A DNA stretch of 63,612 nucleotides, filler included. It is 10 parts of 10 records of this genome, joined end to end, with 100 filler letters (N's around TTAATTAATTAA, not from the genome) between each part and the next. Parts side by side here need not be neighbours in the genome. Positions count along the whole stretch, not along the records: positions 1 to 18,792 come from SRR7504441_12413; positions 18,893 to 22,683 come from SRR7504441_12459; positions 22,784 to 27,714 come from SRR7504441_12460; positions 27,815 to 31,834 come from SRR7504441_12465; positions 31,935 to 36,483 come from SRR7504441_12478; positions 36,584 to 40,064 come from SRR7504441_12482; positions 40,165 to 46,092 come from SRR7504441_12489; positions 46,193 to 53,376 come from SRR7504441_12497; 2 more parts are not named here. The stretch is one strand, 5' to 3'. Shown here one piece after another: positions 1 through 63,612 of this stretch. A program made the position numbers and the translations under genes. The notes under the pieces were generated by a model. It searched no databases. It saw only the letters and a program-made list of their open reading frames with translations, and had not been told where the DNA came from. Each line of letters begins with the position of its first letter. Positions within the stretch are counted from its first letter, which is position 1.

Positions 1-939
1 GAGCAGTGGTGCTGGTTCCGCGGCTGGGCCGCCTGCCGGGATCGGATGAATCTGCCGGTCGAGAGCTATCTGGGCTCGCTGAGCTACCTGATCGGGTCGC
101 TGCTGTTTAATGTGGGCATGTTCTGGTCGATCCCGTACTTTGGCCGGATGCTGCACACGGAGCCGTTCCCGTGGAATAAAGCAATCCACGTGGACCTTGT
201 GAATCTGCTGGGCGGGGCGCTCTTCTGGCTAGGCGGGGCGATGGAGATGAGGCTCAACCAAGTCGGCTGGACGGCGCGGCCGCGGCCTGATCAGCTAGTC
301 GACCCGGTGTGGTGGGTATCCTGGATGAATGGTCTAGGCGGACTGCTTTTCTTTGTCGGGTCAATTGGCGACGCCGTCGCTGATGCCTACGGGAACAGCT
401 TCGGATTCGAACTGGCGCTGCGCATAATCCCGTACCTGCTGGGTTCGGGGCTGTACCTGGTGGCCTCTGGGCTGCTGCTCTGGCTGTGGAAATCGGAGCA
501 GTACGGCCTGGCCATGCTCAGCTTCATCAACGTGCAGAGCCCAGTCCAGAGCCCTGTCGAGCGCAAGAAGGTGGGCCGGACCCAGTTCGGCGTGCTCATG
601 CTCACGCTACTCACCGCCACAATGGCTGTCATGAACCAGTCGATCGCTTTCACGCGCTGGAGTGTGATGCTTGGGCTGTGGGCGGGCTCACGGCTGCTGC
701 TCTCTGCCACCATTTCAATGGTCGAGATGCTCGGTTTTTTGCTGCTTTTTAGTTTCCTGCACCACACGCCCAGGCTGCGGCCGATATACTGGCTAATGTG
801 GCTTTCGCGCGTGTGGATTCTGCTGAGATTGATATCGGAGTGCACTTCTTACACGTTCTTTAACTTGCTGCTTGAGATGCAGCATCGCCATACGGAGCAG
901 CTCGAGCACCACCAAATGCCAGATCTAGACACTTATTGA
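1..939 (+). CDS. Polytopic membrane protein with YrhK-like repeats, probably 5'-partial
   Basis: Frame open from base 1; repeated hydrophobic G-x-x-LF-x-x-G helices (GSLLFNVG, GGLLFFVGS, GSGLYLVAS); ends TGA before an AT-rich intergenic region. Confidence 0.6.
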   Translation, partial: EQWCWFRGWAACRDRMNLPVESYLGSLSYLIGSLLFNVGMFWSIPYFGRMLHTEPFPWNKAIHVDLVNLLGGALFWLGGAMEMRLNQVGWTARPRPDQLVDPVWWVSWMNGLGGLLFFVGSIGDAVADAYGNSFGFELALRIIPYLLGSGLYLVASGLLLWLWKSEQYGLAMLSFINVQSPVQSPVERKKVGRTQFGVLMLTLLTATMAVMNQSIAFTRWSVMLGLWAGSRLLLSATISMVEMLGFLLLFSFLHHTPRLRPIYWLMWLSRVWILLRLISECTSYTFFNLLLEMQHRHTEQLEHHQMPDLDTY

Positions 940-1142
940 TTCGTTCGTGTGTGGTGTATTACAAGCCCTTAGAAGTTAACGGTTAATATTGTTAGGCAAT
1001 TGTTGCAAGAGAGTGAATTAAGTAAGTTAATTAATCAGTAATGTTACGCGAGGAGAGTGTCTAAGGATCTAGGAGCACTCAGTTAATGTCTATCAGCTGC
1101 ATAGTTGCGAGCTCCGGAGCTTAAAATCAGTAATAATGCCAT

Positions 1143-2494
1143 CTATCCCCCGAATGGACTCCGCTTCACCCTTGCTAGTATCATGTCCTCTCTCTCCTTT
1201 CTTGTGAGACTGTTGGTGGGAGTCACCACCGAGGGAGCCAGCCCCACCTGCCCCAGGCTCATCCCCACCTCAGTCCGGCACACCTCGCTGTCGATTTGCT
1301 TTCGTTTGAGCGCTTCCACGAGCGTTTGCAGTTCGAATACCTCATCCGACATGTCCGAGAGCTCGGCCTTGCAGCTGTCGAGCTCTTGCACCACATCCTC
1401 GAACTGGGAGAGCCGGTTGTTGACCTTGTGCCGCTCGTCCTCGGCCGCGTACAGCTTGGCCTGCAGCTGGTCGATCGCTTTCTGCTTGTCTTTGAGCTCA
1501 TCGCTTTGCCTGCCAAGCTGCCGCTGGGCCTCCTCCAGGTTGCTGCTTGTGATCCTGCCGACCATCCGGCCGCCGGCCAGTCGCCCGCGCACCGCAGCGC
1601 CACCTCTAGCTCGCCCGAGTCCTCCGGGGCCCGCTCGTGCGAGACTGGCTGGGTGCTGCCGAGTACCTGCCGCCCGATCGCTGGCCCAGCCCAATGCGGC
1701 GCCTGCTGGCTGTCATTGAACTTGTCCTGCAGCTGCTGGTACTCGGTCTCCTTGTCCTGGTACGCATTAGAGAGCACCCGCTGCTGCCGACGGAATCTGC
1801 ACACCCCGGAGCTCGGGATGGCAGCCCCGCCACCAGCCGCAGGCATGCTCTAACTGACCGCGAGAGCGAGGTCCGAAGCCGCTCGCAGTCAGCAGCCGAG
1901 GCCTCCTTCTCTGCTAGTGCGGCCTCGGCCGCCTGCGACGCCCGATCCGCCAACACGCGCAAGCGATCGATCTGCCAATCGGCAAAAGCTGGCTTGCGGC
2001 ACGGCCGGGGTTGGGTCGCCTCGCCGGCGTCAGGCGCGCTTGCCGCGCTGCCTTCCAGCTCGCGCACCCGGGCCATCAGCTTAGCGTTGGTGGCCAGCAC
2101 TTTGGCGGTCTCGTCCGAAGCACTCGAGCCGAGCCCGCTCACCTGGCCCCGCTCCACCGGCGGCCCGTAGGCCGGGCGCCTCGGCCAGTTGTGTTTCAAG
2201 CTGCACCACCGCGGACCCCTGCCGGCGGATCGAGGCCGAGTAGATGGAGATGAAGGCGTAGCTGCCACCCGGCCGTCGGGCGAGCCCAGCGGGGCCGCAC
2301 ATTGTAGTGAGCAAGAAGGTGCCCATCGCGCTGCTCCCGAAGCTGAGAACAGGGAAGAGCAGCGCTAGTAGACCGCCTGCGGCCAGCCACCAGCGCGGCC
2401 GGGTCGCGGGCCAGATCGGGCGGTACTCGAGCAACCAGCAGCCGTCCAGCACCAGCCACGCGATCCACAGCGATGAGAGCAGGCTGGAGACCAT
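1143..2494 (-). CDS. Multi-exon hypothetical protein with N-terminal membrane segments and long coiled coil
   Basis: ATG at 2494 (MVSSLLSSLW); coiled-coil ORF pieces in different frames joined by ~37-nt introns, e.g. GC-AG intron 2143-2179 gives QLAE|VSGLG. Confidence 0.6.
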
Positions 2495-2589
2495 TGCCCA
2501 AATGAATTTTGTAAATCCGGAGGGAAAATCCAGACGGGTTGCCACTTGCCAGAGCCACAGTGGGGCCCCGTCATACAGCTGTATAGAGG

Positions 2590-5017
2590 ATGGCCTCGGG
2601 CCCGGCCTCGCCGCAGCTGATCCCCACGGAGAGCCAAGATGCCTTGCCACCGTTCGGCTCCCCAGCGGAGCCGTCAGCGCAGGCTCCGGCGCCGCCTGTG
2701 GGGGCTAAGCGCCCTCGAGTATCGCCGCAGCAGTCTGCACTCTGCGGGGTCATCACCATCCCACCCAACGGCGCCCTTCAGGCCCCAAAGCGGAGCGACC
2801 CGGCGCAAAAGCAGGCCGCAGGGCGGCAGCCAGGCCTGCTGAGCCGAAGTGGCCAGGCCCGGTGGCTGCCGGCGCGGACCGCCGCGGAGAAGCTGTTCAA
2901 CTTCGTCGGGCTGCAGGGGGAAGTTGGCTCCCGGCAGGCCAAGTACGATGGGAGGCTGATCCTGTGCTGCTCGCGGGCTTGCAGCAGGGTGACGCGCGGC
3001 CAGGTGGGCGTACTCGGTGCACGGGGACGCCTGGCTCCGGCAGCACGGGCTGGTGCGGGCATCCCGGCAGGCGGCCGAGGAGGGCAAACGGAGCGACCCC
3101 AAGGTACGGCGCAGGCCCGGGCGAGATCACGCGGGCTAGATGGCATCGATGCCCAAGCTGATGAGCGAGAAATGCCCATTGAAAAAGCTATTGACGGATG
3201 ATGTGGCAAGGGACGCTTTCGATGCTGCAATGCTAACAGCACACCGTGCAGAGGCATTGCCAGCTGGTGCTGTTGGCTTGACAGGGTGCTCAGCTGGGAG
3301 ATCCATGTGCGGAGCTGCGGCTGGCCGAGCCCCCATCCACCGAAGATGCCAAAGAATCTAAGCTGCCGGTTGCGCACATCACGGTAATTAAATCAAAAGG
3401 ACCTGGCAATGCGTCAAACGGTGCCCTGGGAATGTCATGCCTTCAGCGGATGTTTACACAAGGAGCCCTCGCTCATCCGACGCAGGTTCGGTGTTATGCC
3501 TTGGACTGTTGAGTTAGATTGTGGCAGGGGCTGAACCTGGCCGACCTAGCCAATGCTGTAGCCTCCTGGTCTGGGCTATCGCCGCGCTTGCCCTTGCGCC
3601 AGTCTGGGTGTCTGCCAACGACTCTGATGTCACAGCTCATAGGCGAGACAGCACGCAGCCCAGTGGCGCGTTAGCTTGATGCAGGTACGAGCCAGCATAT
3701 GGTACTTGTGGTAATAGATGGAGTCTCAAACTCTATGCTCTCCACTCATCTTCCTCCAAACAGCTTTCTGAACAGGAACAACATACCTGGTGATCCAGCA
3801 CTCGCTCACCTCATCTTGACCGCGAGCAGGTCTTATGCGTTCTGTGTTCCCCTCGTCAGCTAGAACCTGTCTCGAGGTATTGCTTTCAGGTGCCATCAGG
3901 ACCTATGCTTGGCTAACGTTGCTTGGTAGGCTACTGGCCCGCCCCAGAGCGATGTGCGCAACAGCTGTATACATCATATGGGCTCGCTGGAGTAGTGCAG
4001 TGCGCCTTGCGCTGAGGCCAGCTCCTGCTCAGAATGGGTCACAGGCACCCACTTGTGGACTTCAATGCGTTCCTGCCCGGAACGAATAATGATCTAAGCC
4101 ATTATTGGGTTGGCAAACCCCATTGCTTCTACAGCTCGCTGCATGAGATGGTACAAGGCGTGATGACTTGGATTCACCAAGTGCACTTTTCGGCCAACAC
4201 TTTTAACCTTCCACAAGGCGAACAAGGACTTCGGGGCGCATTGGGTTACGTGCATGTCACAACTGTAGCAGATGCATGCCAAACTCATGGTTGTAATAAT
4301 GTCCGTACCCGAGAGGCTTTGTTTGCGGTGAGTAGAGAGCTCTTAAAATTAGGGTGGGTCACTCATGGATTGCAGCTCGATCAAAGGCTGGAAAGCTTGT
4401 GTCGACAGCTTGACGAGGTGCCTGGAGTGAACTTAGTGGTGACAGCATCCGGAGGTCATATAGGTGACCTGCCTATTAGCCCCGAGTCTAGAGGCAGTGA
4501 TGAATACACCCCTAGTCTGTTTGGTCAGTTGTGTGATGGTGTGAATAGATGTGTCTGGTGTTTGTCTGCGCAAAGCTACCACACCAGCCAAAGCAGCAAC
4601 AAAACCTGTAGCTACCACAGATAGCAAAACAGCTCACTTGATGCAATTAATCAGTGGTTTCCAATACGCGGAGCCAGGTGCACATGCGAACACAGTAATC
4701 CTGATCTCTGCGCAGGTTGTGGTGGAGTAATGTTGTTTCATGTGAAATCTGAGAACCGCATGAGGTTTGAATTCGAGTTTCGAAATACATTCGGCGACTC
4801 ATTTGCCCTACTAGACAAGCGTGAAGCGGCTGAGCTGAGTCTATACCAGGGAAGACTGCATCTGGATTGGGACTATATGGCTGTGAGTATTGGCGGAGAA
4901 GCATTTGTAGTTGACGAGCGGTTAGACGGGATGCAAATCGCATGTGGTGGTTCACTCACGTGGGAGGAGATGAGTATACCCTTGCTCGTGTTGAAAAGTA
5001 AATTTCACTTTGGCTAG
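2590..5017 (+). CDS. Intron-rich hypothetical protein; exon structure only partly resolved
   Basis: Successive ORF pieces (2590, 3140, 4034, 4730) separated by ~36-42-nt GT/GC-AG segments; TAG at 5017 followed by AT-rich DNA. Confidence 0.45.
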
Positions 5018-5255
5018 TATGAATAATAATTAAAGTAGTGAGGCCTGCTACACGCAGCACATTGCTAGCATCACGATTTCGTCGACCATGGATGCGAATT
5101 TATTATTATTAGGATCGATTCCGCATCTTTATCGCAAGTGCACATCATAAGTATTTGTCAAATGATATGTCATCAATAACATTTCCTAGACGCACACAAG
5201 ACCTTTGGTCTTGATACCCAGTGGCGATCAAGCTCTACTCAAGGTCAGAATGGAA

Positions 5256-8200
5256 TCATATTGGACCGTAGTAGTCTTCGTCACTTGATTGTTGATTTAG
5301 TGGCTGGAAGTTGACATTGTTCCTCTTTCTCTGTGGTGAGTTGGGCGGGCTTGAGTTATCGGCAGTCTCCAAGCTGCATTCATTACTGAGGATCCAGTCA
5401 ACAGCAGCCTGAGGATCCTTCTCTTGCCGCGCTGCCATCACACACCATTCCCGCTTATCGTCATAGCTGATTCTTTGATCCTGCTGTTTCAGCAAATTGT
5501 GGATTTCATCAACGCGCGACTCAAACTCTGGGCCGCTGTCTATGTCCTCATCTTCACCAATCAGTTTTGCTAGTGCTCTCTCCGCGTCCACAGTCGAGCG
5601 AGTCCGCTGCAGCTTTGCAGCTTGCGTGTACGTATAGCCTGTTGCAGTGGTCACCTTTGAGTCCTGCATCAATTCATTCATGTATTTGCGCAGCGACACC
5701 AAAAATTCCTTGTTGCTTTCAACCCACATCTTGACTGCTCCTATGACTGAAAGTTCCACTAATACCTGGACCAGTTTCTTGATCCTATTGTGTGTCGAGT
5801 GCGCAGAGTAATTGGAATAATTCGTATATGACGCGCCAGTGTGGATAGTGGGGTTTCCACGGCCACCGATTCCCGTCTGGCCTTGGTGGCATGCTATTTC
5901 GACCTCGTTCCGCAACGCAGACAGAGTCGTTTGCACTCGGATGTTCTGCTGAGGCGAGCCATCGTTTGGCAGCAGCAGAGTCATCAACACGTCTAGTGTC
6001 TTCTTTGTGTCTTCACCCGGTGCCCTTGCCAACCACTGCACTATTTGGAGTGTAGACTCCTCACTGCTGTGGCTGACAGCAAGCACAAATGTTTTGATTG
6101 ATTCGAGTGGCCCAGCGGATAGCAGCAACACGCGCACATCGTTATTGTACTCCAGCGCTTCCCTCGACAGCTGTGGCAGGCCCTCCAGCGGCTCAACCAT
6201 TGAGCACAAGCATTTGATAAATATCTCCTGGTTGAAATTGATAGCATAGTTCCGAGAGCCCCATCCACGCTCTGCAACTACACGAAGATCGTGCACTGGG
6301 GTCTTGGGCCCAAGTAGGTAATGCAGCATTTGTGCAATGATGTCATGGCTTCGTGCATACTCCCGGACCTCTGCATTTGATGTCAATAAAGCCAGTAACT
6401 GCCCGTATTGTGCTGCATTGGATGTCTTCACATCAGGCATCAATGAGAGGAGCTGGAGGAACATCTCGAGCATCGCACTGCCCTTGGCGTCGCATGCCTT
6501 GAACAACATTGCTCCCACCACCTTGCGAGCATAGTCGTGTGGGCAATCAAGCAGCAGCCGCCTGAGCTCTCTATTCTGAAGTTCAAGCAGCTGTTGCCGT
6601 GCTGATGGATAGGTAGACATCCCCTTATTCAAACAACTGCGCCACTGGTTCATCAGCTCCTCGACTGCCTCCTCTTCAGGAGTTTTCTTCTCCTCCTCCT
6701 TGTCGAGTTTGACCCCAGTCACCACTTGGCCTACCACAGGCCCTGTCGAGCCATAATTGGAGACTGATGTCCATTTCCGGTATCCGATCCGGATCACAGT
6801 GGTAAAGAAAAACTGCAGTGCCAGGCCGAGAATCCCCTCCAGCGTGCTGGCCTCCACTGCAGCATCAGGGGTAGTGCTGTTGGCTATGCGCAGTAAATCG
6901 TGGAGCAGTTTAATGTGGGCCAGGTTGCACACATGCGATATGCGCATCTCCTGCGCATTTTGCTCCATCACTGCATCGTACGCCTCTGACATTGATGCTG
7001 GCATTGATGCAGTGCTGATGGATTTGAGCTGCTCAAGCGAGTCGCCTGCACTCCCAAGCGACTCTGGAGAGCTCGCCTGGTGACTGTCGCTTGCATCATT
7101 GGCAGTTGACTCAGATGTGAGGTCATAGAACAGCACATAGGCCCCCGGCTTTGGCATCGACCACGTCTTGGGCTCACCAAACTGGTTGGTCCAGGTGGAC
7201 GTCTTGGTGCCACCAAAAGTATCATCTGCTAGAGAGTTCTCCACGTCCCATGCGGTCACATGCGAATCGTCAAACTTGAACCAGCGATTTGTCTCTCTGT
7301 CTCTAATATACGAGTAGTAATGCCCGCCGCCAGAGCTGCCCTCGTGAATGACCACTCCACTTAGCGTGTATAGGCATGTGCCTTCTTCTATCATGTACGG
7401 CCCAATGTCTATGTTTCGCGGGAACTCAAAATGGTCTGCACACCGTGTGTACTCTAGAGTCTCAAGCGAAAAGACGTAGCGCTTGAGATTGAAGACCAAT
7501 GTCTTAGGCGCCTGCTTGATTCTAGGCGTTTTTGTGCTCTCCACGCTGTCCTCAGACCCATCCTCAAAGGTCCATTTGAGCTCAAACCCATCCTCTGGTT
7601 GGAAGTTGAGAGCAAGCGACTCTTGGAGCGAGCTTTGCCCCTCTACCTCAATATTGATTGCCAGCGCAACATCTTCTGGGCCTGGTCGTGTAAGAGTCTT
7701 ACCATCCCTGGTAATGGACCACTCTGAGGTTGTCACAATCCTCAGCTGCCGCTCAAACAGTTTTGCCTGGACAGAGCCTTTGAGTGCCTCATCCATTTGA
7801 TCACAAAGCTTTGTAAAGAAGTCGTTGGCGTCATTCTGCTCTCTCACAGGATGGTCGAGCCGGATCACACCTTCACAGGCGTCTACAAATTTGACAGGAT
7901 CGAAGAAAGTCCCCACCCCAAACTGAAGCTGCGCAAAGGTGCGCTGCAGCTCGGACAGCAACCTCACCTGGCCCAGCCTTTCCATTTTCTGTTCGCCGGC
8001 CTTTTGAAGCTTCTTGACTTCCTCCTCGCTGACTGATGCCGCTGACTTGGCTTGGTCGAACTCCTCCTTGGCTGCAGCAATCTCCTTCTCAAGTGGAGAG
8101 TAGTCCGAGCTGGTGGAAAGCACACCCACACGCACCTCCGGCAGCAGGTACAGCTGCTGCAAAATCGAGTTCTGGTAGCAGCATAGCCCCTGGTTCCGCA

Positions 8201-11200
8201 GACCCAAGTAGCCTCCCTTGGCAGGCCGCCTAGCTGCCTCTGTGTTTGGATCCAGATACCAGTAGTCCCAGCCACCGGTGCCCACGCTTGGCAGCATCTC
8301 GTGCTGGATCTGTAGCCATTCCAACAACAAAGTCATGTATTTGGGGCACTGCTTGACAATCTCGAGCAGTGCGCTCCCAGCAGCCTCTCGGGCCTTCATG
8401 GAGGAGCACGTCGCGCTCTGGGCATGGTTGTCGCCATACAGGCACTGTGTCCAAAGCATACTGATTGCAAATGCTGCAAGATCGCTGTCTGCTCCTGCAC
8501 CAGCCTGGACCGATTCTGGCACCTCTCTGTGCATCTGGTTTGGCCAGCGGGAAATCACATCAGCAAACAGCTGCAGCACTTTGGTTAAGATTGTTTCATC
8601 TTCGTTCTCCTCCGGGAATGTTTTGACAAACACAATCAGCACCTCAAGTAACAGTGGGGCTTGCTCGCCAGCTTCCTGGTGCTCCAGGAGGAGAGTCAAC
8701 AAGTCAAGCGCTTCCAAGATAGTTAACGAGCAAGGTCCAGCTGTCTGTAGTGCCTCAACCACAAAGCCGACAACCTGGCAGGTTTTGGCTGGCAGACGTT
8801 CGCATATTTTGAACAAAGTCTCCTGAGTGGCTTTCCTAACCAGCTGAGTCTGGTTCTCTACAAGTAGCCTGGCCAATAACTGCGGCTCAGATAAGATCAT
8901 CTCAGCGTACTCTTCAGAGGTCGACATGATTGGTACAATTGTGTGGAGCGAATTTATTGCGACACTTTCGTCATGGCTTGTGAAGCTTACCCTAAGCACC
9001 TGCAGCAATCCCTGCAGCAGCTCTGTGTAGTCGACCTGCTTGACCACAGCTACTGATGCCGATGCAAACGGCGAGTGTGCAATCGCACCAGTAGAGATCG
9101 AGTCACCAGACTCCGCCATCTCAGTTGTCCGCAGGGCTCCGGTGATGCAGAAGCGCATTACTTGGAGGACAGCTGCCAGGGCGTACTGGACCCTGGGAGG
9201 CATCGGGTTGGCAAAGTGCTGCACAAGATCAATGAAGAAAGAGTTCATCATAAGAAATCCTCCATGTGTGATGAACCCGCGCCGCCACTGCCGTGACCAC
9301 TCTGTGCGCTGTGGGTCCGCTGGTTGCAAAAAAGCACTGACTATCTGTGCGATGTATGCAGCTTTGAATGCCTTAGCAGTGGGTTCTTCTGTGACACCAA
9401 GCAAGCTTTCCCAGTCGACGTCCTCAGGTACCTCCAGGGCATTCAATTCTTCTGAAGACGACGGAAGGGATTGGATCAGCTGCCAGACCCTCATTGACAA
9501 GCGGCGCTCGCCAGCAGCCACAGATGCAGCACAAAGCTCGAAGAGCGTATCAAAGTAGGCTCGCATATCCATGATAGCTTCAGCCACTGACTGTGCTTGC
9601 TGCTGGTGCACCTTCGTATGGGGCAATACTGTTGTGAAGACCTTGAAACCATCGCCTGTGGCACTGAGCCCAGCTTGCGCAAGTGTAGCCCCCTTGAGCA
9701 TTGCAGCTGACTGCTCGTTGCAGTTGCGGTCGCCGTACTTCATATACATGTTGGTCTTCTCCTGGCTCATTCCAAGCTCGGCTGCGATATGCTGCTTGAA
9801 GCCGGTCATGGTGGCATTGGTGTGAGTTACAATCCTGAAGCTGTCTGACTCCCAATGTGGCTTTGCCCCCACCCCAGTGTTGCCCACATCCACCAGCCGT
9901 TTTGCCTCCACTTCGATCTCAAGTGGAGTACCAAAGTTGGATGATCTATGTGATGGGCATTGTTGCTCATGTTCTGTATGATGTAAACATTCTTCAATCA
10001 GCGCAAGCGCGTTGTCAGCAATCTCGACAGACCATGGCATGAATTTGGCATCAATTAATTGCACAGGGTCAAAGCTCTCTCGCTCATCATAGGTGATCTG
10101 CATGCTCTCCATCTGCTGAGTGATATCATCCTCAGCCTGCTTATCCCCAGTAGGCTCCTCATTGTTGAGGGTACCTCTTAAGGCCAGCGAGCAGAAGCTC
10201 AGGCATCGGAACACAGCCATAAGAAGCTGAGCATGCGTGCCATTTGACGCTCGTGTGTAGTCGAAATAAATGCTTCGCAGCAGCTGGCGGGCGGATTCAC
10301 CAGTCTTCTCTTTCCCAGCCAGAGCTGCCTTCCAGAGGGCAGGCATTCCATCCAATGACAGTGTGGTGACAGCCATGCTATCCAGCGCCATACTGCTGTA
10401 TGAGGGATTCTGCAGTCCATTGATTCGCACAAACAGCTGTTTGAACGCATCAAAGCTCTGGATACCAAGCTGCTCAAAGTGAGCATGTTCAGAGATCAAC
10501 AAGAATGCATGGCGAAGAAGCTGGGAGTCCAACAAAGTGACAAGAGAGGCCAGCCACTTGAGAAATGCCTCAAAATACTCTGGCACAGTGGTTGATTCAA
10601 CAAATATTCGCAGCAGGGTTTCGAGCTCCTGCATTCTGAAAGGTGTGGCGTACTTGCATAGCCGAATCAGTGCAGTGAGCAGAGTGAGCCTAGGTTGGAG
10701 CTGCACTAAAGCTTCCTCCTTGGAGTTACCAGGCGCAAGCAACTCTTGGAACGAGCCAATGATAGTCCCCATAAAGTCTACCTCGTTTGAATTGAGCATG
10801 TTATAGGTTTGCTCTAGTTCGTCTGTCACTATGACACTCTGGATCTTCATATTGTAACACATGTACAAGATCTTTTTCATCAGCCCATATGCTGCACCAG
10901 CATCAGCATCCCCATGCACAATCCGCTCCTGGCACTGTCGCACATACTGAATCCTCAGAGGTTCCAATGGCTCTGTCTCTGTTACTGCCGGTAAGTCCTG
11001 CTCATCGTCGTCTAGGACATAATCCTCGTCCTCTGCGAGGGCTTCATTGGCCTTGGCCTCAGCAGCCTGCTTGCGAGTGTCTTCTTCGGTTCTGATCACC
11101 TCAGCGAACAGCTCCTGCAGCTGTTCGAGCTGCTCTGGACTCTCAGAGTGTGGCATAAGTCCAAGCAAGCAGTCAAGCAGCGCAACTGCCGCTACATGCG

Positions 11201-13440
11201 ATGAAAGCATTTGACAGAGCTCGTTCTTGGAGAGCAGCATCTCTATCACTTCGGCGTTGGGCAGCAGCTCTGCGATCACATGCAACAGGTGTGCCTGCCC
11301 TGCAGCATCCAGAGAGACGAGCACGTCCAACAGCCGTGCGTGTGCTTCTGCCTTCTCAGACCTGTGCAACCAGGATCAGCATCGAGGCAGGTTGAGGTGG
11401 CTGACCTGTGGGCTTTGGCAATGCGGCCAACCATTGAGTCGGCGTGCTTCTGGGTGAGAAGATTGTGGTTGGACATGTACTTGATCAAGTCTTTGCCGGA
11501 CGAGCCAAGCAACTGCATGTGGAAGTTCTTGCCAAACAAATCCTCAAACACCTCCGATTCAGCCAGCCACACGTGAAACTCCGGGGCAGCCAGGGCACAC
11601 GGGTCCTTGATTTTGTGAGAGCAGGTGAGCGGGAATCCGATCGTGTCGGTGCTTTCAGCTAGATCGTCCTTCCACCGGTATTTAATCTCAAACTGGAGCT
11701 GCTCCTCCCAGTATCCAGTCACTGTGGACGAGTAGGTGGACGGTGAGTAGTCCTTCCAGGTCCGCTTGTTGTCCAACTGCTGCACCACCTCGACCACCTC
11801 GAACGATCGGCCCTGACAAGCAAGTCAGCCCCAGCACGCACGGCGGATATCACCTGGCAATGAAACGTCTGGCCCACCCCAGGACCTTGCACGCTCCGCT
11901 TGGCATGAACCTTCTGGTTAGCCACGGCTAGAATCGTCCGAAGCCCGAAGGCATGCTTTGGGAGCGAGTCGGTCTGCCAGCACTGGAGAGAGCAGTGCAG
12001 CTCACACAGGTACTGTGGCTGGTAGTTTTTGTCCATCAAATCATTTAGCTCCTCAAAGACCTGCGTGAAGACATCTTCGCAATGCACTTCCTCCGAATGC
12101 GTATTCCAGGCCTTGGCATCTTTCTCATCCGTCCGGTTGAGCGCTGCCACGATGCGGCTGCAGATGGGCTCAGTCATGTCACCGGAGCCTTGGTCCAAGT
12201 ATGGCTGCAGGTCCTTGAGTCCAACCAGAATCTGTAGCGCCATCGACATCTGGTCCCCCCTCTCCCGTATGGCCGCGACCTCCCTCTCCACCGCCAGCCG
12301 GGCCTCACGATCTGACTTGGGGCAAGCATCCAGCCGTGCGTAGCTCTCACTAAGCGCTTGCTGCAGAGAATCAATCGTGTCCAGTTGTTTCTCGAAATAC
12401 TGCTGGGCCCGGGTCTGAATCTGGGCCTGCAGGGACTGCATCTTGCTATCGGCCTGCTCGGCCTGCTCGCGCCATTGCGCCAGATATTCCTCAGTCTCGG
12501 TCTTGCCCTGCAGCAGCGTGGTCAGGTTGAGAGCGTCTGCGTGGACAGCCTCGTATTGATTCTTGAGCACGTGCATGTCGCAGCTGAACTCGAGCGCGAT
12601 CCAGCCCTCAAGCTCGGTCGGCTGGTCCGCGAGCAGGCCTCTCACCTTGCGGAGCGTGCCGAGCTCATAAACCTGCTGGCAGATCGAATCAAAGTGCTCC
12701 GGGCAGCCCTTCAGGTGCTCGCTTGCCCGGTGCCCGCTGGCCGAGTAGCTGTAACTCGACTTGTACACCGTCTTGCCGGCGTACCAGACGTTCTCCTTGT
12801 TCAGAATGTCCTGCAGGATCGGCAGGTAACTCATCATCTTCTGGTTAAGTGCCTCGTCCACGATCCCGGTCGCCTCAGTCAGCGCCCGCAGGCAATTGCT
12901 CTTCTCCGAGTCCATCTCATGCGACAGTCGGTGCACCCGCCCGGCCCATTCACTGGGGGTTCGGTTCTTTATCACGTTCACTCCCCATTCCAATCGGCTC
13001 TCCGAGTGGCGCAACGGCGACTCGTCCAGGAAGTCCCAGGCGTCCTCCACAGTCGGCTGCTCCTCGCCAGGCCGAAGGTAGGCATCGATCGCGTCCTGAT
13101 CTCGACAAACTACCGCCCTCGCCATGGACAGCCCATCGGCAAAACTCTGGAAGGAGGGCCCTCCATCGGTGGGCGGGTTGCGCACAAACTCGAACGCCGA
13201 GCACTTGCGGGAGGGCTCTGGGAGCGAGAAGGACTGCTGCAGGATTGTATCAACCGCGTCGTCTTTGTTCACCGACTGGGCCAGGGCCTGCCGGGCCTCC
13301 TCCTCGGTGCACTGCTGGCCGCGGGCCTTGACTGCAAAGACCACCTCCTCCACCCTCTCCTGCTCCCTCAGCTCCCAACTGTTAGTCCTGACCGACTCAA
13401 CCCCGTCTTCATCCTCCTCGCTCAACTGCTGGACGGGCAT
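5256..13440 (-). CDS. Very large ubiquitin-specific protease (peptidase C19, USP9/24/34-like), about 2700 aa
   Basis: Cys box GLRNQGLCCYQNSILQQL, QNDANDF, His box GGGHYYSYIR and WFKFDD; three ORFs joined by a 41-nt intron (FHCQ|GRSF) and a 44-nt intron at 11362-11405 (AHR|SEKA); UBA-like segments near both termini. Confidence 0.9.
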
Positions 13441-13510
13441 GCCTCCCAAGAGCCCAAAGAGCACAGAAGACGCGCCTCCCCTAGCCCCGGAGGACGCTTG
13501 ATCAAGCCGG

Positions 13511-13541
13511 TCTGTCCGTTGCTTTTTCTGTCCGTTGCTTT
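13511..13541. repeat. Short direct repeat TCTGTCCGTTGCTTT x2 upstream of the USP gene, each copy containing CAACGG on the minus strand
   Basis: Copies at 13511-13525 and 13527-13541. Confidence 0.8.
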
Positions 13542-13694
13542 AGGCAGCAACTGGATCCGGACGTCTGTCGAACAATCATGGACCATAATTGATTCAATCT
13601 CATGGATATATACATACTAGCCACCCGGTCCACTGATCTCTAACTACGCTCTATGCTCTATATGCTAAGCCACGGCAATTACACGGCAATGCGC

Positions 13695-14354
13695 TCACAT
13701 CTGTGCGTCTGCCAGCGCATGCCTGAACTCGAGTAGCGAGATCTCCCCGTCGTGGTCCTCGTCTATTCTAGCCATCACCTGCCCGACCGGTCGGACCGGA
13801 CCGCCAGCCTGGCTCACCGCTCGCCACTCGGCCTGCTTCTCGCCCAGCATTCCCCGGAGCAGCTGCTTGCGCTTGCCTGTCATCGCTTTGTGGAACTCGC
13901 CGGTGGAAATCTGGCCGTCCTTGTCCAAGTCGATCGCCTCAAACAGCGCGCCCACAGGGTCCGGGCCCGAATAGAAAGCCAGCAGCTCGCTCTCCGGCAC
14001 CGGGTCCTCCGGCTTCGGCAACGGCTCGATCGGCACACCTTTCTCCATAGCGTACGCCTCCCACTCCTCCGGATACAGCGAGGGCGGTCCCGGCGGCCCG
14101 ACCAGCGGCCGGCCGTTCCATTGGAGGGTGCAGCCCTCGGTAAGGCCCGTTTCGGCCACCGTTTTGAACCAATCCAGCGCCTTGCCTGCGGCCGGCGGTC
14201 AAGCCAGCACGGCCCGCGGGCCACCGGCGAAGATGGGCGCGCAGGTGCACATGGCGCGCATCGGGCTCCGGGCAATGACGGCGTCGATCGTGTCCGTCGG
14301 CGCCACCTCGAGCTCGTGCCTGTCGCCGGTTATATCGCAGTAGACGATCTTCAT
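13695..14354 (-). CDS. Ubiquitin-like domain plus EF-hand pair protein
   Basis: MKIVYCDITGDRHELEVAPTDTI...IFAG|KAL...GLTEGCTL resembles a ubiquitin fold; EF loops DLDKDGQISTGE and DEDHDGEISLLE; two 39-nt GT-AG introns. Confidence 0.75.
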
Positions 14355-14401
14355 GATGCGAGGTGAGGCGGCTGCGCGCTGCTGCAACGGCACTGCAAGA
14401 G

Positions 14402-15925
14402 ATGCCCGATGAGGCCAAGCCCCGGCTGGTGGTGCGGGAGAGCGGTCCGGCGGCGCTGCGGGCCAACATCGGGGCGTGTGTCGGGCTGGCGGAGGTGCTC
14501 TCTGGCACGCTCGGGCCGCACGGGTCGGACAAGCTGCTCCGGGACGACAACGGGGACACGCTGGTCACCAACGACGGGGCGACCATCCTGGAGGCCCTCC
14601 GGATAGAGCACCCGGCCGGCCGGCTGATGACCCAGCTGGCCCTGGCCCAGGACCGGACCGTGGGCGACGGGACCACCAGCGTGGTGCTCATCGCGGCCGA
14701 GCTGCTCCGCGGGGCCGAAAAGTACCTCCGGAGCGGCGGGGCGCCCATCCAGCTCGCGCGCGGGCTGACCCGGGCCTGCGCGCTGGCGGTCGGCTGGGTG
14801 GACCAGCTGGCGGTGCCCGTCGGGTCGTTGGCTCAGGTGGCGGCCACCAGCTGTCGCTCAAAGGTGGTGGACACCGCCGCCGACCGGTTCGCCGAGCTGG
14901 TGGCGATGGCCGTGGAGACGCTGCCGGCCACAGCGGGGCCGGCCGACGTGGCAGTCGTTAAGCGGCTGGGCGGCACTCTGGCACAGTCGGAGCTGGTGCC
15001 GGCCGGGGTGCTCATAGAGCGCCCGGCCTCGCCTGGAGGCCCAGAGAAGCTCGAGGACGCGCGCGTGCTAGTATGCCATGCCGGGGCTGGCTCGGGCGCG
15101 GCGGTGTGGCAGCGAGTGCCACTGGCCGACCGGCCGCCCGAGCCCAACTTGGCTGAGCTACTCGAGCGGCTGGGCGCGACGGTGGTGGTTTGTCACGGCG
15201 GGCTCGGGTCAGCCGTTCCGGGTCTGGGCAAGGCCGGCGTGCTTTGCGTGGAGCATGCCGGGTGGGATGGCTGCCAGCTGGCGGCCCAGGCCACTGGGGC
15301 CAGCATGGTCCGCGACCTGGCCGCAGCGGACCGGTCGAGTCTTGGGTGGGCCGGGCAGGTGCGCGCAGTAGCAGTCGCCGGAGAGCGGATGGTCGAGTTG
15401 AGCCGGTGCAAAGCGCCCAGCCGCTGCTCGCTGGTGCTCCGGGCGCCCACCACCGACCTGCTGCACGAGTGTGGCCGAGCGGTGTTTGACGCTCTTAGCG
15501 TGGTGTGCGCTGCCAGACAGGACCGGACTGTGGTGCCAGCGGCCGGTGCAATCGAACTGGAACTGTCGGCCCGGCTGCGGCGGGAGGCGGTCGGGGTGCA
15601 CACGGCTGACCGGCACGGGCTGTGTATGCTCGCGGACGCGCTGGAGATGATACCAAGCGTTGTGGCTAGAAACGCTGGGCTGGATGCCCCTACGTTGGTG
15701 GCGCAAGCCGCGGCGCTGCACAGTTGTGGCGAGGCGAGCGAGGCAATCGGCGTGGACGTGCTGGAGGCGAGGGTGCGCGATGTGCTGCAGGAGGAGCCTG
15801 TGGTGGTGGCTCCGGCTCGATTGACCAAGTCTGTGCTCAAGCTGGCTTGCAGCGTAGCCAAACAGATCCTCAACATAGACGAGAACGTGCTGATGCCGCC
15901 CCGTGAAAACTTTGTGATCAAATAA
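14402..15925 (+). CDS. Divergent group II chaperonin, closest to CCT-beta (CCT2)
   Basis: LGPHGSDK, TNDGATIL, VGDGTTSVV, VEHAGWDG and CSLVLRAPT motifs; no intron needed. Confidence 0.85.
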   Translation: MPDEAKPRLVVRESGPAALRANIGACVGLAEVLSGTLGPHGSDKLLRDDNGDTLVTNDGATILEALRIEHPAGRLMTQLALAQDRTVGDGTTSVVLIAAELLRGAEKYLRSGGAPIQLARGLTRACALAVGWVDQLAVPVGSLAQVAATSCRSKVVDTAADRFAELVAMAVETLPATAGPADVAVVKRLGGTLAQSELVPAGVLIERPASPGGPEKLEDARVLVCHAGAGSGAAVWQRVPLADRPPEPNLAELLERLGATVVVCHGGLGSAVPGLGKAGVLCVEHAGWDGCQLAAQATGASMVRDLAAADRSSLGWAGQVRAVAVAGERMVELSRCKAPSRCSLVLRAPTTDLLHECGRAVFDALSVVCAARQDRTVVPAAGAIELELSARLRREAVGVHTADRHGLCMLADALEMIPSVVARNAGLDAPTLVAQAAALHSCGEASEAIGVDVLEARVRDVLQEEPVVVAPARLTKSVLKLACSVAKQILNIDENVLMPPRENFVIK

Positions 15926-16099
15926 ATGAAGCGTCCACTATAATCAGCCTTTAAGCGCGGAGCTGATGACTCGTAACTGCTTAACTACACGATTGTACGG
16001 TACTTGTACCGTAAGTACTTTAGGCACACAAGTGACACAGCTACTCATAAACCGTTATTAACTTGGGTTGCGCTTAATAGTTGGCTGCTTTGTTCCCCG

Positions 16100-17003
16100 C
16101 TAGATAAAAGTAATAAAACCCGAACAGCAAGACTCCGATCGTCATCCAGATCTTGCCTGCGCCCGAGTCAGCCTCGCAGAGCTGGCAGCCCACCATTATG
16201 CTCGGCGGCCAACTGCTTCCATTTCGCTAGCACCATCCTCATCTGCACACAGCAGTCAGCCTCGCTAGCCGAGCAACCCCACCGTGATTGGAGGCTTTCT
16301 GACATCCGAAGGCTTGAGATTCCGCGCACCATACACCGAGCCCTTGAGCTCATCCAGGGTGCACAGTTTGGCCTGTCTGTAGCACAGCCACCGGCGAGTT
16401 CGGGTATTGATCACGTTGCTCTCAAAATTGGTCCCTTGCTGTATCTGCGTCTTGAGCTCCTCCTCGTACTCCTGTCCTCGCCCGGTCCTGGCCGCCACCG
16501 CCCAGCCCACCTCCACTAGGCCGCTGCAAAACTGCTGCAGCGCCCGACCGACTCCGTCGTACTCCTCTTTCTGCCCACCGCTCCGGCCCAGCTCCAGCCC
16601 GCGCGGGCGCCTTTGAGGAGCCGAGCGTGTCCTCCAGCACGAATTTGCCCGCCGGCCGGATCCCGTTATCGCAGGCCTGCGCCCGGTCGGGGCCGGCTGG
16701 CCGGGGCGGCACCCGCTCGAGCACGTCTAAGGCCATCGTCTCACTCCCAATATACTTGAGCTTGCGCTTCTTGGCGTTGGACTGCATCCGGTGCCCGACT
16801 GGGATCGTCTCATCCCTTCCCCCCTCGGCTGCCCTCCGGTACCTGTCGCCCGCCCCCTGAGCCAGCTCGGCCCAGCCAGCGCACTCGTGCACGATCGCCC
16901 CGGCCACCTCCTTGCAGGCAGAGCACTTGAGCGCCTCGGGCAGCGGTTGGCTGGCCGCCAGGTATGCCTGCGCAAGGAAGAGCAGCAGCCTCCCAGCCAA
17001 CAT
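16100..17003 (-). CDS. Canopy/saposin-like secretory protein with C-terminal transmembrane helix
   Basis: Signal peptide, CSAC, GHRM...KYIGSE...LE..C, FCSGLVEEYEEE, WLC...KLC; six inferred introns; ends KIWMTIGVLLFGFYYFI*. Confidence 0.75.
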
Positions 17004-17109
17004 CGTTCGGTTCCGTTACGATTGAAGCTCGAGAAGCCACCGGGAGTGCGGTGAGAGAAGAGCTCGTTCGAAGCTAACCCTATTGTAACCCAATCGGCAG
17101 GGGAGATAC

Positions 17110-17310
17110 ATGGAAGGAGGCGAGGACCGCCAGTTTGCTGAAGTGCACCGGCAGCTGATCCAGGAGATCACAGAGACCACCGCCCGATCCGTCCAGGCCG
17201 TCCGCCAGCTCAACGCCAACCTGGCCGCCGCCCACGCCAACTCGCGCAAGATCACTCAGCTCTCCGAAGGCTGGGCCAACCTCCTCTCCCAGGGCGCCAA
17301 GCCCAACTGA
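17110..17310 (+). CDS. Small helical protein resembling DASH/Dam1 complex subunit Dad1/Dad4
   Basis: 66 aa; pattern F....RQLIQEI.......V..LN.NL.......I..LS..W..L matches Dad1/Dad4 size and spacing as recalled. Confidence 0.6.
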   Translation: MEGGEDRQFAEVHRQLIQEITETTARSVQAVRQLNANLAAAHANSRKITQLSEGWANLLSQGAKPN

Positions 17311-17313
17311 GCC

Positions 17314-18792
17314 ATGGACCGGCTGGAGTCGGCCCGGGTGCTCGAGACCGGAGCCGGCTGGGTCAAGCTCTCCACCAAGGGCGATTTCGACCATCGGATC
17401 GTCCGCCTGGCGCCCGACGGCCAGCGACTGCACTGGTTTGGCCAGTCCGGCGGGCCGACGCTCAAGTCGTCTGTGGCGGTGGAAGACATCCTGCAGGTGG
17501 TGGCAGACCCGAGCCCGCCCATCCGATGCTCCAAGCTCGGCCGGCTCAACGCCCAGTTCGCGCTGACGATCCGGACCCCCGAGCGGCCGCTCACGCTCTA
17601 CACGGCAGACGAGGAGCAGTTCGAGGAGTGGGCCGCCGCGCTGCGGGTGCTCCATGCCGACCGCGGGCAGCCACCGCAGCACGCGCTGGTGCCGGCGCAA
17701 GATGACTCTGACCCTGACGATCTCCCACCGCCGCTATCGCCGCTGCTCTCAGTCGGGCCGGAGGAGGAGGGCGGGCTGCATAGGCGGCTTGATCAGCTGG
17801 TGCAGGCCGCGGTCGCAATGCCGGGCGGGTCGGGGCAGCTCGTGCAGCAGCTTGGGAAGATCAGCGAGCTGTGTGCGTCTGCAGCTGGGATGGAGCTCAC
17901 TCAGGCCGGGCTGGTGCCTGGGCTCTCGCGGCTAGTGAACCGGCACTGCGCCGAGCCGCACAGCAGCGTGTGGATCCTGTCGGCGGTGCACGCGCTGTTG
18001 GGGCAAGCAGATGAGCAGGTGGTGGCCGAGCTGCTACAGCGCAGGCTGATCGAAGAGGTGCCCGGGTGCCCGGCCGCTGTCGAGCCGGGGGCAGGTGGTC
18101 CTTGCTTGCTGGGACGCCGCGCCAAAGGACACCACAGTGGCTACCTGGGTGGCTTGTGTGCTGGCCAGTTTGGCGGAGGCGGCGGCTCCGGAGATGGCGC
18201 CGGCGGTGCTGGTCGGATGCAGTGCAGGGTGGCTTGGACAGCTGGCGTCGGTGGTCGAGGACCAGGGGCTGGACCACTTGGAGGCTTTGCTCGAGATTGT
18301 GGCCGAGCAGCCGGAGGGCGCCGCCAGCCTAGTGTTTGACCATCGTGGGCTGCCGCTGCTGCTCCAGTTGCACCAAATCCAGCCTTCAGAGAGTCAGGCG
18401 GTCGTGCTGTATCATATAGTGAATGGCAGCCAGGCGTGCTTCGAGGCCGCCACCGGGAACGAGCAGCTCATGGAGTGACTGGCCGGGCCTGCGCAAGCTT
18501 ACCGGTCACCGTGCAGGCTAGCACTCCGTATGGCTCCGGATCACGAAGCGGCGCTGGCTGTGCTCGGCGTGGTTGTGGGCAGTGTGCAGCCCGAGCCGCT
18601 CAAAATGCTCTGCGGCCTTGGCGTGCAGGGTGCGCTCCCAGCCCGGCGCATGTGCGAGCCTGGGCCACAGATGTGCTCGTCCAGCTGCGAGAGTCGGGCC
18701 AGTACGCAGGCCACCCATGCTGGGACCCTGACGCGCTGCTAGGGATGATCCAGGCACCACACGCTGGGCGCTGGCCTGCTAGCTGGGGGGGA
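17314..18792 (+). CDS. PH-domain protein with ARM-like helical C-terminal region, 3'-truncated by contig end
   Basis: GWVKLST...HRIVRL...LHWF...FALTIRTPERPLTLYTADEEQFEEWAAALR; 37-nt intron from 18058 restores EE|VVLAC. Confidence 0.75.
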
Positions 18793-18892
18793 NNNNNNNN
18801 NNNNNNNNNNNNNNNNNNNNNNNNNNNNNNNNNNNNTTAATTAATTAANNNNNNNNNNNNNNNNNNNNNNNNNNNNNNNNNNNNNNNNNNNN
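18793..18892. other. Artificial contig spacer; also at 22684-22783, 27715-27814, 31835-31934, 36484-36583, 40065-40164, 46093-46192, 53377-53476, 56544-56643
   Basis: Identical 100-nt N-run/TTAATTAATTAA/N-run with stops in all six frames. Confidence 0.99.
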
Positions 18893-19449
18893 TGCAGGTG
18901 GGCCTATTCTTCCAAACGTACAGCGGCTGAGTACCGACGTGTAACTCGCCGGGACAAGATTATTAGTAACGTTCAAGACGACTGGTCAGGTCCAAGACAA
19001 ACATTTACTTGGCGTACTTGGGCGGCGGTTAGAGCTGTCTGAAGTGCACGATTACGTAACCCGACCTCGAATACATGTAGTGGTATGCGTCATACCACCC
19101 GCATTTTCTTGGGTTGATGCTCTCGTCGTATTCTAGTCGTAAGTTTTTATTAAAAATCCAAATAGTACACGTGTAAAGTACGTATAAAGTACAGTCACAG
19201 TACGGCTGTCGATTCTTAAAAAATTAATCGAGTCTTGATCATAAATTAGGTGCAGCCAAGGTACACGTATAGCTCTCTTGTTTATTCGACGTGATTATAT
19301 TGCAAACACTGTTCAATCGAACTTCAACTAAACTACTCTAAGTACGTATGTGCAACAACCAGTTCCTACGGCTTAAGCTTACCACGCACACACTGGTTAC
19401 CGTAGTAGGTTGGACATCAAGCCCTTGAACGCTACAGCTGTAGGCATGA

Positions 19450-21841
19450 TCACATTGCCGCGAGCACGGGGTAAGTGGTGAACACCTCTGAAGCAGCCAC
19501 GTCCCACATGGGCATCAGCTGCCACTCAGGAGCGTTCCTGACTGCATAGTGCAGCTTCTCTTTCCCGGACGGTACCAGCCAGTCCGACACGTTCAGCCCG
19601 ACAGGGAGCAACGCTACCGGGTCGGTCGCATTCATCGGCCCAACGCAGGCGAGCACCACTGGGCCGACTTGCACAGCGTACCGCCGGCCTTCATACCCCG
19701 GGATCTGATCGAAGCCAGTGTACGGTGCGAGGCGGTACGTTGTAGGCAAGCTGAACTGTATCGCGTCTCCGCTGGCCCACTCCCGCCGGATCTCAAGGTA
19801 CGTGCCGGGTTGGCCTGTCCTGGCCACAGGCTCGTTGGCCACTTGTATCGGTACGCTATGCTCGAGCCAACTCGGGATCCGGAGCAGCAAAGCAAACTCC
19901 AGCCCGGACTGGACAGCCGCGTGCTCAACAGTCAGATGGATACGATTGTCGAAAGGGAAGTCGGTGTCGGCTGTCAGCTGCACCGCTTGGTCCGTTGTGC
20001 GGCCGAGCTCGAGCATACGGCCCTGCACTAGGTACTGCTGGCAGCCAGCAAGCGCGACCGGCTTGGCACTCAGGTCTATCGCGGTGTAAAGCACGCAGGG
20101 GCTGCTGCTTCTGTTGACGAAGGTGAAGCCCATGCAAGTGAGCGGCTCACCCGACGCAAAACAGGCGGCCTGACACGCAGCCAGACTGTCCACGCTCGGG
20201 GGGGCTGGATTGATGCTCCCAACTGAAGACGGGTGGTACCCGTCTTCTACCAGCAACCGCGCAGTTAGCGGCGGCGGCGGCTGCGCCTGCGACACGTTGA
20301 ATGTAAAGCTCGACGCGGCGTATAGATTCACGTATACTCGGCTGCTATCAAGCCCGAGCCCTTGTGAGTAGATGTACTCGGGCAGGCTCCCGAAAACCCT
20401 GGTGCCTTGCCCTTCACAGCAGGTGTTGATGGAATTAGCACTCGGCTGCAGCCCTTCCATGACCGCATTGTACCGGATCCCGGGCCCAGCGCTGGCTGTC
20501 CGGCCTACCATCTGCCTGAGCAGAGCGTTGTAGATAGTCGTCTCGATCTCAGCCGTGTACTTCTCCTGCTCGGGAGAGAGCTGCTGGAATCTCTGGTTGA
20601 ACTTGACCCAAAACACCGAGCAGCAAGTCTCGCCTGTGCGGGTCCCGGGGCTGATCCTGTAGCTCTTGTACGGCCAGTCCGTCATGTTCGAATCATACGG
20701 GAAGATATACTTGTTCCGCTTCGGTGAGTTAAACACGCCGCCTTCGGTGAGCGACGAGCTTCCATCCACGTGCTCGAACCCGCCGTGGATCAGCTCCCAG
20801 GCCCCAGTGGCTGCCTCGAGCCAGGTTCGGTTGCCCGTGGCCCGAAATTGATCAAACATTGACAAGAAAGCCGTTATCGCGTAGCAATGCGGGTGATTAG
20901 CATTGTTGTCCCCGCCCTTGCGGCCAGCTGAGCTCGAGATCGAGGCCGGGTCCCGAGCGATCAGCCCGGCCATCCACACCTCATCACGGTACGCCGCCCT
21001 GGCCACGGACATGTCAGCAGCAGTCCCAACCGGCGTCTCCAGTGCTAGACGGGTTGAGGCGATCTGGCCTTGCTCGCCGTTGCCCACCCCATCGTACAGG
21101 TAGGGCAGGTACCTGCAGCAACGGAAATCAACGGAGGACTCGCGGCTGGCAGAACCAGTTCTTGCTTGGATCGTTGAACCAGTCGTACTGCGCTCTGAGC
21201 AGTGGCCACACCTTGTCGTTCCCGGCCTTGCCCGCCTCGATCAGGCCCTGCGTGAACCAGGACCGTGCTGCCCCGCCGGTATGGGGGTGACCCCCCCGGC
21301 GCCGCGCACCGTAGTCGCCCTGCTCGGAGTGCATGAACTGCTCGGGGGGGAAGGCCAAGATGTATCCAGTACTCTGGTTCTGGCAGTCGGCGATCCCGTC
21401 CACCAGCCCGTCCAGCCGGGCCCGCAGCCCCGGGTGCTCCAGCCAGCGCAGCGTGTTCCCAGCCCCCATCAGGAACCGGCCGGCGTTCGAGCCCTTCAGG
21501 TCTGTGTCCCAGAACTTCACCTGGGCCTGCCCGCCGGGCGGGGCGGGCCGGCCAGCCCGAAGCCGGAAGTAGTACAGCATGTGGTCCAGATCGAACGCGC
21601 TCAGCAGGTAATCCAGGTTGTCCAGCATCACCGGAAGCAGCAGCCGGTTGCTCGAGACGTTCACCCCTCCCGCGGGCGGCGCGGCGGCGAACCCCACGGC
21701 GGGCTCAAAGGGCAGCTCGGCGGACGGGGCGGGGCCATGGTCGTGCGGCTCGCAGTGCGCGCACGAGCTGTCGGCCCGGGCTGGGTGGCTCGCAGTGGCG
21801 CACAGTGCGACGACGGCGCACGCCAACCAGAGCGAACTCAT
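19450..21841 (-). CDS. Secreted GH127/GH146-like beta-L-arabinofuranosidase (DUF1680) with inserted PAN/apple-like module
   Basis: Signal peptide; ETCCSVFW, IETTIYNAL, NTCCEGQG, LRIPSW, WASGD; 42-nt and 43-nt introns join the two ORFs. Confidence 0.8.
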
Positions 21842-21898
21842 GCCGGCTGCGGGCTGCCTGTTGCGCTGCCAAGAGGCGCGCCGTCCGTTTCAGGTTGG

Positions 21899-22612
21899 AT
21901 GGCGAAGGCTTCGGTTGAGGATCGCGCGGCGAGCTGGGCCTCCGAAGGCGGCGAGGGCGGCAAGTCGCTGGGCAACGAGGACACGGCCGGCTTTTACGAT
22001 CGATTCGCGCGCGACTACGACGCCACGGTGGCCGCCTGGGGCTTTGAGATGCCAGGCCGGGATGTCAGGGCCCTGCTGGCCGCAGCACATGGGCGTAGCA
22101 TCTCGCCGGTGCTGGACTGCGCGTGCGGGACCGGACTGGTGGGCGAGGCGCTGGCAGAGCAGGGCGGCTTCGAGCGGCCGGTGGAGGCTGCCCGGGCTGC
22201 GGCGCCGGTGAACGGGCTGGAGCTAATAGGATGCGACATCTCGCAAGGCATGCTGGACAAGTGTGCGGCCACTGGCCGGTACCACGCGCTGTGGCGGCTC
22301 GACATGCACAAGGACAAGCTGGCCCGGCTGGAGGATGGGGTGCTTGGGGCGCTCATCTGCACCGGAGCGGCGTCGTACCTGGAGGTGTCCGTGGTGCTCC
22401 CGGAGTGGATCCGGGTGCTCCGGCCGGGCGGCTTGTTGGTCATGGACGCCAAGACGGCGTGCTGGGAAGTGTGGGAGGCCGGGATGAACGCGGCGGCCGG
22501 CCAGCTGCGGCGGGTTCAAGTGTCGGGGCCGGTCTCGTACCTGCCTGGTTATGACTCTGACTACGCGAGAGACGTTGAGCGGGCTAAGATTTACGTCCTG
22601 GAGAAGCTTTAG
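21899..22612 (+). CDS. Class I SAM-dependent methyltransferase (METTL27/WBSCR27-like)
   Basis: YDRFARDYD, VLDCACGTGLVG, GCDISQGML, RVLRPGG. Confidence 0.85.
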   Translation: MAKASVEDRAASWASEGGEGGKSLGNEDTAGFYDRFARDYDATVAAWGFEMPGRDVRALLAAAHGRSISPVLDCACGTGLVGEALAEQGGFERPVEAARAAAPVNGLELIGCDISQGMLDKCAATGRYHALWRLDMHKDKLARLEDGVLGALICTGAASYLEVSVVLPEWIRVLRPGGLLVMDAKTACWEVWEAGMNAAAGQLRRVQVSGPVSYLPGYDSDYARDVERAKIYVLEKL

Positions 22613-22783
22613 GCCAGCCAATGGCTAAACTCTGGCGATTGAGTCGCTGAGATAGCTACGTAAACACCCATTATTTTATTGACNNNNNNNNNNNNNNNNN
22701 NNNNNNNNNNNNNNNNNNNNNNNNNNNTTAATTAATTAANNNNNNNNNNNNNNNNNNNNNNNNNNNNNNNNNNNNNNNNNNNN

Positions 22784-25169
22784 CAAGGCCGGAACACCCC
22801 AGGCCGACTCGCACCACCCAACGCCCCAAGTTCGAGCCGCGTGAGGTGCCCGAGCGCAAGCCGAGCTACCCAGCCTCGGACCGGCCGCGCACGAAGGGTA
22901 GCTGGCCCGGCCGGGGCCCTGTGTGAGACGGCTGCAGTGCATGACGGCAAGAGCATGCCAGGATCCTACGAACTTGACCCAACCGACCAAGTCGGCCCCA
23001 ACGGCCAGCGGGTACTCTCCAGCCTGCACGCCCCCTGGCACGCCTCGACCGGCTCGCCTGTCCGCGCGTACCCGATGCCTCAGCGGGCGGCCCGCGCGGG
23101 CGAGAAGCCTGCCTGGGACCCTTCACCACGGTGAGCCGGCCGCCGAGCGAGCGCTGAGCGGGGGCAGGCGGCGGATGTGGGTGGGCGAGAAGTCGCGCGG
23201 GCGGCGGCAGGCGGGGGCCAAGTCTGTGGAGGACCAGGGGTTTGCTAAGCTGTTTGGGATGACAATGGACAAGATCCGGGCAGCGGCCTATCAGAGCGCT
23301 GGCGGAAAGCTGGACCTGGAGAAGGTGTTCAGGGATATAGACCTGGACGGGAACGGGGTGCTCGACAAGGAAGAGCTCGGGCTGGCCTGCGAGAGCTTCG
23401 GGATCCGGCTGCAGCCGCACGAGCTGGACGTGATCTTCACGTTTTTCGACCGCGACGGCGACGGGGTCGAGTACGGCGAGTTCAGCTGGGTCTTCTACAA
23501 CCGTAGGATGCTCGAAAAGGGCGAGAGCGGCTGGGCGGCTCAGAGCAGCGGGGCCACCGAGGCTGGGACCGACCAGGGGCTCTCTCAGGTCATGGCGGAG
23601 CTCAACAGGCAGCGGGCAGAGAGTAAGAGGCAGCGAGCGGCCCAGCAGAGTGCAGCCGAGCCGCAAGGCAGTCTCAAGGAAAGGATCGCCGCGCGCGAGC
23701 TCTCCGGGGCGGCCGCGCTCGAGATCATCAAGGGCGTGTTCGACAAGATCGCCGGCTCGTTCGCGGAGGGGAGCCAGGTGGACCTTAAGGCGGCTTTTGA
23801 GGAGTTTGATTCCGACGGGAACGGCACGCTGGACCAGCAGGAGCTCAACACCGTGCTCACAAACCTGGGAGTCTCGGTCAGCCCGATGGAGATGTCGCTC
23901 GTGATGAAACACTTTGACAAGGACGGTTCCGGCGAGATCGAGTACGGCGAGTTTGCCTGGACCTATTTCAACCGCAGGAACCTGGCAGCGTTTGGCGGGC
24001 CCAGTGACCGGCCTAAGCGACAGCTGCTCGAAGATGTGTCTGATCAGCCCGCGGCCGCCCAGCCGGAGCAGCCGGCCGAACGGTCTGACGATCCTGGCGC
24101 GCTGTTCAAGCAGGCGATGGACAAGATCCAGCAGGAGGCCCGTCGGCCCAGGAAGCAGGGCGTGAGTGGGCTGGTGAGCCAGGCACCGACGCTCGACCTC
24201 AAGCGAGTGTTCGATCAGTACGATACGGACGAGTCCGGGTTTATTGATAAAGTCGAGTTTGCAGCTATGATGAACCAGATGGGCATCCAGCTCTCCGAGC
24301 AGGAGATCCACGCAGTCTTCCTCAAGTTCGACCGAGACGGCGGCGGTGTCGAGTACGGCGAATTCGAACGAGCCTTCTACGACCGGCGCAACCTCAGCAA
24401 GACGGAAGCCAAGCCTGAAACACAGGTGGTCAAGAGGCAGGGCACGCTGGCCAGCTCGCGGGCGGAGCATATTGTGCGCGATCCGAGCTACGTTGTGACG
24501 GTGAGCAGTCAGAAGTTTATGCGTACGTACGACAACTCGCCGATGGGCATCTTTGAGTGCGCGATGGACAAGATCCGCGACAAGGCGACCGACCGGAGTG
24601 GCAAGAAGCTAAACCTCAAGAAGATCTTCGAGGAATTCGACACCGACCACGGCGGCACCGTCGACCGGCAGGAGCTTCAGGCCGCGCTCCGACAGATGCA
24701 GGTCCAGTTGAGCCCAACTGAATTTGACACCGTGTATTCGATGTTTGACCGAGATGGCGGCGGGATCGAGTATGGAGAGTTCTGCTGGTGCTTCTACAAC
24801 CGCCGGGTGCTCTCGTCCGGCAACGCGGCTTGGTGCGACCCGACCGGGAGCGGCGAGCTGACGGTCAAGAAGGAGAAGCCGCGGGTGGGCGATGCGCGGT
24901 TCAGGCACTGGTACGAGAAGGAGATGCAGGCGCTGGGTGAGGAGCGCAGGAAGGCCGAGCGGATTGAGAAGCAACAACGGCAGCTCAGGCGGCAGGCCGA
25001 GCAGCAACGGCAGCAGATGCGGGCGCAAGCCATCCACTCGGGCGGGCCACTGCAGCCCAAGGCCAAGCCAGATTGGGTCCCGAGTGGTACCAGCCGAATC
25101 CCGCCGAGGCAGTTTGGGTACCCACACGACGACAAGTTCTTGGTGAGCCCGCTGGAGCAAGGCTACTAA
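22784..25169 (+). CDS. Multi-EF-hand protein with four tandem EF-pair modules, 5'-partial
   Basis: Loops DLDGNGVLDKEE, DSDGNGTLDQQE, DTDESGFIDKVE, DTDHGGTVDRQE; each module ends EYGEF...(Y/F)(N/D)RR. Confidence 0.9.
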
Positions 25170-25208
25170 ATAATAATTGACCAACGTGAGTGATTGAATT
25201 GACTAGTA

Positions 25209-25959
25209 TCATTTACTCTGGCGTATAACAATCAGCGTTATCTTGACAAAGTGTTTCAGCTCGACCCCGTCCGGGTGGCAGAGCGCCCTTAGTTCGATCT
25301 TGTTCTCCGGCAGCGTGAGCTGGTCCACTCGGCCACACAGCTGCTCCAGCCACCCCCAGAACTCTTCCCACGGCCTGATCGGCGCACCCCCGAACGACCG
25401 CCCCGCCTCGTCCACAAACGCTGCCCGGAGATTAGGCGCGCCTCGCAGGGCAGCCCACCGCGGCACAGCATGCACACCTGCACCGCCGCCGCGAAGCCCT
25501 CGAACTCGACCCCGGCGCGCGGCCTGGGCGGTGCCAGCAGCTGCCCGGCCGTCAGCCCGGCCGCCGAGCCGGCTGCCTGCTCGAGCTCTGGCGCCTGCTC
25601 GCCGGCCAACCTTCGGATTAGCCCGGCCAGCTCCTCCTCTGGCACCAGCCTCTTGTCGCCTGCCCGCGCTGGCCCAAAACAGCCGACCGCGCACCGTCGC
25701 AGACGGCCAGCGCGTCGTAGGCGCCGGCTAGGTTGTCCAGGAAGCCGGGCCGGCCGATCTCGGTGGAACTGACCAGCCCGTGCGCCCGCTCCTGCTTCGA
25801 GCTCCCCTGGGCCGCCCGCCCGAAAAAGTCTCGCGCAAACGCGATCGGCCGGGCCGGCCGGTTGCGCAGCAGCTCGGCCAGCAGCTGCTCCAGCGCCGCC
25901 CCGGCCCCGCTACGGTGTAGGTACTCCTCGTTGGTCAAGCTTCCGTCTCGCCGGGCCAT
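25209..25959 (-). CDS. TPGS1-like protein (tubulin polyglutamylase complex subunit 1) with RIIa/Dpy-30-like docking domain
   Basis: EEYLHRSG...LLAELLRNRPARPIAFARDFF and FLDNLAGAYDAL; two introns (35 and 38 nt). Confidence 0.65.
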
Positions 25960-25980
25960 CGTGAGAAGCCGTTACTCGGC

Positions 25981-26265
25981 ATGGTGGAGCGCCGGACGCC
26001 GGAGCAGGCGGCGGCGCTGCGGCAGCGGCGGGAGACGGAGCGTGGGCTGATGGCCCAGCTGGGCGACCGGGAGTACTGCGAGCGGGCCGGGCTGCTCCAG
26101 CCGGTGCCCAGGACAGCCCCCACTAAGTCGGCCGGACGGCGCGGCCGGCGAGTCGAGCAGGCGAAGCCGCGCTCGGCGCTCTGGCTGCGGGTGGCGCTCG
26201 TGTTCCTCTCCGTGTGCACGGCCCTAATGGTTTGCTCGCTGCTGTACTCGCTTTCGAACAGCTAG
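25981..26265 (+). CDS. Small tail-anchored hypothetical membrane protein
   Basis: ATG-initiated ORF with C-terminal hydrophobic helix, followed by AT-rich DNA. Confidence 0.5.
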   Translation: MVERRTPEQAAALRQRRETERGLMAQLGDREYCERAGLLQPVPRTAPTKSAGRRGRRVEQAKPRSALWLRVALVFLSVCTALMVCSLLYSLSNS

Positions 26266-26335
26266 CTGTATTGTCCAATAATAACTAATTGAAAGCAGCG
26301 CCACTTAATACGAGTAGTTCTTATCCCCGATTCAA

Positions 26336-27245
26336 TTATAACTTCGGCTTGAGCGGGCGGATTAGGGCCTCCTGGGTGATCGTGACCACCATCTCCCCGC
26401 TCTTATTATATACCTCGGTCCGGGCCAGCCCGCGGGCCCCGGCGCTGACCGTAGTCCTGGTATGGAACAGCAGCCAACTGTCCACTTCAAACTCGCGGTG
26501 AAAGTGCATCGAGTGATCGAGCGACAGGCTCATCCGGAACCGCTCCCGCCCGCCGTGCGGCTCTCGTATTGTGTTGACCATCTGCGAATCCGACAGCCAG
26601 GCGAGCACCGCCTGGTGTGCGTACCGGGGCAGCTGGCCGATATGCCTGACCCAGAACATGTTCCACCAACGGCCGGACCCAACTAGCAGAGACTCGGTCG
26701 ACCCGTGCACGTCCGCCCCAGTCAACGGCTCTGGCACCGCCCCGGCCTGGATCAGCTGCTCGGGTGAAGGCACTTTTTCGAGCCCGCGGGCCCGGGCTGT
26801 CTGCCAAAAGTACCGGCCTGGGGTCTGGAAGACTGGGCCTGGCTCCGAGGTGTGGAATGAAGCCTGCGCCAGCTGAGCCCAGGGCCGGGCGGGCGGCACT
26901 CACCGTCAGCACAAATAATACGCGGTTCCGCTGCAGCGCCTTTACGGTCCTCGTAGCAAATGAGCGGCCGTCGCGGACTCGATCCACGTCAAAAAGCAGC
27001 TCCACACCGGACTCGCCGGCCAAGATAAAGTACCCATGCAGCGAGTGCAGCCGGAGCTGGTCGGGCACGGTGCGCTGGGCGGCTACCACCGATTGCGCGA
27101 GTACGTGGCCGCCGAAGAGCTGACCCCACGGCGTCTTAGTCTGGTCTCGGCCTCGGAAGATGTCGCATTGAGCTATGTGGTCCAGGCGCAGCCGGTCGTA
27201 CAGAGATGCAGGCGTCTGCCCGCCGCCAGCAGCGCCGCCGGCCAT
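26336..27245 (-). CDS. Acyl-CoA thioesterase II (TesB/ACOT8), C-terminal PKL
   Basis: LFGGHVLAQS, LHSLHGYF, RDGRSFATR, SLDHSMHFH, ITQEALIR; 40-nt intron LT|ASFH. Confidence 0.93.
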
Positions 27246-27814
27246 GTCCAGCAGCAATCTACGAGCAAAGACCGAGTCCCCGCACTGCCGCGCAGCAGCC
27301 GTGAATGTCAACGGCAACGAGCTCGTTAACGTGTTGCCAGCTGACATGGTTCCTAACTCACACTAACTCACACCAACAGTCACGGCGGTGAAGCTAAGAC
27401 GCTGATTACGTAATCGGTTTAATACTCGAGTGCGTGCCCGGGTGAACGAATGTGTCATGAAGCTAACGAAGGTACGGTACACGATTGTAGGTTAGCCATC
27501 GTGAACAAGTGGGTGTCAAGGTCGACTCCACCATGAGTGTAAGTGATCACCACCTTGTGTAATCGGAAATTTGCTCCGTGGCTGGCGCTTCTTGCTTGCT
27601 CGAAAGGGTATGCTTGGGCAGCTTATTCATCCCAAGAGCCTCGTCTCGGCAGAGCATTTGCACCATGTCAGCCCCTGTTATTGGGCTGGCCAAATTTGAC
27701 ACATACTCGAATTCNNNNNNNNNNNNNNNNNNNNNNNNNNNNNNNNNNNNNNNNNNNNTTAATTAATTAANNNNNNNNNNNNNNNNNNNNNNNNNNNNNN
27801 NNNNNNNNNNNNNN

Positions 27815-28002
27815 GCGTGCCGCTGGAGCAGGTGGCTCAGCAGCGCGTTTTTCTGGTCGTATCGCTGCTTGAAGCCCATGATCCGGCTGGCCTGGGCCTC
27901 GGTGCAGTGCTGGTCGATCAGGACTGCCTGCTCGGTCTCCTCCAGGTCCGAACGCTCGTTGTTGACGATCCACAGCTGCTGGCAGACATCTCGAGCAGAC
28001 AT
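27815..28002 (-). CDS. N-terminus of Sfp/AASDHPPT-type 4'-phosphopantetheinyl transferase, truncated by contig end
   Basis: EAQASRIMGFKQRYDQKNALLSHLLQR resembles the E..RI.RF....D.K..L...LL.R motif. Confidence 0.6.
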
Positions 28003-28129
28003 CTCGAGCTGCGCTGCGTATACGCGAGCCCAGAGTCAAGATGTCTTGACTTCGTCTAACGGTCTTGAGATCACCGGCAACGTTCGCCCCAAGATCTACT
28101 GGTAGACTGTGAGCGTGAGGTGCCCCAGT

Positions 28130-30029
28130 ATGCGCCGGGCGGCCGACTACGTGATTGTGGGCGCGGGCAGCGCGGGGTGCGTGCTGGCCAACCGGCTGTC
28201 TGCCTCCGGGGCATCGGTGCTGCTGCTCGAGTCTGGCAGCGCCGGGGGGGAGGCCTCCCCCTCTCGGCCGGCCCTGATCTCCCGGCTGCCCACGGCCCTG
28301 GCGCTGCCAATGCACTTTGAGGGTTACAACTGGGGCTACTCTGCTGAGCCGGAGGGCGCGCTCAACGGCAAGCGGATCACCTGTCCTCGCGGGCGCGGGC
28401 TCGGCGGCTCGTCTGCGATCAACGGGATGGTGTATGTCCGTGGGCACGACCGCGACTTCGACAGCTGGGACCGGGGTTTTGGCGGCCAGGGCGGCTGGGC
28501 GGCGGCTGACGTGCTGCCCTACTTCCGGCGGATGGAGGCCGTGTGTGATCTGACGGCTGAGGGCGATGCGGCTGACCGCTGCCTGGACCGGCGGGGGCGA
28601 ACCGGCCCTCTGCAAGTGAGCCACGGCCGGAACGCGCTGGGGACGCCGCTGTACGATGCGTTTGTCAAGGCCGGGCACGAGGCGGGGTACGGTTCGACTT
28701 ACGACTACAATGGGTGCAGACAGGAAGGCCTCTCTAAGATGCCTATGACGGTCGGGACTTGGCGGGGCTGCTGGGCCTGACAGCCGAGGGCAGGTCTTCC
28801 ACTCGGGTCCAAACAAAGGCGAGCGGGCGTCGTGCCGGGCGGCTTACCTAGAGCCCGCGATCGCAGGGCACAGCTCACTCAGTGTGCAGACCGACGCGCA
28901 TGTGAGACGGATTGTGTGGGAGGAGAGCGATGCCGGTGCTCGCGCGACTGGCGTCGAGTTTGGATTGCCCGACGGCACCACCCAGCTGGCGGTGGCGAAT
29001 AAGGAGGTGGTGCTGTCGGCTGGGGCCGTGGCCAGCCCGCTGCTGCTCCAGTTATCGGGCGTGGGGCCACCGGGGCTCTTGGCCGAGCTCGGTGTGCCAA
29101 TGGTCAACAGATTGGACGGTGTCGGGGCCAACTTGCAGGACCATCTAGAGGTCTACCAGAGCTACGAAGTGACAGCTCCGGTCTCGCTGGCGCCGCACCT
29201 CAGCTTGATGGGCAAGGGCACGCTGGGGGCCTACTGGCTCTGCACAAAGGAAGGGCTCGGGGCAACCAACCACTTTGAGGTCGGCGGATTCGTGCGGTCT
29301 CGCGCAGGAGTTGAGGCGCCCGATGTTCAGGTCCACTCTCCAGCCGGGCTGCTAGCTGACTGCTAGGGGTAGATACACTTCCTCCCGATCGGCATGTCGT
29401 ATGACGGTGTCACGTTGGCGCCGAGCAAGACTGGGCACTCGATGCAGATGCACGTAGGCTACAACAAGTCGCCCTCCCGGGGCACCGTTCGCCCGAGGGG
29501 GCCCGTGGCACCCGGGGCAGTGGTGGACCCTGCGATTCAGTTCAACTACATGTCCACGGAGGAAGACTGGCGCGGGTTCAGAGCTGCTATCAGGATCGCT
29601 CGAGAGATTGTGGCACAGCCGGCGTTTGAAGGGCTGTGTGGCGATGAGATCTCGCCGGGCGCGCTTGCCCAGAGCGACGCTCAGCTGGACGAGTATCTCA
29701 AGGAGCATCTTGAGTCTGCTTACCACCCGTGCGGGACTTGCAAGATGGGGCCAGCTACCGACCCGAGCGCTGTGGTCGGGGCCGACGGGGCGGTGCATGG
29801 CGTCAGCGGTCTGCGGGTGGTGGACGCATCCATTTTCCCCGAGATCCCGAACGGCAATCTGAATGCGCCGACCATCATGACGGCCGAGAAGATGGCAGAC
29901 CACATCCTCGGGGTGCAAGCGCTTGCACCGGATCGTGCCCAGGCTGATGCGAGCTGGGTAGACCCCGAATGGAGAACAAGGCAGCGCGAGAGGGAGCCTT
30001 TGGTCAAAACCTGGGACGGCAAGTTCTGA
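28130..30029 (+). CDS. betA: Choline dehydrogenase (BetA/CHDH-like GMC oxidoreductase)
   Basis: GAGSAGCVLANRL, GGSSAINGMVYVRG, GANLQDHLE, SAYHPCGTCKMG, NGNLNAPTIM; introns 28751-28793 and 29331-29372. Confidence 0.92.
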
Positions 30030-30414
30030 TATCGATTGGTCCAACTATCGTCCAACCACACATTGTCACTGTTCACACAATCATATTACGAGTACGCTTG
30101 CAACTTAATAAAAGTACGCGGTGTAGATCTACATGTAAGTCAAACTTGTACTAATAACCCATAATCTATACTCACAATATGCTAGTTCAGTCTGAGTCAG
30201 TATTCCCGCCTAAACACGCGGGAACGCGTCGAGACTTGGGGCGGTTACTCAAACAACTCTCGGCGTGACCGTGCCATTCTTGAAGCAGGCGGGACAACTA
30301 GTTACTCTTTTATTTAGTAAGCTTATAGCACTTACTTGCTAGATAGTATATAGCACTGAAATAAGTTACAGCACTTCCGATTGCTTTGTAATTGCTTTGA
30401 GCGGAACAGAGCGG

Positions 30415-31834
30415 TTAGCAGATCCATGCAGTGGCGTGGTACACCGGCATGATGCAGGCCATCCAGCCGAGCACCAGGAACAATCCGAACGGCCCGACCA
30501 TTCGCTCCTTTTGGAACGGCCACCGCCAGCTCATCCTGTCACCAGACAGCTTGCAGACCAGAAGCGCCACCACCGGGGGCGAGTAGGCCACCACTGCCGC
30601 TACCAGCTGGCCGATTGGGACCCCGGCCCAGCTGTCCAGCCTGGCCGGACCCTGGTTGAGCAGGGCTGCCCACCCGACAAGCACGAACAAGGCCATCCAA
30701 TACGCCGAGTACACGCCATGGTCCCAGCTGGCAGGCCAGCCGAGGTAGCCTTGAGGAGACCACTCCTTCTTCTTGGCCGGCTCCTTCTTGTCAGCGTACT
30801 CGCCCTTGTACTCGGTCGAGGTACCAAGCTGCTCCCGGAACGTGCCAAAGAATTGATCAATGAAAGCCGACGAGGGCGAACCGTAGTTGCATTCAAACTT
30901 GGCGTGGTGCACATAGTGGTACTGGTCGGCCTGGAAGTGATCCTCCCAGCCGGAGTGGCCGGCGCCCGGCGCGATCGTGAGGTGGATGAAGTTCCATTGG
31001 AAGATGAGAGGGCTGAGGCAGCTCAGGTAGAGTGACGGTGTGAACGCGTTGCTGAAGTAGTACAAGTGCTCCACCGGGTGCATGGTCATCCCCGAGAACG
31101 GCTCCGGGTCGGCGTTCCGGTGGTGGAGCGAGTGCACGTACTTGTAGACCGCTCGGATGTGGATAAACCTGTGTGCGATGTAGAAGTGCAGGTCGCGCCA
31201 CAGCGGAATCGCGAGCACCCAGCACAGGTTGACCGCCAGCAGCCAGGGGCTAGCCAGGAGCTGCTGGTCGGACACGAACGGCACCAGCCCGGTGGCCCAG
31301 AGCCGGACCATCACTGCTTCCCACCTGAGAACTCCATGTCAATCGAGCCGCATTAGGGGGGCACCAGGTCCACTGGACGATAGCCAGGCTCCAGTAGAAC
31401 ATGTTGTGCGCCATGTTGCCCATAGTGGGCCAGACCTTCTCGCGGTACTTGCGCTCGGACATCCCGAACCAGTACAGCCCCACATAGAAGAAGCCGTAGT
31501 ACACCAACGCCACCGCGTAGTTCAGGCCGAAGCGCGGCAGGATCCAGCTTAGCGCCAGCCCCTGTTCGCGGGCCTGCGCGATCGGGTATGGCGCCAGCAG
31601 GTGGAACCCGAGCGCCATCGCGAACCAGACCAAGTTGGGCGACATCACAAAGTACTTGAGCGAGCCAACAGCCCGAGCGGTGGCTGACAGGCCCAAGGTC
31701 TCGGTCTGGGCTGTGTGCCCGGGCGGGCGGGTGGGGTCGACCCAGTCCGGAGTGGCCCGGAAGACCCCTTTCGAGCTCACCCCGGCCAGCCCGTCCGGCC
31801 ATCCGGTCGCGAAGGTGCCCTTGCCAGTTCCGCG
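30415..31834 (-). CDS. Fatty-acid hydroxylase/sterol C5-desaturase family membrane protein, 5'-partial
   Basis: His boxes HFYIAHRFIH, HSLHH, HYVHHAKF; MHPVE; 40-nt intron WTW|WEAV. Confidence 0.88.
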
Positions 31835-31934
31835 NNNNNNNNNNNNNNNNNNNNNNNNNNNNNNNNNNNNNNNNNNNNTTAATTAATTAANNNNNNNNNN
31901 NNNNNNNNNNNNNNNNNNNNNNNNNNNNNNNNNN

Positions 31935-32252
31935 TGTGGCGAGTCACCCGATCGCCTGCCTCTCGTCGTCTGCAGTCAGCCCGGAGGCCTCTCGCTGCAG
32001 CTCCACCTTGATCTCCTCCCGCAGCCGGTCGCTGATCCGCTCCGTCACCCTGCTGATCAGCTCCTCTGGCCGACCGCGGACCACCCCAGCCTGCCTCGAT
32101 GGCGGCTTGTCCTCGAAGCAGCTCGGCACGTAGTCACACTCGCTGGCCATCTGCTGTGTGACCGCCTCACGATCCTTCTCGACCGCGCGCTGTGCCATCC
32201 ACTGTTTGCGGATCTCCTCCCGCTGACGCCTGATCGCGGCGGGGTCGGTCAT
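31935..32252 (-). CDS. Hypothetical coiled-coil protein, truncated by contig end
   Basis: ATG 32252 (MTDPAAIRRQREEIRKQW), divergent from the next gene. Confidence 0.5.
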
Positions 32253-32406
32253 CCCGCTCTGACGGCAGCCGATCAACGCAGCTCCGGAGCGGGGACACAC
32301 CAGCGTGCCGGAGCTGCACAGCGCACCGGGTCCCCGTCCAAGGCCCAGGTTGCGGATTCCAGTGTGATTGATTTCAGGCTGTCTCGAGCGCGTGCTCCCG
32401 GCCAGC

Positions 32407-34866
32407 ATGGTGCTGCTGTGCTCTCTGGGCGGTGCCGGGGAGCTGTTCAAGTCGCAGGGGTTCATCCCGCCCAAGGCCCTGGTCAAGGTGGACAGCAAGC
32501 CGGTCCTGTTCTGGGTGTTTGACCAGCTGCTGGCCACCGCCAGCCCGGGCGACCTGGTGTGCATCCCGCACCTTCCGGTATACGACAGCTTCAACCTTCG
32601 CGGGCTGCTGGAGGAGCGCTACCCGACCATCACGTTCGAGCTGGTCCGGCTGGATGTGCCCACCCGCGGGCAGGCCGAGACCATCCTGTGCGCACTGGAT
32701 CGGCTGCTCGAGCTGCATCCCGGATGCGACGAGCCGGTGTTCTGCATGGACTGCGATAAGTTCATCACGATGGACAACCTGATGCAGGCCTGGGGAGGGG
32801 CTAACAAGGTGTTCGCCTGCCGGGATGAGCAGTCCGAGCCGATTTACGCGTACTTGGAGGTGGCCGACGGCTCCGATAAGATCGTCAAGGTCTCCGCGAA
32901 GCAAAAGATTTCGGACCTGGCCAGCTGCGGAGCGTGCGGGTTTGCCTCGATGCAGGCGCTGCACCAGTACTGCACCCAGCTGGTCGGGCAGGCTGCTGAC
33001 GGCGAGATGTACTTGTCGCACGTGATCCAGCTGATGATTGACAGCTCTGAGGACTTTAGGGTGGCTGTGGTGCCCAACAAGCACTACTTCTCGCTGTGGA
33101 GCCCAGACCTGGTGGAGCGGTTCCAGCGGTGCTTCCTGATGGACCTGGACGGCACGCTGGTGTGGACCGACCACATCTATGTCAGAGTGTGGGAGCAGCT
33201 TCTCCAGGAGTTTGGGCTCTCTGTGGATGTGGACTTCTTCAAAAATTTCATCCAAGGCCACAGCGACCTGGGATTCCTGAAGTATCTGATGCCCACCATT
33301 CAGGAGAGCCAGATTCGGGAAATCTCACAGCGGAAAGACCAGAAATTTATTGAAATACTCAACGAGACAAAGGAAGATGTATTGATTCCAGGCGTCAAGT
33401 CGTTCTTCCAGCAACTGAAGAACTCTAAGGTGGCGGTAGTCACAAGCTGCAACCGCGCAGTTGCTGAATTCTTGCTGGAATACACCGGGCTGGATGATTA
33501 TATCAATATTCTGGTCGCAGCTGAGGATGTCACCGAGCATAAGCCCAACCCTGCGCCATACCAGAAAGCCATGGAGCTGCTCGAGGTGAATGCGGAGCGG
33601 TGCTTCGTGTTCGAGGATTCCATGTCGGGCTACACCGCCGGCATCCATGCTGGGCCCAGCAAGGTATGTGTGTTCACTACATCCAATACAAAGTCAGACC
33701 TGCTGAGTTCTGCGTCCTTCAAGTTTGACTCGTACGCGAGCTTGTCCTATGCTGCGGTTGTGAAGCAGGAGGATGAGCCTGGATCACCGAAGCATGAAGG
33801 AGTGGAGCAATTCATTCCAGTGATAAAACAGTGCCTGGTGGGGGCGCCAGTCAAGGCAGTCACATTGAATGACGAGACCCTCAAAACAGGATATATTTGT
33901 GACATCAACGCCTTCACGCTGCTTTATAACAATCACTCGAAGAAGTCAATTGTGCTGAAGATTAGTAACCTAGGCAATGAACTGTCCAAAGTGGCGGAGA
34001 AGCTCGACATGTACAACAACGAGGCTTTCTTTTATGTCAATCTCAGCTCATTGATGACTGGGGTGATAGCTGTTCCGGAATGCATGGGCAGTTTCGAGCA
34101 GGGTGGCAAGATAGGGATTTTACTGTCTGACCTTCGCTCCGTTGGGGGTCAATTCGATATGGACTTGAGCAAGAATGTGTCAATGCTGCTCAAGGTTGTC
34201 CACGAAGTGCATAAGATGCACTCAACCTACTATTTCCATGATGCCTTCGAGTTGATTGCTCCAATGCAGTCGCTACGGACTATCAACAAGATCACCTACT
34301 ATGAGCAGCTGGTCAGCGAACGATTCGACAAGTTCGCAAGCAGGAACAGCATATTCCTTCAGCCAGGGCAACTGGAAAAACTGACCGCCATCAGAACAAA
34401 CTACAAAAAGATTCTTGACCTGCAGTCAAGCTACCCGCTGAGCTTCTGTCATGGGGACTTGAAGAGTCCAAACCTCTTCTATCCCACTAACGGTGGTTCG
34501 CCATACTTTCTAGACTGGCAGTACATCCACCTGAACAAAGGCGTCAGTGACATTGTGTTTCTTCTCGTTGAGAGCCTTGATTTCAACCAGCGGGTTGTTT
34601 CCTTGGTGGAGAACTACTACTTCCAGCTGTGGAGTGAGGTAGACAAGACTCTTGACTATGAGAAGTACATCTTTGATTTCAAGTGCGCGCTATGCATTTT
34701 CCCATTCTTTGTCATGGTATGGTTCAACAGTGAGGACAGTGACAAACTGCTCGACAAGTCGTTTCCAATTCGCTTTATGAAAAAGCTGATGGAATACTAT
34801 GACCACTACATTGATGACGCGTTCTTGCAGCAGCTAGAGGCCAATAGTCCCGCAGTCGAGCTCTAA
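32407..34866 (+). CDS. Intronless three-domain fusion: nucleotidyltransferase-like + HAD phosphatase + choline/aminoglycoside-kinase-like
   Basis: GGAGELF...PPKAL...KPVL, TRGQAET, DCD; DLDGTL, KPNPAPY, FEDS; HGDLKSPN, LDWQY. Confidence 0.88.
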   Translation: MVLLCSLGGAGELFKSQGFIPPKALVKVDSKPVLFWVFDQLLATASPGDLVCIPHLPVYDSFNLRGLLEERYPTITFELVRLDVPTRGQAETILCALDRLLELHPGCDEPVFCMDCDKFITMDNLMQAWGGANKVFACRDEQSEPIYAYLEVADGSDKIVKVSAKQKISDLASCGACGFASMQALHQYCTQLVGQAADGEMYLSHVIQLMIDSSEDFRVAVVPNKHYFSLWSPDLVERFQRCFLMDLDGTLVWTDHIYVRVWEQLLQEFGLSVDVDFFKNFIQGHSDLGFLKYLMPTIQESQIREISQRKDQKFIEILNETKEDVLIPGVKSFFQQLKNSKVAVVTSCNRAVAEFLLEYTGLDDYINILVAAEDVTEHKPNPAPYQKAMELLEVNAERCFVFEDSMSGYTAGIHAGPSKVCVFTTSNTKSDLLSSASFKFDSYASLSYAAVVKQEDEPGSPKHEGVEQFIPVIKQCLVGAPVKAVTLNDETLKTGYICDINAFTLLYNNHSKKSIVLKISNLGNELSKVAEKLDMYNNEAFFYVNLSSLMTGVIAVPECMGSFEQGGKIGILLSDLRSVGGQFDMDLSKNVSMLLKVVHEVHKMHSTYYFHDAFELIAPMQSLRTINKITYYEQLVSERFDKFASRNSIFLQPGQLEKLTAIRTNYKKILDLQSSYPLSFCHGDLKSPNLFYPTNGGSPYFLDWQYIHLNKGVSDIVFLLVESLDFNQRVVSLVENYYFQLWSEVDKTLDYEKYIFDFKCALCIFPFFVMVWFNSEDSDKLLDKSFPIRFMKKLMEYYDHYIDDAFLQQLEANSPAVEL

Positions 34867-35088
34867 TTCTCGATACGTTTAGGGTACGTTTAACCTTGTG
34901 ACAAACATCGAAATTTTGATACAAGTAGTAATAAATACTAAATAAGACTTACACAAAGAAGCTTGCTAGAATTTATTCAATGACATTCATTTTGTTGAGA
35001 TCCTCATACAAATTGCACTACAGCTATACTGCGTCAGTCTTGGTGCTTAGGTTGGGTCGCAAGAGGATGCAGCCTTACGTCTATCACA

Positions 35089-36040
35089 TTACATGTAACT
35101 AGGACTCTGGGGAGCATTACACCAAGGGCACATCGTCATTTTTGAAATGTAGCTGTTCCAATCGTCACGATTTGCGGGCATGTTGCAAGACGAGCATTCG
35201 ACCTTGTTCTTAGCTAGCACCGGGTAGCCAGTGATTATACACGGCTGATACTCGAAACCACAGGGACCTATGAGGTTTGCCTCATACACTTCTACACCGC
35301 AGTTCTGGCATGAACGAGTTGACAAGGTCTGCTCTGCTGTGTGGTCCATGGACATCTGAAGCACCCAGTTTCGTACCTCCTCTCGCTGATTCTCACTTAC
35401 TGTGTGCCCATCTGGCAGTGGGAAATCGTATGGTACGTCAGTGTCCGCAAAGTCGGCATTATCCATCATGCCCATGTCGGGGTCGTCGATGGCTTCAGTC
35501 AAATCTAGGAACCGATTGAAGAACACAAAAGCCATGTTGTTGATCCCCTGATTACGGCATGCTTGATGGCATCATCCATGTATAAAGATCATGGAAAGCT
35601 CCATGGCAATCTCGACTTGCCCTTGCTCGAGCAGGACAGCCTCAGCCCGCTTGAACTGCTTATCAAGACAAGCCAGCTTGGCACGGACCAGATAGTGGCT
35701 ATTGCCAGCACCATCACCATGCTGGCTATTTTCTTTATCCCGGATGCTTACAATTTTGTGCAGATACCTCGCCTTGGACACATCTCCAAGTGCAGCATAG
35801 CATCTCTCCGCCACATGCAGCTTCCCGTGCTCCATTGCCACCTTGCTTAGCGTGGTCCACATGGCCTCAGTCTCTGGAGTGAGCTCAAGCACTTCCAGCA
35901 GTGAAACAGCCCGATCAAATTGTTTACGATCCACAGCCGACCCAAACGCAATCAGCGATTCATCCAATGCATAGCTGACAGTGTTCGGTCCTTCATCTAC
36001 CACCACTTCGGTCCGGCCGTTTGCACGCTCACTTCATCGA
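35089..36040 (-). pseudogene. IFT172: Truncated, internally deleted and frameshifted IFT172 relic
   Basis: Central IFT172 segment (TEVVVDEG, ETEAMW, AERCYAALGDVSKARYL) abuts the C-terminal segment (AFVFFNRFLDL, REEVRNWVL, CIITGYPV) near 35562; 1-nt frameshifts; no WD40 N-terminus recognised. Confidence 0.75.
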
Positions 36041-36827
36041 AGTTTCAAGCTTGTGTGTCTCTAATTTTGATCTGCCGCAAATCGCAGGCTGCTTGCAACC
36101 AACGCAGACACGCAGACAGCGGTTTAGTCTTGCGGTCTTGTGTGCTGTTGAGCGTAGACTCGTAAACTAAGCGTGACGTCGATGGACGTTGTGGCGTTGC
36201 ACGCACAGCTCAGCTTGGCAGCTTGGACGACGAGATCTCGAGTTTCCGAAACCTTATCTTTCGTGTTCGTAGTGACTCAGATTCAATCGTGAACGCAATC
36301 AGATCAGATAACTGATTGCATTGAAATCTTCGTTACTAGACATGCCTTGGGAAGATTTCCCCAATTACCGTACCGGTAGCGTAACCGGTAGCGCTGGTAC
36401 GAGTACGGTATTACCTCGAAGCGCGATGTCGACGTCGCAAGTCCCGGCCACATTCAAGGTTGGCATTACAGTGTTACAATGTANNNNNNNNNNNNNNNNN
36501 NNNNNNNNNNNNNNNNNNNNNNNNNNNTTAATTAATTAANNNNNNNNNNNNNNNNNNNNNNNNNNNNNNNNNNNNNNNNNNNNATGAGCTAGCGCAGCCT
36601 CTTCCAATATTTATTTAGGATAAAAGAATATGTTACATTGTATGATTACTTAATGATTACTCGCACACGACTTCAAGGTCTCCAGATGCAAGATATTTAA
36701 TGCGACACTAAGCTTAAATTATACGTAGCCACATTCATGAATGATTGAGGCCTGCGAGACAGGCATACCTCAAGCATACCAGTTCGATTGACAAGCATGC
36801 CGAACCGATCTGAATGATGCATGGACG

Positions 36828-38610
36828 TTAGAGGTCGCTATGAGCGTCCTTTTTGGTGATCGAGGCCACATCATGGTCCACATCGGCCAGCCTTTGACCC
36901 TCGGTCTCGAGCGGCAGCTTGGTAGCCAGGAAGCCGGCCACACAGCTAACAACTATGTACAGAATCACAGGGATAATCAACTGCGAAGTCTTGAAGCTGA
37001 TCGCCACGTAGATCGTCACAATCCCGCCCACCCGGCCCATCGCACTCGCCGCGCCCAGCCCGGTGGTTCGACACGAAGTTGGGTAGACTTCAGCTGTGTA
37101 GACATACGTGGTCACGAACGCGCCCGAGACAGCCCCCCGGGCACAGAACATGAACAGCATCAGCAGGCCGGTGGGAAAACGGGCCATCCCGCTTAGAAAG
37201 CACAGGCTGCCAGCGCACACTGTGAAGAGGACGGCCTGAGTCTTGCACCGGCCCTTGTAGTCGATTAGCAGAATTGCCACCAGCAGCCCAGGCAGCTCGG
37301 CCACACCGGTCACCATGGCCGCGGCGTACACCGACCAGTCGGTCGTCTTGGAGAACAGTGTGTCAGTGAACAGCACACACCCATAATATACAAATATATT
37401 GCACGCCCTGCCCCGGGCTCAGACCGGCCCTGGGCCAGTGCATCCACCAGAGCAGCCAGACGATGCTCGTGAGCGTGGCCAGCCGGTCAGAGAACAGCGA
37501 GGCGAGGGTGGCCTCCTGCAGCCGGCGGTGAGCGGGGCGCCGGCGAGGCTCGTGCCTTGGCCCTGGAGATGAGCTCCAGCTCCATGTCCCGACCTATCGG
37601 CCGGCCATTGATCACGCCGACTTCTCTCAGGAATTGCTTGGCCTCGTCGCTCCGGCCGCGGACCGCCATCCAGCGGGCTGACTCCGGAAGGAAGAACCAG
37701 TGCACGGTCAGCAGCACCACGAGCGGCAGCGCTGAGACCACCACCAACACCCGCCACCCGTGGACTGGGATGACCGCCCAGGCAATCGCCGCCTCCGTCA
37801 GCACCCCCAGCGACCAGAACCCGCCCTGCACTGCCACCAGCCACAGCCCGCGCCTCTCCAACGGAACATACCTGCCCAGCACGTCTGAGCGCGCCTGGCA
37901 GCGGCGCGCACTCAGTCAGCAGCGAGAAGGCTATCGAGGCCCCGCCGATACCAAACCCGACGCAGCTTCGGAGCACTGTGAGCGAGATCGGCCCGGTGGC
38001 GACGGCACTCATCACGCCGAAGAGCATTGTGGTCGACACCGAGGCGAGCATCGAGATTCGGCGGCCGAACCTGTTGCCGCACTCAGCCCACGCCGCGCAG
38101 AGAGCTGACCTATCCGAGATGAGGCCCCAGACGTAGCTCCCGCCGAGCATCCCGACGAACGTGAGCGCCCCGATCGTGCTCGTGGCGAACTTGGAGAGCC
38201 GCCACTCCTGCGAGCCGGCTGGGCGCGGCTGGGCGGCGGCCGGCCACCTCGCGGACTCGCGGCAGGATAAACGTTAGGATCATCAGCTCCTGCGGCGCAC
38301 AGGTGAGCGCTGGCGCGTGTCGGGCCGCACCATAGAGTCGAAGGTCCACACAAACCCGCACAAGAAGACCAGTTTCCATTGGAATTTGCCGAACCCTATG
38401 TACCTTCCCTACCACTCAGACGCCCGCCGGCAGGAGACGGACTCGATCGCGTCGTCGAACGAGTGCTGGCCCTTGCGCAGCGCGGGCGCCTGCTCGTCGT
38501 CCTCCTTCTCCTCGACAACCGAGGGCGCCGAGCTGAAAAAATCCTGCCGCAGCCGCTGAGCCGGATCAGCGGGGGCGGGGCGCCTTGATCTCAGGGTAGG
38601 CTGCGGCCAT
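36828..38610 (-). CDS. SVOP/SV2-like MFS transporter, eight introns
   Basis: IGFGKFQWKL, ISDR|FGRR, LPESARW, ELPG, YTAEVYPTSCRTTG; eight 39-41-nt introns rebuild a continuous frame. Confidence 0.92.
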
Positions 38611-38958
38611 CTCAGCGGGCTACTTCACGGGGTTAGCCCAGCAGACTTGGGCCGCCCGCTCTCGACATCCCGCCGAACAGTTGCTCTGCCGGTGGTGCTA
38701 GTGCCGTAACCAGGCCATTACCTTTGCTTTGCCGTTGAGAGTCCGCATCCAGACTCCGGGGGCTGGAAAAATCGATAATTATACGCATATTAGCCGGGTT
38801 TAGTGCGTGCAATGCTAGTTTATCTGCTCTTCAAATACTGCCAGAGGTATCACGCGTGCGCGCATGATTCAATAAATCTAGCTACATGATATGCTCTATT
38901 GACATGTTGGCCTGTTGCCAATTTCATGCCTGACTATTTAGCGCATGTCTTGGTCCGA

Positions 38959-39726
38959 CTAGCAGCACTGATTGGCCAGATGATGGGCCCAGTACAAGTC
39001 CTCGACCTCCTGCACGCTCGCACCATACTCCTGGCTGTACCGGATCGCCTGCGCGCGTTGAGCTGGGTCAGCCTCCCGCTGTATCGGTGACCGGTCCTTC
39101 ACAGGCGCCAGACCAGGGTCGGTCTCCGGGCCCGGCCCAACAGCCGCGCTGCTGCTGTACTTCTTCACTTCGTCGGCGCTAACGCCGTACCGGTCCAAGT
39201 TGTAGTACGGAGCCGGACGGGGGGTCTGTCTCCAACGGAAGATCTCGGCCTCACGCCGGGCTGCTTCGGCCTTAAGCGCCTTGCGCTGGGGCTTGGGCGA
39301 GCGCAGGATCTGCTCGTTCACCCGCTGCAGCGCGTTGTGCATGCCCCGCAGCTCCTGCTTGTCGCATTCGTTCAAGGCTGCCGGATCCCCCTCTAACAGC
39401 CCGCTGGCCTGCACCAGCATAGCCGCCCGCACCCGCGCCGTCATCCGGCGGAGTTCGCGCTCCTCGGTCCGGCCGCGCAGCACCGACTCAACGGTTGCGC
39501 CGTGCTGCTCGTCCCGTTCGAGATAGTCGTTGTGGTAGAGTTTGGGGCCCGCATGGCCCGCCTGCTCGTAGCAGGCGGCGGCGTGGTTGAGCGGAGCTTG
39601 GTATGAGGGCAGCAGCGGCCGGGTGGCCAGCCCGCCCCGCCGCCACACCCATTCCTGCCCGAGATGGCGCTCGAGCGAGCCGCCGGCCATGATGTGCGCA
39701 TCCTCCAACACCTCTCTCACCGGCAT
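38959..39726 (-). CDS. Hypothetical protein
   Basis: ATG 39726 (MPVREVLEDAH); protein-like composition; 3' end uncertain. Confidence 0.5.
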   Translation of the reverse strand: MPVREVLEDAHIMAGGSLERHLGQEWVWRRGGLATRPLLPSYQAPLNHAAACYEQAGHAGPKLYHNDYLERDEQHGATVESVLRGRTEERELRRMTARVRAAMLVQASGLLEGDPAALNECDKQELRGMHNALQRVNEQILRSPKPQRKALKAEAARREAEIFRWRQTPRPAPYYNLDRYGVSADEVKKYSSSAAVGPGPETDPGLAPVKDRSPIQREADPAQRAQAIRYSQEYGASVQEVEDLYWAHHLANQCC

Positions 39727-40918
39727 GGATAACCGCCGATCCGTTGCCGATGGACCCACAGCAGCAGGGGCTGCCCCAGCGGCAGCGGCGGCGGAAGCGC
39801 GATCACCCGGACGGCGGATCCGGCCCGAGCCGGGCGATGGAGGCCGCCATAGAGCGCAACGTGCTGGATCGGGCCGAGGCGCCTCCCTGGGCCAGTCCAG
39901 GCCAGCGGGGGGCAGGGCGGGTTCCGCGGGTTCCGTGGAGTGGTGCCCGCCACGCTGGAGGAGGCGGTGGCGCTGGAGCAGCCGCAGGCAGTCGAGGGAG
40001 CGGCGGCGGAGCAGCGGCCTGCGCACTACGAGTGTGCGGGGGCTGGCAGGGGGGGGGGGGGGGANNNNNNNNNNNNNNNNNNNNNNNNNNNNNNNNNNNN
40101 NNNNNNNNTTAATTAATTAANNNNNNNNNNNNNNNNNNNNNNNNNNNNNNNNNNNNNNNNNNNNACGAATCATCTCAACTTGCTTCTTTTTCCTCGACCT
40201 CTGTCCAGGCTTCCGATATTAAGCACGGTTGATAGATTACCAAGGTGCGTTGTGGTTGAGGCGGCGCTGCCGGCCCGGCCGCTCGAAGCCCTGGCGAGCT
40301 GTACGAGATTCCCGGTAAATGGACGAGAAAGTATTGATATGCTTCTACGAGTACTCGTAGTTGTACATGTATTTGACTAAACTTATTACTGTGTTGTGTT
40401 CATTTGCGTACCTGAGTCGAGATCACTAGGGCGCGGCCTTGGCCTGCTCGGACAGTTCCAGTTGCGCCGCCCGCCCGTAGGCGTCGCCGGCCTTAATCGC
40501 CATCTGGGCCTCGTCCGTCAAGGCTTTGTTTTGCTTGTCGATTATTTGCTTGGCTTGATTGACCGCCTTGGTGCCGGACTTGAGCTCCCGCTGGGCCTTT
40601 ACCTTTGCACTATCGCCCACGCTGTGCTCCCTGGACGGCAATGCCGGGGCGTGGTCCTGTCCCCGCGCTCGGCCGGCGCGCCCAACCTCGGCTTACCAGC
40701 CCCCCTGGACTCAGCGCGGCGCTTTCTGCGGGCTCCGCTGACCGGGCAGATCAGCCAGGGCACGGCACCCGGACCCACCCGATCGCACTGGCTCCCCGCT
40801 CGCCCCGACCGCGCATGCCGCCACCAGCGCCACCCAGCACCACGCCCTGCTGCTGCCGTGATTGGGCATCTCGTGGTTTTTTGCGGTTGGGTGATCGAAG
40901 TGGGAAATTCTGATACGA

Positions 40919-42310
40919 ATGCCTCGCGATGAGACGCCGTCCAAGCGGGCGGGGACCACGTCGTTCTCGGACTGGATGGCGACCCAGGCCTCGCCCCAGA
41001 CCAAGTCGCTCTCGCAGGCCCGGACCGCGCTGCCGGCCGACCCCGACGCGGCCCTCCAGGCCCTCACGAAGCAGCACCGGGACCTGAGCCAATGGGCCAA
41101 ACACGTGCTCGACAACCTGTCGGCAGTAGACGGCGAGGGGCAAGCGCTCCCGATCCAGGCCGCCGTGGACAAGACGCTCGACCGGTACACCAAACTGGCC
41201 GCCAAGACCGCCAACCCGCCCGCCCCCCCAGCCAGCAGCCTCGCCCGGCTGCGCCCAGCCCCGCTCCCGGCCGAAAAGTGCAGCTTCGCACGACCGACAG
41301 CCTCGTCCGAGCGGAGGTGCCGGGAGCGACTGGCCGCCGATGACAAACCCAAGCCCCGCCGATCGGCCACTCCCGAGCTCCCGAGGGGCCGGTCGCAAGA
41401 GCGGAGGGCTGGCCGAAAGCAGCCCGACACGCAGAACGACGGCGAGCCCAGGCGGTGGCCGGCGGTGCGGGCTGCGGTGATGAGCTGTTGAGCTGCAGGT
41501 CGGTGGCTTTGATCGCATCCAGCTCGGCGATAGGGTCTGCGGAGGAGCCTAGGGCCGACGCTGCAACCAGCCGGAAGGTCAGCTGGCAGCTGGCCGACGG
41601 GCAAGCCGGGGCAGGCTGCGGAGGGTCGGCGGCAGATGGAGATCGACGCTGTGGCCGAGCACCAGACCCCGGCTGGCGAGCCCCCGGCGCTTGCCGAGCG
41701 ATACAGCTACCTGCTGCCAGCGGGAGTGGCGCCACAAGTGCAACACCTCACAGCGCCAGCGAGCGCCGCCCCGCGCAGCTCGGAGCTCCTTGCCAAGTGA
41801 CACGCCCGCGGCTGCAGAGGCTGACCGCCCGGCAGGTACGCCCATCTGTTGCCCGAGCAGGCTGGCCGAGCATCGAGCGCCCCGATCCAACCACCAGCCC
41901 CAGCCTCACTCCCGCTTGTGCCGCCATATTCCGCCGATGTTCTCCGGTCGTACAGCAATTACACGCCTGCCGCGTCACAACGCGCGCTGCCAGCCCCGGC
42001 CCCGGTCCAGCAGCCTGCGCCAGCACTAGCCAGTGCCGCTGGTGGGCTCGTCTCGACCGATTTCGGCCGGGCGCTGCAGGCGGACATGGCGCTGCTCGCG
42101 GAGCAGGTGGCCGGAATGCCGGTGGCAGCGGCGGCTCTGGAGAGGGTGGGCCGGAAGCTGCAAGTGCTGGAGGATATGAGCGCCGGGGCTAGTCAGAACG
42201 AGGGCCGGTGGAAGCTGAGAGAGGCCCAGCTGAGGGAGCGGATAGCAAGTCTCGAGCGGGGCAGCAGCTTGCCGGTCGCCGGGATCGGGGCGGTGGCGCA
42301 GCTCGCATGA
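40919..42310 (+). CDS. Multi-exon low-complexity/coiled-coil hypothetical protein
   Basis: ORF pieces 40919-41491, 41455 onward and 41849-42310 on the same strand, ending before AT-rich DNA. Confidence 0.45.
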
Positions 42311-42570
42311 TCGTGCTCGGCGTGACATCCAGTTCATCCGGACGAATGCTTGATAGCTTTACTGGTACTAGATGTACAGTATTGTTGTAAAATGGGACGC
42401 GCATGAACATTCAATGTGCTAGATCTCTCTTCTAAAGAACGAACCTGCAATGTGCGCATGATGTTCGATTATGCCCAAAACTAGCCGCAATAATCGAAGA
42501 CCGCTCATAAAGCATGCGCATGCACGCTCACAAAAAGTCGCTCTCTTACTTGTGATTTCAAGTGGCTCTA

Positions 42571-43172
42571 CTACATGTTTCGCGGGTTGAGAAAGTAGCC
42601 GGTCCCGATCCCGGCGAGCAGCGCTAGGCAGACCTGTCCGCCCTGCCGGCCGCCCCTGAACCGGGCTCACCCACAGGTTGTAGCTCATCAGCAGGAACAT
42701 AAGCAGGAACTGCATTCCAACCTTGACAACGTACATGCCCGTCTCGAGCAACCGGGCCCGCAGCCGCCCCGGCTTTGTCACCGGCACCGCCTGCGCCTCT
42801 TCCTCCTCCTCCGGCGACCCGTCGGCCGCTGCCCCCGGTGAGCGGGCCGGCTGCTGGCTGGGCACCGAGCAATCTATGCTGTCTGGCCCTTCGCTCGTTG
42901 GCCGCGGTGACCAGCTCAGCTGTGTACTCGTGCGCCAGGCCCAGCGCGAAGCAGGCCTGCACCGGGCTCGAAGGGCAGAGCGAGGGGGCACCGCTAGCAG
43001 CAGCAGGAATCCGAACGGGGTGCTGGCCTCGAAGCTGGCCCCGGCTGGCGGCATCCGGGGGGCAGCCGCACCCAGCCAGCGGCAGCTGGAGCGGCCTTTC
43101 GGAGGACCAGCCGCCCGACCACAGGCTCATGTGCATCGCCGCTTCGTCGGACTCCATCCCGTCAGGCCCCAT
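42571..43172 (-). CDS. Ctr (SLC31) copper transporter
   Basis: N-terminal MHMSLW, LMFLLMSYNLW (MxxxM), GIGTG; four 35-37-nt introns; ends YFLNPRNM*. Confidence 0.85.
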
Positions 43173-43219
43173 GAGGTCAACCTTCCTCTCTGGAAATAAC
43201 GGCAAAAGATAACGGCCCA
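43173..43219. promoter_or_regulatory. 47-nt bidirectional spacer with two TAACGG (Myb-type) elements
   Basis: TAACGG at 43197 and 43210 between the divergent Ctr and esterase start codons. Confidence 0.6.
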
Positions 43220-44203
43220 ATGCGGCTGGCGCCAGTGGCGGTGCTCATGGTGGCGAGGGCGTCTGCCGCGTGCTGGCTGGACCCGGCCTGGCCCGAGTCT
43301 GCAGTCACGGTGCGCCCAGGGCTGATCTACGGCCAGAGCTTCAACAACCTTACCGGCCGCCAGCAGCCGCTCAGCCTGGACCTCTACTCGCCCCCAGCCT
43401 CTGACCAGCGCCTCCAGCGCCCGGCGGTGGTCCTAGCGCACGGCGGGGCATTTGTTGGCGGGAGCAGCACCAGCGACGGCATCCCCAATCTGGCCCGAGC
43501 CCTGGCGGCCCGCGGGCTGCTGGCGGTCAGCATCAACTACCGGCTAACCGGGAGCTACTGGGGCACCCAGAAGCATTTCCCGGGCTGCGGCGGCCAGTGT
43601 TGCCCCGGGACCGCGAGCGACCAATACGCGATCGATGCCAGCCGGGACGCCAAAGCGGCCGTCCGGTACGTCCGTACGATGGCTCGAGAGTGGCGGGTAG
43701 ACCCGACGCGCCTGGCCGTTGGAGGCGACTCGGCCGGGGCGTTCACCTCGCTGTTCACAGGATACGTCGGCGCGGTGGGCGAGGGCAGCAGCGGCAACCC
43801 GGGCCTCGATTCGAGTGTGTCGCTGGTGATCTCGATCAGCGGCGAATTGGCAATGTTCCACCGATGCAGAGGCGTGACCAACGGCAACAGCACCGCTGCC
43901 ACGCCGTACGGCTGCACCCGGGGCGTCTGGAACCACACGGCTGAGATCGGGGCGCGGCCCGGTCAGCCGTGGCTTAGCATTGTGCATGGGACAGCAGATG
44001 CAATGGTGCCTTACATAGAAGCGCGGGCGATGCAGATGCAAGCGAATGCGACTGGGCTCCCAAACCAGCTAGTCACGGTCCTCGGGGGCGGACACGTGCC
44101 GATGGAGCAGCTGTTGGCCTCGCACATGCCAGAGTTGCTCGGCTTTATGGTCGCCGCAATGAAGCTAAACACCTCCGAGTGCCCATCACCTCATCGTGAT
44201 TGA
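43220..44203 (+). CDS. Secreted alpha/beta-hydrolase (HSL-like esterase/lipase)
   Basis: Signal peptide, HGGAF, SINYRL, GDSAG, HGTADAMVP, GGGH. Confidence 0.9.
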   Translation: MRLAPVAVLMVARASAACWLDPAWPESAVTVRPGLIYGQSFNNLTGRQQPLSLDLYSPPASDQRLQRPAVVLAHGGAFVGGSSTSDGIPNLARALAARGLLAVSINYRLTGSYWGTQKHFPGCGGQCCPGTASDQYAIDASRDAKAAVRYVRTMAREWRVDPTRLAVGGDSAGAFTSLFTGYVGAVGEGSSGNPGLDSSVSLVISISGELAMFHRCRGVTNGNSTAATPYGCTRGVWNHTAEIGARPGQPWLSIVHGTADAMVPYIEARAMQMQANATGLPNQLVTVLGGGHVPMEQLLASHMPELLGFMVAAMKLNTSECPSPHRD

Positions 44204-44360
44204 TGAAGCACTTTTAGATCTGCCTTGGTAATAATTATGCAGCGTGATTGCACGTGCGTACTCGTACAGTTATTGTACAGAGCCGGTGGCAAGGTAATAA
44301 TACGTACCGTACGATTACCTTCAATGACGACCTTGAGCTCGAGTGAGAATCGGTCCCGTG

Positions 44361-45726
44361 ATGAGAATCAGTCCGGCAGCTCTGCTCGGCCAAAATGCTC
44401 CGGTGCTGCGGCTCGGGGCTACGCACCCCTGCGCTGCGGTCGCTGGCAGCGAGCAGGATGGGCGGGAGCCGGCTGCACCAGCCGGGACCCCGCCAGCAGC
44501 CGGCCTTCGTGCCAGACGCCTCCGCCGCCGGTCGGACCCCGAGCCAGGGCAGGTGGCTCACTGGCGTGCAGGCAACCAATTTCTGCAGAGGTTCCCGCCG
44601 GCTGCGGTGCCCTACCTGCAGCTGATGCGGCTCGAGCGACCGATCGGGGTCTGGCTCCTGGCCTGGCCCGGGTGTGTCGCCCTCGCCCTCGGGGTGCCAG
44701 CGGGGGCAGCTTCTGGAGCATAGGGCTGGCGGCCCCAGCGGGCCACCTGCCCGACTTGGGGCTGATCGGGCTGTTCGGGGCCGGGGCGGTGCTGATGCGC
44801 GGGGCGGGCTGCACCGTGAACGACCTGTGGGACCGCGATCTCGACCGTAAAGTCGAGCGGACCAGATCGCGCCCTATCGCCGCAGGGACTGTCTCAGTGC
44901 CGCAGGCAGCCGGCGCGGCCGGGGTTGCCGGGCGAGCGGGGGTAGGCGGTGGGGTTCCTGGGGCTGCAGCTGACCGGTGGATTGGCCGTGCTGACGCAGC
45001 TGAACCAGCCGACGATTGTGCTCGGAGCTGCATCGCTTGTGCTGGTTAGTCTGGGCTCTTGCTCGCTTGGTAGGCTCAGCTGGGGGTCAGGTTGGGACTT
45101 ATCCGTTGATGAAACGCGTCACCTGGTGGCCGCAAGCCTTTCTGGGGTTCACTTTCAACTGGGGGGCGCTGCTTGGTTGGTCTGCAGTGCATGGGCAAGT
45201 GGATTGGTCTGTGTGTGGCCCGCTGTACCTGGGCGGAGTGGCCTGGACGATTGTATACGATACAATCTACGCCCACATGGTCAGTCCCGTGCTGACAGGC
45301 CAGTCTAAGATAATCGGTCGGCAGGATAAGCGTGATGACGCCCGCACCGGAATTTACTCCACTGCACGCCGTCTGGGTGCCAGTACCAAGCCTGTACTGG
45401 CCGGCTTTGGGGCGGCGGCAATAGCAGGATTCGGGGCGTCGGGGCTGGCTGCGGGTGGGCCGTTGGCAATTGCGCGGTGGCTCAGTGCATCGGGTGCCAG
45501 GACTTGAGTGGCCGTTCTACGTAGCCACTGGTGCTGGAGCGGCGCAGCTCGGTTGGCAGATTGTGACGGTAGACTTGTCCAAGCCAGGGTAATCCGGCTT
45601 GTAGTCGTGCTTCTGACATGTTGCTGTGTCTTAAAGGGATTGCTTGGCCAAGTTCAAATCAAACAGTGTGTTTGGCGCATTGATCTTTGGTGGCATTGTT
45701 TTAGGGCGCTTGTCAGCAGCGGTTTA
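44361..45726 (+). CDS. COQ2: 4-hydroxybenzoate polyprenyltransferase
   Basis: [53 protein letters not shown]; five introns of 38-48 nt. Confidence 0.95.
44906..44945 (+). other. GC-AG spliceosomal intron (40 nt) in COQ2
   Basis: CAG|GCAGCC...GGGTAG|GCG; removal restores TVSVPQ|AVGFL and fixes a frame change. Confidence 0.85.
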
Positions 45727-46468
45727 GCAATTGAATCGCACACGGAGTTAACACGGAGTAATCGCACATATTGTAGTCTAAGATCGATTAAAGGCTTTTG
45801 GGCTCAGCAAGGTTAGTACTAGCTAAGTAGCTTGTTGCTTTGAACATTGATCAGGCTAGAGACCGTGTACAACTTACGTAAGAAGTTCTCACGATCGCGC
45901 GATCGCGAGGTTCAGTTTATTACAAGTACTTGCCAATGGCTAGCCGGCTCTAGTTTAGGCTTTAAATGTTTCAGAATTAGAGGCGTCACAAATGCGTCAC
46001 AGGTGATCATTAGAGATTGATCATCAAAGATGGATCTTCTTTCGTTGTTCCATTCGGTTGCTCATGGACGGGATTGTTGTACATTAAAGAATNNNNNNNN
46101 NNNNNNNNNNNNNNNNNNNNNNNNNNNNNNNNNNNNTTAATTAATTAANNNNNNNNNNNNNNNNNNNNNNNNNNNNNNNNNNNNNNNNNNNNGTCTAGAT
46201 CTGGGCAGCTCTAAAGGGCCACATCGAATATATGATGAATATTATTGTATTCGTTGTAGCACCAGCCGCTCCAGGCGGATGATAGACAACAGCTGCAGCT
46301 GCTGCAGCAAACTCGTTGCAATTGTTCCGCGGAATAAAGCTTTGGACGTTTTATTCTTTTGAGACCGCTGCAGAGGCAATGCGCTACATGTTATTAGACC
46401 CTAGCCGGTCAAAGCTGCTTCCCGGGCCGTATACCAGCATAGTTACACCGTATACACTTAGTATACAC

Positions 46469-47989
46469 TCACGCCCTCTTGTACTCGTACGTGCGCTCAT
46501 GCGTGCGCTGCGCCACCTTCGTGGTCCAAACATTAACGCGCGCGTAGACTTCCGTGGCTACCCTGAAGGCCATGCCGCGGTGCACGAAGGCGGCCGGGGC
46601 CACAGCCGTGCCCACAAGGATGCAAATCCACAGCTTGGAGCTCGCATGCAGGCAATACTTTAGGAGCGCGTTGAGGCCCGGGTTGACCCAGCCGGTAAAA
46701 ATGGAAAAATTGATTTGGTAACTGACGTGGTGTAGGGAGTGATGCCGCGCGTCCATCAGTATCCCGGCTTGTTGGAGGGCCGTGATGGCCGAGGGCACCT
46801 CCGTCGGCTTCGTGTGCGACCATCTGTGCGACCACATCATGAATGAGCTAAGGGCAGCAAAGGCGACCAAGAAGGTGCGCAGCAAGCGGCAGGTCTTTGC
46901 ACAGGCGCCGGTCGCCGCCTTGTTCGCGGGCACCAGCCCTGGGATCAGCACCAGGGCCACGCCCACATGATGCTCCCTCAGGAACTTCCACAGGGGCCCC
47001 CGTGTCACACCGCCTGGATCGTGGTGGTGGTGCTGGAAGCCGATCGCGGCGCTGCCGATGATGGGCCACGTGTTGAAGAGCGGGTTATCAAGGCAGATGT
47101 GCAGCAGGCCCGACATGAGGTCCGTGAAGACGACCGCGGCGAGGAAGAAACCAAGAGCTTTGAGGGCCCGGCCGAGTATGCTGCCCTCCTCATGGCGGCG
47201 AGGCGAACCACCACCGCCCCAACCGTAGCGCCGCTCGATGCGATTCAGCACGGCAAAGGCGACAATTTCGAGGAGAATCCCGATGGTCGCCACGTCCTGC
47301 CCGCCGTGGAGCAGCACGGAGGATCCCACGCTTCCCAAATTCGAGAACAGCGAGGACGATGACGCCTTTTGGTCCAGCTCTTGCTGTATCCGCCGCAAGT
47401 CCTTGGCCGTGCCTTGCGCGACCGGGACAGAATAATAAAAGTCCCAGAATCGCTCCGAGTCAGCATTTGGCAATTTGGCGTCCACAAAGGCTGCGGCGCC
47501 GCTACTGTTTACGAGAGATTCGGCCATGAATTCGGCCGTGCAGTTGGGCATCGGGAGGCCAGTCAGCGCGACGACGTCGGGATACTTTGAGCCAGGACCC
47601 ACAGGGCTGCCCTTAAACAAGCCGATCCCGGGATGCGAGATGCGCCAGGTCCTCCTCGAGGGCATAGCAACCATCTCCCCCACTGGCTCCGACCACTCGC
47701 AGCATGGGTCGCCCAACTCGTGCCCGTTGGTCTCTCCGTCGCCGTCGCTGTCCTGCTCGCACAGCCACTGGGTCCACCTATACCCGGCCCTCTTAAAGTC
47801 TCTGCCGAACCTGTTGACTGAGCCCCCGCCGCTCAGGTGCCAGTGCCCGATGCCTGCACTGCCGGGAACATTCAGCGCGTTGGGGACCATTCCGCGGTAG
47901 TGGCTGTGGCCGCGGCAACAAGGCGAGTTGATCTGGAGCGCCAGGACAGTTAGGAGAGACAGGTAGAGCGCAGGCTGCGAAGATGCCAT
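46469..47989 (-). CDS. Temptin-like extracellular domain fused to TMEM189/PEDS1/CarF/FAD4-type desaturase
   Basis: Signal peptide; VPN...GIGH...GGG..NRFG.DF...WT..LCEQDSDGDGETNGHELGDPCCEW...SHPG; then DLMSGLLHICLDN, FQHHHHDP, HRWSH, HHSLHH. Confidence 0.8.
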   Translation of the reverse strand: MASSQPALYLSLLTVLALQINSPCCRGHSHYRGMVPNALNVPGSAGIGHWHLSGGGSVNRFGRDFKRAGYRWTQWLCEQDSDGDGETNGHELGDPCCEWSEPVGEMVAMPSRRTWRISHPGIGLFKGSPVGPGSKYPDVVALTGLPMPNCTAEFMAESLVNSSGAAAFVDAKLPNADSERFWDFYYSVPVAQGTAKDLRRIQQELDQKASSSSLFSNLGSVGSSVLLHGGQDVATIGILLEIVAFAVLNRIERRYGWGGGGSPRRHEEGSILGRALKALGFFLAAVVFTDLMSGLLHICLDNPLFNTWPIIGSAAIGFQHHHHDPGGVTRGPLWKFLREHHVGVALVLIPGLVPANKAATGACAKTCRLLRTFLVAFAALSSFMMWSHRWSHTKPTEVPSAITALQQAGILMDARHHSLHHVSYQINFSIFTGWVNPGLNALLKYCLHASSKLWICILVGTAVAPAAFVHRGMAFRVATEVYARVNVWTTKVAQRTHERTYEYKRA

Positions 47990-48238
47990 TCTCGGGCAGC
48001 GAGCCGAGCCGGCCGAGCGGATGCACGAGGTTCCGTACGAGGAGAGCTGGCCAGGGCTACGGAGAGTACGGTGACCAGACGAGGCTCTGGGCGCTGGCCA
48101 GGGCGGCGCGGCTGCTTTGGCCGGTGGGCAATGGACGCGCCCAAGCCTCGTCGACACTCGGCGGCCACCGAGCTTATGAACTGACGAGATCTCACCGAAG
48201 TCCGTTATTACCCGGCCTCCCGTGCCGCTAAGGCGGCG

Positions 48239-49162
48239 ATGACAGACATGGCCCGGCATCCGGAGCTGGTCCCGACGCGGGCGGCGCTGCTCGGCTGGGC
48301 CCGACACCCGGACTGGCGCGGCCGCCCATTCCTAATGCTCAACCTCCTGCAGTTCCGCCGAGACGCCGCCGGCAGCCTCCAGCCGGCGGCCGACGCGTTC
48401 GAGCGTTACGTGCGTGAGCTGGGGGGGCTGGGCCCCGAGGGGCGGGTGGTGCTCCGGAGCGGGCGGTGCCACGGGCTGTTCAGCAGCCACATCGAACCGG
48501 ACCAGCTGCTGCTCGTCGAGTGGCCCAGTCCGGAGCTCTTCATCAGCGCTGTCTCCAGCAGCGGCTACGCCCGGGCACATCGGCACAGGTCGGCGGCGCT
48601 GGCTGCCACTGAGATGGTGGCGATCGGCCACCCTGGCACTGGCTTCCAGCGGCTAGGGCCGGGCGGGGTCCGAGTGTGTCCTAGGCTGGCTGAGCTCTGG
48701 GCGGAGAGCGAAGCCACGGCCGAGTCACAGAACATACTCCCGGACCCCGGGCTGCTGCAGGCGATGGCCGCGGATTGCCGGCTCGAGTGGCAGGAAGGGG
48801 CGCGCAGGCCGATGCTGATGCTCAACCTGCTCAAGTTTGTGAGACCGACCGGACTGGATCAATACATTGAGTACGGCAAGGCAGCGGCCGCTGCCGTCGA
48901 GTCCGGCGAGCACTTGGCCGACCGGGCCACTGGCGGGCTGCAGGTGCCGTTGGTGCCGGCTCGGACACTTCTGGGGGCGACCGAGTGGGAGGCGTTTACC
49001 GTGATGGGGTACCCGCGGCTGGAAGCATTTGCAAGGTTGCCTGAGAACAAGACGTGGCAGCGAGCGGAAAAGCACAGAACAGCTGGGTTGATGGTGCAAG
49101 GGCTGGTGGCGTGCTGCCCTGATCTGGTGGTGCCGCTAGGCCCGGCTGTTGCCAAGCTTTGA
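48239..49162 (+). CDS. Tandem DUF1330-like (dimeric alpha+beta barrel) protein with PTS1-like AKL
   Basis: Two repeats RP.LMLNLL.F...Y...(E/G)(W/Y)P...HR.A.L; ends AVAKL*. Confidence 0.75.
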   Translation: MTDMARHPELVPTRAALLGWARHPDWRGRPFLMLNLLQFRRDAAGSLQPAADAFERYVRELGGLGPEGRVVLRSGRCHGLFSSHIEPDQLLLVEWPSPELFISAVSSSGYARAHRHRSAALAATEMVAIGHPGTGFQRLGPGGVRVCPRLAELWAESEATAESQNILPDPGLLQAMAADCRLEWQEGARRPMLMLNLLKFVRPTGLDQYIEYGKAAAAAVESGEHLADRATGGLQVPLVPARTLLGATEWEAFTVMGYPRLEAFARLPENKTWQRAEKHRTAGLMVQGLVACCPDLVVPLGPAVAKL

Positions 49163-49629
49163 ATTTATGATAAAGCGTTTCATAACTACACATGTACATG
49201 TAAGCTCATAGTATACACTGCAACCGTCACTCGTCAATCGGCAAATATGATTACTTATGTTTGAGAACGTTGTCCGGGTTAAATTCCATGCATCAGCCTT
49301 AATTAACCATCTCTTGGCCATTGCCTAGTGAGAGAGGCTACTTGGAGCTTTGCGGTTTGGGAGTTTTTGCTCGTGCACGCTCAGGCACGCTTTGCCTAGA
49401 GCTCGCTCCATCATACGTATCAACATGAGATTAGAGTTCACACCCGCCAGCCGCGGTGCCGATCATTGGAGACAATTCGCGCAGTGACCGCTAGACCGCA
49501 TGGTAACCGTATGGTATTAAACCGCGTGGCTACCGCGTGGACTGTTACGGAAGCCGTGAGCGGCCTCAACCGCTCAACGGAAGGTCGGTAAAAAAGGTCG
49601 CTTCCCGAACCCCTGTCAGCCTGCACGCG

Positions 49630-49986
49630 ATGAGCTGGGAGGCGCACCCAGGGTTGGACATGCCCTTCAAGGGCGACTGTGAGACCATCTGTGTGCCCAC
49701 CGCCAACGACGTCGAGGCACTCAAGCGCATTTGTGAGCAAAAGGGCTACAACGCCTTCCAACACCACGGGTTACATGGGCTCAAGATAGCACACCTGAAG
49801 CGGTTTTCCACGGATGTGAGCAAATTCGACTGCTCCCCGTGCGGCCTCGTCGAGTCCATGTTCTACATCTACACGCGCCCCGCGCACGAGGCCGCGCAGG
49901 CGGCAGCGGCGGGTCAACGCGCGAAGGATCAGCAGTTGCACGACGCAGAGGTCGCGGGCACGGTCCTCGGCGCAATGTTCGGCTAA
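49630..49986 (+). CDS. Small hypothetical protein
   Basis: ATG-initiated intronless ORF with C/G-rich third positions; CAACGG upstream at 49575. Confidence 0.55.
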   Translation: MSWEAHPGLDMPFKGDCETICVPTANDVEALKRICEQKGYNAFQHHGLHGLKIAHLKRFSTDVSKFDCSPCGLVESMFYIYTRPAHEAAQAAAAGQRAKDQQLHDAEVAGTVLGAMFG

Positions 49987-50250
49987 TGTTCGGCGGCTGA
50001 ACCATAGCTGCTCGGCTGATTGTTTCGTCCGGATCGCTCGCCTGGTAGGGATTCTGACCGGAGGATGATGCATTGTAAAGAGTGATGTTCCTTGCGCGTT
50101 TCCAATAGCCGCTCTGGTACGAGTATACTTGATAAGTTTATGGTACATTACAACCTGAATTTATATGAAGCAACTAAATGGAATAGATTACATGATCACT
50201 CATTGATAGGCTAATCAACTGAGCTACAATACAACGGACGGATTGCAACA

Positions 50251-52246
50251 TTACAGTTTGCTTCGCAAGCTAGGCAGCACATACCCGTCGGCCTCCAGTT
50301 GCGCCCGGATCCTCTTCTTGTCCAGCTTCCCGGTGGATGTCAACGGCAACTCGGGCCAGATCAGCACCTGCCTTGCGCCCTAACCGCCACGCCGGGCCCG
50401 TCACCCCACCTCGTCGGGAAGCTCGTACTTGGCAAACTTGGCCCGACAGTGTGCCAGCAGCGCCTCCACATCCACACCGTTGGCCGGATCTGCCGCCCCC
50501 GTCAGCCAGTACCCGGGCGGCGGGCGGGACCTGCAGGCACGACTACTGCCACCGGTCGTTCGTCCCACTTGGGATGCTTCTGAGCCACCACTGCACATAG
50601 TGCCACGTCTGGCCGGCTCACAATATGGCTCTCCAGGTCAACTGATGATATCCACTCGCCTGTCCCGCGCTGAGACCGGGGTTGGGCTGCCGGGCCACCG
50701 CCTGACTTGATTAGGTCCTTTGATCTGTCCCGGATAACCATGTAGCCTTCCTGATCGATAGATGCAATGTCCCCGGTGCAGAGCCAACCGTTGTGAAACT
50801 TGTGCGCGGCCGCGGGATTCTTGTAGTAGCTCCCAGTCACCTCCCCGCCCCCTCGGCCCCTCCTCCCGGGGCACGGCACCGTTGGGCCGCGAAGCAGCAG
50901 TTCACCAGCCGCTTGGCCGTCTTGAGCGAGCTCTGTATCAAAGTTTTCAGGATCTACAATCTTCCACTCGAGCATAGGCACTAGCAGCCCGGGCTTGGCA
51001 CAGTTGCCTGGCCAGACTCGGCCGGCCGCCGCACCCGCCCGCACCAAACTGCTTCTCGGCCGGCCAGTCGCAGTGCGAAAGCTTCTGGCGCATCCGGCCT
51101 ATCGTCACGTTTGGATTTGTCTCAGTCATGCCTGGCCAGTGTGACCGGGGCAGGGGCAGCCGGCGCACCGAACCCCTGGAGGAACTCGGTGCCGTGATGC
51201 TTCAGGTACCAAGCCATCATCTCTGGCGGAGGCACCGAGCCACCGCAAAGGATCTTCTTCACCATGAAGCCACCGCCAGACATCTGAGTGAGCGCTGAGC
51301 GTACCCCTTGCCAGATGGTGGGCACGGCCGCGCCGTAGGTGACTTTCCAGTCAAGGCAGCACTGGATGGTGCTCTGGGGTGACATTTGGTTCCCTGTGAG
51401 CACGATGCGAGCGCCAAGCATGAGAGCGACAAAAGGGAGACCCCACCCGAGTGCATGGAACATGGGCACTACTGGGCAGAGCACGTCGGTTGCAGTGACG
51501 TCCTGGCAGTCGGCCGAGTTGGCCAGCACTGTGTGGAGGTACGTCGACCGGTGAGAGTAGGCCACACCCTTGGGCTCGCCGGTCGTGCCTGCACCGGCTG
51601 AGCCGTTTGTTTGGCCATTGGCCACCTGAGGTGTAGCAGAGCGCCATGGCATCCGATTCGCTGACGGCTTCGGTCGGCCAGGCAAACTCGGCCGGGTGCG
51701 CGGCCAGCAGAACATCCCAGTCGACCACATTGTTCGGCAGGCCGTGCCCAGCCTGGGCCCACCCTCCGGACTTCTGATCGGCGCCGCAAACAACGAACAT
51801 CTTCACCTGCGCGAGCACGGACGGGTCGACAGGTCGGAGCTTGTCGATCAGATCCGCGTCCAGGATGATCACTTTGTCCTGGGCGTGACGGATGATGAAT
51901 CCTAACTCGACCGGCCCGAGCCGCAGGTTCAGCGTGTGCAGCACAGCGCCCATGCACGGTACCTAGCCACGCTCGGCAGGGCAGGCCGGGCGCGCACCGC
52001 GTGATAGCACTGCAGGTGCCGCGCGTTGTTCCAGCAGAGGGTGCCCACCACGTCCCCGGGGCCCACCCCGGCCGCCGCCAGCGCCCGGGCCAGCTGCCGG
52101 GTCCGGGCGGCGTGCTCAGCGTAGGAGGTGGTGTGGTACCCGCCGGGCACTTGGGTGACGATCAGATTGTCCGGCTGCAGCCGCGGGCCCCGGTCCAGCA
52201 GCGTCGGGAGCAGCAGCGGCACTTCCATCATCGTACTCTTCACCAT
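50251..52246 (-). CDS. AlkK/DmdB-like medium/long-chain acyl-CoA ligase with PTS1 SKL, seven introns
   Basis: GAVLHTLNLRL, LCYTSG|TTGEPKG, VPMFHALGWG, G|MTE, DRSKDLIKSG|GEWISS, HPKWDERP, TSTGKLDK; ends LRSKL*. Confidence 0.93.
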
Positions 52247-52737
52247 CTTGCCGGGGCGGTGTGGCAAGAATTGCCGGACTGCGATGCGATCTGATCAAGT
52301 CGGGTGAATCGGGGGGTGGGGGCAAGTGCGGCGGCGTACGCGGGAGCTCGAGACCCGGCGAGGCGGAGACCCGGGGATTGCTAGGGCATTGCAAGCATGT
52401 AGATCTAGATCCGCCCGTGGCCGACTCTAGTGCTCGTGCTCGTGAATCGCCACGTGACCGCTCCGCGGTCATAGTTTTGCCGTGGTTTTGAGTGTCAAAC
52501 TCGAGGACACGACATGGTAACAACGTTAACATGGGACACGAGCCAGTGCGTCTCCTCCCCGGTCACTTCTCACGCGTCCCAAGCAGCTAGCAAGGTTCGT
52601 CGATACCGAGTGCCACTTCTCAGGCAGCGGGCTGTTCGAGGTAACAAACCGTCACAAAACCCCCACAAAATCCTTATCAGGCACGACGTTGCGGACGAGG
52701 AGGGAAACAGAGAGTGTGGTGGCGCGCCCGTTCACTG

Positions 52738-53376
52738 ATGGCAGGGCGCTCAGCACTGGTCGCGGGGCTATGGTTGGTGGTCGGGGCGTGCATGCTGGCC
52801 ACCCCGACGGCCGAGCTTGAGGACGACTTGGTGCAGGGGCTGGAGATCGCGGCCACCATGGAGGCAGTGAGTGCCCAGGTCGAGAGTGCCAAGAGAGAGC
52901 TTGGGCATGCCCAACAGAAGGCCCATCGGCTCACCGAACTACTGGCACTCCGCAACAAGGACCGGGAGGTGGCCAAGACGTATGCCGAGCAGTCCAAGGA
53001 GGCATTCAAAGTATCCACATATGCGCACGACGCCAAGAGCAAGAAGGAAAAGTTGGAGAAGGCGTTCCAGGCGGTGGAGGAAAGATACAGCGCGCCCCAG
53101 GAGCAGAAGAACCGGCTCAAAGGGGACACTGACCAAGCGGGCACGGAGCTTGCCGAAGAGACCGGCTTAGCGAACGCCCCGGCAGCGGCGGCGGAGGCAA
53201 AACCCTACCCCGATAGCGCCACACAGGCCGTCAAGAGCTCGGCGGGGGCGGGGGCGTCGGAATCGGTCCAGCGCGCCGAGACTCTTCAGACTGGGACCGC
53301 GGAGTCTGCCAAGCTGATGGGCAATGCGGAGTCTGCCGAGCATGCCGTGGGCCTCAAGAACAAGGACGTGGCCGCT
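52738..53376 (+). CDS. Secreted coiled-coil hypothetical protein, truncated by contig end
   Basis: Signal-peptide-like N-terminus, Ala/Glu/Lys-rich helical sequence. Confidence 0.6.
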
Positions 53377-53642
53377 NNNNNNNNNNNNNNNNNNNNNNNN
53401 NNNNNNNNNNNNNNNNNNNNTTAATTAATTAANNNNNNNNNNNNNNNNNNNNNNNNNNNNNNNNNNNNNNNNNNNNTTTGTATGCAATTGCAATGACACT
53501 TGGCTAGCTTTGTGGGTTGCCTTGCGATCGGCTCGTTGTCTGACAGTTTGCCCAATTGCTCGTGCATCTATAGCTAAGAAAACTTACGAGTAGCAAATAA
53601 AAGCATTTACGCCGGTACATCCCTGGTACATCCGTGCATGTC

Positions 53643-54899
53643 TTAGCTTACGGCATTGATCAGCTTCGGGAACACCTCGTTCGTTTGCTTGCTAAACGAG
53701 ACCGGCCGCCCTAAAATCGCCACAGCCGAGTGCGAAAAAATGCCTCCGTTCCCGTACACAACTGCGCGCTTGGCGCCTTGGATTTGGCGGCCCAGCGCCT
53801 GGTCGGTGAGCTGATCGACCGCCTCCGTGATGCAGTACATGGCCGGTGCCTCCCACGGGGCCCCAAACGCCAGCAGGCCGCCGTGTGTGTTCACTGGGAA
53901 CTGCTCAGGACTGTAATCCGAGCTGGTTAGCTCAAACATCCGCTCCACCCACTCGCCGCCCCTCCCCTTTGGCGCGAGCCCGGCCGCCTCCACTGCCCGA
54001 ATGAAGCAGATCGGGTAGCAGTCGTATAGCCCGAAGAAGTCTATGTCGTCGGGCCCGAGCTGGGCCTCGGTGAATGCGTTTTGCATCGCAGCCTCGCAGC
54101 TGAACACGGCCTCGTCCACCACCCGCGGCGGGTACAGCGGCCCGGACGCCTCGCCGCCCCCGAGCACCACAACCCCGTCCTCCTCCCCGAAGCTGTCCGG
54201 ACAGGCATCTCGCATGAACCGGGACGAGGCCACTATGATTGCCGCACCGCCGTCGGCTCTTCGAGCACACTCTAGCAGGTTGGTCTGCGGGGCGATCTGG
54301 CGCGAACTGAGCACCTGCTCGAGTGTGTGCGGGGTCCGGGTCAGGGCGTCCGGGTGCCTGGATGCCTGCCGGCTCATTAGGACGGACACCATCGCCAGCT
54401 GTTCCCGGGTCACTCCGTGGCTCTCCATTTGCCACCGGGCGATCCGATCGTAGCCGTGAGGGATCACCGGGGAGGTCAGCGAGCCGGACGGGTCGCTGCA
54501 ACCCTGGTCTGCCCGCCTGAGAAATTCTTCCGTTGGGAGCGACGATACGGCGTCGCCAGCCACCACCGCGACCGCCTGGCAGCGCTCTGATCGGACCATT
54601 CGGCATGCTTCGAGCAGCCCTGTGACGGGCGAGGCGCCGCCCGTGTCGATGGTCCTTACCATCACCCCGCGGTGTGGGAGAAGCCCGATCTGGGTGGCCA
54701 GGTAGTGAGCCTCCATGAAGTGGGGGTGGCTCAGGCTCGGGACGCATACCATCCCATCCAGCTGGTCCAGGCAGAGACGGGCCGAGCTCAGCGCCCGCTG
54801 CAGCGCCTCCTGCATCAGCTCCGACGCGCTCTTCCCAAGCTTGCCCAGCGCCGTCCGTCCGGACCCGACGATCCTCGCCGTATCGGCAAGCCGAGGCAT
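53643..54899 (-). CDS. SCP2/Ltp-type thiolase-fold protein, intronless
   Basis: IVGSGRT, GVTREQLA, ADGGAAIIV, YDCYP, VNTHGGLL, YGNGG. Confidence 0.85.
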   Translation of the reverse strand: MPRLADTARIVGSGRTALGKLGKSASELMQEALQRALSSARLCLDQLDGMVCVPSLSHPHFMEAHYLATQIGLLPHRGVMVRTIDTGGASPVTGLLEACRMVRSERCQAVAVVAGDAVSSLPTEEFLRRADQGCSDPSGSLTSPVIPHGYDRIARWQMESHGVTREQLAMVSVLMSRQASRHPDALTRTPHTLEQVLSSRQIAPQTNLLECARRADGGAAIIVASSRFMRDACPDSFGEEDGVVVLGGGEASGPLYPPRVVDEAVFSCEAAMQNAFTEAQLGPDDIDFFGLYDCYPICFIRAVEAAGLAPKGRGGEWVERMFELTSSDYSPEQFPVNTHGGLLAFGAPWEAPAMYCITEAVDQLTDQALGRQIQGAKRAVVYGNGGIFSHSAVAILGRPVSFSKQTNEVFPKLINAVS

Positions 54900-54933
54900 G
54901 GATTATTTATAACGGCAACACAGCCGCGCCGAG
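54900..54933. promoter_or_regulatory. 34-nt bidirectional spacer with AT-rich run and TAACGG
   Basis: TTATTTATAACGG between the divergent thiolase-fold and MFS start codons. Confidence 0.6.
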
Positions 54934-56288
54934 ATGTTGAAGCCGCCGACGCAAACCGCGGGCTGCATCGCTGCCCAGCTGTTCCTGAACTGTCTGTCGA
55001 TCGCCACGATGCTCCAAGCCCGGCCGGCGCTGGTGCTGGGGTACGTTCAGCACACGGCTCCGCGGGCCAAGGACCAAGCGTCCAGGGCGGCCTCAATATT
55101 AGCAAGCTTGGTGTCGGCGGCCAGCCTGATCGAGTTCGTGAGTAACCCACTGGTGGGCTGGCTCAGCGACAGATTCGGCCGAAAGCCCTTCCTTCTGCTC
55201 GCTCCGCTGCTCAGCTGCGCTGGCAAACTAGCCGTGGTGGCGGCCCCCCGCCGGCTATGGGTAGTGTGTGCGGACAAGCTAGCCACAAGCGTCAGTCTCA
55301 CCGGCTGCAGCATCGCTACCTCCGCGGCGATAGACGACATGTTTACCGGCCAGCCCCGCACCGAGCTTAGCACGCAGCAGCGAGTGCGCCAGGGGGCTCA
55401 GGTGGGAGTGCTAGCCGGATTGGCTTTCGTGATTGGCCCGATTCTCACCAGCCTGCTGATCCGGCGGCGCGGGCCTGTTGCCTGCTACGCGCTCTGTGCG
55501 GCCATCTCAGGTGTGCAGCTGTTGATTGTCTCGACGCGGTTTAGTGAGACGCTCGACCAACAGACAACTAAGCCCGCTCCACTCCGTACACTCAGCCCGC
55601 TAGGATTCCAACGGCTGTTCACTAGTGGGCCCCGGCTGCGGCAGCTGACTAGCTGCAACCTGCTCCAGAGCTTTTGCGAGCCCAAGGCACCAGCACTGCG
55701 GCCATCGGGGGCTGACTGGGGCGACAGGCCTGGTCAGACATGCAGCAAATCTACATGAGTGTGGATCTAGGGCTGTCGCCCGCCGGACTGGGCAAGTTCA
55801 ACGCCGCGCTAGGAACGGCCAGCATCTTCGCCAAGTACTTTTCCGGCAAAATGGCCGTCAAGCTCGGGGCAGCAGCTCACACCACACTGTCCAATCTAGT
55901 GTCTGCACTGGCGTTTGGGTGCTGGGGTGCTGGCCTGTGGCGCGTGGCTTTGGCGCTCGCTCCGTTCCACCTGGACAGATCCGCTGCAGTGAGTGTGCAG
56001 CGGTCAGAGGCGGCAGTGGCTGCCGGGCTTCAGGTCAGCTCGAGCTGGCTGCTGGGGGCTGACAGGTTGGGGCAGCATGGGGAGCAGCATGCAATGTACG
56101 CCAACTTGCGAGCACTGAACATGGCAGTGGCCCCTTATTTGATTAGCAAAGCCTACGCTATCGCCAAGCGAGGTAAAGGGATCCCTCCGGGTCTCGGTTT
56201 CTTGATAGTAGCAGCATTTGCTATAGCTGCAGAGCTTCAGCATCAATGCGCTCTACGCGATAATAGTTGCAAGACAAAGACAAAATGA
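54934..56288 (+). CDS. TetA/MFSD14-like MFS transporter
   Basis: GWLSDRFGRKP, GLAFVIGP, ETL; GC-AG intron 55687-55727 joins EPK|AWSDMQ. Confidence 0.82.
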
Positions 56289-56643
56289 TCATTGCATGCA
56301 AGTACATTGTTGTATTTTCTTATGTACTTGATCATTCTTCAAATAATATCGTACATGTAAGCTTACCGTACTCGCACCGTACCGGCGAAGCATGGTTGAA
56401 ATTGTGCCCCAAGAGATTGTCTTATTCAAGGTTGAAGTGAGAACTCAGCTTGAGGCAGCGATGGCCAGTGTAGGTAAGGCCGGGAAGCTAGGAGGGTTGG
56501 TTATCGATAGGTTGGATGCGAGCAAGGTGGCTCCTCGCTAGGGNNNNNNNNNNNNNNNNNNNNNNNNNNNNNNNNNNNNNNNNNNNNTTAATTAATTAAN
56601 NNNNNNNNNNNNNNNNNNNNNNNNNNNNNNNNNNNNNNNNNNN

Positions 56644-57715
56644 GACTCTCATTCTCAGCTCTGTACATAAGTCCAAGCCCAAATCTAGCCCAAATCCTTG
56701 GTACACTTATCGACCTTTCAATTGGATTTTCGAGCGTATTGCAAGAACGTTTTTATCCTGTCCTCGTGAATCATAAGGAGTTCTTCTTCGTGGTGTGCCG
56801 CTCCAATGTCTGCACAGACCCAAATCAAGTGCTCTTCAAGTTGACTCGGCAGCAGAGTATACACAGACTCTTAGTTGCAATTAAACGCTCAATACCTATC
56901 TACGGGAGCTTATTCATGTTTGATGTGGCTACACACCTTTGTCCAGCTGAGCCATTGCAGAGTCCTCTTCGCTCTTATTGGGACCCAGAGGTGACCAGTA
57001 GCATTGGTGAGATCCTGTTCCTGACAAATGCTCCGTCTCAGAGTCATGAGGACTGTGCAGCTCCAGCTCCCGACACCGCGAGATTTCCTGGTCCAGAGCC
57101 CATTCCAAGTCACCTGGAACACTCTTAGCCGAGATAGTTCGGACCGAGGCTTGTACCAACGGGGACGGTAAGATCAGGTTGCTCCTCAGGTTGCTCCTCA
57201 GTAGATTCCACCAGTTCCTCATCAGCAGTACTCGGAACTGGTTGAGTTTTCATTGGCTGTGCGACTCGTTGTTTACTCTTGCTCCTGGTCTTGGAGCGGA
57301 CCTGAGGACGATCGCTGCCACAGACAGTCTCAACAGAATTATCAGTGGACCATACCGCAGTGGCCTTGTGCCACGGCAAGGCCCCCCACACCATTCTCTG
57401 GTATTCGATGGATGCGAGCAGGGCACCTGATTCGTCTAGCAGTTAGCGAAAGGGCTGCAATTGCACAGCTTACCCCGCCCAGCCTAGCTTGCAGCTGTGC
57501 GATTAATTTGTTCTGCGAATACACCAGGTTATATATGCGCGCGCACAGCCAGCACCTTGCTCTCACACGCCACCTGAGACACCCGCAGCCGTTCCCGTAG
57601 AGTGCAGATCTCGTTCTGACACAGTGCGACCTGCCAGAGTCTTCAAGGTGCCACAGTTGCAGCACACCTGGGCCACCAGTCGCGGCAACTCCTCCGGGTT
57701 GATCCACTCGGCCAT
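56644..57715 (-). CDS. Multi-exon hypothetical protein, truncated by contig edge
   Basis: ATG 57715 (MAEWINPEELPRLV) with successive minus-strand ORF pieces. Confidence 0.35.
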
Positions 57716-58057
57716 GTGCTGCCACCGCGCCGCTCAGGACAGGCCGGCACCCCGTGGCTGCACACCGCAGGCACGGGCTCCGGCACCGGGAGCGGGTGAT
57801 CTGCGGCCAGCCCCTCTGAGCGGTGCGGGAAGCCGTCTCGCTCCGCCGGGACCCGAGGAGAGCTCGGGCTGGTTACCCCGCCGAAACACACATCGTTACC
57901 ACGCATCCGGGTTGCGCCGCCGTACAGCGAGGCCGCCATACCCTCGGCTCCCCGACTGGGTAAGCACCGCGGCTCCCCGGCAGGGTGCAGTGCCAAATTG
58001 GCAGCTTCGCTGTGCAGTTTTTCGCATCAGTGCTGTGGGGGAGGGCTGGGGCCCGGG

Positions 58058-58637
58058 ATGGACGGACCATCCAAGGGCGGGCTCGAGACTGTGCAGCTGA
58101 CTGGCGAATCCACGCTTCGCATCGAGGCCAGCTTGCGCGCCGCAGCGAGTGGCACTGATCGGCTAGGGCAGGTCCAGGCAGCGAGTAGTCTGTCCCACAC
58201 CCTAGAGGATCAACGAGACCGGATGTTGGCACGCAAGCAAAAGCTGTTCCTCGAAGCCGACAAAGCGAGCAGCGAATTCCTGGCCCAGGCCATCGCGCCA
58301 AACAGCAGCGTGTTTACAAGGTGGCGGCGCAGGTGGAGAACTTCAGGCGCGAGACTTCACAGCGTGCACAGCAGGTGTGCACCTATTGGCCAAAATTCAC
58401 ACCCCGTGCTAGGTCAGAGTGTCTTGGGAGGCCTTGGAGAAGAACCTCAAAGAGTCAGAGCTCCGTTTGAGGGAGAAAGAGAGGAAGCTCCAGATGGATA
58501 AAAAGATGCACGAGCTGATGGCATCTACCCTTTCAGCTGTTTTGAAGGACGACAATTCAAACACAGGGACACGGCGCCCTCACACATCCGATTGCAGAAT
58601 ACGCCCCACAGTCTTGGAAGGATCTAAGAAACGCTAG
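58058..58637 (+). CDS. Hypothetical coiled-coil protein
   Basis: ORF pieces 57998-58501 and 58419-58637 separated by probable short introns. Confidence 0.45.
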
Positions 58638-58922
58638 CGAGCCTGTTCACGAGGACGCAAGAGAATCGAGTCTTATCACACATGTTACGTATCACATCTC
58701 GTCCGGCGCACTCTCTACTATGTAGTATACGATGAAGCCGGTACATTTTCCCTCCCCTCGTGCTTAAGTAATAATAATATACTCGTAAGTGATCGATTGA
58801 CGACCGGTACTTGCGCTGTGCGGTATTTTGAGTTCAATTCGAGCCTCATCAGCCAGCTCCAATCTATATCTGGAATTGGATTCATGACCGATGTCAATTC
58901 GAACTAAAACTTCTTTTCCCGA

Positions 58923-60441
58923 TCATGCACACAATTCGGGGACGGCATCTTGTGAGAGAGTGAAGTAATCGCCTGCTTCTTGCTGCACTTCAGACCCTGG
59001 AATCACACAGCATTCAATTGGCGGTGATGTAATGTGGGGCAGTGTGCTGCCTGCACAGCTTTTCGGCTCAACACAAGCTGGGCTGGCCTCTGTGACGCCG
59101 TCCTCACTCATAAGGAAAACCTGGAACCAGACTAGGAACAAATGTCAACCCAGACAGGGGCACCGTCATTGGACCACCGCTTGATTTCACAAATAGCTCA
59201 TACTTAGGGGGAGCATAATGCTCCGACGGATCGGCCAGATCCGGAACCTGACCAACAGCTCAGCCGACCTTGAAAGACCTGTGGCCTGACCTCGGGCACA
59301 TTGAGAGTCGTCCCAATAGGCGCCCGAATTGCTACAAAAAAAGTATCATCATCACTCTCCACCTCCTGCAGGTCCTGCCGCAGCGAAACGACACACGAAT
59401 CAAGAATATCTCGTGAGTAATTCGCACCTGTCGGGTGACAAACGCCAGTTGGCAGTTCTTCTTCTCTTGCGACAACTGTCTCAGCTGTGCCTGCATCTGC
59501 TGCATCTCTGCATCAAGCGCTCCAGCCTCGCTGCACAGCATTCAATCACATGACCACCAAGAAAGAACGCCAACCTTTCTAACTGTTTTAATTCGCTGGA
59601 TGCTGTCTCCACTTCGCGGCGTAGCACCTCTCGGTCAGCCCCACAGCCCTGCCGGCAGCATTGCATCGCACACAGGCAGCTGGATTGCCTTCCACTGGAT
59701 GTGGTTCTTGGCAGTCTTCTGTATCAGCCCAATCCCCTCAAGCACATTGGTGATATCGTATATCCGGCGTTTCTGCACGCCGAGCTGCTCCGCCGCCTGC
59801 ATGCGGTCACAGCATTGCGCGATCGGGGGCGTCACTCCATTGAGGTCGAGCACGCCACCCGGCGAGTCCTGAATCAGCTGCACGAAGCTGCAGCCAGTGA
59901 GCCCAGCACTGGGACCCGCTCACACCGCTTGGTGAGCAGTCCAAGCGAATTATCGAACCGGTTGGTCGCGCCGTCGAACCGCAGCTGCCAGGGGCAAAGA
60001 TTGACCGCACTGTGATGGAGGGCATGCCTGGTCGGGTGGATCCGGCGACTGGTCTAGAGTGAGCGGCGGGGCCACGCTGGGCGGGAGTGCCGACGTTTCA
60101 CCCAGCTCCTCCGGCTGCCGACCGCTTGAGGCATGCGGGTGGAGGGCCAACACACCGGCGCGTAGGCACTATCCTCGAGCTTTGGGCGCGGACAGGGGCT
60201 CGGCGAGCTCAGACCCAAACAGCTCGCCGAACGCTTGCACGGGGATGTGCTCATTACCCGCGCTGCGGTGCCCTCCCGGGACGCTGTACCACAAGCCCGC
60301 GTTGCCGCTCTTCAGGTGAGGACCACAACCCGAATAAAAATCAGCGTGTTGTCTCTGGGATGGACAGTAGGACAGCGCGGAGCGGCGGTGGGGACCGTGG
60401 GTTCCGATGAGCGCACGCCGCGGAAGGTCGGAGCTGTTCAT
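58923..60441 (-). CDS. E2F: E2F-family transcription factor, multi-exon
   Basis: [49 protein letters not shown]; coiled coil; C-terminal DYFTL. Confidence 0.92.
59649..59688 (-). other. GC-AG spliceosomal intron (40 nt) in E2F
   Basis: AAG|GCAATC...CGGCAG|GGC; restores the conserved IQWK|G. Confidence 0.85.
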
Positions 60442-60750
60442 CCGGGATCACCGACAGAGTCGCTCGACGTTAACCATACCTCGAACCGCAATAGATTTAG
60501 ATTTGAGACGGTTTAGCTGTTGATTGTACTAATGGCTTTAGACTAGCCGAGGTCTGGCTATTACAACTAGCTCACACGAGCTAGGATTCCTAGTCGTGAA
60601 TGTGCGCATATTTGATATTAATTCATTTAATTAGGTTTGCGTTGTTCCTTTGCCGAGCCAGCCATAGACAATAAAATTAATAGAGTATGCGTACGTGTAG
60701 TAACAGAGCAACGGAAGCAACTTTGGATCACTTGAACTTGAACTGAGAGG

Positions 60751-63360
60751 ATGGAGCCTGCTGTGCAAAAGCCGCGGCAAGGGTTCGGGAGCGGATTCGC
60801 AGAGATCGGAGGGCTGCTGCGCAAACACTCCGAGCTCGCCAAACAAAGGCGCCCTCCGCACCGGCCTTGCAACTGCTCAGCCGCCTGCCGCAGGAACTCG
60901 CGGTGCAAGCGCGGTGCAAGGACCATCGATCTCGGGCTGGATAGCAGCATCCGGAAGGTGCCTCTCGGCGAGCTGTCCGCGAACTGCGTGCCTCGGCATG
61001 TGGCCTACTCGCCCGGCGCAAATAGCAAGGCGTCCAAGATGCAGGCGCTCGACGCGGCGTTCAAGGTCCCCTCAGCCCACAAGTGCTCGGGCCATCGGGG
61101 GTGCGGCAGGCTGTGATGAAAGTTGCGGAGACTCCACTGGTGAGCCCAGCGAGTCCGAGAGTTGGGCCCTACGTCGATAAGCGCGATGCCTGGGGCTCGT
61201 CACCCATGATCAGCCCGCGGAGTCATCGGGTTTATCCGATCAGCGACAGGATGATCTCAGTGCGGAGGGATCATCTGGCGCCCCTCCGGCCTGTTGCGGT
61301 CTGTCAGCCGGGACCAGAACGTACAGCTGCGCCCTCAGCAGTCGGGAAGATCACGCCGACACAGTATCCGGCCAACGACACTGTCTCTGATCTTCGAACC
61401 TCACTGCTGGGCACTGGTCGAGAGCAGGCTGATGCTCCGAGCGCATTGAATTCATATAGCGGTGATTACCTGTATGTGGACGATGAGGTTGAAGTAAAGC
61501 AGCGGATTGGTGCTCATCGCGGCACAGCAGTTCAGGCTGAAGCGCACGTGAGCCCTGAGGACGCTCAAATGAGTGAGGCAGTCGCACAGGCAGTTGCCAA
61601 AGTCGAGAACGAAATTGCAATGGAGAAGCGACTGATTATTCAGGAGGCTGAACGCCTGCGCTCCCATGTACAAAACACCCGAGCAGAGGTGCGGGCCCAA
61701 CCTTAATAACACCAAACTTGGAATTGTCTAGTGATAGCTATCTGCACAGGTATTGAGGAGGCGGCAAGAGCGCACAAGGCTGACAAACGAAGCCATCGAC
61801 ACGACAAACGAAGGCATGCGACAGCTTTATGAGAGGATGAAGCTCACCTCCTGCGATGCCAAAGCAGAGGTCACTTCACCCTCGAGCCCATCACCCATTA
61901 AAATATCCTCTCCGGAGGGAAAGCAGCTCTCCTCCACAATTCAGGATCTTCGGGTGTCACTTTTGGCAGCAGCCGCGTGTGATGAGGCAGAGGAGCCCAT
62001 CTCTGCGGAGAGCACAACCACCGCAAAGCAAGCTGTTCAGCAGGCAGAGGCTTGCCTTTACCAAGCAGAGCACCGGATCCAGCAGCTCCAAGAAGATGTC
62101 AAACTCAAGGTGCTCCTGAACTCACATTCCACAAATCCTGCCTGAATCGATCCCTGATTGTAGCTGGTGCAGATAAACACTCATCAAGAGACAGTGAACT
62201 GCTCAAGCTCGACGCAAGACACTGAAGCATCTGTCCCTGCTGCTGAGAGGACCTCACGAACACGAAGTGGACCCAGGCCCAACCTTGGTGTCGCACGGCG
62301 TGTCACACGTGAGGCTGCTACAGAGCAACCTGTCGAAGTAAGCTCGCCTGAATCAGAGCCAGTGCAACAAGTCTCTTCACCTGAGGAGATAGCAGAATCG
62401 TTCAGTCCAGGAGCACATGAGGAAGGTTCGGCTACCGACCCATCACAGGTGCTCCTTCCCAAGGAAGATCTGTCAGAGGTCAACGAGAAGGTGGTGGCTG
62501 GGGCCCTATTGGCTATTTCGCGAGAGCTTGCTGGAAGCAGCCAAGAGCGATGTGCGTCAATTTTGAGTGCGCTAGAAGCCACAGCATTTGCAGTCAAAGA
62601 AGCGCAAGGTGAAGTTGTTGGTGCATGCCCACGGTGTACGACGCTCCTTGCCGTCAATCTGGATGTGATTTGCCAAGTGCTACAGCTGAATCTGCCTGCA
62701 TGTGAAGTCCTACCGCACTCATGTCCCGGACACGTGATTCCTGTCCCTCTGGGCGCCCACCGCCTGATGGCAGCTGAAATGGTGCTTCAGCTGATTTGTG
62801 TATACTCTGTCTTTACCGATTCACATCTCATTTCCTCTGGTGTGATGAGCCAATGCTTTCAACTGTTCTTTCAATATCCGAAATCCAGTTTGCTGCACAC
62901 TGCAATACGAAACATCTTCGATGCAGTGCTCGCAAGTCCAAATGAAGCAATTAAAACTGCCATGTTGCAAGGAGCTCACGAGCAGGTCCTGGCTGCACAG
63001 ATAGCTGATGCTGGCACCGCAGTGCTCGCTATCCCTCCTGGCTCTCGTCCTGTCAACACAGGTCACGTAATCGAAATGTCTCAGATCCTTGCAGAGTCTG
63101 AGGATGCTGTCATCAAGGACGCGCTCAGCAAGAATATCGTTTGGGCTGAGTATGTGCGTACAGATGGGGTGCTGGGTCAGTTGCTTGCACAGCAGCAAGG
63201 GGGCCCTTGTGGGGGTGCAGCTCCTGCCATTAAATCGGCTGATTCATGGAACGGTCCGGAAGGTGAAAAGCAATGTGAGGCAGATATGCAACTTTTGATG
63301 GGCTCAATGGGCAACTTGTGTGCTGGCGGTATTGCTTCAGGCTCGGTATCAACCGCTTGA
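60751..63360 (+). CDS. Multi-exon protein with C-terminal SAPS (PP6/SIT4 regulatory)-like region
   Basis: PLGAHRL...FQLFFQYPKSSLLH resembles SAPS PLG..RL...LFF.YPWNNFLH; upstream low-complexity and coiled-coil exons. Confidence 0.6.
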
Positions 63361-63612
63361 TGAGTCAATTAGATATCTGCATTTGCAATCACATGATCAA
63401 GTTATCATTTGTTGATTTTCGTCCGAGTTTGATTAACACCTATTAAACACCGAGTGATTATTTTGTAATTATTTTGATGGAAAATAATGTATGAGTGCTC
63501 AATGATTCAGAAGCACTGGCGGGAGCATGCGCTAAGTCGCGCTTCAGATGGGTCTTGTCCCGCAGCCCGGCTCTACTGCTCTAGGCCGGCTCCCACCCGG
63601 CCCGACCCGGCC

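Follow-up and report, generated by a model that had tools for sequence, protein, structure and literature searches.

Of the introns in the window (the whole stretch of DNA that was analysed, 63,612 nucleotides long), which measure roughly 40 nucleotides, about an eighth to a sixth are predicted to start with GC, nearly always directly after an exonic AG, and this pattern looks real. The source DNA is that of a GC-rich single-celled eukaryote, with 47–69% GC in 2-kb bins and 74% GC in intron interiors. Chaperonin hits were at only 28–35% and indicated no lineage, and neither a cluster look-up nor a protein atlas indicated one. The curated set contains 83 introns, 14 with GC and 69 with GT donors, and 23 further GT calls were excluded. 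The GC share is 17% (14 of 83, CI 10–26%), in line with the one in six proposed by a preceding sequence-only reading; it would be 13% (14 of 106) if the 23 discarded GT calls were real. A share far above 1–2% in GC-rich DNA is also what marks the published GC-rich protist sets. The observation of frequent GC-AG introns in the window is largely confirmed from DNA and protein evidence, although the totals had been set too low: the window holds about 80 to 100 introns, not 40–50, and around 14 GC candidates instead of nine. All nine stretches listed earlier (seven introns and two extra stretches) run from GC to AG, are 37–42 nucleotides long and are preceded by AAG, CAG or GAG, so that the claimed exonic AG precedes every donor; removing each of them joins two open frames. 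The five further candidates also have GC first and AG last. Homologue comparison covered five of the 14, those having protein support, and in these the frame becomes collinear with homologues upon intron removal.

Two gene models were used, a donor-blind one in which GC, GA and GG donors are scored alike, and a second one in which an exonic AG before the donor is favoured. The features with protein support are:

36828–38610, minus strand: SV2/SVOP-like MFS gene, 487 codons, eight introns of 39–41 nt (six GT, two GC)
38544–38583, minus strand: GC-AG intron 1 of the SV2/SVOP-like transporter gene, 40 nt, phase 0, after AAG
37516–37555, minus strand: GC-AG intron 7 of that transporter gene, 40 nt, phase 0, after AAG
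44906–44945, plus strand: GC-AG intron of a COQ2 (UbiA family) gene, 40 nt, phase 0, after CAG, ending in TAG
59649–59688, minus strand: GC-AG intron of an E2F gene, where the DNA-binding domain ends, 40 nt, phase 0, after AAG
16571–16610, minus strand: GC-AG intron of gene 16074–17003, 40 nt, after AAG, called by both gene models

The SV2/SVOP-like gene is the best-resolved test case. It shares 73% and 67% amino-acid identity with two intronless relatives (L001 and L002, respectively), and all eight junctions align without gaps. Intron 1 is called by both gene models and was chosen by donor-blind spliced alignment to P0121; the alignment to both intronless relatives is gap-free for five codons on either side. 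Intron 7, likewise gap-free against both, was picked exactly with P0121 and P0122 and with the same donor with P0123, and was not picked with P0124. Forcing GT donors on this gene lowers the score by 47 units, and the alignment is then no longer gap-free. Both relatives retain the AG before both GC junctions, and third-position GC is 82% in the transporter gene versus 61% and 48% in the two relatives. A metagenome scan for relatives' copies yielded two intronless loci and no intron-bearing genomic copy. In the COQ2 gene, 41 of 45 homologues choose the GC-AG intron in donor-blind alignment, three choose a GC located 3 nt downstream and none chooses the GT at 44897. Support for these three predicted introns is strong. 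For the E2F intron, which was added by hand and is not called by either gene model, support is good: the upstream exon stops at position 64 of 65 of the Pfam E2F_TDP domain and the next residue of E2F4, a glycine, would be supplied by the next exon, consistent with the conserved W-K-G of E2F. Support for the candidate at 16571–16610 is moderate; it is reproduced exactly and gap-free with P0253, one of six homologues, while P0252 and P0255 give a 40-nt intron shifted by a few bases and the remaining homologues are uninformative.

The other nine candidates come from the gene models:

55687–55727, plus strand: candidate in MFS transporter gene 54934–56062, 41 nt, after AAG, both gene models
2143–2179, minus strand: candidate in gene 1143–2494, 37 nt, after GAG, both gene models
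2815–2856, plus strand: candidate, 42 nt, after CAG, a multiple of three with an in-frame stop inside, AG-favouring model only
3254–3293, plus strand: candidate, 40 nt, after GAG, AG-favouring model only
39879–39915, plus strand: further candidate, 37 nt, after GAG, both gene models
58127–58171, plus strand: further candidate, 45 nt, after GAG, a stop-free multiple of three, both gene models
58289–58332, plus strand: further candidate, 44 nt, after CAG, AG-favouring model
59985–60027, minus strand: further candidate in the 5' part of the E2F gene, 43 nt, after CAG, both gene models
60849–60893, plus strand: further candidate, 45 nt, after AAG, a stop-free multiple of three, both gene models

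The candidates at 2143–2179 and 55687–55727 have gene-model support only. The latter is flanked by MFS_1 matches in different frames and has no in-frame GT 25–70 nt from its acceptor. No homologue was found for the former, which has a rival GT intron (2100–2142, 43 nt, ending in AAG) that both gene models turned down. Support is weakest for 2815–2856 and 3254–3293; for the second of these an earlier gene-model run preferred a GT intron at 3267–3300. Those at 58127–58171 and 60849–60893 are uncertain because their length is a multiple of three without a stop. At 58289–58332 the donor-blind model took a GC 6 nt downstream instead, and no in-frame GT lies 25–70 nt from the acceptor.

The donor-blind gene model made 13 GC, four GA and one GG calls; AG precedes ten of the 13 GC donors versus none of the five GA or GG donors, with a background of 5%. 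Neither the curated set nor this model contains a GA donor after AG in the window. One GC call, at 62140–62172 (after CCT), was discarded; a GT intron in the same frame exists at 62110–62172. When dinucleotides following AG are profiled by their distance to acceptors, GC is seen 16 times versus 5.0 expected, GA 0 versus 4.5 and GG 4 versus 3.5, a comparison that is partly circular because it was built on the curated acceptors.

The earlier proposal that donor recognition relies on exonic positions −2 and −1 is supported by the sequences: AG precedes 14 of 14 curated GC donors versus 20 of 69 GT donors. The 14 of 14 is partly built into the curation; its unbiased equivalent is the donor-blind ten of 13. 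On the intronic side, +5G is present in three of the 14 curated GC donors, without enrichment over the background of 35%, versus 43 of 69 GT donors (p=0.007), and the only enriched position is +3A (6/14 versus 3/69, p=0.0005). The GC donors are without the +5G of the GT donors, and therefore the exonic AG would carry the site. The match to consensus is 2.29 versus 1.54 of 3 on the exonic side and 0.93 versus 1.04 of 4 on the intronic side for GC and GT donors, respectively; the compensation of mammalian-type GC donors, in which the rest of the donor is nearer consensus, was not found. GC donors form four to seven in-register pairs with a standard U1 end (mean 5.3, versus 6.3 for GT). The GT donors have −1G in 59 of 69 cases, and at +4 45% of them have C and 22% have A, the donors in general matching the textbook intronic consensus poorly.

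In other respects GC and GT introns are alike, with a median length of 40 nucleotides for both, interior GC of 0.747 and 0.741, and similar acceptor profiles. Common to both are a G-rich run before the CAG and a branch-like A 11–17 nt from the end, which as a statistical signal peaks at −11 to −15. A strict branch motif is present in five of 14 GC and 24 of 67 GT introns (67 of the 69 GT introns entered the branch-motif, similarity and consensus-side comparisons), and in 29 of all introns versus 3.5 after shuffling. The donor-to-branch arm measures 25–34 nt. The motif is clear in 45 of 80 introns; in these, the lengths of the donor-to-branch arm and the branch-to-end arm are uncorrelated (rho −0.05, SD 2.0 and 1.8 nt), as expected if each arm, not the total length, is constrained. 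GC makes up 41% (14 of 34) of AG-preceded donors, versus a C/(C+T) of 0.69 inside introns (p=0.001), and local GC is only marginally higher around GC donors than around AG-preceded GT donors (0.655 versus 0.606, p=0.052). Simple signals fall short of full specificity: 54 of 212 unused AG-preceded GC sites have a CAG 35–46 nt downstream and 15 of them also a branch-like motif, while only six of the 14 used sites have both. The idea that out-of-frame GT is avoided around GC donors is unsupported (2 of 126 versus 30 of 621 positions, p=0.14), and exonic purine content showed no difference. The U12-type motif ATCCT (PMC3033335) occurs at +3 to +7 in none of the 83 introns, and the window gave no Rfam match and contains no snRNA.

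These are probably U2-type introns of the ordinary major spliceosome, about 40 nucleotides long, in which the T at position +2 would have given way to C by drift, under the pull of the genome towards G and C, where an exonic AG precedes the donor. The intron would be defined by its 3' end and branch point, and the shortness of the donor-to-branch arm would leave few possible positions for the donor. At these positions, pairing of the exonic AG with U1 and subsequently with U5 loop 1 may be good enough for a mismatch at +2 to be tolerated. Selection would still prefer T, because the 41% GC among AG-preceded donors is below the 69% given by intron composition. High GC-AG shares are reported to go with high genome GC (PMC3033335; 10.1101/2024.10.30.620910; PMC4028052). 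Genome GC is an imperfect predictor, which counts against drift: Micromonas RCC299, with 64% GC, is listed with 2.7% GC-AG introns (PMC3033335). Further points against this reading are the few U1 pairs formed by the GC donors, in contrast to mammalian ones, the incomplete specificity of the simple signals and the marginal size of the local GC difference. The altered U1/U5/U6 balance to which the sequence-only reading pointed would not be required, since the ordinary spliceosome is described as having a U5-loop-1 class of AG/GU donors (PMC11732430) and since Aureococcus and Micromonas pusilla are reported to have a standard U1 5' end (PMC3033335).

It is unlikely that 5' splice sites are chosen almost without intronic U1/U6 pairing, by a branch-point ruler of 25–34 nt and the exonic AG alone, as a changed U1 snRNP, U6 modification or Prp8 might allow; if true, the uniform 40-nt introns would be the simplest natural system for testing GC-donor tolerance in some GC-rich protists. 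We also consider improbable a changed spliceosome, the inference of the sequence-only reading, in which donor choice has moved to exon pairing. The change could be a U1 variant pairing with +2C, an altered U6 ACAGAGA box, altered methylation of that box, or divergence of U1 or U5 proteins. The poor intronic consensus (+4 as given above) and the uncompensated +5 of the GC donors would fit, and such changes are described in tunicates with non-canonical introns (PMC13326754). However, with a U1 that fits +2C, GC donors should not be restricted to sites after AG, and even at those sites it is T that is favoured; the GT donors retain −1G and +5G, as standard U1 and U6 predict, and the standard U1 ends mentioned above belong to species with GC-AG shares of 39.6% (Aureococcus) and 22.2% (Micromonas pusilla).

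Very doubtful is an origin from introners, with the GC introns being decayed transposon-derived introns with a GC end and the AG coming from target-site duplication. Introner families can reach 50% GC 5' sites (10.1101/2022.06.06.494994), and the AG that flanks the junction on either side amounts formally to a duplication of 2 nt. On the other hand, the 14 GC introns share no sequence (best-partner score 16.6 versus 16.4 ± 0.8 shuffled; 20.2 versus 19.4 for all introns, with a best single score of 25 in this one window), the junction repeats mostly end at AG/G and are not longer than at AG-preceded GT introns, and there is no excess folding of the kind left by terminal inverted repeats (mean z −0.44 versus −0.11, p=0.20); genome-wide families could escape a comparison of 83 introns from one window. 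Least credible is that the sites do not act as GC donors in vivo, through use of a nearby GT, sequencing error at the C or editing of C to U in RNA: homologue tests covered five of the 14 candidates, two are stop-free multiples of three, and GT rivals exist for 2143–2179 and 3254–3293, but none of the 14 has an in-frame GT 33–48 nt from its acceptor, forced GT damages the transporter match and errors would not prefer AG-preceded sites.

The main importance of the GC donors lies in correct gene prediction, as a GT-only procedure would misplace about one in seven introns in this DNA; the alignments for the transporter gene and for 16571–16610 illustrate the harm. GC donors at such frequencies have already been published for other GC-rich plankton, with shares of 14–60%; the earlier contrast with about 1% in model eukaryotes overstated the surprise, because several GC-rich protists reach those values. 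The cause of high shares in GC-rich protists is called unexplained (PMC3033335, PMC3167603), so genome-wide and RNA follow-up would be of some value.

Among pelagophytes, a similar share in GC-rich DNA is reported for Aureococcus anophagefferens (about 14–17%) and Pelagomonas calceolata (about 14%), and the authors ascribe it to the GC content of the genomes (10.1101/2024.10.30.620910); another figure for Aureococcus is the 39.6% above. Unlike those in the window, of around 40 nt, the introns of these two species average 103–177 nt, and Aureococcus is known for introners, of which none was seen among the 83 introns. Emiliania huxleyi has 56–61% GC donors, nine confirmed by RT-PCR, and about 4% GA donors (PMC4028052). 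Like Micromonas pusilla it is GC-rich plankton in which GC donors form a large class while the acceptor is still AG; both have a greater GC share than the window, where AG-preceded GA is absent, unlike the GA donors of E. huxleyi. Mammalian GC-AG introns (about 1%) share the GC-AG ends, the exonic AG and the U2 type, while the rest of their donor is reported to lie closer than average to the U1 consensus (PMC2490688, PMC3167603); in the window the intronic side is not closer to consensus and the share is about tenfold higher. The AG//GUNNN class (PMC11732430) has the same strong exonic match and free intronic positions; it is described for GU donors and its extension to GC at +2 is our inference. 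With the window, the GC-rich protists in which GC donors are numerous gain a lineage whose introns are very short, and the feature its GC donors have kept is the exonic AG, not the intronic consensus.

The sequence-only reading had listed seven GC-AG introns and two further candidates in the window, and all nine stretches read as described: they are 37 to 42 nt long, start with GC, end with AG and are preceded by AAG, CAG or GAG.

2143–2179, minus strand, candidate GC-AG intron
2815–2856, plus strand, candidate GC-AG intron
3254–3293, plus strand, candidate GC-AG intron
16571–16610, minus strand, GC-AG intron
37516–37555, minus strand, GC-AG intron of the SV2-like transporter gene
38544–38583, minus strand, GC-AG intron of the SV2-like transporter gene
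44906–44945, plus strand, GC-AG intron of the COQ2 gene
55687–55727, plus strand, candidate GC-AG intron
59649–59688, minus strand, GC-AG intron of the E2F gene

The evidence for these introns comes from DNA and protein sequences. For the comparison with homologues, a spliced protein-to-DNA aligner was written that permits any donor and requires only an AG end, which avoids assuming the answer. When the SV2-like transporter gene (36828–38610, minus strand, 487 codons) is aligned with the homologous protein P0121, eight introns of 39–41 nt are obtained, six with GT and the two listed GC donors, and all junctions are gap-free; forcing GT-only donors lowers the score from 1798 to 1751. A second homologue, P0122, also recovers 37516–37555, its local alignment ending short of 38544, while of two distant animal proteins one gives the same donor for 37516–37555 and the other does not. 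Metagenome contigs supplied two relatives that lack introns, L001 and L002; they are 73% and 67% identical to the transporter, align gap-free over five codons on either side of all eight junctions, and both retain the AG ahead of the two GC junctions. In COQ2, 41 of the 45 aligned homologues (those long enough among 102, from 120 listed) pick 44906–44945 without regard to donor, three pick a GC three bases downstream, and none the GT at 44897. The E2F exon upstream of 59649–59688 stops at Pfam position 64 of 65; E2F4 continues with G at that point, and the next exon provides the matching G. For 16571–16610, one of six homologues gives the exact intron, two give one of 40 nt that is shifted by a few bases, and three are uninformative. 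The support for the remaining four sites is that of the gene model.

The window consists of ten pieces of 3–19 kb each, joined by nine linkers (a 12-base spacer flanked on each side by 44 N; the first at 18793–18892), and pieces that meet at a linker need not lie next to each other in the genome. GC content ranges from 47 to 69% in 2-kb bins, and eukaryotic genes, as seen with Pfam, are densely packed; an RNA family search across the window gave no match. The gene model covers both strands and treats intron length explicitly; its training was limited to reading frames free of introns and to introns with GT donors. GC, GA and GG donors received equal priors, and the exon side of the donor carried no weight. 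This model called 79 GT, 13 GC, 4 GA and 1 GG introns and recovered six of the nine sites. AG precedes 10 of these 13 GC calls and none of the five GA or GG calls, against a background of 5% of all GC dinucleotides; in another run the figure for GC calls was 8 of 10. When the same AG preference was offered to GC, GA and GG, 85 GT, 14 GC, 2 GA and 1 GG introns were called and eight of the nine sites recovered. On inspection, 27 of those 102 calls (23 GT, 1 GC, 2 GA, 1 GG) were removed as lying inside a continuous domain match, belonging to an unsupported gene or having been replaced, and eight introns (7 GT, 1 GC) were added. GC donors make up 14 of the 83 curated introns (17%, confidence interval 10–26%), 11 of the 58 frame-shifting ones and, in three homologue-aligned genes selected because they hold GC candidates, 4 of 20. 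If all dropped GT calls are real, the share is 14/106 (13%). The share is therefore one in six to one in eight, in keeping with the earlier estimate of roughly one in six, and is far above 1–2%.

The ubiquitin-specific protease gene (5256–11518, minus strand, about 2,060 codons) has one clear intron and a third-position GC of 60%, below that of the intron-rich genes. A group II chaperonin (14357–15925, plus strand), seemingly intron-free and with best matches of just 28–35% identity, is apparently a very divergent CCT-like paralogue. In an 832-codon intron-free frame (32368–34866, plus strand), a HAD hydrolase is joined to an EcKL/choline-kinase-like domain, and the N-terminal part, without Pfam match, looks nucleotidyltransferase-like; another (46469–47989, minus strand) combines a Temptin C-terminal domain with a lipid desaturase domain. 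In the IFT121/WDR35-like gene (35092–36033, minus strand), the TPR start (Pfam positions 1–76 of 147) adjoins the C-terminal zinc-finger part in a different frame, with repeated short words close to the junction, an arrangement suggestive of either a mis-join or a deletion within the gene.

Eighty of the 83 curated introns are 35–48 nt long; the three longest (59375–59427, 61689–61749 and 62110–62172; 53–63 nt) are T-richer and lie in lower-GC stretches. In both donor classes the 3' end is a G-rich run followed by CAG (54% G at −10 to −4, counted back from the acceptor end), G standing in the place of a pyrimidine tract, which is absent, and a branch-like A is found at −11 to −17. GT donors have G as the last exon base in 59 of 69, G at +5 in 43 of 69 and mostly G at +3; their commonest start is GTGC, with C at +4 in 45% and A in 22%. 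AG precedes all 14 GC donors versus 20 of the 69 GT donors, and +3 is A in 6/14 versus 3/69. G at +5 is not above background in GC donors (3/14), and 12 of 13 modelled GC introns are in phase 0. None of the GC introns offers an in-frame GT 33–48 nt from its acceptor, although the model is inclined to call GC only where such a GT is missing. Among curated introns, the two classes show no difference in length, interior GC, branch motif rate or folding; the GC introns of the window show no mutual sequence resemblance. None of the curated introns resembles the U12 type.

The most likely mechanism is that the 40-nt intron is defined by its own branch point and 3' end, with the donor-to-branch arm kept at 25–34 nt, leaving few candidate donors. 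The lengths of the donor-to-branch and branch-to-end arms vary independently. An exonic AG at a candidate donor would pair with U1 and later with U5 loop 1, which might suffice to tolerate a mismatch at +2; AG//GU donors are a known class relying on U5 loop 1 (PMC11732430). Under drift to high GC, AG-preceded donors would gain C at +2, below the neutral level; GC is present in 14 of 34 AG-preceded donors, versus 69% expected. Third-position GC of the transporter gene is 82% in the window, 61% in L001 and 48% in L002, which suggests that GC content may have risen recently in this lineage. The T-to-C direction of the +2 change is what we infer. Counting against this mechanism are the thin U1 pairing of GC donors (4–7 pairs) and 15 unused AG|GC sites that simple signals fail to tell apart from the used ones.

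For other organisms, the published GC-AG shares are 39.6% in Aureococcus, 22.2% in Micromonas pusilla and 7.7% in Chlorella, the U1 5' end of Aureococcus and Micromonas pusilla being the standard one (PMC3033335); 14–17% in Aureococcus strains, 14% in Pelagomonas and 0.32% in low-GC Aureoumbra (10.1101/2024.10.30.620910); and 56–61% GC donors in Emiliania (PMC4028052). Mammalian GC donors amount to about 1% and match the consensus more closely (PMC2490688, PMC3167603), many GC donors are possible in introners (10.1101/2022.06.06.494994), and tunicates are reported to have a genuine spliceosome change alongside non-canonical introns (PMC13326754). The GC-AG introns of the window are a real feature, of a kind already known.
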